A stretch of 64,000 bases of DNA from Squalus acanthias (GCA_030390025.1 CM059449.1:14012001-14076000); one strand, 5' to 3'. Counted from the stretch's first letter, positions 1 to 64,000 are shown. Translations and numbers: made by a program. Notes: generated by a model not told the origin, from the letters alone.

Positions 1-310
1 CCACTGGTTGGGGAGTCTCGGACTAGGGGACATAGTCTAAAAGTTAGAGCCAAACCTTTCAGGAGTGAAATTCGGAAACACTCTAACACACAAAGGGTGG
101 TAGAAGTTTGGAACTCTCTTCCGCAAACGGCAATTGATGCTGGGTCAATTGTTAATTTTAAATCGGAGATTGATAGCTTTCTGTTAAGCAAAGGTATTAA
201 GGGATATGGGCCAAAGGCGGGTATATGGAGTTAGGTCGCATATCAGCCACGATCTCATTGAATGGTGGAACAGGCTCGAGGGGCTGAATGGCCTCCTCCT
301 GTTCCGATGT
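1..310 (+). mobile_element. CR1 LINE 3' end
   Basis: ESRTRG...TQRVVEVWNSLP motif and GAATGG..GA.CAGGCTCGAGGGGC.GAATGGCCT tail. Confidence 0.8.
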
Positions 311-1302
311 CTAGATGCAATTAAAGAGAGGCTAGATAAGTGTATGAGGGAGAGGGGAATGGAGGGCTATGTTGATAGAGTTAGATGAGGAAAAATGGGA
401 GGAGGCTGGAATCGCGCATGGACTGGTTGGGCCGAATGGCCTGTTTCTGTGCTGTATATTCTATGTAATTCAATGTAAGCTACACGGTCTGAGGCACCTA
501 GCTGGAATCAGAGCCCCAGTCAGGAAGAACCCTGTTTACATTGCACAAGCCGGCAGTTCATCCAATAACCGGTGAGGCTGCTTTCGGGGCCTGCTCGACT
601 CAACCTGCTGCCGCTGCATGACGTACAATGTAAGCTCAGCTACGTTCACTTGCGTCACAAGCAGTTCTATGATTGTGATTTCAGGAGAAACACACATCTT
701 CTCCCTTGTGTTATAGCACCTACGGTGAGGGGAGCCGGCGCCACAGTATTAAAACACCGCAGGCTGATACATGAACAGTATCCCAACTGTGTCCGCCGCT
801 GCACAGGAAGGGATTGTGTGTTTGGACTAATTGTTTAAGATTGAGAAACATAAGAACATAAGATCATAAGAAATAGGAGCAGGAATAGGCCACTTGGCCC
901 CTCGAGCCTGCTCCGCCATTCAATAAGATCATGGCTGATCTTGAGCTCAAAGCCACTTCCCTGCCCGCTCCCCATAAACCTTCACTCCCTTATCTTGCAA
1001 AAATATGTCTATCTCCACCTTAAATGTATTTAATGACCCAGCCTCCACCGCTCTCTGGGGCAGAGAATTCCACAGATTTACGACCCTCTGAGAGAAGAAA
1101 TTCCTCCTCATCTCAGTTCCAAAGGGGCGACCCTTTATTCTTTAAGGCTTTAGGAAGAGCTGTTCAAAAATATGGAATAAATGGGAAGTGTTCAAAAATA
1201 TGGAATGGGGAATGAAGGAATTGAAATGAATGAATGGTTTCCATTTCCAAATTCTGTGCACTTAACAAGAATCTGGATCAGCTCTTCCATCACTGCTAGC
1301 AG

Positions 1303-1850
1303 CGGGGTACGGTAGTGTGGTGGTTATGTTGCTGGACTAGTAATCCAACGGTCTGGAATAACAATTTCAGACAATGTGAGTTCAAATTCCACTATGGCAA
1401 AGTGAGACTTTGTATCCATTTTTTAAAAAACATCGGAAAATATAAAAGGTAGTATCGGTGAAAGTGACTATGAACCCAATTTTTTCACCAATGTCCTTCA
1501 GGGAAGGCGTCCTTACCTGGTTCAAATCCCACCATGGAGAATTTGAATTCAGTTTTTTGTTCAATCTGAAAATAAAAATGTATCAGTAAAAGTGACAATG
1601 AAGCTGTTGTCATGAAAAAAAAAAGCAACTGGTTCACGAATGTCCTTTAGGAAATGAGTCCTTACCTGGCCTGGTGGATATATGACTCCAACGTGATTGA
1701 CACTTAACTGCGCTCTGAAGTACCCTAACAAGCCACTCAGTTGTATCAAGCGACTACATTGCAGCAGTTCAATGAGGAGGTCTACCACCACCTTCTCAAG
1801 GCAACCAGGGATGGGCACTAAAGGCGACGCCTGCATCCCGAGAATGATTT
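1303..1850 (+). mobile_element. tRNA-derived SINE with CR1/Zenon-like LINE tail (other copies ~4575-4955 minus, ~17020-17430 plus)
   Basis: GGTAGTGTGGTGGTTATGTTGCTGGACTAGTAATCCA...GAGTTCAAATTCC head; tail CACCACCTTCTCAAGG.CAA..AGGGATGGGCA. Confidence 0.6.
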
Positions 1851-2216
1851 TTTGAGTTGCAGGTAGCTGAACTTGGTGGACAATTGTATTTAGTTAGATT
1901 TGAGCTCTTTCGGTTAGCTACTTTCCGGCTGATAGTGGGTTCAATGAGCGGTGCAATTAAGAGTATTATAAATAACTAACATCCCCAGCAGAGCACAGCC
2001 TGCACAGACTCGGTGTCAATGTGAACTCAGTCACGTAACGCGGCAAATTAACCGCATGCACACGGGTCGGTTTACAAGGCTTGCAGACAAAAATAAGTTA
2101 GTGTGTGAGAAATACGTGGGAAGCTGAACATCAGCAACATTTCAATTCAGTCAATTCGCTGGTCAACACGTTTGAAGATAAGCTGCCTTTACTGGATTTT
2201 ACTGGGTTTTTAGTGT

Positions 2217-2670
2217 CACTTCAATTCTCCGCTTCACTCCCACTCTGATCTCTCTGTCCTCGGCCTCTTACACTGTTCCAATGAAGCTCAACGTAAGCTC
2301 GAGGAACAGCACCTCATCTTTCGATTAGGCAATTTACAGTCTTCCGGACTTAACATTGAGTTCAACAATTTCAGACAATAATCCCTGCCCCCATTTTTCA
2401 TGCTGTATGATTTTGACATTCCCATTTGCAACATTTTATCATTCCTGCCTCTGACATAAGCACAGTATGTTCTTTCAACTCCTTCCTCCCCTCCTAAACC
2501 ACACCCCGCCCCCCCACCCCCTGTCTCTGCACCTGCATAATATCTGTTAAATCTCCAGCTCTTTCCAGTTCTGATGAAGGGTCCCAGACCTGAAACGTTA
2601 ACTCTGTTTCTCTCTCCACGGATGCTGCCTGGCCTGCTGAGTATTTCCACCATTTTCTGTTGTTATTTCT
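2217..2670 (+). mobile_element. Penelope-like element 3' remnant (GIY-YIG C-terminus and 3' region)
   Basis: HFNSPLHSHSDLSVLGLLHCSNEAQRKLEEQHLIFRLGNLQSSGLNIEF followed by a hammerhead core. Confidence 0.75.
2567..2603 (+). ncRNA. Minimal hammerhead ribozyme motif (Penelope-type)
   Basis: AGTT-CTGATGA-AGGGTC CCA GACCT-GAA-ACGT-T-AACT: stems I and II plus palindromic stem III. Confidence 0.65.
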
Positions 2671-3204
2671 GCCTTTACTGGACTTGTCCTGCAGTGGGAC
2701 CAATTTCATTATTTTTAGTTATCTTTTCACCAACGTATATACAGATACCTATTTCGCGATGCATTTGTATTTGCATCCACGGATGGAAATTTGCCGGCAA
2801 CATAGCCACGATTTCCGTTAACCAACCGGCTGGAAGTGAAATACAATGATATTTGAGTGCAGAATCATAGGAAAAAAAATCTAGAAGTTTACAGCACAGA
2901 AGGAGGCCATTCGGCCCATCCTGTCCCTGCCGGCCGACAAAGAGCTATCCAGCCTAATCCCACTTTCTAGCTCTTGGTCCGTAACCTTGTAGGTTACCGC
3001 ACTTCAAGTGCATATCCAAGTACTTTTTAAATGTGATGAGGGTTTCTGCCTCTACCACTCTTTCAGGCAGTGAATTCCAGACCCCACCACCCTCTGAGTG
3101 AACAGAGTTCTCCTCAACTCCCCTCTAATCCTTCTACCAATTACAGGTACCTGAATACATCACAACTGGGTTTTTTCCGTTAAATTGGCACCAAGAAATT
3201 TAAC

Positions 3205-3845
3205 TGGATTAGCCAGATAAATACTGTGGCAACAAGAGCAGGTCAGAGGCTAGGTATTCTGTGGCGAATGTCTCACCTCCTGACTCCCCAAAACTTTCCA
3301 CCATCTACAAGGCACAATTCAGGAGTGTGATGAATTACTCTCCACTTGTCTGGATGAGTGCAGCTCCAACAACACTCAGGAAGCTCGACACCATCCAGGA
3401 CAAAGCAGCCCGATTGATTGACACCCCATCCACCACCTTAAACATTCACTCCCTCCCCTCCGCCACCGGCGTACCATGGCTGCAGTGTGTACCATCTCCA
3501 AGATACAATGCAGCAACTCGCCAAGGCTTCTTCAGCAGCACCTCCCAAACCCGTGACCTCTACCACCTAGAAGGACAAGGGCAGCAGAGGCATGGGAACA
3601 CCACCACCTCCAAGTTCTCCTCCAAGTCACACACCATCCTGACTTAGAAGTATATCACCGATCCTTCATCGTCGCTGGGTCAAAATCTTGGAACTCCCTC
3701 CCTAACAGCACTGTGGGAGTACCTTCACCACACGGACTTCAGCGGGTCAAGAAGGTGGCTCACCACCACCTTCTCAAGGGCAATTAGGGATGGGCAATAA
3801 ATGCTGGACTTGCCAGCGACGCCCACGTCCCTTATACAAATTTTT
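3205..3845 (+). mobile_element. CR1-group (Zenon-like) LINE 3' fragment; further copies ~9097-9695 +, ~13590-13905 -, ~16239-16760 +, ~20380-20660 -, ~57925-58300 -
   Basis: IYKAQVRSVMEYSPLAWMSAAPTTLKKLDTIQDKAARLI-type RT C-terminal region, frameshifted. Confidence 0.75.
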
Positions 3846-6125
3846 AAAAAGCGTGTCGGTTTTTTTTGCCGGGGGGTGGGGCTGTCAAGTATTTTATTCC
3901 ACGTCGCCAAATATTAACCTCAGCCATATTAGCTTTCTAAAATGTAGGATGCAAATCGACTAGAAGAACAATCATATTAAGCCGACTGACCAATACATGA
4001 AATCGCAAGAGTGTCACGTTCATTCGAGCTGGTAAAGTTCTGCATCGCTGAAATATTATTACAGATTTCCGAGTTCCCCGTTGCATCACGTTTAAATCAA
4101 ACATTAAACTATGGCAATGGAAACTAGTTTTTGAGCCCTACCTTGACATGTTCTTTATTCGCTTCGAATCCTTGGTCCCTTTCGGCTGCAGCGCCAATCT
4201 CCAATGCTGCATGTGCAATCGGGTGCAACTTTACCGCTGGTGACACTGTGAGGAGGGAGCGCCGAGTCATTGATCGCAGTCTCCATTTAATAACAAGAAG
4301 GAGATCAAAATAGAAGTCCGAAGACCAATGCATGTCTGACCACTGAGTGATGTTTCTACACTGGAGCACGCTCTGTACATTTTATGATCTCATTTTCAAT
4401 GCAGTTTAATAAAAAGTGGACTGTTGATTTTATCACGGTGATCACTTTTGAATGCGCTCCAGTTCGTGTAAGGTGGAAGATGGGAGGCCAACCAGGAGCT
4501 GCATCTCCTCACCTTCACCCCTTCCCAATGGTCCTTCTTTCCTCCGTATCCCAGCCCTCAAGCACCCCCAATTTTTTCTGTTCATGGGATGGTGGCAAGA
4601 ATGGCATTTATTACCCATCCCTAATTGCCCTTGAGATGTGGTGATGAGCTGCCTTCTTGAACCGCAGAGGGCAGTTAAGGGTTAATCACTTTGCTGTGGG
4701 TCTGGAGTCACATATTGGCCGGACTGGGTAAGGACGGCAGATTTCCTTCTCTAAAGGACATTAGTGAACCAAATGGGTTTTACCGACAGTCCGCTGGTTA
4801 ACCATTAACTGATACTAGTTGTTTATTCCAGATTTATTTAATTAACTGAATTTTAAATTCCACAGCTGCCGTGGTGGGATTTGAACTTTCATGTTTCTGG
4901 ATCTTTAATCCCGGCCGCTGGGTTGTTAGATCCAGTAACATAACCACTACGCTGCCTTACCCCCTGCTCAGCGACAGTACCCATATCCGCTCACTTGCTC
5001 TCCCCCTGACTTCTACCCTCAACTATTATTCACTCTCCCTCTCCACACATCATCCAATCAGCTTCATCCCTTTCCATGCACTCCTCGGCCCATCGCCCTC
5101 CCTCTGCCCCTCAGGCCCAGCCCTATGTCCACCTCAGACCCCATCACCTTCCCTTCACCAGCCTCGGAGTAAAGCCCCACTCCCTTGGCCCCCCTCTCCC
5201 GCCAGCAGTGTCACGTGAAAGTCCTCCATTCCTCTCCAGTCTCTCGAGGAGTCCCTTCTTCAGCGGCGTGTTACCCAGCTCTGGGAGTGAACAATTTGGT
5301 TATTAAAAGGCCTAAAGCGCTTCCATTAGAACACAGTGCTATAAACACTTCGGGAAAAGAACGGATGAGAATCACCAGGAGAGACGCGGGCATACAAGGG
5401 GCAGGAAGCGCTCAAAAACAGACATGTCACGGGCGAAGGACACGAGGAAGGGCAGGGCAGAAGGAAGTTACTTTGCTGCAGGGATTTTTAGAAGAGGCGG
5501 AGTGCCGGAGAAACCTCAGAATGAGGAGCAGTGGCGCCACCTTGTGGAGGGTCCGCCTATCACTGCAGCGTGACTGACAAAACCTGGCACAGGATTTTTG
5601 CATTGTCTCTTGACAAAAAACTGGTACATAAAAAGGTGGAACAGAAAATACCCCGATTCTGAAGAGATAGTGTGCACTTAACCCATTGTATTATAGATAG
5701 CTATACCAGCAGGGTTTCACCTGTAGGTTACTTAATTTTTCGCAGTATATCAAAATAAGGAAGCAAAGACAATAAAAAAAATAGTGCAACTAAATTTAGA
5801 GAGCTTATCAAACTCATAGGCAACTAGACGGCAGAGGACAGATTCAATTCAGTATTGATAAGTGTAAAGCAATTATTGTGGATCAAGAAACCAAAGGAAG
5901 GAACATTTGTTAGATTCTTCAACGGTAGACCACGATATTCAGGAAATAGATCTAGGCATTATAGAATGGATAAATATATGAAATCAAAAGCAAAAGCTTT
6001 AACTGCAGTGATAAAAAGTGCAAATACTAGGTTGTAGTAGCAGAAAGACGGAGTGTAATTCTAAAGTTCTGTATTATTGTGCAAGGAACTGGCCATAGCT
6101 TCTGTAATGCTGCATGAAGTTCTTT

Positions 6126-7070
6126 ACATAGGATATATGGCACAGAAACAGGCCATTCGGTCCAACAACTCCATGCCGGCGTTTATGCGCCACACGAGCC
6201 TCCACCCGTCATTCTTCATCTAAATCTATCAGAATAACCCTCTGTTCCTTTATCCCTCATATGCTTGTCTACCCTCCCCTTAAATGCATCTATACTATTC
6301 TCTTCAAACACTCCCTGTGGTTGCGAGTTCCACATTCTCACCACTCTCTGGGTAAAGAAGTTTCTTCTGAATTCCCTATTGGATTTCTTGCTGACTATCT
6401 TATATTGATGGCCTCTAGTTTTGCTCTTCCCCACAAGTGGAAACATTCTCTCTGTATCCACTCTATGAAAACGTTTAATAATTTTAAAGACCTCCATTAG
6501 GTCACCCCTCAGCCTTCTTTTTTCAAAAGAAAAGAGACCCAGCCTGTTCATCCTTTCCTGCTATGTATACCCTCGCATTTCTGGTATCATCCTTGGAAAT
6601 CTTCTCTGCACCCTTTCCAGTGCCTCTATATCCTTTTTATAATATGGCGACCAGAACTGTACACAGTACTCTAAGTGTGGTCTAACCAAGGTTCGATACA
6701 GGTTTAGCATAACTTCCCTACTTTTCAATTCTATCCCTCTAGAAATAAACCCTAGTGCTTGGTTTGCTTTTTTTATGACCTTGCTAACCTGTGTCACAAC
6801 TTTTAGAGATTTGTGTATTTGTACTCCGAGATCCCTTTGTTCCTCTACCCCACCTAGACTCGCACCCTCCAAGTGATAAGTGACCTCCCTATTCTTCCTA
6901 CCAAAATGTAATACCTTACATTTATCTGTGTTGAACTTCATTTGCAAATTATATGCCCAATCTGCAAGTTTATTAATGTCGTCCTGTAATTCGTTGCAGT
7001 CCTCCTCAGTATTGACTATCCCCAAATCATCTGCAAATTTAGAAATTGTGTTTTTGATTCCAAAGTCTAA
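6126..7070 (-). mobile_element. CR1 LINE ORF2 3' fragment
   Basis: LQDDINKLADWA..QMKFNTDKCKVLHFG...LVRPHLEYCVQFWSP. Confidence 0.9.
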
Positions 7071-10000
7071 TGATTATTCTGATTATTTAACCACAATAAA
7101 GATATTATTCCCTTGATAAAGTACAGAGCCAAGCAACGAAAATGGTCCCAGGCATCCAGATCTTAATTATCAGGAAACGTTCATCAGTTGACCTTGCTTC
7201 TTTCCATAGAATTGTAGAAATTGCAATGGAAAATAAGGCCATCTGGTCTCTCATGCCTGCGCCAGTGACAGTTCCACATGACAGCTATCTTCTCTAATCC
7301 CACTGATTGTCCCGTTAATAATGTGTTTCTTCGCCTTAATGAATACCACTCTTTGTAGATTCAAGACCCACTGCAGGAATTAAACCCATAATTTAGGCTG
7401 ACACGTCAGCAAAGTACTGCATTGTTCTCGGCTCAGGCCAACATTCATCCCCGAAACCGACATCATCAAAAAACAGATCTGATGTATATTCGGATGCATA
7501 ATAATGGGACCTCACTATGTGGAAATTGATAACAGCAATGCTTGTAATTCAAAAGACAATTAATTGATACTGAATCACTTTGGGATGTCCTAAGAAGACC
7601 TAACATGGCTCTCTCGAAATACAGGTTTGTTTTTTCCTTCTTTCTTGAAGCGGTACAACAAAGTTCTCCTAAATGGTGTCATTGGCTTTGCTTCAAGATA
7701 TACGTGTGGTCGCTCACTCTCCCATCCCAATAACCATTTGCTTGGGAAAAAAATCCTTCTCCCATGTCTTTGAGAACCCTTAATATTCACTACCCCGGCG
7801 AATGCAAGCCGCTTTTAATCTCGCATCATGAGTATATCGTTTCATTCCATATACAGTCCCGTGAATCTCAGATGCAACTTTTCCATTCCTCCAGCATTTT
7901 TTCTCTAAAGTTATGCTCAACGTTGGACTCAGTACTCTAACTGTTTCCTAACCAAAGGTTTGTACAGATTTATCACAGATTTTTATTCAGTATATAAAAA
8001 GCCCAGAATCAGACATCCGTTTAATGGATTAATACAGCTCTAGCTTTTTAAAACAAACCGTGCATCTGTATTCCTAGATCGCTCTGGTCCTCTACTACTC
8101 CATTGAGAATAGTAGTTTTATTATAGTTCCTGTTTTTTCCGAAAATGAGCTACGTCATATTTGTCTGAATTGACAGATGTTTCACTCTCTCCTCTTGCAA
8201 TTTTGTGCATTCTCTTTCACAATTTGCCAAGTTGTGTAATTAGATATAGATCAGCAGTTTTTGCAGAATGAGTTGTACTTTGCTGCACCGTTCATGTATG
8301 TACATTGGAAATTAGAACAATGTCACTAACTGGTGGCAATATCTTAAACCCAACCTGGGAACTACACACAAGGGTACATTTCCTCACATCAGTTATTTTA
8401 ATGCAACATTTCAATGTGATTGTAAATTTGCTGTTCCTATATATTAAACTATAGGCAGCGCTATTCTGTTGGCACTGTCTATGTTCATTTCAATTGGATC
8501 CTTATATACCGCAGTTAGTGGAGACTTTTATCCGTCATTCTCGGGAAACGACTTCAGAATCAGAGTCAGGTGATTACATCTTTTCTCACTGCTCTCCTAA
8601 CAAGCTGGTGACCCAAGTGTTGATTTTATTTTGACACTTTTCAAAGTGCACCATAAAATGTACTGTTTTTACTGAAAATTTGAACATGAACGCGTTTCAG
8701 CTGCGGGCGTTTTTTTTAAACAGGATTACCGAAAATTCATGTACTCATCAGCATAACAATATAACAAAAGATTGGCAAATTTAAATTGTACGACCAGACA
8801 CCAACAGACGGGTGTGTGATCATGAATTGCTCTGTACCTTTGACGAGTAGCTTTGTATGCGAGCTGTAGGTGTGCTTTACTGCTTAGATATACACAAGTG
8901 AGAAGTCGCACAACACCAGGTTAGATATACACAGGGGAACAAAGGATTGACAATTTAGAACTGAATTATATGTGTCAATTATCCGTCCGTCTGTATCAAG
9001 GTAGATCGATAAACAGAAGTAAGATAAGCGATTGGGTTCTGGAGATCGGCTGTGCCTGCAGAAAACGACAAAGAATGGCTCATATTTATTTCACTGCAGA
9101 GGCTGGGTATTCTGCGGCGAGTGTCTCACCCCCTGACTCCCCAAAGCCTTTCCACCATCTACAAGTCACAAGTCAGGAGTGTGCTGGAATACTCCCCACT
9201 TGCCTGATGAATGCAGCTCCAACAACACTCAAGAAGCTCGACACCATCCATGACAAAGCAGCCCGCTTGATTGGCACCCCATTCACCACCTTAAACATTC
9301 ACTCCCTCCACCACCAGCGCACCTTGGCTGCAGTGTGTACCATCTACAAGATGCACTGCAGCAATTCGCCAAGGCTTCTTCAGCAGCACCTCCCAAACCC
9401 GCGACCACTACCACCTAGAAGGACAGGGGCAGCAGGCACGTGGGAACATCACCACCTCCAAGTTCCCATCCAAATCACATACCATCCTGACTTGGAAATA
9501 CATCATCCGTTCCTTCATCGTCACTGGGTCAAAATCCTTGAACTCCCTCCCTAACAGCACTGTGGGAGTACCTTCACCACACGGACTGCAGCGGTTCAAG
9601 AAGGTGGCTCACCACCACCTTCTCAAGGGCAATTAGGGATGGGCAATAAATGCTGGCCTTGCCAGCGACGCCCACATCCCAGGAACGAATTAAATAAAAT
9701 TACCATACTCAGTAACTGATTTCATTCAGACAACAAAAAATTGTATTTATATAGCGCCTTTAACGTAGTAAAACGTCCCAAGGCGCTTTACAGGAGTATT
9801 ATAAGACAAAAAAAATCGACAGCACGTCTCACCATCCAACATGATTCCATCTGCCTCATGGTTTGGAGTGAAGTGGTCGAAAGTTGCCTCAGTTTTGCAA
9901 TGCTGTACTTGAGCTGGGTTCCTGTCTAGATGGTTGACGGCTGACACGTGGCGGTGGCTTGCCCCAGCAGACGATCATAAGTGTTACCTTGCTCACAACT

Positions 10001-10475
10001 GTTGCTGAATTCACAGAACCAGGATTAGCAGAATGGAAACCAACTAGTCTGCAAACCGACTAGTCGTCTCTTTCCTCACCTTTCTTCATCTTCAAGGCAA
10101 TCGTCACTGAACAAGATGCAGTTTGGGGGGAGGTTCTATCTGCAGTCTAAGATTAGAACGGCGGATACTGCAGCATGGATACTTGGTACTAGCGACCAGA
10201 CTTTCATTTCTTATGCTGTGTACTTATCAGACATCATCAACACTGTATTTTTTTATACAATTCCCGAACGCTAGAACAAAAAGTGCGGCTTTAAAGACGA
10301 ACACCATTTAATTCTGTGTAACACTGAAGTGTGTGCATCCTGTGTTGTCAACGTGGAGACCGCAAAATAATTCCATTCACCCTTTATGTGGCTGGTGCTG
10401 ACGACGCCTCTCTCCTTTCTAACTTTGCTCGCCCCTGGGCTCATTTTTTCCAACCTCTCCGCGTGTGCACCGAAG

Positions 10476-10533
10476 ATGCTGTTCACTCAACAGCTCGCCG
10501 TAATGCAGCTGATGCTATTTGCAACATGCACGG
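10476..10533 (+). CDS. NCR3: Gene 1 leader exon MLFTQQLAVMQLMLFATCT (in-frame upstream ATG at 10386)
   Basis: Signal-peptide-like, ends ACG G|gtgagt (phase 1), matching the V exon acceptor. Confidence 0.7.
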
Positions 10534-13500
10534 GTGAGTTAATTGGTTTATGACCGTTACGGATAACGTCCACAGGCTGGAGAACAGGGTCGATTTAAAT
10601 TCTACCTTTTGCAGAAACTGGACTTTTTTTTCAGCTTCGAATTGGAAATTATTTAATTTCAGGTAACCACAAAAAACGCTAATGGGTGCTATCTGTTAAC
10701 ATGTTTTATTTCTGCAATTTACTTACAATTGTCGCACTAACTATGAAATAGCGGTGCAACTGTGCTAAGCACCGGTCCATCCTCCTCTAAGCACAGTTAC
10801 AGTATGTTCTAGACTTGAGCGCATATGGGGCAAAATTTACACCAGGTTCTTCCGATCTCCCGCCGTAGCTTTAGAATTATAGAATCATATAATGGTTACA
10901 GCACAGAAGGAGGCCATTCGGCCCATCGAGCCCGTGCCGGCTCTCTGCAAGAGCACTTCAGCTAGTCCCACTCTCCCGCCCTTTCCCCGTAGCCCTGCAT
11001 TTGTTTTCCTTCAGGTAATTATCCAATTCGCTTTTTAAAGCCACGACTGAGTCTGCCTCCACCTCCCTTTCAGGCAGTGCATTCCAGATCATAACCACTC
11101 GCTGCCTAAAAAAATGTTTTCCTCCCTACTTTAGTTCTTTTGCCAATCACTTTAAATCTGTGTCCTCTGGTTCTCGACCCTTCCGCCAACGGGAACAGTT
11201 TTTCTTTATCTGCTCTGCCTCGACCCCTCATGAATTTGAACAGCTCTATCAAATCTCCTCTCATCCTTCTCTGCTCGAAGGAGAACAACCCCAGCTTCTC
11301 CAGTCTATCCACGTAACTGAAGTCCCTCGTCCCTGGAACCATTTTTGCAAATCTATTCTGCACCCTCTGTAAGGCCTTCACAACCTTCCCGAAGTGCGGT
11401 GCCCAGAATTGGACACAATACTCCAGTTGTGGCCGAATCAGTGTTTTATAAAGGTTCATCATAACTTCCTTGCTTTTGTACTCTATGCCTCTACTTATGA
11501 AGCCCAGGATCCCGCATGCTTTTTTAACCGCTGTCTTAACCTGCCCTGCCACCTTCAATGCTGGTGGAAGATCGGCTGTATTTATTTTCCCGCCGAAGTT
11601 ACGACGGGAGATGGAGAGATTCCAGGCGAAACTCTTGATTCGATTTAAGCCGTCTGTGGAAGGTTTCTGGCAGCAAGCGACTGCTCCACCTGCTTTCATA
11701 ACAATAGTGGCTGCTCTCCAGAAAGTAACTGAAAGCACTTTGATATGTTTCGACGATATGATAGGGCGCTGTACAAATTCAGCTTTTTTTTCTTTATCAA
11801 TGCGAGTGTGATTATTTTTGCATAATCGGATTTTTTATTCATTCACGGGATGTGGGCGGCGCTGACACTTGTGTGGCGCGAATGTTACTTGCCACTTGAT
11901 CAGCCCAAGCCTGGAATATGCCCGGGTCTTGCTGCACGCGGGCAGGAGCTGCTTCATTATCTGGGGAGCTGCGAATAGAACTGAACACCGTGCAATCAAC
12001 AGTCAACATCCCCACAATATGAGTCTTTTCCTTGAGATGCTCCACAAAATGTTCTCGCCAAACCAGGATCTTTCTCCCGATCCGGTTGACTGCATCCGAA
12101 TAACGGCCACTTCTCAGTCTCAGAACAAGTCGTTCATCTTCCGCGTTGTTCAGACTCCAAATTAAAATAATAATGTTGTACTACTTCCTGTAGCTATCTC
12201 ACTGTTTGTCCCCCGTTTATCTCCCCTTTCCTTCCCTCTGCCTTGTTGCTTCTCTCCTGCTATCCCTTTCTCAATACCACCCTCTGATCCTCAACCACCT
12301 TCTCTCATTGGCGTCTCAGCATTCGCTCTGATTCCTTTTTCTCGGCCCTTCACTCTGCTTCTGTCCATTGCTCTTTTCTGTTCTCCTGTCTGTCTGACTC
12401 ACAATCTCTCTCCTTGTCCCGCTTTGGTAGAAAGCAACTGCAAATGGAAAACAGCTGCTGAATGAATGAGGAGAATGAAACCATGAATGTCATATGTCTC
12501 AGGTAATCGATCTGCCATCGCATTGTATTAGTTCAGCTCTTGATTTTTTGCGGCTGGCGTGTATTCCCCGCTGCTGAGTGACGCTGGGCAAGTGGTAGTG
12601 GAGGCAGCGAGGCGGAGCAGGACAACCAAGCATTAGCCTGTCTTTCCCTTTCCGACCCTGGGTGACTTGCTATATATTTGTAGCACTTTCTGTGTGTGTA
12701 TATAGTGTGCTTCACGGTTCCAGTGTTCGCTGCTTTACTTTTTATCTCTGTTTCTATATCATGTGGAATGAGAATGACCTTTACCGACAAAAATGCCGAT
12801 CAATGTTAGACAGGTGTGGATTTTAGTACTTATCCGCTTTACCTTTCAGCAGCTGGGACGACGAATTTCACCGTTTACCAGCTCCCTCCCTTTATAAATG
12901 CGACAGAGGGGGAGTCGGTTACACTGAACTGTGCCGTGGCTTCTGAACGAAACCTATCTCCGATCGGCTCAGCTCAATGGACACGGGGTCAACCAAATGG
13001 GTACAAACTGGACGATAGCCCGTTTTACAGCGGACGGCTGCAGAAAGCAGACAGCGAGTCGTTTGCCAAAAATAGAATTTTCATTAAAATCTCCAACTTG
13101 ACTGAGAAAGACTCAGACACCTATTACTGCCGGATAACCTTAATGGGATTAAGAGCGACAGACGGAAATGGCACCAAATTGGAAGTGAGACGTAAGTAGC
13201 AACTTAAAAAATAATCGTGTACAAAGCACGTGTTCTAATATTCTATTCACACAGAGCAGGGCGATCCTTGGATCAATTTCAGGACTGTGATTGGCTAGCT
13301 GACCCCAGCATACTGGACACCGGGGATGGGGAATACCATCTCACTCGCTCCTCCTCCTCATTCACAAATCTGTTCCTCCTGGAAGTTGCTTGTTCTGCTG
13401 TGGATATCAGGGGATGAAATTGGACGCAAAACAGGCGGATTTGCGTCGGCTGCCCGTTGTCCCGCTTGCCGGATATTCCGTTCCATTCAAGTCAGTGGAA

Positions 13501-16500
13501 ATGAATATGGGGCTGAGCCTATAACAGGTGTCCGATGCGATACCCCCTGTCTTGCCATCCCACCCATGCCCAAGGTGTCTACTAATTTTTTATTTGTTCC
13601 GGGATGTGGGCCAACATTTATTGCCCATCCCCAGTTGCCCTTGAGAAGGTGGTGGTGAGCCACCTTCTTGAACCGCTGCAGTCCGCGTGGTGAAGGCCCT
13701 CCCACAGTGCTCTTAGGGAGGGAGTTCCAGAATTTTGACCCAGCGACGATGAAGGAATGGCTGATATATTTCCAAGTCAGGAAGGTGTGTGTGACTTGCA
13801 GGGGAACTTGGAGGTGGTGGTGTTCCCATGCGCCTGCTGCCCTTGTCCCTCTAGGTGGTAGAGGTTGCGGGTTTGGGAGGTGCTGCCGAAGAAGCCTTGG
13901 CTGAGCAGGGTTGTGATACATAGAAACATAGAAACATAGAAGATAGGAGCAGGAGTAGGCCATTCGGCCCCTCGGGCCTGCTCTGCCATTTAATGAGATC
14001 ATGGCTGATCATCCGTATTCAGTACCCTGTCCCTGCTTTTTCCCCATATCCCTTGGTCCCTTTAGCCTTAAGAAATATGTCTAACTCCTTTTTGAATATA
14101 TTTAATGAATTGGCCTCAACTGCTTTCTGTGGTAGAGAATTCCACAGGTTCACCACTCTCTGGGTGAAGAAATTCCTCCTCATCCCAGTCCTAAATGGCT
14201 TACCCCTTATCCTTAGACTGTGAACCCTGGTTCTGGACTCCCCCGCCATCGGGAACATCCTTCCTGTATCTAGTCTGTCTAGTCCTGTTAGAATTCTATA
14301 AGTTTCAATGAGATCCCCTCTCATTCTTCTAAACTCTAGCAAATACAAGCCCAATCATCCTAATCTCTCTTCATACGTCATTCCTGCCATCCCAGGTATC
14401 AGTCTGGTGATGCCGCTTAGAGTCAAATAGCCAAACAACGTTGAAGAATCACCACTAAAATGATGGGCCAAAAATTCGGCACTTGCCGGGTGAGTTCGCA
14501 CTGTGTACTCACCTGTAAGGCCACCTGAAGTGCCGGTTTCCTGCATGCACTGCGCATGTGCGGGAAACCGGAACTTCTGGTCTTGTGAAGGGAGGGGTTG
14601 AGAGGTGAACCGCGTGCGCGGGAGAGGCTGTGTGCACGCAGCAAACATTAAAAAATTTTCAGGTTTCTCTGGGAAGGTAAGTATGGAAGAAGCTGCGCTT
14701 TTAAAAAGAAGGCGCAAGACCCATTTTTAACAAGGTAAGTGGTTAATTAATTAGAATTTAAAACATTTTTCAACAGGTTTATCTTTTTTAGATACTTTAA
14801 AGAAAGGTAAGTTTATTTTTAGCACTGTTAAAAAGTGTTTTAATTTTTGCAAAAATTAAAATTTTTGTTTAAAGTCGTTAATTTATTTAACTTATAGTTA
14901 TTTTAAAAATGTGATGGTTTTTTTAAAAAATGTATTTGAAGTTTAGGTGTTGTTTTGGGGCCGATTTCAATTCATAGATTTGACAGGTCTTCCTGTCAAA
15001 TCTATGAATGAAAGATGGTCTGCTGCCATTGGCTCTCCATGGCCCACGTGATCCCAGGGGATGCATCGCACTAACTACACCCCTGGGATGCACAAGCACT
15101 GCGCGCCGGCAGCTGCAGGAGGCCCAGGAGCTGAAGTCCCCGTGGGCCCAGAGGTCAACGGCAGGCGTGGTAGGTAGGTGTGCACGCGATCCTTGCACCT
15201 GCGGGAAGCCAGGGAGCCGAATTTCTGGCCCGATATATCAGGAGCTCCGTGCAATGAGAAGATGGCACAAAATTAATAGAGGCTGAGGGAAGCTTCTTGA
15301 CATTGTCCTTATTATCATTGAAGTGCCAATAGTAGCACCATAGCATAGCAATTATTCTCTTTCCATTGTAATACTGTTTTTTTACAATCATGCTATTTGT
15401 TTTAATGCAAGCAAAATCGTTTTTCCTCAGCGTCTTCAGATTTAGATTTAATAATACTGACTTCAACTCCTTATTTCAGGCGGAAAGCAGACTGAAAAGA
15501 GAGAGGGTATTAAGCTGAGACTTGTACTAGGAGGTGCGCTGGTGTTGCTGGCTATAACCATCATAATTCTTACGATTCGACTGATTTGGCAAAACAAAGG
15601 TCTGTATCTTTACAAAACACACTGGTAACCTGTTTAAATATTACACTTGCGCTATAGTGCGGAGGAATTACGCTGGCCACTATGGGTAGCAATATAGTGA
15701 ATGCTTTCATGGAGCGAGTCAACAATTCCAGTGCAATCGGAATCGGGTTATTCAGAAATAATAAAAGGAGGAAATACCCATAATCCATTGTGATACCGAT
15801 GCACATATTGTCCAGAATAACTTCCCGTCCTCTCTATGCATTTATGTATCATAGGTCAATTCTGTGACATTTTAATAACAAATAGCTTCACAAAGTCATA
15901 ATTTTACAACAATAATATTAATTTTCTTCTTTTCCTTTCAGTTATCCTGAGGCTGAAAAGGTACGGGGAATGTTAACTCCTATAGAATTGATGATCATTC
16001 AGAACATAATGTGCATAATTTTAAATTGAAATATCATCTCGCTTATTACAGAAATCACAGCGGAGCCAATCCAATATATGGTAAGGGAGCTTTAATTGCA
16101 TTAATTTACATTGATCATTGTTGCTGGCTAATTAAAACAAACTAAATATAAAAATACATTTGCACATTATTTTATTCATAATCATTTGATTTCCAGTCAG
16201 GTTCTACTGATATGTGTGTGTGTGTGTGTGTGTGTGTGCCACCATCTACAAGGCACAAGTCAGGAGTGTGATGAAATACTCTCCACTTGCCTGGATGAGT
16301 GCAGCTCCAACAACACTCAAGAAGCTCGACACCATCCAGGACAAAGCAGCCCGCTTGATTGGCACCCCACTCACAACCTTAAACATTCACTCCATCCACC
16401 ACCGGCATACCGTGGCTGCAGTGTGTACCATCGACAAGATGCACTGCAGCAACTCGCCAAGGCTTCTTTGACAGCACCTCCCAAACCCGCGACCTCTACC

Positions 16501-19500
16501 ACTTAGAAGGACAAAGGCAGCAGGTGCATGGGAACACCACCACCTCCAAGTTCCCCTCCAAGTCACACACCATCCTTCATCGTCGCTGGGTCAAAATCCT
16601 GGAACTCCCTCTCCAACAGCACTGTGGGAGCACCTTCACCACAAGGACTGCAGTGGTTCAAGAAGGCGGCTCACCACCAACTTCTCAAGGGCAATTAGGG
16701 ATGGGCAATAAATGCTGGCCCTGCGAGCGATGCCCACATCCCATAAAACGAATTTAAAAAAATGTTTGTATGTGTGTGTATGTGTGTATGCATGTGAGTA
16801 TGTATGTTTGTAAATGTGTGTAAGTGTTTATGTATGTGCATGTGTGTGTATGTGTTGCATTGTGTAATTCTGACACATTCTCTATCATTGTCTCTCCTCT
16901 CATTTTCACAGCAACAGCCGATCTACAGCCAACAACACAAGTAAGAACTATCAGATGATGAGATGTTTTATATATGCAATGACAGATGGTTCAGTGTACA
17001 ATAAGGCTATGGTAATTGGCTGCGGTAACATAGTGTTTATGTTACTGGACTAGTAATCCAGTCGGCACTGGACTAATGAGACATAAAATCCCACCATGGC
17101 AGTTGAGGAAATTGAATTTAAAATCATTAAATAAATCTGGAATTTAAAAAAAGAAAGACGTTAGTATCAGTCATGGTGACCATGAAAAATACTGGATTGT
17201 CATAAAAACCCATTTGGTTCACTAATGTCCTTTAGGGAAGGACGTCTGGCCCATGTGACTCCAGACCCACAGCAATATGGTTGACTCTTAACTGCCCTCT
17301 GAGGTGACCTTGCAAGCTATTCAGTTTTGTTCAAAAAGGTGGCTCACCACCACCTTCTCGAGGGCAATTGGGGATGGACAATAAATTCTGGCCTTGCCAG
17401 CGATGTCCACATCCCATGAATGAAAAAAAAATGAATTCGCTATCTACGGCGATGGAATTGTTCTGTTCTCTACGTATTTTCAATATCTTATATGTGCTTG
17501 TTAAGGTTTTCCCCTGTTACGTATGTTTTAGGGATGTGCTTATAATTGCCAGTAAAATGAAACCAGAGGTGTAATGAGCATTAAAAGTAGTGTTTAAAGG
17601 GGATGCGGTGCCACCAGCATTATGACCTGAATTCAACTCCAGCCCAGACTGATGGGCTGAAAGGCTCCTCTCTCTGTTGGCTGTAAGGGTTCATAACTTC
17701 CCAAAGGACATTGAATCACAGCACCAAAACCGTCCCAAAAAAACCACACTTTGGTATTAAATTGGTAATCTAAGTCACAGAGGTCATAAGGTGCGAGAGT
17801 AGAAAAGTTCAGAGTTGGAGTGTAAGGGTCTTTTTTTCTGAGCTTTGTGTGTAGAGCGTTGTACAAGCAGCGTAGAGGAAAATTCACCTTGCAGCCTATT
17901 ATACTATAGTTGACACAGAAATACTGGATACCCACAATGGATAGCATTTGGTGCCCTTCTTCCCAGTACAATCGTCACAATATCTCATTCCAGTTGTTTC
18001 CCCGAGTATGAGCCCCATCTTCGCTTCTTTATGTCCAAGGGGCACTCAACCGGATAAGCCACCCATTCCCAGATCTGGCTTGCCACATTAATCTCTTCCA
18101 GGCTTCGCTTTCCTCTGCAGAAGCCACCCGCTACTCTCGGATCATCCTGGAAGGTAGCGAAAACTGCAGGCTCCTTTTCTCTACTACCTTAAGTGGGAGA
18201 CCAGATGATTGGGAAAGTTTTAAAAACCTGCAAAGGATGACTAAAAAAATTAAAAAAGAGAGAGAAGATGAATTATGAGAGAAAACTGGCAAGAAACATT
18301 AAAACAGATAGTAAGAGCTTCTACAGGTATATAAAAAGGAAGAGAGTAGCTAAAGTAAACATTGGTCCCTTAGAGGATGAGACTGGGGAATTAATAATGG
18401 GGAACGGGGAAATGGCAGAGACTCTGAACAAATATTTTGTATCTGTCTTCATGGTAGAAAACACTTACAACATCCCAAAAATGGATAATCAAGGTGCCAC
18501 AGGGAGGGGGGAACTAAAGACAATCACTATCACTAGGGAAATAGTACTTGGTAAAATAATGGGACTAAAAGACGACAAGTCCCCTGGATCAGATGGTCTG
18601 CATCCCAGGGTCTTAAAAGAAGTGGCTGCAGAGATAATGGATGCATTGGTTGCAATATACCAAAATTCCCAGGACTCTGGAGAGGTCCCAGTGGATTGGA
18701 AAACCGCAAATGTAACACCCCTATTTAAGAAAGGAGGGAGACAGAAAGCAGGAAACTATAGACCAGTTAGCCTAACATCTGTCATTGGGAAAATGCCGGA
18801 GTCCTGCGTTAAGGAAGCAGTAGCAGGGCATTTAGAAAATCATAATGCAATCAGGCAGAGTCAGCATGGTTTTATGAAAGGGAAATCATGTTTAACAAAT
18901 TTGCTGGAGTTCTTTGAGGATGTAACGAGCAGGGTGGACAAAGGTGAACCAGTAGATGTGGTGTATTTGGATTTCCAGAAAGCATTCGATAAGGTGCCAC
19001 ATAAAAGGTTACTGCATAAGATAAGAGCTCACAGAATTGGGGGTAATATATTAGCATGGATAGAGAATTGGCTAACTAACAGAAAGCAGAGAGTCGGGAT
19101 AAATGGGTCATTTTCCGGTTGACAAATGGTAATGAGTGGGGTGCCACAGGGATCATTGCTGGGGCCTCAACTATTTACAATCTACATTAATAACTTGAAT
19201 GAAGGGACCGAGTGTAATGTAGCCAAGTTTGCAGATGATACAAAGATGGGTGGGAAAGCAAGTTGTGCAGAGGACTCAAAGAATCTGCAAAGGGATATAG
19301 ACAGGCTAAATGAGTGGGCAAACATTTGGCAGATGGAGTATAATGTGGGAAAGTGTGAGGTTATACACTTTGGCAGCAAAAATAACAAAGCAAACTATTA
19401 TTTAAATGGAGAGAGATGACAAAATGCTACAGTTCAGAGGGACCTGGGGGTCCTTGTGCAAGAAACACAAAAAGTTAGCATGCAGGTATAACAAGTAATC

Positions 19501-21491
19501 AAAAAGGCAAATGGAATGTTGGCCTTTATTTCAAGGGGGTTGGAGTATAAAAGCAGGGAAGTCCTGCTACAACTGTACAGGGTATTGGTGAGACCACACC
19601 TTGAGTACTGCGTACAGTTTTGGTCTCCTTATTTAAGGAAGGATTTACTTGCATTGGAGGCAGTTCAGAGAGGATTCACTAGGTTAATTCCAGAGATGAG
19701 GAGGTTGACTTATGAGGAAAGGTTGAGCAGGCTGGGCCTATACTCATTGGAATTTAGAAGAATGAGAGGTGATCTTATTGAAACATATAAGATACTGAGG
19801 GGGCTCAGAGGATGTTTCCCCTCGTGGGGAAATCTAGAACTCGGGGGCACAGTTTTAGAATAAAGGGTCACCCTTTTAGAACTGAGATGAGGAGGAATTT
19901 CTTCTCTCAGAGGGTCGTAAATCTGTGGAATTCACTGCTCCAGAGAGCTGTGGAGATTGGGTCATTAAATACATTTAACGTGGAGATAGACAGATTTTTG
20001 CAAGATAAGGGAGTGAAGGGTTATGAGAAGCGGGCGGGGAAGTGGCTTTGAGGCCAGGATCAGCCATGATCTTATTGAATGGCGGAGCAGGCTCGAGGGG
20101 CCAAGTGGCCTATTCCAGCTCCTATTTCTTATGTTTTTATGTTCTTAAACAACTTTGACCACCGCCTCCTCTCTCATCTCTAACAACCAGTGCGAGGAAC
20201 TCACGCATTTCTTCCTCTCGAAGATAGCGACCATCTGTTCAGCTGCCGCACTGCTTATGTCTTCCCCTTGTCCACTAAGCCAAATGTCCCCCCGTCCTGT
20301 CGCCATCATTGCCCTGAAACCTGGCTTCTCACTAGTTTCTGCCCTTTTCCCCAAACCCCCTCCAAATTTATCTCATCAGAATTTATTGCCCATTCCTAAT
20401 TGCCCTTGAGAAGGTGGTGGTGAGCTGCTGCCTTCCTGAACTTCTGCAGTCCATGGTACTCCCACAGTGCTGTTAGGTAGGGAGTTCCAGGGTTTTGGCC
20501 CAGTGATGATGAAGGAACGGTGATATATTTCCAAGTCAGGATGGTGTGAGACTTGGAGGGGAACTTGGAGGTGGTGCTGTTCCCACGTGCCTACTGCCCT
20601 TGTCACGGGTTTGGGAGATGCTGTTGAAGAAGCCTTGGTGAGTTGCTGCAGTGCACCTTTGATCTGTCTGTCCTATCCAGGTAATGTCCCATCTTGAACC
20701 TTCCTTTCCCCTCCAAGTTCCTTAGAGTGCTGTCACCTCCCAGATATGTACCCATTTCCCTTCAGATCAGGTTTCTGCCTCTGCCACAACACTGAAACAA
20801 CCCTGACCAAAGTCACAAGAGGCATTCTCTGCTACTGTGGCCATGGTATGTTATCCATCCTCGTTCTGCTTGACCTCTCTGTAAACTTTGAAATGTCAAC
20901 CACACGATACTCCTCCAATGTCTCTTATCTATTGCTCAACTCCATGGCACTGCTCTTGCTTAGCTGTACAATAATGCATCAATTTTGACCAGAGCATCTC
21001 CAGCAATGGCATCTTTTTCCACCCACAACCGTTAGCTTGGGAGTCTCCAAAGGATCCATCCTTTGCTCCCTCGTCTATATCCTTCTCCGAGTTGGCATCA
21101 TCGAATCTATGAATTCAGCTTCCATATTTATGCCAATTACAGCTCTACTCATCCACCACCTATCTCGACCCCTCCTTATGCTGTCAGACTGTATTTCCAA
21201 TATCTAGTTTTGACTCTGTGTCCTTTTTCTGATTACTCATCGCTCAAGTGCCTTGGAACGTTTGTCTGCTTTAAGGACACAATAAATATGCAAATTGGTG
21301 GTGTTGTATTTATATGCATTTGGACTTCAAACTCATTTTAATCCAATTGCGATAATTGTTAGGTACATTCCAATCGTGGCAGTGATGAGGCAGTTTCCCT
21401 GCATTACACCAAAGTGAACACAAAGCAAGAGGGGAAGTCGAGGAGAATGGACATGCAGGTACATCATGTGGAGTACGCCACCATCACATGA
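10476..21491 (+). CDS. NCR3: NKp30/NCR3-family single VJ-type IgV receptor with ITIM-bearing tail (gene 1; exons 10476-10533, 12850-13191, 15480-15599, 15942-15960, 16052-16080, 16912(or 16918)-16940, 21363-21491; ~241 aa)
   Basis: All junctions are GT-AG with compatible phases (1,1,1,2,1,0); the summed CDS is 726 nt with no stop. The V domain resembles human NKp30 by eye (IGS.W.R, GRL, S..F, YCR..+.GL...GNGT+L.V). The symbol denotes family; orthology not tested. Confidence 0.8.
10873..11558 (-). mobile_element. CR1 LINE 3' fragment in gene 1 intron 1
   Basis: LYKTLIRPQLEYCVQFWAP...RTRGH. Confidence 0.85.
12850..13191 (+). CDS. NCR3: Gene 1 IgV (VJ-type) exon
   Basis: ctttcag| acceptor, AGA C|gtaagt donor; TLNC...QW...DSDTYYC...GNGTKLEV canonical V-set motifs. 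Confidence 0.93.
13918..14410 (-). mobile_element. CR1 LINE 3' fragment
   Basis: RRMRGDLIETY...FFTQRVVNLWNSLP; (CATAGAAA)n tail. Confidence 0.85.
14465..15231. mobile_element. PIF/Harbinger-type MITE, family A, copy 1 (gene 1 intron 2)
   Basis: TIR GGGCCAAAAATTCGGC...GCCGAATTTCTGGCCC, 3-bp TSD GAT, non-coding, internal palindromes. Confidence 0.8.
15480..15599 (+). CDS. NCR3: Gene 1 stalk/transmembrane exon (R)GKQTEKREGIKLRLVLGGALVLLAITIIILTIRLIWQNK
   Basis: ttatttcag| acceptor, AAA G|gtctgt donor, 120 nt, phase 1-1, 19-aa hydrophobic core. Confidence 0.85.
15942..16940 (+). CDS. NCR3: Gene 1 cytoplasmic micro-exons: 15942-15960 (VILRLK), 16052-16080 (RNHSGANPIY), 16912/16918-16940 ([AT]ADLQPTTQ)
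   Basis: Each has a pyrimidine-rich AG acceptor and a gtacgg/gtaagg/gtaaga donor; phases chain 1-2-1-0. Confidence 0.72.
18192..20146 (+). mobile_element. CR1 LINE ORF2 (RT) ~2-kb 5'-truncated copy with stops, inserted in an older L2
   Basis: KSPG.DG.HPRVLKE, NYRPVSLTS, YLDFQKAFDKVPH, GVPQGS, KFADDTK. Confidence 0.92.
21363..21491 (+). CDS. NCR3: Gene 1 terminal exon VHSNRGSDEAVSLHYTKVNTKQEGKSRRMDMQVHHVEYATIT*
   Basis: Phase-0 acceptor (weak pyrimidine tract), two ITIM-like motifs LHYTKV and VEYATI, TGA at 21489-21491. Confidence 0.75.
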   Translation, partial: VHSNRGSDEAVSLHYTKVNTKQEGKSRRMDMQVHHVEYATIT

Positions 21492-22889
21492 AGCTGTGAG
21501 AAGAAATCTGAAAGACCTCAAAACCCTGATCCTACATATGCCACTAAGAGAACAAGAGCAATTTTAAACAATATCCAGCACACCGACCACCTTACTCTTT
21601 ATTACTCTGCCAACAAGGTTGCGACATGTTAAATGTGAATGTGTGTAAAACTGCAGCTGTTCCTAATTTCCCAGTTGTCGAATATTCTGCTGTTTCAGTT
21701 AAGCACCCTGTAGGGGCTATGTGTCTCTTAGCAACTCTTAGAAAATTGAATCTTCTTTATCAGTAACACAAAATATGTTTTCCAGCCTGACAAACTGAAG
21801 AAGGTGGGAAAAGAGGTCCTTCTGGGTCACTGTGTGTAGCGACAGTGAAATTGAAAATTGCATTACGTGGGTATTTCTTGTGAAATTATAAAAGCGTTCT
21901 TAAAAATGTGTTTGCTGATTTCCTAGAAATAGGAATTAAGAAATATTCTCAGTGTGTTTACAATGTCGATAACAGATGGCTGTCAGGAAAAAATGTATCC
22001 CAAAATGTAAATATGCTACTTACTATTAACTGGTTCCAGTTTGTTATGAATATTAAAATACTTGATCTTCTTAGCTCTGTGTGCCAGATTTATCATAGCT
22101 CTTCGCCCAAGTGTGCGTCACAAATATTTCAATTTTGCACTTGACATTTTCGCAGATTCAATGTCACCAGTCACTTCTTTAAGTGGACCGAGGGTCCCCG
22201 TATGATTTGGAGTGCACCGTTTGCTGTCCAGTATCAAAGTAACAGCAGTCGGCCATTCAGCCCTTCGAGCCTGTTCCGCCATTCAATGAGATCATGGCTG
22301 ATCTGTATCTTAACTCCATCCACCTGCCTTTGCTCCATGTCTCTTAATACCCTTGGCTAGCAAAGATCTGTCGATCCTAAACTTAAAAATTTTAATTGAG
22401 CTAGTATCTATTGCTGTTTGTGGGAGAGAGTTCCTCACTTCCTACCACCCTTTGTGTGAAGAAGTGTTTCCGAACTTCTCTCCTCAATGAGAGAATTTAA
22501 TGTTACATCCCTTGTCCTAGACTCCCCCAACAGCGTAAAATGTTTCTCTCTATCTACTCTATCAATTGCTTTCAAAATCCTAAAACCCTCAATCAAATCA
22601 CCTCTTAACCTTCTAGATTCCAGTGAATACAAGACTAGTTTATGCAATCTCTCTGCGTAAGTTAACTCTTGGATTCTGGTAACATTCTGTTAAATCTGCG
22701 TTGCACTCCTAAGGCCAATATATACTTTCTAATGTACGGGGCCAAGAATTGTACACAGTACTCCAGATGAAGTCTAACCAGTTTATATAGCTGTAGATAA
22801 ACCTCTTCCACTTTAAATTCTAGCCCTCTAGTTATTAAGTTAAATTAATTTATGTAGTTAAACGATATTGTAGCAGGACTGTAACAGAT

Positions 22890-24415
22890 TACAACTACTG
22901 CAACTTGTATTTACATAACATGATTAACATAGTAAAAGGTCCCAAGGTGCTTCACAGGGGTGTTATTAAACAAAATTTGTCTCCAAGCCACATAAGGAGA
23001 TATTAGGACAGGTGAACAAAAGTTTTGTCAAAGAAGTAGTTTTTAAGGAGCATCTTAAAGGAGGAGAGAGAGGTAGAGAGGTGGAGAGGCTTATGGAAGG
23101 AATTCCAGTGTTTGGGCCCTAGGCAGCTGAAGGCAGGTCCACCAATGGTGGAGCGATTAAAATCGGGGAGGTACAAGAGTCCAGAAATGGATCAGCATGG
23201 AGATCTCGGAGGGATGTAGGGCTCAAGGAGGTTACAGAGATAGGGAGCGGGCGAGGGCATGGAGGGATTTAAAAACAAGGATCCGAATTTTAAAATAGAG
23301 GCATTGCCGGATGGGGAGCCAATGTCAGTCAGCGAGCACTGTGGGGGTGAAGGGCGAATGGGACTTGGTGTGAGTTCGGATACGGGCAGCAGAGTTTCGG
23401 ATTAGCTTACATTTATGGAGGGTGGAAGATGGGAAGCTACCCAGGAGATCATTAAAGTAGTCAAGTCTGGAGGTAACAAAGACATAGATGATGGTTTCAG
23501 CAGCAGATGGGCTGAGGCAGGGCAGATACGGGTGATGTTACAGAGGTGGAAGTGGGCGGCCTTAGTGATTGAGTAGATATGGGGTCGGAAGCTCAGTTCA
23601 GTGTCAAATAGGACACCAAGGTTTGAAACAGTCTGGTTCAGCCTCAGACAGTGGACAGGCACAGGGATGGAGTTGGTAGCTAGGGAACAGAATTTGTGGC
23701 GGGGACCAAAGGCAATGGCTTCGGGCTTCCCAACATTTAGTTGGAGGAAGTATCTGCTCATCCAGTACTGGATGTTGGACAAACAACATAACAAATCCGA
23801 GGCAGTGGAAAGGTCAAGAGTGGTGGTGGCGAGGTAGAGATTGGTATCATCAGTGTACATATGGAACCTGACGTTGTGTTTTCGAGGAGGGACAGCAAGT
23901 AGATGAGAAATATGAGGGGGGCGAAGGATAGAACCTTGCAAGACTCCAGAGGTAATGGCGCGGGAGTGTGAAGAGAAGCCATTGCAGGTGGTTCTCTGGC
24001 TATGGCTGGAAAGATAGGAATGGAACCAGGCGAGGGCAGTCCCACTCAGCTGGACGATGGAGGAGAGGCGTTGGAGGAGGATGGTGTGGTCAACCGTGTC
24101 AAAGGCTGCAGACAGGTTCAGGAGGATGAGGAGGGACAGTTTACTTTTGTCACAGTCGCATAGGATGTCATTTGTGACTTTGATAAGGGCCGGTTCAATG
24201 CTGTGGCATGGGCGGAAACATGACTGGAGAGATTGAAACATGGAGCTGCAGCAAAGATGGGCACAAATTTAGGAGGTGACAACACGTTCAAGGTCCTTGC
24301 AGAGCAAGGGGACTTTGGAGAAGGGGCAGTTGTTTACAGGGCCAAGGGTGGGTTTTGTGAGGAGGGGCTGATGACGGCAGATTTGAAGGGGAGGGAGACA
24401 GTACCTGAGCAGAGA
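22890..24415 (-). mobile_element. L2 LINE ORF2 3' fragment
   Basis: LLNLSAAFDTVDHTILLQRL...FHMYTDDT; L2-type tail. Confidence 0.88.
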
Positions 24416-24997
24416 GAAGACAAGAGATGTTAGTTACCTTTGTACCACAGCCCCTTTCCCCCCACTGCGCCCTGACAACAGAATGTGTTCAGATTGGACT
24501 AGTACTGTTGAACTGCTGAAAGCTTTCCTCATTTATTAATTGAAATTTGAGCTGACCGGACTTTGTCTTCTTTTACTAATAAAAATTGATTATCCCCTAT
24601 TCTTAAGTAGAAACCATTTAGGCTGAGTGTTTTCTCAGAAGAGACAGGAGTGCTCGCATTTGCTTTCGGAGGCAACTGCCATGGCTGAACCACCACCCTC
24701 CTCCCCCCTCCCCCACACACCCCTCTCCCCACCCAATCTGTCTTGGAATCTGAGAAAGGACATTGAATGGGTTAAAACCGAGCCTTCGTGAGGCTAAACC
24801 TTACTCCACCCTGTGGCCATATTGTGAATAAAATGTATACAAGTTCTTCTGATAACAAAACTTGAGGATCCTGCTATAATGGTACTAATGTAGATTTATA
24901 AACGAGTGCCGTTGGTAAATATCCACTCAAATTAAGTCTTCAAACTTAAAATATAATAAATCGTGATGTCTTTACATTCAACACGACAATTTCGCAA

Positions 24998-25744
24998 ACG
25001 ATTGGGGAATGCAGATGCTCAAAGGGACCTGGGTGTCCTTGTACATGAGTCACTGAAAGTGAATGTGCAGGTGCAGCAAGCCTTTAGGAAGGCAAATGGT
25101 ATGCTGGCCTTCATTACAAGAGGATTTGAGTACAGGAGTAAAGAAGTCTTACTCCAAATATACAGGGCCTTGTTGAGACTACACCTGGAGTACTGTGTAC
25201 AATTTTGGTCTCCTTACCTAAGGAAGGATATATTTGCCATAGTGGGAGTGCAACGAAGGTTCACGAGATTGATTCCTGGGATGGCGGGACTGTCGTATGA
25301 GAAGCTATTGAGTAAACTAGGCCTGTATTCTCTTGAATTCAGAAGAATGAGAGGGGGTCTCATTGAAGCATACAAAATTATTACAGGGCTGGATAGGGTG
25401 GATGCTGGGAGAATATTTCCCTTGGCTGGGGAGTCTAGAACCAGGGGCCACAGCCTCAGGATAAAGGGGATGCCATTCAGGACTGAGATGAGAAGAAATT
25501 TCTTCACACAGAGGGTGGTGAATCTTTGGAATTCTCTACCCCAGAGGGCTGTGGAGGCTCAGTCATTGGGTATATTCAAAACAGAAGTCAATAGATTTCT
25601 GACTAGTAAAGGCATCAAGGGATATGGCGATAGGGCCGGTGAATGGAGTTGAGGCAGAAGATCAGCCATGATCTCATTGAATGGCGGAGCAGGCTCGAAG
25701 GGCCGAATGGCCTACTCCTGCTCCTATTTCTTATGTTCTTATGT
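24998..25744 (+). mobile_element. CR1 LINE 3' fragment
   Basis: ORF 24963-25652 is the CR1 RT C-terminus. Confidence 0.9.
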
Positions 25745-26112
25745 TGTTGCTTGGGAGGAGGGCTCAGACAGAAATAAAAATAGCCTAAAGATTTACAATA
25801 TTTTATAAAGGGATGAGACCAAAGTCCAGGTAATCAATATTGTCAAAATTAACATACATACTTCAAGTTCAGAAAAAATACAGGAAATAATAATAAACTG
25901 ACTGTTCAAAATACAACAGAAGTGATAAAAAGGAATGTGATAAGTTACAACATGTTTGAAAACATCGGGGCATAAGGACAGGAAATGGTCTTTTCCCAAA
26001 TTAGAAGTTCTATACACTAATGCATGTAGCATAAGAAATAAAACAAGTGAATTAGAAGCGCAAATTCAGTTAAAAAGATCTGACGTATTGTCTACATCAC
26101 TGAGACCTGGCT

Positions 26113-28390
26113 ACAACAACAACAACAACTTGTATTTATATAGCGCCTTTAATGGAGTAAAACGTCCCAAGGCACTGCACAGGAGTATTTTAATTGACAA
26201 ATTTGACACCGATCCACATAAGGATAAATTAGGGCAGCTGACCAAAAGCTTGGTCAAATAAGTAGGTTTTAAGGAGCGTCTTAAAGGAGGAAAGGGAGGC
26301 AGAGAGGCGAAGAGGTTTAGGCAGGGAATTCCAGAGCTTGCGGCCTAGACAACAGAAGGCACAACCACCAAAGGTTGAGCGATTATAATCAGGGATGCTC
26401 AAGAGGGCAGAATTAGAGGAGCGCAGATATCTCGAGGGGTTTGTGGGGCTGAAGGAGATTAGAAACATAGAAACATAGAAAGTAGAAGCAGGAGTAGGCC
26501 ATTCAGTCCTTCGAGCCTGCTCCGCCATTCAATATGATCATGGTTGATCCTCTATCTCAATACCATATTCCCGCTCTCTCCCCATACCCCTTGATGCCTT
26601 TTGTTTCTAGAAATCTATATATCTCCTTCTTGAATATATTCAGTGACTTGGCCTCCACAGCCTTCCGTGGTAGAGAATTCCACAGGTTCACCACCCTCTG
26701 AGTGAAGACATTTCATCATCTCAGTCCTAAATGTCCTACCCCTTATCCTGAGACTGTGACCCCTCGTTCTAGACCCCCCAGCCAGGGGAAACATCCTCCC
26801 AGCATCCAGTCTGTCTAGCCCTGTCAGAATTTTATACATTTCAATGAGATCCCCTCTCATTCTTCTAAACTCTAGTGAATACAGGCCTAGTTGACCCAAT
26901 CTCTCCTCATATGACAGTCCTGCCATCCCAGGAATCAGTCTGGTGAACCTTCGCTGCACTCCCTCTATGGCAAGTATATCCTTTCTTAGATAAGCAGACC
27001 AAAACTGCACACAGTACTCCAGGTGTGGTCTCACCAAGGCCCTGTATAACTGTAGTAAGACATCCTTGCTCCTGTACTCAAATCCTCTTGCAATGAAGGC
27101 CAACATACCATTTGCCTTCCTAACTGCTTGCTGCACCTGCATGTTTACTTTCAGTGACTGGTGTACAAGTTCACCCAGGTCCCTCTGTACAACAACATTT
27201 CCCAATCTATCATCATTTCTGTTTTTCCTACCGAAGTGGATAACTTCACCTTTATCCACGTTATGCTGCATCTGCCATGTATTTGCCCACTCACTCAACT
27301 TGTCTAAATCACCTTGAAGCCTCTTTGCATCCTCCTCACGACTCACAATCCTCCCTAGTTTTGTGTCGTCAGCAAACTTGGAAATATTACATTTGGTTCC
27401 CTCATCCAAATCAGGTTTTGGGCAAGAGATTCAGTGGGGGATGTAAGGGAAAACCTTTTTACGCAGCGAGTGCTGAGGACCTGGAACTCGCTGCCGACGG
27501 AAGTGCTGGAAGCGGACAAACTCAATGGCCCATATTTTCCGATCGGAGGCTTCTTGCGTGCCTTTCTGGAAAAAATCTACACCCTTACCTGAGGGCTCCA
27601 GAGGTCTGGCTATTTTCGATCCTGGGCCTCTCCACGACAAAATACGCAGGGCCCACGTATCCCAGGGGTGCATGCGGTTTGCAAACGTCCCCGGGATCAC
27701 GTGGGTCATAGGGAGCCAATGGGAGAAGGGAATCCCGCTTCATACTTTTGACAGGTCTCTCAGCTTAGACCCATCAAAAGTATGAATGGAGATCAATGAA
27801 AAAACACATCAAAACATTCAATAAAATTTTTTTTAAATCACGTTTTTAAAATTAGTTAAAATTACATTAATTAAATATTTTAAACAAAAATTTAAACTTA
27901 CCTTTTTTAAAAGTATTTTGAAATTATAAATGAGTGAAAAAAACATTTTTTTTAACTTTTTTAAACTCTTACTCCTGCTTTTACCAGGCGTAAGATTTTT
28001 AAGGTTTGCAGCGGGCGGAGGTTGTGCAGAAAGCGGAACTCTCCACCCACAGAGGCCCTTCTCCAGGGCAGGCGTGCAATCTGTCAAGAGCATCCTTGAC
28101 AGATCTGAAATGCCGGTTTTCAGCACATGCACTTCGCATGCCTGAAACCGGCATTTGCGAGGTCCCTACGGGTGTGTACACACCTCGTACACCCCTGTAG
28201 GGATCGGAAAATACGGGCCAATGTTTTCAAGGGGAGACTGGATAGGCACTTGAGGGAAATAAACTTGCCGGGCTACGGGGATAGAGCGGGGGAATGGGAC
28301 TGACTGGATTGCTCTACAGAGAGCCGGCACGGACTCGATGGGACAAATGGCCTCCTTCTGTGCCGTTACGACTCTATGACTCTATGACTT
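26113..28390. mobile_element. L2 3' end (-, ~26113-26460), CR1 (-, ~26460-27410) and CR1 3' end (+, ~27411-28390, split by MITE B1)
   Basis: ORF translations and tails. Confidence 0.8.
27527..28219. mobile_element. Harbinger-type MITE family B, copy 1
   Basis: TIR GGCCCATATTTTCCGATC...GATCGGAAAATACGGGCC; TSD AAT inside a CR1 3' end. Confidence 0.8.
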
Positions 28391-30237
28391 AAAGACCATA
28401 TATGGACACTGGCCAAATGAACTGTTGATAAGAAAAGGGTTAAAACCCTGATACTAAAAGAATAACTTCACACAGAACTACTGCGAAGGCAAAGGAACAG
28501 ATTGAAGATAACGTCACCTGTGTCCGAGAGGTCCCAGAGCCCAAGGGCTGCGAGCTACTCGTTGAACTGTCGCCTATTGTTAAGTATATTACACTGTAAG
28601 CTTAATAAATCTTGATCTATTGCTCAAACATACTGGCTGCTGCCTGTTGGTGTCTTGTCCAAGAACTCTGAGGGATCATTTAAGATCTTACACGAGGGAG
28701 AAGGGTGAGTCATGAACCAAGGCTTTAAATTTAGGTCTGGTTGACTTTGGAGGGATGAGGCAGGAATTGACCACAATAGACTGGGCAGAACTACTGACGG
28801 ATAAAACAACAGATGAACAGTGGGAGGTTTTCAAAAAAGTACGTGGTCGCATACGAGACCTGTACATACCCCTAAAGGGCAAGAACACTATTCTGTGTGA
28901 TTAAACAACCTCAGTCAACAAGGGAAGTGAGAGATAGTATAAAACTACAAGAAAGGGCTTATATGAAAGCAAAAAATCATAGAGATCCAGTGGACTGGGA
29001 GAGATATAAAGAACAGCAAAGGGATACAAAGAAAGTGGGAAGAGTTGCAAAAAGGGAATACGAGAAAAAGCTTGCGAGGGATATCAAGAACAACACTAAA
29101 GGTTTTTACAAATATATTAAGAGAAAGAGTTTGGCTAAGAGTAATGTGGGCCCCTTAATGACAGACGCAGATGATATTGTCATTGGAAATCAGGAAATTG
29201 CAGACTTACTAAATAGCTACTTTGTATTGATCTTCACAGTAGATGATGAGGAAAAATACCAGAGATACAAGGAACACTAAAAATAAATCAAGGGAGAAAC
29301 TAACTCGATTCAATATAATTTTTTGAATGGTGATGGAAATCTAATGAGATTAGATGGGCAGAACATTGGCAAATGGAATTTAACCCTGAAAAGTGTGAGG
29401 TGATGCATTTTGGGAGGACTAACAAGGCAAGGGAATACACAATGAATGGTAGGACCCTAGGAAGGGCAGAGGATCAGAGGGACCTTGGTGTGCATGTACA
29501 TAGATCCTTTGAAGGCAGCAGGACAGGTAGATAAGGTGGTTAAAAAGGCATATGGGATACTTGCATTCATTAGCCAAGGCATAGAATATAAGAGCAGGGA
29601 GGTTATGATGGAGCTGTACAAAATGCTAGTTGGGCCACAGCTGGAATACTGTGTGCAGTTCTGGTCGCCACACTATAGGAAGGATGTGATTGCATTGGAG
29701 AGGGTGCAGAGGAGATTCACCAGGATGTTACCTGGGCTGCAGCGCTTCAGCTATGAAGAGAGACTGGACAGGTTGGGGTTGTTTTCCTTAGAGCAGAGAA
29801 GGCTGAGGGGGGACCTGATTGAGGTGTACAAAATTATGAGGGGCATAGATAGGGTAGATAGAAAGGAACTTTTCCACTTAGTAGAGGGGTCAATAACCAG
29901 GGGTCATAGTTTCAAGGTAAGGGGCAGGAAGTTTAGAGGGGATTTGAGGAAAAACTTTTTCACCCAGAGGGTGGTTGGAATCTGGAACTCACTGCCTGAA
30001 AGGGTGGTACAGACAGGAACCCTCACAACATTCAAGAAGCATTTAGATGAGCACTTGAAACGCCATAGCATACAAGGCTATGGACCAAGTGCTGGAAAAT
30101 GGGATTAGAATAGACAGGGCTTGATGGCCGGCACGGACACGATGGGCCGAAGGGCCTCTTTCTGTGCTATATAACTCTATGACTCTATGAGATAGGTAAA
30201 TCTACAGGACCCAATGCTTTCCACCCCAGCATAATAA

Positions 30238-30703
30238 AAGAAATACTTGCATTTATATAGCGCCTTTCACAACAACTGGACATATCAAGGCACTTCACAG
30301 CCAATGAAGTACTTTTTGAAGGGGAGTCACTGTTGTAATGTGGGAAACACAGCAGCCAATTTGCACACAGCAAGCTCCCACAAACAGCAATGTGATAATG
30401 ACCTGATAATCTGTTTTTGTTATGTGGATTGAGGGACAAATATTGGCCCAGGACACCTGGGGATATAACTCCACTGCTCTTCTTTGAAATAGTGCCTTGG
30501 GATCTTTTACATCCATCTGAGAGAGCAGACGGGGCCTCGGTTTAATGTCTCATCTGAAAGACGGCACCTCCGACAGTGCAGCGCTCCCTCAGCACCGCAC
30601 TGGAGTGTCAGCCTAGATTTATGGGCTCAAGTTCCATTGGAATGGGACTCGAACCCTCAACCTTCTGAGGCAAGTGTGCTACTCACTGAGCCACAGCTGA
30701 CAC
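30238..30703 (-). mobile_element. Deu-domain tRNA SINE (SacSINE1/AmnSINE-like), full length
   Basis: Minus-strand A box TGGCTCAGTGAG and B box GGTTCGAGTCC; Deu-like core; L2-type tail AAAGGCGCTATATAAATGCAAG. Confidence 0.75.
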
Positions 30704-30954
30704 TGTGTGAGTAGTCGAGAAAATTTTTGATGCTCTAGTCATGATCATCCAAAACTCCCTTGATTCAGGAATTGTCCCCTTGGATTGAAAAATTGCCAAT
30801 GTCACTCCACTATTTAAGAAGGGTAAGAGAGCTAAACTAGGGAATTATAGGCCTATTAGTCAAACGTCAGTTGTGGGGAAGTTACTAGAATCTGTTATTA
30901 GTGACAGAGTGACTGAGCGTTTGGACAAATATGAGCTGATCAGAGAGAGCCAGC

Positions 30955-31278
30955 ATAGAAACATAGAAACATAGAAACTAGGAGCAGGCGTAGGCCATTC
31001 GGCCCGTCGAGCCTGCTCCACCATTCAATACGATCATGGCTGATCATCCAAATCCAGTACCCTGTCCCTGCTTTCTCACACAGAATCCCCACATCGAGCC
31101 TGCACCTATCCCACCATATCCCCGTAACCCCACGTATTTAATTCCCCCTAACATATCCCATCCTATCCCCATAACCCCACATATTTAATCCCCCCCTAAC
31201 ACTAAGGGTCAATTTATCATAGCCAAATCAACCTAACCCGCACATTTTTGGACTGTGGGAGGAAACCGGAGCACCCGG
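30955..31278 (-). mobile_element. HE1-type V-SINE, 5'-truncated
   Basis: Reverse complement of the 62465 element body and tail. Confidence 0.75.
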
Positions 31279-32457
31279 AGCATGGATTTGTAAAGTCTAA
31301 TGAAACTAGTTGGATTTTTTTGAGGAGGTAACTAACGAGGTAGATAAGGGAATGTTATTCATATGGACTTCCAGAAGGTTTTCAACAGGTACCACTTAAA
31401 AGACAGTTAACATAAATGAGAGTACATGGAATTGGAGGCAAACTATTGGCTTGGATAGGGAATTGGTTAGCAGTTAGGAGACAGAGTAGGAATAACAGTG
31501 TCTGTTCTCAAATGGGCACGATGTGACTCGTGGTGTCCACCAGGGACCAGTACTGCCACAGCGTTTCACTATATTTATAAATGACTTCGATGAAGCAATA
31601 GAGAGCCGTATATTTAAGTTTGCTGACGACACTAAGTTAGGGGGCACAGTAAATAGTGTAGATGGGAGCAGAACATTGCAAAGAGACACTGATAGATTAA
31701 GGGAGTGGGCAAAACTGTGGCAGAAGGAGTTCAATGTGGGAAGGTGTGAGGTCAATCACTTTGGACCTCAGAAAGACAGATCAGAGCATTTTATAAAAAG
31801 CAAGAAGCTAGGAACTGTGGATATGCAGAGAGGTTTAGGGGTCCAAGTATAGAGATCACTGAAAACTGGTGGACAGGTACAAAAAATAATTTAAAAGGCG
31901 AATGAGATTTTGGCCTTTATCTCACGAGGGCTGGAATACAAAGTTATGATAAAGCTGTACGGCGCTCTAGTGAGACCCCGTCTGGAGTAACTACATTCAG
32001 TTCTGGGCACCGCACCTCAGAAAGGATATATTGGCTTTGGAGAGGGTGCCACGTAGATTCACCAGAATGATACCGGGGCTAAAAGGATTAAATTATGAGG
32101 ACAGTTTGGATAGACTAGGCTTGTATTCCCTCGAGGATAGAAGATTAAGGTTTGATCTAATTGAGGTTCTCAAGATAATTAAATGTTTGACAGGGTAGAT
32201 AGCGAGAAACTATTTCCTCTGGCAGGGGAGAGTCCAGAACCTTAAAATTAGAGCCAGGCCATTCAGGGGTGATGTCAGGAAGCACTTCTTCACACAAAGG
32301 GCAGTGGAAATTTGGAACTCTCTCCCCCCAAAATGCTGTTGAGGCTGGGGATCAGTTGAAAATTTCAAAAATGAGATTGATCGCTTTTTGCTAGGCAAGG
32401 GTATTACGGGTTACGGAACCAAGTTGGGTAGATGGAGCTAAGATACAGATCAGCCAA

Positions 32458-32616
32458 AAGTGAGAAGTCGCACAACACCAGGTTATACTTCACCTGATGA
32501 AGGGGCAGCCGCTCCGAAAGCTTGTGATTTCAAATAAAACTGTTGGACTAAAACCTGGTGTTGTGCGACTTCTCACATTTGTCCACCCCAGTCCAACACC
32601 AGCATCTCCGCATCAT
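32458..32616 (+). mobile_element. Penelope-like terminal repeat fragment with partial inverted copy; hammerhead at 32490-32527
   Basis: TCAC-CTGATGA-AGGGGC AGCC GCTCC-GAA-AGCT-T-GTGA; 5' part is the reverse complement of the 3' part. Confidence 0.7.
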
Positions 32617-33219
32617 AATTCAATGGTGGAACAGGTGCGAGGGGCTGAATGGCCTCCTCCTGTTCCTACGTTCCTATGTTGCTGTTTGGTGAATATCAAG
32701 CAGACCTGAAGACCTGATATTAGAAGGAATAAAAATGATGTTCCCAAGGAAGTAAAGAGGGCGGAGACAGCTGCCGCACAGAGTGCAACAGACTCACACT
32801 GGTTTTGAATAAATGTAAAAGAAGCTTTACAGAATTGAAAATAAAACAATCGATTTAGGTCTCAAATCTCACAGAGAGAAAATAAATATAGCCTGTAACT
32901 GCACAATTATCCAAACTCCCTTTACTGTTTCTTTTTCTTGCGCATTTAACCGTGGCACAAGGCTTACTGTAAATTCCTATGCTTGCACAAAGATCATCAT
33001 AAAATTAAAGTCACAGGTATGATTTGCCCAATCAAATGTATATGAATTCAGCCAATTAAATGTCAGCTTATATAGTGTTTCTCAGCCCTGTCTCCTACAC
33101 CTGACTTTCTAGTGTTAGTCTGGTGTAGGACACTCCATCCTGGACTGACATATATCCTTATCCACATATGCAATTTGTATTTTCAATCATTTTATCAAAT
33201 TGCTGTCAAATGTTTTGTT

Positions 33220-34420
33220 AGTGGAAGTAACAAGGAGGGTCGATGAGGGCAGTGCGTTTGATGTAGTCTATATGGATTTTAGCAAGGCTTTTGATAAGGT
33301 CCCGCATGGCAGACTGGTCACGAAAGTAAAAGCCCATGGGATCCAAGGCAAAGTGAATCCGAAATTGGCTCAGAGGCAGGAAACACAGGGTAATGGTTGA
33401 AGGGTGCCTTTGTGACTGGAAGGCTGCTTCCAGTGGGGTTCCGCAGGGCTCAGTGCTGGGTCCTTTGCTTTTTGTGGTACATATCAATGATTTGGGCTTG
33501 AATGTAGGAAGTATGATTAAGAAATTTGCAGATGATACTAAAATTGACTGTGTGGTTGCTAATGAAGAAGGAAGCTGTAGACTGCAGGAAGATATCAATG
33601 GACTGGTCAGGTGGGCAGAACAGTGGCAAGTGGAATTCAATCCGGAGAAGTGTGAGGTAATGCATTTGGGGAGGGCTAACAAGGCAAGGGAATACACCAT
33701 AAATGGTAGGACACTGAGAAGGGCAGAGGATCAGAGGGACCTTGGAGTGCATGTCCACAGATCCCTGAAGGTAGCAGGACAGGTGGATAAGGTGGTTAAG
33801 AAGGCATACGGATACTTGCCTTTATTAGCCGAGGCATAGAATACAAGAGCAGGGGGGTTATGCTTGAACTGTATAAAACACTAGTTAGGCCGCAGCTAGA
33901 ATACTGCGTGCAGTTCTGGTCACCACATTACAGGAAGGATGTGATTGCACTAGAGGGGGCGCAGAGGAGATTTACGAGGATGTTGCCTGGGCTGGAGAAT
34001 TTTAGCTATGAGGAAAGATTGGATAGGGTGGGGGGTTTTTCTTTGGAACAGTGGAGGCTGAGGGGAAACCTAATTGAGGTGTATAAAATTATGTGGGGCC
34101 TAGACAGAGTGGCTAGGAAGGATCTATTTCCCTTAGCAGAGGGGTCGATAACCAGGGGGCATAGATTTAAAGTAATTGGTAGGAGGTTTAGAGGGGATTT
34201 GAGGAGAATTTTTTGGTGGGGGCCTGAAACTCACTGCCTGAAAGGATGGTAGAGGCAGAAACCCTCATCACATTTAAAAAGTACTTGGATATGCACTTAA
34301 AGTGCCGCAACCTACAGGGATACGGACCAAGTGCTGGAAAGTGGGATTAGGCTGGATAGCTCTTTGTCGGCCGGCACGGACAAGATGGGCCGAATGGCCT
34401 CCTTCTGTGCTCTAAATTTC
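33220..34420 (+). mobile_element. CR1 LINE RT fragment
   Basis: YMDFSKAFDKVPHGRL, GVPQGSVLGP, KFADDTK. Confidence 0.9.
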
Positions 34421-35030
34421 TATGATGATTTCTATGATTCTAATTATTACTTCCCTATTTTCCCTGAACATATCTCGCAGTCACCACATCAGGACTGCGC
34501 GGGACACAGCGTTTAAAAATATGTCTAATATAAGGCACATGCTGACAGTTCGAAGCGTCGAGTCTTATCCCTTGCACCTCATCGGAAGAACTGTTTACAT
34601 GATTCTGTGTTTCAGTAAGGCGATTTTATTCTTGGTACACATGGATTCTGTACATGACTGGATGAGCGGGCCAGATGATGGGCCATCATTTCCTGCTCGA
34701 AATACGTTCCTAGGATTCAAAAGCTGACTGAAATGTCGACTTGTTGATGTGCATCAGCTCAAAGCTATTACTACTGCTGCCAATTTGCAATGTGCGTAGG
34801 TACTACAAGCAGGAACCACTTTCAGGATTGCTCAGTGCAGGGAAGTTGCACAGGCACGATGGGCCAAAAGGCCTCCTCTGTGCTGTAGGATTCCTTGATT
34901 CTAGGAACATTTGGCACGTTGTCCTGAGTCCCAGTGTACCAGGAGCAGTTCATCACACTGTTGACACTTCACAATAAAGCAACTTTCTTGCAAATACAGT
35001 ATAGCATTTTAAGAAAATGTTTGCATAAGT

Positions 35031-35559
35031 AAAAGAAAGACTTGCATTTATATAGCGCCATTCACGACCACCAGACATCTCAAAGTGCTTTACAGCCAAT
35101 GAAGTACTTTTGGAGTGTAGTCACTGTTGTAATGTGGGAAACGCAGCAGCCAATTTGCGCACAGCAAGCTCCCACAAACAGCAATGTGATAATGACCAGA
35201 TAATCTGTTTTTGTTATGTTGATGGAGGGATAAATATTGGCCCAGGACACCGGGGATAACTCAAGGCCCTGTCTGCTCTCTCATGTGGCTGTAAAAGATC
35301 CCATGGCACTATTTTGAAGAAGAGTAGGGAAATATCCCTGGTGTCCTGGTCAATATTTATCCCTCAATCAACATCACTAAAGCAGATGATCTGGTCATTG
35401 TCACATTGCTGTTTGTGGGAGCTTGCTGTGTGCATATTTGGCTGCCATGTTTCCTACATTACAACAGTAACTACACTTCAAAAGTACTTAATTGGCTGTA
35501 AAGCGCTTTGGGACGTCCTGAGGTTGTGAAAGGCGCTATAGAAATGCTAGTCTTTCTTT
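35031..35559. repeat. Two Deu-SINE 3' fragments in inverted (head-to-head) orientation
   Basis: 35031-~35262 is the approximate reverse complement of ~35335-35559. Confidence 0.7.
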
Positions 35560-35599
35560 ATAAGTTCAAAGTTAGCAGCAATTCCTTACCTCTAACTGA

Positions 35600-36940
35600 G
35601 ATGAAAAAAACAACTCTTGACCCCTCCCCCTCCATCCTTGCAAACTACCACCCCATCTCCAACCTCCCTTTCTTCTCCAAAGTCCTTGAACGTGTTGTCG
35701 CCTCACAAATCTATGCCCATCTTTCCCGCAATTCCATGTTTGAATCCCTCCAATCAGGTTTCTGCCCTGCCACAGTACCGAAACGGCTCTCATCAAAGTC
35801 GCAAATGACATCCTTTGTGTCTGTGACAAAGGAAAACTATCCCTCCTCGTCCTTCTTGACCTGTCTGCAGCCTTTGACACGGTTGACCACTCCATCCTCC
35901 TCCAACGCCTCTCCACCATCGTCCAGCTGGGTGGGACTGCACTCACCTGGTTCCATTCTTATCTATCTAATCGTAGCCAGAGAATCACCTCCAATGGCAT
36001 CTCTTTCCTCTCCTGCATCGTTACCTCTGGTGTTCCCCAAGGACCCAGTCCTTGGCCCCCTCCTACTTCTTATCTGCATGTTGCCCCTTGGCGACATCAT
36101 CTGAAAACACAGCGTCAGTTTCCACATGTACGCTGATGACACCCAGCTCTACCTCACTACCTCTTCTCTCGATCCCTCCACAGTCTCTAAATTGTCAGAC
36201 TGCTTGTCCGACATCCAGTTCTGGATGAGCAGAAATTTTCTCCAAATAAATATTGGGAAGACCGAAGCCATTGTTTTCAGTCCCTGCCACAAACTCCGTT
36301 CCCTCGCCTTCTCCCTAACATCTGTCTGAGGCTGAACCACACTGTCCGCAACCTTGGTGTCATATTTGACCCTGAAATGAGCTTCTGACCACATATCCAC
36401 GGCATAACTAAGACCGCCTATTTCCACCTCCGGAACATCGCCCATCTCCGCCCTTGCCTGAGCTCATCCGCTGCTGAAACCCTCATCCATGCCTTGTTAC
36501 CTCTAGACATGACAATTCCAACGCACTCCTGGCTGGCCTCCCACATTCCACCCTACGTAAACTTGAGGTCATCCAAAACTCTGCTGCCCGTGTCCTAACT
36601 CGCACCAAGTCCTGTTCACCCATCACCCCCTGGGCTCGCTGACCTACATTGGCTCCTGGTTAAGCAATGCCTGGATTTCAAAATTCTCATCCTTGTTTTC
36701 AAATCCCTCCATGGCCTCGCCCCTCCCGATCTCTGTAATCTCCTTCAGCCCCACAACCCCCCGAGATATCTGCGCTCCTCTAATTCTGCCCTCTTGAGCA
36801 TCCCGGATTATAAATCGCTCAACCTTTGGTGGCCGTGCCTTCTGTTGCCTAGGCCCTAAGCTCTGGAATTCCCTGCCTAAACCTCTCCGCCTTGCAACCT
36901 CTCTTTCCTCCTTTAAGGTGCTCCTTAAAACCTACCTCAT
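35600..36940 (+). mobile_element. L2 LINE ORF2 fragment
   Basis: NYHPISNLPFFSKVLERVVASQ; MYADDTQLYL. Confidence 0.88.
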
Positions 36941-38459
36941 GGCGATCAAGGTTTTTATCATTGCGGACCAGCCCCCTCACAATTGTAGTGTGCTTCAGTT
37001 CTGTGCAATATTCAACGCCAACAGCCAGCTTGTAATGGAAATTCACGCTTATCTGTGGCGCTGCAGCCCACGAGCAGGTCACTGGCGAGTTAAGCTCCCT
37101 CCCACACACTGATCAGATAAACATTCATAAAAAACACATTGCAGCTTGTTAGGGGCAGGGTGGGGAAAACATGGTGGTCAAAGACTGTGAAATATGTAGG
37201 CGGCGTACAGCTGGGACCTTTCAACCATTTCCCTTCTCATTGAAACGTATAAAATTCTGACAGGGCTAGACAGACTGGATGCAGGGAGGAAGTTTCCCCT
37301 GGCTGGGGGGGTCTAGAATGAGTGGTCACAATCTCAGGATATGGGGTAGGACATTTAGGACTGAGATGAGGAGACATTTCTTCACTCAGAGGGTGGTGAA
37401 CCTGTGGAATTCTCTGCCACAGAAGGCTGTGGAGGCCAAGTCACTGAATATATTTAAGAAGGAGTTAGATAGATTTCTAGACACAAAAGGCAGCAAGGGG
37501 TATGGGGAGAGAGCAGGAATATGGTATTGAGATAGAGGATCAGCCATGATCATATTGAATGGCGGAGCAGGCTCGAAGGGCCGAATGGCCGACTCCTGCT
37601 CCTATTTTTCTATGTTTCTAATAGTGATTCCAGTAACGGATTTGAACTTGTTCACTTCTCTCATGTACAATCTCATGCTCTCCCTCATACATGCTCAACT
37701 CGCTCCATCAACTTCTCATTCACAATCGGGTCCTTTCTTAACACATTGATCATCTCTTTCCCAAAATGTCCTTTTTAATCTCACTCTTTCTCCCAGTTTA
37801 TCTTATCTTTCACACGCTTGTTTCTTTGCCTTTCTGAGGGGGATTGACAGGGTAGATGCAGGGAGGATGTTTCCCCCTGGCTGGGGAGTCTGGAACCAGG
37901 GGTCACAGTCTCAGAACGAGGGGTCGACCATTTATGACTGAGATGAGGAGGAATTTCTTCACTCAGAGGGTGTTGAATCTTTGGAATTCTCTACCCCAGA
38001 GGGCTGTGGAGGCTCAGTCATTGAGTATATTCAAGGCTGAGAGAGATAGATTTTTGGACTCTGGGGAATCAAGGGATGTGGGGATCGGGCGGGAAAGTGG
38101 AGTTGAGGTGGAAGATCAGCCATGATCTTATTGAATGGCGGAGCAGGCTTGAGGGGCTGTATGGCCTACTCCTGCTCCTATTTCTTAGGTTCCTATGTTC
38201 TTATGTCCTACAATTTCTCTCTCATTGAATTCTTTCTCTGTCTCACACTCCCGGTTCTCTTTCTGGTTCTCATTCACACAGCCATTCTTTCTTTCTTTCT
38301 CTTTCTCTCTCACTTATTTTCAGCATTTCCAGTGTAGAGTGATGGCCAGATTATTTCTACCACCAGCGTTGGATGGTTTTACCCCAATAATCTTTGTGAA
38401 TGTGTCTCGGCAATTGAAAGCGGGATCCTGTTTTCAGGATCGGATACAGGAGCACTTTT

Positions 38460-38745
38460 AACATAGAAACATAGAAACATAGAATCTAGGAGCAGGAGTA
38501 GGCCATTCGGCCCGTCGAGCCTGCTCCACCATTCAATACGATCATGGCTGATCATCCAAATCCAGTACCCTGTCCCTGCTTTAATCCCCACAGTACACAT
38601 ATCCCACCCTACCCCCATAACCGCACGTATTTAATTCCCCCTAACATATCCCATCCTATCCCCATATATTTAATCCAACCCCTAACACTAAGGGTCAATT
38701 TATCATAGCCAAATCAACCTAACCCGTACATTTTTGGATGTCAAC
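38460..38745 (-). mobile_element. HE1-type V-SINE 3' part
   Basis: Same body and tail as 62465. Confidence 0.7.
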
Positions 38746-39310
38746 CTAATCAACCTAACCCACCCCTCGGGGAAACCCACAGGAGTGGGTGGAACGCCGT
38801 TTTTTACACCCCCGCCCCCAATATTGCTCTCCATTGACTTCAATGGCGTGTAAAATCAGGCCGGGGTGTAAAAGCGGCGTTGCAGCCGATCCCGTCAGTT
38901 TCCCGATGGGTGGGTTGGGTTAAACTTGCCCCCGGTAACTGTATCAATAGCCTTCCCTGTGCCTCAGGCCTCTATCAACTGGCCCAGTCCCAGGGATGTA
39001 GTTACAGACTTCCAGGAGGAAGCCCATCCCACTGATTTTTATCGCAAATTTCCCTCGGGGTTGTTCCACTTCTCAAAACAATGCAAGTTTTGGCTGTTTC
39101 AGTGCAATTGGCTGCAGACATGATGTTTCCTGCATCTCACAATTGCGGGATGTAGATAATAAGAGTGGAGCAGCTATCAAAGGAAATTATGATGTGCCAA
39201 TATCAATTGAACATAATTTCTCTATTTGAATATCACAGATTTCCCTTACAGAGATGAACACTAACAGTCCCTTTCATATAAATGCAGCTGGATCTTAACA
39301 TAGAAACATA

Positions 39311-40827
39311 GGCCCGTATTTTCTGATCACTACGAGTGTGCACGAGCTGTGTACACACCCGCAGGGACATCGGAAATGCCGGTTTCAGGCATGTGAAGCG
39401 CATGCGCTGAAAACCGGCATTTCCGATCTGTCAAGAATCCTCTTGACAGATCGGACGCCTGCCCTGGAGAAGGGCCTCTGTGGGGGGAGAGTTCCGCTTT
39501 CTGCAGAACCTCCGCCCGCTGAAATCTCTTAAAAATCTTACGCCTGGTAAAAGCAGAGGCGGAAGGCCTGCTTTTACCAGCATAAGAGTTTTAAAAAGTA
39601 AAAAATAATGGGCCAAAAATTCGGCCCTTGCCGGGTGAGTACGCACTGTGTACTCACCCGCAAGGCGTCCCGAAGTGCCGGTTTCCTGCACGCGCTGCGC
39701 ATGCGTGGGAAACCGGAACTTCCGGTCTGGTGAAGGGAGCGGTTCATAGGTGAACCGTGTGCGCGGTAGAGGCTGCGCGCACGCAGCAAACTTAGTTTTT
39801 TTTTCAGGTTTCTACGGGAGGGTAAGTATTGAAGAACCTGCGCTTTTAAAAAGGAGGCGCAGGACCCATTTTCAACAAGGTAAGTGGTTAATTAATTATA
39901 ATTTAAAAAAATTTCAACAGGTTTATCTTTTTTAGATACTTTAAAGAAAGGTAAGTTTATTTTTAGCACTGTTAAAAAGTATTTTAATTTTTTCAAAAAT
40001 TTAAACTTTTGTTTAAAGTAGTTAATTTATTTAACTTATAGTTATTTTATAAATGTGATGGTTTTTTTTTAATTTATTTTAAGTTTAGCTGTTCTTTTGG
40101 GGCCGATTTCAATTCACAGATTTGCCAGGTCTTCCTGTCAAATCTATGAATGAAAGATGGTCTGCTGCCATTGGCTCTCCATGGCCCACGTGATCCCAGG
40201 GGACGCATCGCACTAACTATGCCCCTGGGACACGCAAGCACAGCGCGCTGGCACTTGGAGCAGGCCCAGGAGCTGAAGTTCCCGTGGGCCCAGAGGTCAA
40301 CGGCAGGCGCGGTAGGTAAGTGCACGCGCGATCCTTACCCCGGAGAGGCGAATTGCAGGGCCATAATTTTTTTCACTCATTTATAATTTAAAAATACTTT
40401 AAAAAAAGGTAAGTTTATTTTTAGCCCTGTAAAAAACTTTAATTATTTTTTCGAAAAATTAAATTTTTGTTTAAAATATTTAATTTAATGTAATTTTAAC
40501 TCATTTTAAAAACGTGATGTTTTTTTTAATTTATTTAATGTTTTGATGTCTTTTTTCAGTGATCCCCATTCATACTTTTGACAGGTCTATCTGTCAAAAG
40601 TATGAAGGGGGATTCCCTTCTCCTATTGGCTGGCCTGGCCCACGTGATCCCAGGGACGCTTGCGAACCTCATGCGCCCCTGGGATACGTGGGCCCTGCGC
40701 ATTTCGACCGTGGGGAGGCCCAGGAGCGGAAATGGCCGGACCTCGGGAGCCCTCAGGCAAGGGCGTAGATTTTTTCCCGATGGGAGGCATCCGCACGCAG
40801 GAAGCCTCCTATCGAAAATTACGGGCC
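39311..40827. mobile_element. Harbinger-type MITE family B, copy 2 (host of nested A copy)
   Basis: TIR GGCCCGTATTTTCTGAT...ATCGAAAATTACGGGCC; TSD ATA. Confidence 0.8.
39610..40362. mobile_element. Harbinger-type MITE family A, copy 2, nested in a family B copy
   Basis: Near-identical to 14465-15231; interrupts the AT-rich core of 39311-40827. Confidence 0.8.
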
Positions 40828-41164
40828 ATAGAAAAAAGCCTGCTCCACCATTCAATATGATCATGACTGATCCGCTATCTCAATACCATATTCCTGCTCT
40901 CTCCCCATTCAGATCTTTTTCCATCTGAATTATTTTTTTCTGTTCATCAAAGTATGGATCTGAGATCGATAGATTTTTGGTAGGTAAGGATATCGACGGA
41001 TATGGAGCTAAGACTGGCAGATAGAGTTAAGATACAGCTCGTCGTGATCTCACTGAATGGTGCTGCAGGCTTCGAGGGGCTGAATGGCCTCCTCCTGTTC
41101 CTATCTCCCTTTGGAAATGGTGCACTTCCCCATGTTTGTCACCATCAGGCACGCCCAGGTCAGA

Positions 41165-42782
41165 TACTATTTACAATCTATATTAATGACCTGGATGATG
41201 GGACCGAGTGTACTGTAGCCAAATTTGCTGATGATACAAAGACAGATGGGAAAGCAAGTTGTGAGGAGGACACAAAAGAGTCTGCAAAGGGGTATAAGAA
41301 CATAAGAACTAGGAGCAGGAGTAGGCCAATCGGCCCTTCGAGCCTGCTCCGCCATTCAATAAGATCATGGCTGATCTGATCCTCACCTCAAATCTAAAGA
41401 ACACAAGAAGTAGGAGCAGGACCTGGCCACTCAGCCCCTGGGCCCGCTACGCCACCCACAGGGCCTCGACCGATCCGAACTTAGCCTCATGTCCAATTTC
41501 CTGCCCGCTCCCCGTAACCCCTAATTCCCTTTACTTCTAGGAAACTGTCTATTTTTGTTTTAAATTTATTTAATGATGTAGCTTCCACAGCTTCCTGGGG
41601 CAGCAAATTCCACAGACCCACCACCCTCTGAGTGAAGAAGTTTCTCCTCATCTCAGTTTTGAAAGAGCAGCCCCTTATTCTAAGATTATGCCCCCTAGTT
41701 CTAGTTTCACCCATCAGTGGAAACATCCTTACCGCATCCACCCGATCAAGTCCCTTCACAATCTTATATGTTTCAATAAGATCGCCTCTCACTCTTCTGA
41801 ACTCCAATGAGTAGAGTCCCAATCTACTCAACCTCTCCTCATATGTCCACTCCCTCATCCCGGGGATTAACCGAGTGAACCTTCTTTGTACTGCCTCGAG
41901 AGCAAGTATGTCTTTTCTTAAGTATAGATAGGTTAAGTGAATGGGCAAAAATTTGGCAGATGGAATATAACGTGGGAAAATGTGAGGTTATCCACTTTGG
42001 TAGGAAGAATAAAAAAGCAAATTATTATTTAAATGGAGAGACTACAGAATGCTGCAGTACAGATGGATCTTGGTGTCCTCGTACATGAAACACAAAAAGT
42101 TAGCATGCAGGTACAGCAAGTAATTAGGAAGGCAAATGGGATGTTGGCCCTTATTGCAAGGGGGATGGAGTATAAAAGTAGGGAAGTCTTGCTACAACTG
42201 TACAGGGCGCTGATGAGACCACACCTGGAGTACTGCGTGCAGTTTTGGTCTCCTTATTTAAGGAGGGATATACATGCATTGCAGGCAGTTCAGAGAAGGT
42301 TCACTCGGTTGATTCCTGAGATAAAGGGGTTGTCTTATGAAGAAAGGTTGAGCAGGTTGGGCCTATACTCATTGGAGTTTAGAAGAATGAGAGGCAGTCT
42401 TACTGAAACATATAAGATTCTGAGGGGGCTCGACAGGGTGGATGCAGAGAAGATGTTTCCCCTCGTGGGGGAATCTAGAACTAGGGGGCATCGTTTCAGA
42501 ATATGGGGTCGCCCATTTAAAACGGAGATGAGGAGGAATTTCTTCTCTCAGAGGGTCGTGAATCTTTGGAATTCTCTACCCCAGAGAGCTGTGGAGGCGG
42601 AGTCATTGAATATATTCAAGGCGGAGATAGACAGATATTTGAGCTACAGGGGAGTCGAGGGTTATGGGGAGCGGGCGGGAAAGTGGAGTTGAGGCCAAGA
42701 TCAGATCAGCCATGATCTTATTGAATGGCGGAGCAGGCTCGAGGGGCTGAATGGCCGACTCCTGCTCCTATTACTTATGTTG
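41165..42782 (+). mobile_element. CR1 RT fragment with a nested minus-strand CR1 derivative (~41296-41922)
   Basis: Host LQRDIDRL-type segment is split with TATA duplicated at both junctions. Confidence 0.85.
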
Positions 42783-45351
42783 TCATATTCTTATACAGCA
42801 GACATACCCTGAGGCGCAGGTTAAAGCTCCTCCGATCTATCCTCACATGCCTTACCCACAACCTGAGAAGAGCGCCACCTACTGCATCTGTGTGACATTT
42901 CTTTTTTCCAACCAAATTTGAGATCGGCTCCAAACTGGCAAATTGAGCCCATGTAGCCTAGTTTGTGCGGTGGGTCCCTGGCTCCGGGGATGTGATTCAT
43001 ACTTACCTCATGTAGAATATAGTGGGATCCATGTGGCAAATACTACAACAACAACAACACAAACAACTTGTATATAGGTAACGCCTTTAACGTCCCAAGG
43101 CACTTCACAGGAGTATTATAAGAGAAAAAATTTGACACCGAGCCATATAAGGAGAAATTAGGGCAGATGACCAAAAGCTTGGTCAAAGAGGTAGGTTTTA
43201 AGGAGCGTCTTAAAGGAGGAGGGAGAGGATGAGAGTTTTTAGGCAGGAAATTCCAGAGCTTAGGGCCCAGGCAACAGAAGGCAGGGCCACCAACGGTGGA
43301 GCGATTATAATCAGATTATAATACTGGTGAATTATTAGAATGTGATCAAACATCGTTGGCCTTCATACGCGCTGTGCATTTTGGACTTTTGGCAGTGATC
43401 ATTTCTAATTTACAGGCCTGTTGTATAAAAGTGCCATCAGGTCAAACATTAATTTTTTTTTAAAAACACCACCTTACATGGACACTTCGCACAGAGACTG
43501 AAGTGGTTAAGATGAAAGATTCGAGTTGTGCTTCTGACGATAGGTCAAGCTAAAATTAACTTGTCACGCAACGCCTGCAGGAGTCGGCGCGTCAGAGTTT
43601 CCACGGTTCGTGCGCTGCAGCGGGCAAGCGCTGAGGCAATTTATCAAGTGTCAACTATTGCGCAAGCACTGGCGTAGCTGCAAAAATAAACAACAAAGGG
43701 TTTAAGAAGCAAAAACACGAAAAGGAAGCAAGCTGTGCAGAGGAATACGTGCATACACCTGAACACCCTACCCACACACACACACACATCCACCCCGACA
43801 CACACACACACACACGCATTGTGAGTTGCAACTGATGGGTGCGATTATTTCTGCAAACGCTCCGCAGCTTAACGCAATGCAACTGAGCTGATTGGATGGT
43901 GCGACTTAAAGATTATTCGTTGCGTTTAACTCCACTTTCCGTTTGTCCTGATAGTCCCAGTGAGCGAGCTAGCAGGCTTCCAACAGAATTCTATGGCAAT
44001 CTGATCTTTTTTTTTAATTATCTTAAGGGTCCTTTTTTTCTGAAGGAGTAGTTGAGGCATTTAAGGGGGAAGCTGGGTGAGGGAGAAAATAACAGGTCAC
44101 GCTGATCGGGTGAGATGGAGAGGAGGCCGGTGTGGAGCTTTAACGCCGGCTTGGACCAGTTGGGCCGAATGGCCTCTGTCTGTGCTACAGTGGACCTTTC
44201 AGTTTTAAAAAAGGTTGCCGGGTCGCTCATTATAGTTAGGGTGACGCTCTTTCAGGAGAACGTTTTGTCTTTTCAATTCTCTTGCATTTAAAGATAGAAA
44301 CTGTTGTCAGTAATATTATCCCACGGACGCTTAAAGTCTTCCTACCAAATTCGGCTTTCAGCTATGTAAGCGGGGCGTTAAGTGGGGGTAACAGCTCCAA
44401 ATAGCGAAGAGAGGAGTTTGGCGCGACATAAAATCACCAACTGCAACTTATATTCTTTAAAGCTTTGCTTTGCTCCGCTTTTTGGCACTCGAAAGAAAAG
44501 AAAGACTTGCATTTATATAGCGCCTTTCACAACCACCGGGCGTCTCAAAGCGCTTTACAGCCAATGAAGTACTTTCTGAAGTGTTGTAACTAGTTTAACA
44601 TGTCTTCAGGATTTACTGTTTCGAAAGCCATCGAAACAAAATAATGTTCGGTTCATGTATTTCGCAAACTAACTTGGGTGGCAAAACATTACTCTGGTGG
44701 AACTCCTGAGATTGCGGAATGCAATACTGGTCGATTAGCAAGGTTCCAAATCCACCCCCCACCCTTGCCCAGTGCCGTCAGCTAACCTCAGTCTGGCGGC
44801 GCTGAAGCTGAGACCAATATTCGAAGGTTAGGCAGGTAGAATCAGCCTCAGCGGTCGCTATAGAATGCCAGCCCGGAAAGTGTGCCTGTGTGGGCGTCTG
44901 GTGGGAAAGAGCGCCGGACCGAAGGTACAACAGGCCGTGGTTTTATACCCACCGCCCAAGCTCACAGGCAATTTGAACTTAACCCGCCCGGCGGAAAACT
45001 GCCGGGAATCGGATGCAACGCTGCTTTTACACGCCGCCCGATTTTACTCTCATTTTTAAAATGTCTTCAGAATTTACTGATTGAAGTCAGTGCAGAGTAA
45101 CAGCGGGCGAGGGGGTCATAAAACCGGCATTCCACCTTCAGGAGAGGCAGGAATCCAGTGCAGGAAAATATGAAATTGGGGTTTTGTCGTATATTTGATT
45201 ATTTATTCATATTGCCCAAAATATAATGACTTATTACATTCAAATTGAAACAGTTTCACTATACAAACATTTAATCAGTGAAAGTCATGGTTACAAACAT
45301 GGTAATGAAAAAGGCGATGGGATAATATTGGCATAAAATCTCATTTTTCTA

Positions 45352-45357
45352 TTTATT
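45352..45357 (-). terminator. Candidate polyadenylation signal of gene 2
   Basis: AATAAA on the minus strand ~120 nt after the stop codon. Confidence 0.4.
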
Positions 45358-45478
45358 ACTTGTGTTACTGTGAAAAAATACAGGTGAAAATATTAAAACA
45401 ATAGAGACTGAAGGAGGACTGAGATATTTAAATATGGACTGTCTGAGAAGTAATTGGTCATCGGCTGTCTTCTTACGC

Positions 45479-45604
45479 TTAGGGCAGCATCTCCTGGGAC
45501 GAACGAACGTGCTCATATTCCGCGTCCATCCTGTTGCGCTGTTTCGGTTTTCTTTTCCTCTTCTTCCCCTCTGGCCCGGAGCTCGAAGCCCCGCCCTCTC
45601 CGTG
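45479..45604 (-). CDS. Gene 2 terminal exon HGEGGASSSGPEGKKRKRKPKQRNRMDAEYEHVRSSQEMLP*
   Basis: ttttcaaag| acceptor, phase 0; EGK..R.RMD...EY resembles the gene 1 last exon; minus-strand AATAAA at 45352-45357 and 45202-45207. Confidence 0.65.
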   Translation of the reverse strand, partial: HGEGGASSSGPEGKKRKRKPKQRNRMDAEYEHVRSSQEMLP

Positions 45605-46221
45605 CTTTGAAAACATAGAGAACACCGTGAATGGTCAGCGTCTTCATGAGGAACAGGAGTTAATCAGATCATTAAGTCGTTCAATTCAATGTGTAGATTG
45701 ACTGCTTGATTATTTAGCAATTGATCGATAACATAAGATTAAGAACATAAGAACATAAGAACTCAAACGCCAAGATAGACAGACAGGCAGACAGATAGAC
45801 AGATAGATATACAGATAGATAGATAGATAGACAGTCAGATAGATAGACAGTTAGATAGACAGACAGACAGATAGATAGATAATAGATAGGAGATAGATAA
45901 TAGNNNNNNNNNNNNNNNNNNNNNNNNNNNNNNNNNNNNNNNNNNNNNNNNNNNNNNNNNNNNNNNNNNNNNNNNNNNNNNNNNNNNNNNNNNNNNNNNN
46001 NNNNNNNNNNNNNNNNNNNNNNNNNNNNNNNNNNNNNNNNNNNNNNNNNNNNNNNNNNNNNNNNNNNNNNNNNNNNNNNNNNNNNNNNNNNNNNNNNNNN
46101 NNNNNNNNNNNNNNNNNNNNNNNNNNNNNNNNNNNNNNNNNNNNNNNNNNNNNNNNNNNNNNNCAGTTAGATAGACAGACAGGCAGATAGACAGACAGAT
46201 AGATAATAGATAGGAGATAGG

Positions 46222-46255
<34 letters not shown>

Positions 46256-49200
46256 ATTAAATGGTGGAACAGGCTCGAGGGGTTGAATGGCCTTTTCCAG
46301 TTCCTCTGTTTCTATAACATCTCATCTTGCTTCTCATGACATCCCAAATCACCTCCCATAGAATTAATAACTTTGAAGTGTAGTCACTAGTGTTACAAAA
46401 GCAAAGACGTGCAATGGTGTCATTTTTCCAAATAAACACCTCTACCATAATTCGAAAAAGAGCAAGGAAGCTAATTATTTGCAATGTACACATAAACTCC
46501 CTAACCACAGTTAATGCCTTACTGGCCCAGCAGCGAGAATGCCCCCAGTCTTTAATTGGTCTCAGCAAACACACTTAAAAAGAGAATGAAAGCTGGTCTG
46601 ATCTCGAGTTGACTGGATAATTGTTTTCAAAGAATGCAGGATAAATGCACATTTTGCCTTAAAGGGTCAGGGAACGGCACATTAGCAGCAGAATAGACAT
46701 TATATAAGTTACATAGTGTAATAAGTTCCATACTACATAATCGGAAATGTACTAAACAGTGAGGAGGATAGAAACAGACCTCAGGAGGAAATAGACAGAC
46801 TGCAATTTAACGCAGAGAATTGTGAAGTGATGCATTTTGGTAGTAAAAATGAGGAGCGGCAACATAAAATAAATATATACAATTTGAAAGAGGGTGCAGG
46901 AACAGAGACCCCTGGGGGGGTGTATGTACACAAATCTTTGAAGGTGGCAGGACAAGTTGAGAAGGCTGTTAAAAAAGCATATGGGATCTTGGCTTTATTA
47001 GTGTACAAAGTACAAAAGCAAGGAAGTTATGCTAAACCTTTATAAAACACTGGTTAGTCCTCAGCTGTCTAATTGTGTTCATTTCTGGGCACCACATTTT
47101 AGGAAGGATGTCAAGGCCTTAGAGAGGGTCCAGAGAAGATATACTAGAATGGTGCCAGGGATGAGGGACTTCAGTTAGGTGGAGACAGAGGAGAAGCTGG
47201 GGTTGTTTTCCTTAGAGCAGAGAAGGTTAAGGGGAGATTTAATAGAAGTGTTCAAAATCATGAAGGGATTTGATCGAGTAAATAAGGAAAAAACTGTTTC
47301 CAGTGGCAGAAGGGTCATCAACCAGAGGAAACAGATTGAAGGTCATCCGATAAAGAACCAGAGTCGACATGAGGAAATATTTTTTTACGCAGCCAGTTGT
47401 TATGATCTGGAATGCACTTCCTGAAACAATAGTGGAAGCGGATTCAATAATAACTTTCAAAAGGGAATTAGATAAATACTTGATGGGAAAAAATACAGGG
47501 CAGGGGTGTGGGGCTAATGCTGTGCAGTTAAGAAAAGACATACTTGCTCTCGAGTCAGTACAAAGAAGGTACACTCGGTTAATCCCGAGGATGAGGGGAT
47601 GGACATATGAGGAGAGGTTGGGTAGATTGGGACTCTACTCATTGGAGTTCAGAAGAATGAGAGGCGATCTTATTGAAACATATAAGATTGTGAAGGGGTT
47701 GGATCGGGTGGATGCGGGGAGGATGTTCCCGATGATGGGTGAAACTAGAACTAGGGGGCATAGTCTTAGAATAAGGGGCTGCTCTTTCAAAACTGAGATG
47801 AGAAGGAACTATTTCACTCAAAGGGTGGTAGGTCCATGGAATATGCTGCCCCAAAAAGCTGTAGAAGCTACATCATTACATAAATTTAAAACAGAAATAG
47901 ACAGTTTCCTAGAAGTAAAGGGAATTAAGGGTTACGGGGAGCGGGCAGGAATTTGGACATGAGTCTAGGTTCGGATCGGTCATGGCCCTGTGGGTAGCGT
48001 AGCGGGCCCAGGGGCCATGTAGCCTGATCCTGCTCCTATTTCGTGTGTCCAATTCTGTTAGGTTCAGGAGATGGTTCTGTGATAGTAGATTGGCGGTTAG
48101 GATCAGATCAGCCATGATCTTATTGAATGGCGGAGCAGGCTCGAGGGGCCTATTGGCCTACTCCTGTTCTTATGTTCTTATGTTCTTATGTTCTTATGTT
48201 CTTATGTTCTTATGTTCTTATGTTCTTATGTATCATACTAGGATTCTGGGATAATGCTCTATCTTTATTAAGCAACACATTCACTGACTTGCCACAAACA
48301 GCTCAATGGGAGCTGCTAGTAATTATAATACGAATGTATTTAAAAGTTAAATGCTCTGCAAAGAGAATGAGTGACAGGTCAGCACAGCAATATGATGGCT
48401 GGCTACCATACACAGATATCATTTTCTGCAATGTTCTTAGTCGATTTTTGATATTTTCCAGGTGAAATAAAATATGTTGAATTAAAATAAAATATTTCAA
48501 ATAACTTGGGCCTGGCCTTCTTTAGATTTTCCTTGTATTCTTACAACAACCGAAATCAGGTAAAATTCTGGCCAGTCAAATAATTTGCTTCCGCTGCTGC
48601 ATCATTGTTGACTGACATCGAACGTCGGAGGTCCGAGAGCTCTTTAATTATCCACTGGCGACATTTTGTGGTCCAGAATCTCTTTGCCTTAGAACTCACA
48701 TTGCTTCTGTCTGCCTGCATTTCCTCGGTCGGTGTTTCTGACAGAAACTATTACGAAACATGCTTGTTCCTCTCTGACTCGATGTGAATGGCGATCGTGC
48801 ATCAGTCTGTTCCTCATTAGGTCACCTTTTCAATTTTGCCAGATGTCGTAGGGGGTAAAATTCAACCTCCACCGGGGACGGGAGACGGACGGCAGAGTGC
48901 CGGCCGCCCGTTTATACACGGCGCCAGATTACCCTTTCCACTGAAGTTAATAGAACGGAAAATCAGGCAAGGTGTACAACTTGCGGCCGGTCTGCTAACG
49001 CCCATGTTGTACCTCCTACCGAGTTGGACTTCACTCCCCCTCTTTGTTAACACACAGCGAACAACAGATTTATACAAGACATGTCCAAACAAAGATTTCC
49101 AATTCAACTACAACAGCTTGCATTTATATAGCGCCTTTAATGTAGTAAAATGCCCCAAGGCGCTTCACAGGAGCGATTATCAAACAAAAATATGACATTG

Positions 49201-52200
49201 GATAAAAGTGTGTACGTTGTTTCTGGAAGTTTTTCATCAGTTTTTTTATCAATTCTTAACTAAACAAATTGATGGGTACATTAAAAGGTAGAAAATTATA
49301 GCTTACCTTGTGCTTCCCTTTCTGCTTTAATGGTATAGATTCTATTGGAAAGAAATAACATTTTAGTTGGCAAACAAATCTAAGTCATAGAGTCATAGAG
49401 GCACCGAAGGAGGCCATTCGGCCCATCGAGTCCGTGCCGGCTCTCTGTAGAGCAATCCAGTCAGTCCCATTTCCTTGCTCTATCCCCGTAGCCCTGCAAG
49501 TTTATTTCCCTCAAGTGCCTATCCAGTCTCCCCTTGAAAACATTGAGTGTCTCCACTTCCACCACTTCCGTCAGCAGCGAGTTCCAGGTCATCGCCACTC
49601 ACTGCGTAAAAAAGTTTTTCCTCACATCCCCCCTGTATCTCTTGCCCAAAAACCTTAAATCTGTGTCCCCTAGTCCTTGTACCATCAACTAGTGATAACA
49701 GCCTTTCCCCGTCTAGCCTATCCAAACCCCTCATAATCTTGTACACCTCTATCAAATCGCCCCTCAACCTCCTTTGCTCTAATGAAAACAAATCCAGCTT
49801 CTCTAACCTGTCCTTGTAGCTAAGATCCCCCATCCCCGGAACCGTTCTGGTAAATCTCCTCTGCACCCTCTCAAGTGCCTTCACATCCTTCCTAAACTGT
49901 GGTGACCAGAACTGGACGCAATACTCCAGTTGTGGCCTAACCAGCGCTGTATAAAGGTTCAGCATAACTTCTCTACTTTTGTACTCAATGCCTCTATTTA
50001 TGAAGCCCAAGATCCCATATGCTTTGTTAACCACTCTCTCAATATGTCCTGCCACCTTCAGGGACCTATGCACTTTAACTCCCAGGTCCCTCTGTCCTGC
50101 ACACTCTTTAAAACTGTGCCATTAATTGAATATTGCCTCTCCCTGTTCCTTCTGCCAAAATGCATCACCTCACACTTCTCTGTATTAAATTCCATCTGCC
50201 ACTTGTCTGCCCATTCTGCTAGCCTTTCTATGTCCTGTTGCAGTCGATTGGTATCATCCATTTAGCAAGAGGTTTAAAATGCAAAAAGTCACACATAGCC
50301 AGCTTGTCTGGCTGAATGTATGTTTCAGCCCTCAATTGAAATGCAATGAATTCTACAGTTTTCACATTGGCAAAATGCTTAATTAGGACTGGAGAATTTT
50401 AGCTCTGAGGAAAGATTGGATAGGCTGGGTTTTAACAGAGGAGGCTGAGGGGAGACCTTATTGAGGTGTATAAAATTATGAGGGCCCTAGATAGAGTGGA
50501 TAGGAAGGAACTGTTTCCCTTAGCAGAGGGGTCAACAACCAGGGGGCACAGATTTAAAGTAATTTGTAGGAGGTTTAGAGGGGATTTGAGGAGAAATCTC
50601 TTCACCCAGAGGGTGGTGGGGGTCTGGAACTCACTGCCTGAAAGGGTGGTAGAGGCAGAAACCCTCATCACATTTAAAAATGTGAGAAGTCGCACAACAC
50701 CAGGTTATAGTCCAACAGCTTTATTTGAAATCACAAGCTTCCGGAGCGCTGCTCCTTCGTCACCTGACGAAGGAGCAGCGCTCCGAAAGCTTGTGATTTC
50801 AAATAAACCTGTTGGACTATAACCTGGTGTTGTGCGAATTCTCACATTTGTCCACCCCAGTCCAACACCGGCATCTCCACATCACATTTAAAAAGTGCTT
50901 GGATGTGCACTTGAAGTGCCGTAACCTACAGGGCTACGGACCAAAAGCTGGAAAGTGGGATTAGGGCGGATAGCTCTTTGTCGGCCGGCGCGGACAAGAT
51001 GGGCCGAAATGGCCTCCTTCTGTGCTGTAAATTTCTATGATTCTTCTAGGACAACACAAACGTGATGCTATTTTTGTTCAATCGGCATCATTTTATGGAA
51101 AAACATTTTTTGTTCCTGCTTTGCTAACTTGTCTTACAGCGTTGGAAGGGGGAGCAGCGTTTAAAGCCGGGTGACTATGTTTATAAAAGGTATCCCAATA
51201 CAAATTTGGGAATGGGTTGGATTGTTGTCTGAATGTTCAGCAAATGGGCTTTTTAATATTTTTTTTAAATAGACAAGGATATAGCGTCTTTGTAAGATAC
51301 GTAAATCGCTCTGACTTCACAGCATATTTTTCGGTTATTGAAATGTAAATTTATTTTCTGCAACAAAAGAAAATGCAGAAATTACAAAGTTGCCCCAGCT
51401 GCATCAAAAAAAAATCAAAGGTTAAATATTTCCAGTGCAACTCTTAATCAGCCTCATTTAAAAGAGTACGTTTTCTGTCTCTTTCAGATGATGCTTGACC
51501 TGCTGTGCGATTGCAACATTCTGACAGGTCTGGACAGACTAGATGCAGGAAGGATGTTCCCGATGGTCGGGGAGTCCAGAACCAGGGGTCACAGTCTAAG
51601 GATAAGGGGTAAGCCATTTAGGACAGAAATGAGGAAGAATTTCTTCACCCAGAGAGTAGTGAACCTGTGGAATTCTCTAACACAGAAGGTAGTTGAGGCC
51701 AAGTCATTAAATATATTCAAGAATGAGTTAGATATATTTCTTAAAGCTAAAGGGAACAAGGGATATGGGGAGAAGGCAGGTACAGGGTACTGAGTTTGGA
51801 TGATCAGCCATGATCTCATCGAATGGCGGAGCAGGCTCGAGGGGCCGAATGGCCTACTCCTGCTCCTATCTTCTATGTTTCTATGTTTGTCAGTTTTTAG
51901 GAACCTAGGAACAGGAGGAGGCCATTCAGCCCCTCGGGCCTGTTCCGCCATTCAATGAGATCGTGGCTGATCTGTATCTCAACTCCGTCTACCCGCCTTG
52001 GTTCCGTAACCCTTAATACCCTTGCCTAACAAAAAGCGATCATCGCAGTTTTGAAATTTTCAATTGACCCCCCCACCCCTCCAACCACAACTGCTTTTTT
52101 GGGGGGGGGGGGGGGGGGGGAAGAGAGTTCCAGATTTCCACTACCCTTTGTGTGAAGAAGTGCTTCCTGACATCAACGCTGAACGGCCGAGCTCTAATTT

Positions 52201-55200
52201 TAAGGTTGCGCCCCCTTGTTCTGGACATTTCCAAGATTAGATATCCTTTAACTGAATTCTTATAAAATTAACATATACATGTTTGATGTGTGTCTTTTGT
52301 CACTTTAGAACACAACTTTGTGTTTTGAAACGAAAAAAAAATTAACTGTGGTCCAAATAGGATTTTGGCACCCAAAACAAGCATTAAGACCTGCCCAAGA
52401 TAGAATCACAGAATCTTACAGTGCAGTAGGAGGCCATTTGGCCCATCGTGCCTGGGCCAGCTCTTTGGTCGAGCTATCCAATTAGTCCCATTCCTCTGCT
52501 CTTTCCCATAGCCCTTCAAATTTGTCCTTTTCAAGTATTTATCCAATTCCCTTTTGAAAGGTACTATTGAATCTGCTTCCACCGCCCTTTCAGGCAATGC
52601 ATTCCAGATCATAATAGTAAAAAAACCTCTCCTCATCTCGCCATTTCCCTTCTCCCTGCAAGCTTTGTATTTTTTCTCCTTAAGTTCCCTTTTAATTCTC
52701 TCGTTGACAGTATATTTTTCCCTCTGTTGCACTGATGCTTATACCTGTCCTACATTTCCTCACATTGTTTCTGAAGGATTTCCATTTGTCATCCACTGAT
52801 TTAATATTGTCCGGTGTTCTCTAGACTTGGTTATTCAGGTCAGATATCATATTTCTATAGTTTGTCCAGCGATCTGATTCCATATCTATGAAGGGTTTTG
52901 CTAGAGTAAATAAGGAGAAACTGTTTCCACTGGCGGAAGGGTCGGTAACCAGAGGACACAAATTTAAGATAATTGGCAAAAGAACCAGAGGATGAGTGGT
53001 GTACAAAATGACACCGAAGTAGATCAACAAGATTGGTGGTGCCAAAAGAAAACTGGAAAGTTATAGGGTAACAGATGCAAAACCAAATGCAAAAAAATGT
53101 GTTCCAATACTACGGTGTTAAGAGAGAGTCGCCAGAGAGAAGAGTCAAGCCCTAAGTGAGCTAAACCGAATTAAGCATGAAGATAAATAGTTAGCATGCT
53201 AGATGAGTGCTTCTTTGAGGTTTTCACAAGGAAGCAAACGTACCAACTAAGATCAAATAGTTCACGTATGCTCTAGGACTTTGATATTAAGTGAAGCGGA
53301 AGACTTAAGATGACGAAAATGGATGAATCCTCCGCGATGCATGAACGATACCTCGTGGTACTTGGAGAGACTGAGATTTGTGAAACACTGATGGCCCCTT
53401 TGAGGGACCCAGGTCAGTTAGACAAGACTGGAGACAAGCAATTAGAATCATCGAATCATACAGCACAGAAGGAGGCCATTTGGCCCATCGTGCCTGTGCC
53501 GGCTCTTTGAAAGAGCTATCCAATTAGTCCCATTCCTGTACTCTTTCCCCATAGCCCTGCAAAATCTTCCTTTTCAAGTATACAACCAATTCCCTTTTGA
53601 AAGTTACTATGGAGTCTGCTTCCACCACCCTTTCAGCATGTGCATTCCAGTGGAAACAGTTTCTCCCTATGTATTCTATCAAAACCCTTCATAATTTTGA
53701 ACACCTCTATTGAATCTCCCCTTTACCTCCTCTGCTCTAAGGAGAAAAATCCCAACTTCTCTAGTCTCTCCATTTAACTGTAGTCCCTCACCACTGGTAC
53801 CCATAATAGTAAATCTCTTCTGCACTCTTAGGGATGGGCAATAAATGCTGGCCTTGCCAGTGACGCCCACGTCCCAAGAACGAATTTAAAAAAAAAAACC
53901 CTCTCCAAGGCCTTGACATCCTTCCTAAAGTGTGGTGCCCAGGATTGGACACAATGGGCCAGAAATTCGGGTCTCCACGGGTGAGCACGCGCTGTGTACT
54001 CACCCGTAGGCCCAATGAAAGTGCCGGTTTCGCGCATGCACTGCGCATGAGCTGGAAACCGGAACTTCCGTTCCCTTGAAGGAAGGGGTTCGGAGGTCAA
54101 ACGCATGCGCCGGAGAGGCAGCACGTAGACCTGGAACTTCGGCTTTTTTTTTTTTTTTTTTTACAGGTTTCTCCGTGCGGGTAAGTCCCCAGCAGCTGCG
54201 CAGGGAAAAAGCAGGCGCAAGGCCTGCTTTTAACAAGGTAAGTGGTAAATTAAGTAAAATTAAAACATTTTTTCCACAGGTTTATTATTTTTAAATACTT
54301 TAAAGAAATGTAAGTTTATTTTTAGCCCCGTTAAAAACTGTAATTAAGTTTTTCAAAAATTTAAATTATTGTTTAAACTAGTTATTTTATGTAATTTATA
54401 GTTATTTTAAAAATGTGATTATTTTTTTTAATTTATTTGAAGTTTTAGTTAGGTTTTGGGGCCGATCTCTATTCATAGATTTGACAGGTCTTCCTGTCAA
54501 ATCTATGAATGGAGATTCCCTGATCCGATTGGCTCCCCATGGCCCACGTGATCCCAGGGGACGCTTCGAACTAACTGCGCCCCTGGGATACACGAGCACT
54601 GCACACCGGCAGCTGGAGGAGGCCCAGGATCGGAATCCCACGCGGGCCCAGAGCACAACGGCAGGCGCGCTATGTAAGTGCAGGTTGGGGGCTTGCACCC
54701 GCGGGAAGCCTCCGACCCGAATTTCTGGGCCAATACTCCAGCTGAGGCCGAACCAGTGGTTTGTAAATGTTTACCATTTATAATTAATAAAATAACTTCT
54801 GACCGTTACGAGTGGCCCTCTTGAATATTACTTAGTGGCCTTGCTGACTATTACTCAAGGACCCTGCTGACCATTTCCCATTGAACCTGCTGAAAGGACC
54901 TCTGGTGCAATCCTTCCTCAGTCGTATCCCTTCCCCTTTGAGCACCAGCATGTGACTCAGGTGAACAGATTAATGCTGTGATTCTTATTCATGTGCAGGA
55001 TTAGCTCGAACATCAAATGGGCACGAGGTTGAGGTATGGGGTGGGGGTTGCCTAGCAGCTGGCGTTGGACTGTATGATAGCCTGAATCGCTGGTTGCATG
55101 AGAGAGGGGAAGAAAAACGGAAATGAAGAAAATTTGTCAGACATCTCATTTGTTCTGGAGATGCAGGTGATGCTGGCAAGGCTGCATTTATTGACACGAT

Positions 55201-58200
55201 ACACTGGCTGAGACCTAACCAGTGATTTATAAAGGTTCAGCATTTTGTCCTTGTTTTTATATTCTGTGCCTCTACTTGTAAAGCCAAGGATCACGTATGC
55301 TATTTAACAGCTCAATCAGCTTCTCCTGCCGCCTCAGAATTTTGTGTATGTGAGCAGCCCCCCGCCTTCCCCCCCGGTCTCTCTGCTCCTGCACCCCCTT
55401 TAAAATTGTACCATTTTGTTTGTATTAAATATAGCTCCTATATTCAAAAAGGGTGACAGAGCCATGCATCATAATTACAGAGTCATTCGCCTGAACTCAA
55501 TGATTGGCAAACGAGCTGAATCAATAATCAGCAACACGATGGAAGATTAAAAAACTGACGGGGAGGGAAGCCATATCATGTTGCATATCTTGACTTCAAA
55601 AGGTCCTTCATAATGTATGGCACGGAGGACTCCTTTCTACGTTATGGTGGGTGTAAACCAAGGGTAAGACATGGGCGTGCCTAAGGGAACTGAACTGAGC
55701 ATAATCCTAAGAGACACTCGGTCGCAACTGAGGAAAGTACTGAGTGGTGCGACAGGGACCCCTCTTATCTTTGGTATTCATACACGACCTAGCCTCAATG
55801 CAAAGTAGTTGCTTCAGAGATGACACCAAGCTCGGGGGGGGATGGTGGTGGGGGGAGGGGGGGGTGGGGTAGCGGGGGCTGAGTTTGAAGGGGGCATCGC
55901 GTGTGTTCAGAGAAGACAGCCAAAATATTATGGCGAGAGCTGGAGAGCGCTGATCAGTGGCAAGATAAGTTCAGTAAATATTAGTGCAAGGCATATTGCA
56001 AGTAAAAGTAGGAGGCCCATTGACTTTAAAAGTGGAATATCATAGAATCATAGAAGATAGGAGCAGGAGTAGGCCATTCGGCCCCTCTAGCCTGCTCCGC
56101 CATTCAATGCGATCATGGCTGATCATCTAAATTCAGTACCCTGTCCCTGCTTTCTCCCCATATTCCTTGATCCCTTTAGCCTTAAGAAATATATCCAACT
56201 CCTTCTTGAATATATTTAATGAATTGGCCTCTATTGCCTTCTGTGGCAGAGAATTCCACAGGTTCACCACTCTCTGGGTGAAGAAATTCCTCCTCATTTC
56301 TGTCCTAAATGGCTTACCCCTTATCCTTAGACTGTGACCCCTGGTTCTGGACTCCCCAACCATCGGGAACATCCTTCCTGCATCTAGTTTGTCCTGTTCT
56401 GTCAGAATTTTATAAGTTTCAATGAGATCCCCTCTCATTCTTCTAAACTCCAGTGAGTACAAGCCCAATCGACCCAATCTCTCTTCATACGTCATTCCTG
56501 CCATCCCAGGTATCAGCCTTGTGAATCTTCGCTGAACTCCCTCCATGGCAAGAACATCCTTCCTCAGATAAGGTGACCAAAACTGCACACAGTACTCAAG
56601 GTGTGGTCTCACCAAGGCCCTGTACAACTGCAGCAAGACATCCTTGTTCCTGTACTCAAACCCTCTCATAGAACTTCTCATGGGGTGAATTGAAAGAGAA
56701 AGAGTGCTAGGACACTTGACGCACTTCAGCAATAACGAGATGCTGAAGACATTAAAATTGGTGTTCCGAGATGATGAGCTCGAATGGGCCAAAGGGGCTT
56801 CTTCATTCAAACCGATTTGTGACCATATGAATTCCCTTTTGCAATTTGGAAATCAGTTACCTGTTGACTTTTCAGTGATGTACGCAACAAACTGTCTATG
56901 GAAGAAGAAAACACATTGTTAGCAATTAGATTCAGCAAAGAGGCTACAGGGCGAGTTCAATGCAGGTAGGATACAGGGACAAGGGAAAACGAGTGGGACG
57001 GTGCAGATTAGGAGGAACGAGAGGGGTAATGTAAATGAAAGCAATATATCAACTTACCTCTGAAGAGCAATGCAAGCTGCAAAAAAAAGAACAAAACACA
57101 TTAGATGATTATATCTGAATCCGGGATGATGATTTCGTCTGCAGTTTCAAACCCTGATAAGTTATAGCTATGGCTTTTCGATGGAAGTTTAATTTGCCAA
57201 AATGTGTGGCATGCAACAAAATAATCAGTAATAGATATGAAAATGTCATATACTGGCAAACATGCCAGTGTCCTAAAGAATGACTCTTGCACCAGTCTTC
57301 ATACTTTCGAATTTGAGGCTGAAACATTTATTATTAATAACCCATTCCACCTATATAGACATCTTAGAACCCACCCCAACCCCCACCCCACAGCTGATTG
57401 GATCCTAGATGAACAGCAAAGCAACAGGGCCCCTCCTGCCAACTCAAGCGCCCACATGGGTAACGCGTTGCCCAAACCTCGCTGACATATACTGGAGGTA
57501 TTTCGCTTCTGCACGCGCCGCCCCACCTCCATTTTTTTTCTGCCCATTAAAGTGTCAAGCACTATTTCCTACCCAAAGTGTCCTCTAGTCAAGGACTTGG
57601 TGGTCGCTGACAACTAACAGAGCTACCACAATGAACATAACTATACCATTCTACGTGTAGGTATCTGCAAGCACCATCTAATATAGTGCAACCCAAGAAA
57701 ATAGGCAAACATGGCTCAATTCAATGAACTAAACTTCCTAACCCATTCCCTGAGTGATTACCACTTTTTAACGTTCCCTTGACTTGGTTACCACTACCTA
57801 AAATTGGCGATGGATAGCAAAACTCATCATAATCTTAAACGTGTTTGGGAATGATCTTTGATACTTTATACCTGAACTCATGATCATGTATATCTTGTCA
57901 CTGCTCATAATAAATTCTTTCTATTCATTCTTGGAATGTGAGTGTCACTGGCAAGGCCAGAATTTATTGCCCATCCCTAGTTGCCCTGGAGATGGTGGTC
58001 GGCCATCTGCATGAACCGCTGCAGTCCGTGTGGTGAAGGTACTCCCACAGTGCTGTTAGGGAGGGAGTTCCAGGATTTTGGCCCAGCGACGATGAAGGAA
58101 CGGCAATATATATGTGAGACTTAGAGGGGACCCTGGAGGTGGGGGTGTTCCCATGCGCCTGCTGCCCTTGTCCTTCTAGGTGGTGGAGGTCACGGGTTTG

Positions 58201-60767
58201 GGAGGTGCTGCCGTAGAAGCCTTGGCGAGTTGCTGCAGTGCATCTTGTAGATGGTACACACTGCAGCCACAGTGCGCCGGTGGTGGAGGGAGTGGACACC
58301 ATTGAACATGATTTTTTCAAGGTCATTTTAGTCACTGTTGAGGTTCGGCAAGCAATGAAAAATGTAATAATATATAATAATAAATAGCTTCTATGCTTTT
58401 ATTGAGAGATCCAGGTCATGACACCACTACCGTTGAAAAAGGTGTGTGGGGGGGGAGCGAGGGGGTTAAATAACGAAATAAAGTTATGAAAGACAGGAGA
58501 TTGCAGACGGAAAGGAAGACTAAATGAGCTAGAGTCCATTGGTTTTGAAGTCCTCAGAAATAAAACAAGTTAGAATAGGACAAGGTAGAAGAAAACTTCA
58601 TTTGAAAGCTGTGAGGCTGCCGAGAGGATGAAAGGCGTGCATTGAAAGTGGGACAGTCGAGCAATCGCCACAGTAGTAGCAGTAATAATAGATTAAATAT
58701 ATCAAAGTACCTTTCTTTCGTTGAGTAAGACGTACGGACACTATAATTAGTGAAATGCAAAGCACTGCTGTCACTCCGGCCGACACTGCAATGAATATGA
58801 TGTTGATGGAACCGCACTGAACACTTTGAGAAGCACCTAAAATGATAATCGGAAGAAAAGTCAGACAAGCATCTGTGCCTGGGCAAATGAATATCTGTTC
58901 TTTCTGTGCACTTGCCATAATAATGATAGCCGGGGGGGGGCGGGGAGGGGGGGCTGTAAGTGGGTCTTTCTTGGTGTATTTCTGCTGATTTACTACAGCA
59001 CATTCTAACAGAGACACATACGGACACATAGAAACATTTTCACACAAACACACTCACTCACACGCACTATCGCACACAGACACCCATACAGACACACACA
59101 ATCAAAATTAACGCAATGTTCTTACGTGTTACGATAATGACCGTCCCTCCACCTCTTGTTAGCGTGCCCACATTATTCATTTGGCAATAATAAGTTCCAG
59201 AATCACATTCTGTAAGGTTCTTGATCCGCAGGGATGTTATCTTCCCATCTTGCGTCCCAGAATTTCCGAGGCGTTTAATATGTACTCTTCCGCCGTACAT
59301 TGGATTGCTTTCTGATATGTCCAGGTCATATTTTAGCCATGTGCATATTTTAGGTCCAGTGAAATCAACGGTGCAATTCATCGTCACAGTCTGGCCTTCA
59401 ACCAGCTTCTGGAAAACAGGTACCTGCTTTATAGGGTCTTTTTTTGAGTGAACTCCTGTTAGAAACAAAGCACATTAAAGCTTCCAGTAAGTCAGCACTC
59501 GTTACGCCGCTTCCATATATTAATTATCATCACTTTTTTTCTTTATTTAACACGTCTCCTTTCATGTTTCTTCCCTTAACCTTCCTCTCCTGAAGGTACC
59601 GAGTCAAACTGGAGTCCGGTATCTATGGCCCCGGCAGCTCTCCCTCTCCGTGCCCGACACCGGTTTCGCTCTTGGTGTTTTTGGACGAGACTGCTGGTTT
59701 TCAAATGTTGTATTTATTTTTTTGGTGGGGCGGGTACAGTGGGGGAGCGGTCCTGAAACTTGAAACGTACACCTGGACACTCCCGTTATAACTTCAACCT
59801 CTCTGTTGGGCAGTAGAGCAAACACGGGGCAGTCTCACATCAGCCGCCCATTGCCCGATATTGAGCCCCACTGACCCATGCAATACCGCGCGATTCGCGC
59901 TGCTTCTGATGACCTCCCAGCCTCAGTGCAATTTGCGAACCCCAGTTTGATTTTTTTCCCCCCCATTTATTCTCGGGCTGTGGGCGTCGCTGGCAAGGCC
60001 GGCATTTATTGCCCATCCCTGGTTGCCCCGTGAGAAGGTGGTGGTGGCCAAATCCTCTTGAACCAATCTTTGTACTTGGACAGTAAGGGTGGGCAAACAC
60101 CGTTGAGTTTCACAATCTGGTCCCTTATACTCGCGCCCACATTTCCGAGGGAATAAAGCACAATCGCATAAGTGATTTCCCCTCCCTTGGCCCAGAGAGG
60201 AAGAACATAAGAAATAGGAGCAGGAGTCGGCCATTTTGGCCCCTTCGAGCCTGCTCCGCCATTCAACAAGATCATGGCTGATCTTCTACCTCATCTCCAC
60301 TTTCCCGCACTATCCCCATATCCCTTGATTCCCTTAATATTCAAAAATCTATCGATCTCTTCTTGAATATACTCAACTACTGAGCCTCCACAGCCCTCTG
60401 GGGTAGAGGTTAATCATAGTACCAACTTGCACCCGACTGGGACCCACCAACAGAGCGGACCATTGACTCAACCTGGGACACTCCTGCTCGGTAATACTCA
60501 TTACCAAAGCACGTGTATCCAACGAGCCTTTCAATGGGGTGTTTGGGACTCTGTTAACAAGTTATCATTTCCCCCTGCTTTTCCTAAGGATTACATATGC
60601 GATTGCAAACCTTTATGTAGCTCAGTTCGGAATATGCCATCCATCGCATGTCTCTTTCCATCCAATTAACAGATATCTTTGAATACAAGCACTGGCTTAC
60701 CTGTGGTAAAGAGACACGACATTAGAATAAAGGCAGGGGTCGAACACAACTTCATTGTCATTTCCAT
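45479..60767 (-). CDS. Divergent NCR3-like/IgSF single-V receptor (gene 2; exons 60701-60767, 59126-59455, 58711-58836, 57058-57076, 56861-56895, 49307-49341 and/or 48700-48737, 45479-45604; ~245 aa)
   Basis: Leader, V, TM and 19-nt exon with the same phases as gene 1; 3' exon usage is ambiguous; an assembly gap lies in the last intron. Confidence 0.7.
45772..46255. repeat. (GATA/GACA)n microsatellite spanning an assembly gap (N 45904-46163)
   Basis: Directly visible. Confidence 0.95.
46760..48230 (+). mobile_element. Two adjacent CR1 3' fragments; the second (47528-48230) ends in an expanded (TTCTTATG)n tail
   Basis: ORF translations; octamer tandem repeat 48165-48230. Confidence 0.85.
48700..49341 (-). 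CDS. Gene 2 candidate micro-exons 49307-49341 (35 nt) and 48700-48737 (38 nt)
   Basis: ttccaatag|...AAG|gtaagc and ttctgtcag|...AAT|gtgagt; open in compatible frames. Confidence 0.55.
48850..49040. mobile_element. Short fold-back MITE (older family; related copies ~13410-13575, ~38755-38933, ~44965-45140, ~62020-62155, and ~10826-11640 split by CR1)
   Basis: Imperfect inverted termini GGGG(G)..AAATT..., central CCATTGACTTCAATGG-like palindrome. Confidence 0.55.
50681..50884 (+). mobile_element. Penelope-like inverted terminal repeat insertion in CR1; hammerhead at 50760-50796
   Basis: ~80-bp inverted repeat centred near 50762; CATCACATTTAAAAA duplicated at both junctions. Confidence 0.75.
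53956..54731. mobile_element. Harbinger-type MITE family A-related, copy 3, inserted in a CR1 fragment
   Basis: TIR GGGCCAGAAATTCGGG...CCCGAATTTCTGGGCC; TSD AAT splitting CR1 GGACACAAT|ACTCCAG. Confidence 0.8.
56861..57076 (-). CDS. Gene 2 micro-exons 57058-57076 (ACIALQ, 19 nt) and 56861-56895 (RQFVAYITEKST, 35 nt)
   Basis: Strong poly-T acceptors and gtaagt/gtaact donors; same size and phase as the gene 1 19-nt exon, also followed by a short intron. Confidence 0.75.
58711..58836 (-). CDS. Gene 2 stalk/TM exon (R)ASQSVQCGSINIIFIAVSAGVTAVLCISLIIVSVRLTQRKK
   Basis: cattttag| acceptor, AAA G|gtactt donor, 126 nt phase 1-1, uncharged TM then RL..RKK stop-transfer. Confidence 0.85.
59126..59455 (-). 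CDS. Gene 2 IgV (VJ-type) exon
   Basis: tttctaacag| acceptor, ACA C|gtaaga donor; TMNC...CTW...GRV...SLRIKNL..DSGTYYC...GGGTVIIV. Confidence 0.92.
60701..60767 (-). CDS. Gene 2 leader exon MEMTMKLCSTPAFILMSCLFTT
   Basis: Signal-peptide-like; ACA G|gtaagc phase-1 donor. Confidence 0.8.
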
Positions 60768-62464
60768 GCAGTAGTCTATTCACAGTAAAGGCAGACTCCT
60801 GAGATCTGGTCATACAACCAACCTGAGCGATCGTGTAAGATATCGCACGAAGGGTCGGCTAGGTCTAGATCAGGAAACAGCTGACAGGATATGCGAAAGG
60901 GACCAAAACGTTTTTGCCAACAGGACATGGGTTTCAAGGTTAAAAATAACAAGCAAAGCGTTACTTCTGCTACAGCTTCTTCTAAATTGGTGGGTTTTAT
61001 TTAGTCAATTTTTGTCTGTTTTCACTCCTGTGAAGCGCCCTGGGATGTTTTGCCAGGCTAAAGGTGCGATCTAAAAGCAAGCTGTTGCTGTTGGCACATC
61101 TCCTTCACCGTCACAGTTTTAAGAAGCAAAATAATCCAATCACCGGCTTCCGTGTTGCCTTGCATTCTGGCATAGTTCACTGCATCTACCCCGCTTGCGT
61201 CGACAGGAAACTGTCAATCAATTGCTGGGCTTGAGGCAAAACTCTTCAAATATCAATTTTCCTACAATTTAAAAAAGGATGCTAGTGTAACGACCAAGCC
61301 TTAGTCCCACGAAATAAGATACACTCCCGTGGCCCATTGTATTCTAACATTCTAGCCGCATACTTATTGATTGCAAATTATTTGACGGTCATAAGGATTT
61401 GGCAGAACTGGTCCCCAACCGCGAGAATATACAAAGTAAGCATAATGAAGGAAGGGAACACAAAGTGCGATCCTTGTTTGCACCGGGCAAGATGCAAGTG
61501 TGCGCTGACATTCAACGAAAGTGCCAATCATTTAAATAGGCGTGTTTTTCTGCACCTTCAGCTCAGTATAGTGCAGGCGTTGGTTCTGGCTGAATGGGTA
61601 AGTTTCAGCTTTGTACACCCAGTGTCGGTATCCCAGATCAGATATAGCATGCTTACATACGAAGTAATGCTTTCCCTATTTCTCCACATTTGGAGGGGGC
61701 AATTTTCGGGAAACATAAGAACATAAGAAATAGGAGCAGGAGTCGGCCATACGGCCCCTCGAGCCTGCTCCGCCATTCAATAAGATCATGGCTGATCTTC
61801 TACCTCAACCCCACTTTCCTGCACTACCCCCATATCCCTTGATTCACTTAATATTCAAAAATCTATGGATCTCTGTCTTGGATATACTCAACGACTGAGC
61901 CTCTGGGGTAGAGAATTCCAAAGATTCACCACCCTCTGAGTGAAGAAATTTCTCCTCATCTCAGTCCTAAATGGCCGACCCCTTATTCCGAGACTGTGAC
62001 CCCTGGTTCTAGACTCCCCAAACTGACAGGATATGAGTGCAAGTTACACCCCGCCAGATTTTCCATTCTGTTGAAGTCAATTCAGGGTAATATTTGGTGG
62101 CATCAGCTTTCCATCCTCTCCCCTGGGTTACTCAACCCGCCAGTTGGGGTTAAAAATGTGTCTTTGCCTCAATCTCAGAAGGAGCAGTCCCCAACTCCAC
62201 GGTGACATTTTTCTACTTTCCACACTTCCCTTGAGATTGACAATGGCCCGTAATGTGCGGTCAGCGGCGAAGCAAAAGCGCTCACCGCTGGCCCCGAAGT
62301 AAGCCTCCCACAAAGATCTCGCGATCACTGCGACGAGAAGCTCATTTGATATTTTATCCTTACATATGATATTTTGAGTGAGAAACCTAAAGGAAGGGTT
62401 AAAGCCCATCAGTATCGAAAAGAATAGGCGGCAGAATGAGATAAATTAATAGTGATCATGTAGT

Positions 62465-62891
62465 GGGGCAACACGGTGGCATAGTGGTTAGCACTGCTGC
62501 CTCACAGCGCCAGGGACCCGGGTTCGAATCTGACCTCGGGTGACTGTGTGGAGTTTGCACATTCTCCCCGTGTCTGCGTGGGTTTTCTCCGGGTGCTCCG
62601 GTTTCCTCCCACAGTCCAAAAATGTGCGGGTTAGGTTGATTTGGCTATGATAAATTGACCCTTAGTGTTAGGGGGGGATTAAATATGTGGGGATAGGATG
62701 GGATATGTTAGGGGGAATTAAATACGTGGGGTTACGGGGGTAGGGTGGGATATGTGTACTGTGGGGATTAAAGCAGGGACAGGGTACTGGACTTGGATGA
62801 TCAGCCATGATCATATTGAATGGTGGAGCAGGCTCGACGGGCCGAATGGCCTACTCCTGCTCCTAGATTCTATGTTTCTATGTTTCTATGT
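62465..62891 (+). mobile_element. HE1-type V-SINE, full length (tRNA head, V domain, CR1-derived tail)
   Basis: A box TGGCATAGTGG, B box GGTTCGAATC, V-domain GTGTGGAGTTTGCACATTCTCCCCGTG...GGTTTCCTCCCACAGTCC, tail (TATGTTTC)n. Confidence 0.85.
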
Positions 62892-63467
62892 AAAGCAAAG
62901 CTTGGGGTTTTAAGAGTTTTGAGGTCCCAGGAATAAGAACAGGGTAAGTGTGGGGTGGGGGGAGTTAGTGACAATGGAAAATAATGTCCAAGACAATGAT
63001 TGCAATTATGCAATGGAAAGAATGGATAAGGGGAAAGAGAGCGAGAGAGAGAGACAGAGAGTAAAGCAGAGTCTGCCAATTTCTCTAAGACAATGGAGCA
63101 CTCTTATAGAACTTAACATTATCTGATTGTTAGATCCTTAAAGTGTAGCATTTTACTGTCCACTTTGTCATGTATGGACTAAAAGGCTGTGGGTGCAAAA
63201 GTATAACCTGAAGTGCCCGTTCTTTTGGGTGCTACGAGTGCCCCTAGAGGTCCAACATGGTGTCCGCGGCATGCACACATACTTCTGGTGTGAGTCGCGC
63301 TGGAGACCATATTGGTGAGGGCGTTAGTGCACGCAGTGAGCATCTGCCGGAAGCATGCAGAGTAGCCAGATCATGACATCAACGCTCCAGCTAATGCCCT
63401 CTCTTAAGCTTGCACAGTTGAACATGCGTTCAGCGGCAGGAAGAACCCTGCTCCCCCCCCGCCCCCC

Positions 63468-63501
<34 letters not shown>

Positions 63502-63701
63502 AGTGCTATTTAACAGGATCATTAACTACTTTTACCTTAGCTGCTGATTGATTTCTACTGGCTGTTGCTATCATTGTACAAGTGTTTGGTGCTTTCAAGA
63601 GCTATTTAAAGTTGCTAAAGTCAACAGGAAGTGGTGTGGCAGGTGCTGAAGGACTTTTGTCCTGACTTCAAGGCGGTTGCACAAACCAGTCGCTCCCAGA
63701 C

Positions 63702-64000
63702 ATGGGTGCAGTAGTAGGCCTTCCCCTTGGAAGACAGCACGGCATGATTAGGAGAATGAGCAGAGGTGACACAGAGCACGGCAAACTGCTAGAAGAGGGA
63801 GGAGGAGAAGGGCTCTCAGCAGCAGGCCATATCGGCCCAGGGTGTTCAGGGAGCAATTCTCCCACCAGAACCTCAGCGAGGAACAGGTAGGACGTCCTCA
63901 CTGAAATCTGCCACCTGCTGCAGCCGCAACTGAAACCCAAGAGCAGGGCGAGGACCGCATTGCCAGTGGCTGTGATGGTGACCGTGGCCATGAACTTTGA
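63702..64000 (+). mobile_element. Degenerate Harbinger (HARBI1-like) transposase N-terminus, truncated by window end
   Basis: RPYRPRVFREQFSHQNLSEEQ /frameshift/ VLTEICHLLQPQLKPKSRARTALPVAVMVTVAMNF resembles the Harbinger/HARBI1 segment preceding the YASGSFQ-type motif. Confidence 0.7.

Follow-up and report, generated by a model that had tools for sequence, protein, structure and literature searches.

The window that we analysed, 64,000 nucleotides of the Squalus acanthias genome (GCA_030390025.1 CM059449.1:14012001-14076000), contains two receptor genes with one V-type immunoglobulin (IgV) domain each, lying tail to tail. An earlier note on this DNA had proposed that they form a new paired-receptor system that arose by an ancient inverted duplication. 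The question raised by the locus is what these two genes are, and whether they belong together. We give a probability of about 0.75 to the following explanation: both genes are orthologues of shark NCR3 genes, gene 1 is likely inhibitory, gene 2 likely an adaptor-free dimer, and the split between them is ancient. The gene pair is real, and it is part of an old and already known gene cluster.

Gene models, expression and orthologues

Gene 1, on the plus strand, has seven coding exons that encode 241 amino acids, and gene 2, on the minus strand, has seven that encode 245; both reading frames are open, and the introns have GT..AG borders in 12 of 12 cases (Table 1). The exon end phases are the same in the two genes (1, 1, 1, 2, 1, 0), the fourth exon measures 19 nt in both, and the intron that follows it measures 91 nt in gene 1 and 162 nt in gene 2. 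The common exon-phase plan described in the earlier note was therefore borne out, with lengths and phases as given there. Phases 1-1-1 are generic among Ig-family receptors; by a rough estimate, the coincidence of the remaining three phases and the identical 19 nt would occur by chance about once in several hundred. Each gene has a non-rearranging V domain whose V and J parts share one exon; this exon has an open frame and closes with a G-x-G-T strand, and tblastn found these two V-domain exons in the window and no third. Matches at 5241-5575 were considered as a decayed V exon and rejected (E≥0.055, V motif absent from the three plus-strand frames). When the gene 1 region was compared with the gene 2 region by blastn, none of the listed matches overlapped a gene 1 exon, the matches being intronic repeats. 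From the ORF list, we read the long ORFs between the two stops as probable LINE remnants.

Table 1. Positions of the exons of both genes and of the features between them, counted from the first nucleotide of the window
Feature	Position	Strand	Remarks
Gene 1 exon 1	10476..10533	+	leader, 58 nt, phase 1; orthologue leaders align
Gene 1 exon 2	12850..13191	+	single-exon VJ-type IgV domain; alternative acceptor possible 3 nt downstream
Gene 1 exon 3	15480..15599	+	120 nt; encodes stalk and transmembrane helix; Arg at the edge unconserved
Gene 1 exon 4	15942..15960	+	19 nt, phase 2; mean identity to 6 orthologues 89%
Gene 1 exon 5	16052..16080	+	29 nt, phase 1
Gene 1 exon 6	16912..16940	+	29 nt, phase 0
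Gene 1 exon 7, coding part	21363..21491	+	129 nt; two ITIMs, stop
Inter-stop region	21492..45478		23,987 nt, stop to stop; no third V exon (tblastn); long ORFs
Gene 2 exon 7, coding part	45479..45604	-	126 nt; basic stretch, one Tyr (EYEHV), stop; mean identity 53% (11 orthologues)
N gap, 260 N	45904..46163		within gene 2 intron 6; 4-nt microsatellite on either flank
Gene 2 exon 6	49307..49341	-	35 nt, phase 0
Gene 2 exon 5	56861..56895	-	35 nt, phase 1; protein nearly invariant, mean identity 93% (11 orthologues)
Gene 2 exon 4	57058..57076	-	19 nt, phase 2; invariant Cys (11/11); mean identity 98%
Gene 2 exon 3	58711..58836	-	126 nt; stalk with Cys (10/11 orthologues) and uncharged transmembrane helix
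Gene 2 exon 2	59126..59455	-	single-exon VJ-type IgV; extra Cys106 before F strand, 11/11 orthologues
Gene 2 exon 1	60701..60767	-	leader, 67 nt, phase 1

Splicing was examined over positions 56800-60800, which contain gene 2 exons 1-5, using 4 of 12 listed sequencing runs that we presume to be RNA, none of the listed runs being registered as such. Gene 2 was spliced in three of the four, X1 (study P1) and X2 and X6 (study P2), whose contigs omit 1,245 and 289 nt, the lengths of introns 1 and 2, with borders exactly as predicted; the exons of gene 2 were without coverage in run X9. In X1 and X6, by our own arithmetic, the binned depth over exons 4 and 5 equals contig depth times 19 nt (10+9) and 35 nt, so that the lengths of these two gene 2 exons are established. 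The 19-nt exon is also present in the basking shark, since the frame of an isoform from this species is that expected on skipping it (21 of 30 residues identical).

Regarding their identity, gene 1 and gene 2 each match one nurse shark protein named 'natural cytotoxicity triggering receptor 3' (NCR3), QTT61901.1 and QTT61902.1, respectively, in both cases with 55.6% identity over 241 aligned residues, while the crosswise identities are 33% and 30%. Over the V domain, gene 1 and QTT61901.1 are 66% identical. Orthologues of the gene 2 V domain are unnamed genes of the white, basking and zebra shark, catshark, sawfish and skate, and a joint profile search yielded 20 proteins, one of which, QTT61902.1, is a further nurse shark NCR3 and falls into the gene 2 family. 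The gene 1 and gene 2 families form one branch each, with support of 99 and 96. Genes 1 and 2 are the orthologues, in this shark, of two named NCR3 (NKp30-family) genes of the nurse shark. Name, orthology and position all place them in the shark NCR3 family; the likeness of gene 2 to human NKp30 is weak.

Kinlein et al. reportedly described the nurse shark NCR3 family in 2021 (Immunogenetics 73:333). Eight nurse shark NCR3 accessions, MT914154-914161, appear in the available part of PMC12227049, and QTT61901.1 and QTT61902.1 presumably belong to these eight. The shark NCR3 family and its linkage to the MHC are already in print, in the accessible parts of PMC12227049 and PMC10751288 among others (our literature base also included PMC10450919 and PMC12272517). 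Kinlein et al. 2021 aside, we found no account of this gene pair in the literature on shark NCR3/NKp30, judged mostly from titles.

V domain, membrane segment and tail of each gene

The gene 1 family profile retrieved six PDB matches with E≤1e-8, the best four of them human NKp30 (E 1.5e-11 to 4e-11). Since the family retains NKp30-like C-strand and FG-loop sequence, at residues which we take to be the ligand-contact positions of NKp30, a B7-H6-like ligand is plausible for gene 1. Its tail contains two strict ITIMs (LHYTKV and VEYATI), in comparison with one in nurse shark QTT61901.1; among the orthologues, the distal EYATI is conserved in six of six and the proximal Tyr in five of six, and at least one strict ITIM is found in five of the six aligned. 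ITIMs recruit the phosphatases SHP-1 and SHP-2, and the two ITIMs of gene 1 would through this recruitment act as a brake on immune cells. An inhibitory function of gene 1 is probable, ITIMs being given as a mark of inhibitory receptors in the part of PMC3533184 available to us. Besides the ITIMs, the earlier note had pointed to an Arg at the edge of the transmembrane (TM) segment. Both features are present, but the Arg precedes the hydrophobic core and occurs in none of the five orthologues with a TM exon (one of the six aligned isoforms is without it), and the family has no conserved TM charge.

Gene 2 had been described as having an uncharged TM, no canonical ITIM and one EYEHV, and this is what we observed: the TM core is uncharged, and the tail of around 70 residues, with its basic stretch and terminal Tyr, contains the single EYEHV and no ITIM, ITAM or CxC motif. 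The strongest conservation in gene 2 is on the membrane side, above that of the V domain. Residues 175-191 are identical at 16-17 of 17 positions in 11 of 11 orthologues, including the sawfish, with values of 44-53% for the V domain (two gene 2 records without these exons or V, P0026 and P0173, are excluded from the 11), and the Tyr of the segment is replaced by Phe in one of the 11. With one conserved Cys in the stalk and another next to the membrane (Table 1), gene 2 would form a disulphide-linked dimer, probably lipid-anchored at the inner Cys, and its nearly invariant membrane-proximal segment would dock a conserved partner and signal without an ITAM adaptor. We propose this combination of dimer and docking tentatively, giving it somewhat less than an even chance.

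Two other readings of the gene 2 tail were tried and rejected. As an amphipathic or coiled-coil element, the conserved segment gave a hydrophobic moment of 0.18, in comparison with 0.24 for shuffles. A hemITAM of the CLEC-2 type is YxxL with acidic residues at -2, -3 and -4, according to the part of PMC3576117 at hand; in gene 2 the +3 position is occupied by Val and just one of the three upstream positions is acidic, and no Leu at +3 occurs in the orthologue columns.

One could argue that the two genes form an opposing pair in the manner of CD28 and CTLA-4, in which both would bind a common B7-family ligand, gene 1 as the inhibitor and gene 2 as a co-stimulator acting by way of its own tail. 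They are indeed adjacent single-V receptors of about 35% identity, 24.0 kb apart here and 25.6 kb apart in the catshark; the two Mustelus proteins are numbered consecutively and come from one chromosome, and for Heterodontus and Heptranchias the chromosome lengths given for the two proteins agree. The two tails look opposite, the stalk of gene 2 has its Cys, and NKp30 itself is described as a CD28-family member in the accessible part of PMC6514059. However, the C-strand start and the FG loop have no motif common to both families, the residue at +3 of the gene 2 Tyr is variable, the available annotations of white shark and sawfish include no convergent partner, and the other NCR3 genes of the cluster would be equally eligible as partners. 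We regard the opposing pair as unlikely, and equally so its extended form: gene 2 as an adaptor-free NKp30-family co-stimulator whose 17-residue segment docks a conserved partner, opposing the ITIM-bearing gene 1 on B7-family ligands, with the pair present in the MHC since before sharks and rays split, and an NKp30 line, the one nearest to the human receptor, that was originally inhibitory.

Kinship of the two genes

The V domains are very divergent, as the earlier note had stated, with 36 of 97 residues identical (37 of 100 in the nurse shark pair). In V-domain trees the base was unresolved and the two families were not joined as sisters, the second tree being built on 7 of 12 gene 2 rows and 12 mostly unnamed outgroup domains; an AU test against a clade of both families and P0045, an unnamed fused gene model, gave p=0.047 on a quick tree. 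When the TM-plus-tail profiles of the two families are aligned, the match spans the TM together with the 19-nt exon, at a score that none of 100 shuffles reached (probability 67%); the cytoplasmic exons alone gave no significant alignment (9 of 100 shuffles reached the score). An HMM of the gene 1 TM and tail was run on 181 proteins, a control set chosen mostly by likeness to the gene 2 V; members of the gene 2 family reached as much as 27 bits, while unrelated proteins did not exceed 4.7, and TM hydrophobicity contributes to these scores. In P0045, a gene-1-like unit is succeeded in the same orientation by a second V domain about equally close to genes 1 and 2 (79 and 77 bits); P0045 gave no match to solved structures at E≤1e-9.

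The last exons are only marginally alike: the pairwise comparison gave p=0.019, and the profile score was reached by 3 of 100 column shuffles. The pattern EGK..R.RMD...EY, which both last exons had been said to share, is found in neither protein as written, the spacing being different; RMD is present in none of nine gene 1 family records and one of 13 for gene 2, and EGK in two of nine and 10 of 13, in some of them elsewhere in the protein. The RL at the end of both TMs, also proposed as a common mark, did not hold either, its Arg being kept in two of five gene 1 and five of 11 gene 2 orthologues.

Could gene 2 instead be a separate single-V co-receptor, similar to CD79, CD8 or CD28, that received the name NCR3 by position and loose similarity? 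NKp30 was absent from the best 60 of 265 PDB matches of the gene 2 family profile, where shark VNAR, CD79b and TCR-alpha ranked higher, and also from the best 60 of 302 matches of the gene 2 V to solved structures. One white shark isoform is auto-named CD8 beta-like, and the unresolved trees and the AU value would fit a separate origin. The Atlas structure search returned an NCR3-like cluster first, but at a TM score of 0.40, and the Atlas feature searches returned generic V-set clusters only. Yet gene 2 has the phases and the 19-nt exon of gene 1, the TM-region profiles match, P0045 holds a bridging domain, and the gene 2 tail has no ITAM and no CxC. A separate co-receptor thus appears quite improbable.

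Common descent of genes 1 and 2 is very probable in our judgement, a claim that draws on exon plan and membrane-side sequence and for which the V-domain tree offers no support. The ancestor would have been a receptor gene of MHC class III with V and J in a single exon, duplicated before the separation of sharks and rays, and the copies would have been kept as separate receptors, probably with different ligands. Of the ancient duplication and divergence suggested earlier, the relatives in one cluster, the old split and the differing signalling tails stand, but a single inverted duplication as the origin of the pair finds no support in the V tree, which does not resolve the two families as sisters.

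Position in the MHC and comparison with known systems

The synteny reported here is that of the orthologues in catshark, white shark and sawfish, taken from the gene tables of PMC10751288 (Verissimo et al. 2023), whose supplement was available in part. The suggested check for MHC class III surroundings came out positive: the gene 2 orthologues adjoin AIF1 in MHC class III in the three tables; no other gene of the NCR3 cluster is closer to AIF1-PRRC2A, and DDAH2 bounds the cluster at its opposite end. The catshark gene 1 orthologue likewise lies in this class III region beside AIF1. In the available catshark table, LOC119976781 (plus strand, gene 1 orthologue) and LOC119976033 (minus strand, gene 2 orthologue) are adjacent and convergent, followed by AIF1 and PRRC2. 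The white shark order is PRRC2A, AIF1, the gene 2 orthologue and, 183 kb further on the same strand, the next gene; in the sawfish, the gene 2 orthologue is directed at AIF1, with NCR3-labelled genes behind it. As for the names, the partial supplement labels the white shark gene 2 orthologue LOC121291731 as NCR3, a label given to five white shark genes, while the two catshark genes and sawfish LOC127586087 have no such label in the tables at hand, and 'NCR3' does not occur in the accessible main text. The convergent arrangement, looked for in other species at the suggestion of the earlier note, was thus found in one of the three tables, that of the catshark, and is missing from those of sawfish and white shark. 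Our searches found no gene 1 copy in sawfish and white shark, where one may be present without annotation. The tail-to-tail layout is a local orientation common to some sharks and no fixed unit.

A classical paired-receptor system of the KIR, SIRP or PILR type, derived from one inverted duplication, would agree with the clustered genes, the ITIMs in one member and the common exon plan. Paired receptors, as defined in the accessible part of PMC3533184 (Kuroki et al. 2012), have very similar ectodomains, and their activating member has a short tail and a charged TM. Against this definition, the V identities here and in the nurse shark are low, the tail of gene 2 runs to 70 residues and its TM is without charge, the sole Arg, which is unconserved, belongs to the gene with the ITIMs, and each family is an old branch of its own, unlike recent look-alike copies. 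Two defining features of paired receptors are therefore lacking. Besides, genes 1 and 2 are not an exclusive couple, given the several further NCR3 genes in the cluster (five labelled in the available white shark table). With named NCR3 orthologues, dissimilar ectodomains and a gene 2 without charged TM or short tail, the new paired-receptor system suggested in the earlier note is very unlikely.

The worry that the arrangement is an assembly misjoin at the 260-N gap can practically be dismissed, since the gap, although it falls between exons 6 and 7 of gene 2, lies inside the last intron of that gene, 11 of 11 orthologues unite the exons from its two sides in a single protein, its two flanks consist of one type of microsatellite, and order, strands and spacing match those in the available catshark table.

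As NCR3-family genes, the two genes tie unnamed RefSeq genes of several sharks, sawfish and skate to two nurse shark NCR3 genes, with exact exon maps. A gene 2 tail that proved to engage a signalling partner, or a B7-family ligand common to both receptors, would bear on the way in which activating NKp30 and checkpoint-type receptors arose in the early MHC from a VJ gene with a single exon.

Finally, we set the two genes beside known systems. With paired receptors they have in common the clustering and an ITIM-bearing member, but no short-tailed, TM-charged activator is found here. CD28 and CTLA-4 are adjacent single-V receptors of low identity, with a stalk Cys, a basic stretch and Tyr features; adjacency and low identity are alike in genes 1 and 2, as are the stalk Cys, the basic stretch and the Tyr of gene 2, whereas the locus is different and genes 1 and 2 have no YxxM and no common ligand-loop motif. 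Human NKp30 activates through a TM Arg with CD3-zeta or FcR-gamma (PMC6514059, available in part), and human NCR3 has four exons and is listed beside AIF1 in the class III gene table of the accessible part of PMC1654159. In contrast to these four exons and the TM Arg, each shark gene has seven coding exons and a long tail, and a TM charge is not conserved; an NKp30-type TM Arg was found in neither gene, that of gene 1 lying at the TM edge and gene 2 having none. What the shark genes share with human NKp30 is a type I receptor with one IgV domain, and human NKp30 is the best structural match of the gene 1 family.

Exons of the two receptor genes

In gene 2, the NCR3-family receptor without an ITIM, two cysteines in addition to the usual ones are encoded by the V exon. 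The one at residue 106 is kept in all 11 aligned orthologues, and the one at residue 60 is found in none of them (0/11). Conservation is far higher in the 17-residue membrane-proximal segment than in the V domain, the segment being nearly invariant from sharks through sawfish.

Coding features of gene 2 (positions relative to the window)
Feature	Position	Strand	Content
V exon	59126-59455	-	extra Cys at aa 106 and aa 60
19-nt and 35-nt exons	56861-57076	-	17-residue segment

Within this V exon, the contigs from sequencing runs X1 and X2 differ from the window by a single base at position 59323, and those from run X6 show no difference. We read the change as residue-changing, and it may therefore represent an allele. 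Regarding gene 1, the NCR3-family receptor with two ITIMs, its V exon presents a neighbouring pair of splice acceptors spaced by 3 nt (12850-12853).

Repeats and LINE-like DNA

Each gene harbors one intronic copy of a repeat of ~790 nt with an AT-rich centre (~14460-15240 and ~53950-54740), and the two copies are 79% alike. Further copies resembling it lie near 27.5-28.2 kb and 40.0-40.7 kb. This repeat is a dispersed element and not homology between both genes. Besides, LINE-like DNA at positions 18955-19095 and 33260-33385 is matched by the extra N-terminal part of P0003, a bamboo shark gene model, and this part therefore probably results from an annotation error.

Gene arrangement in other species

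The catshark gene table lists an unlabelled gene, LOC119976035, that lies on the strand opposite to the gene-2 orthologue and overlaps its 5' end. In the comparison set, P0045 is a fused gene model of 480 aa containing two V-TM units on the same strand. The first is gene-1-like, with a V domain, a TM and an ITIM tail; the second, equally similar to gene 1 and gene 2, has the extra V-domain cysteine and a stalk cysteine in common with gene 2. This layout suggests head-to-tail neighbours of the NCR3 cluster elsewhere.
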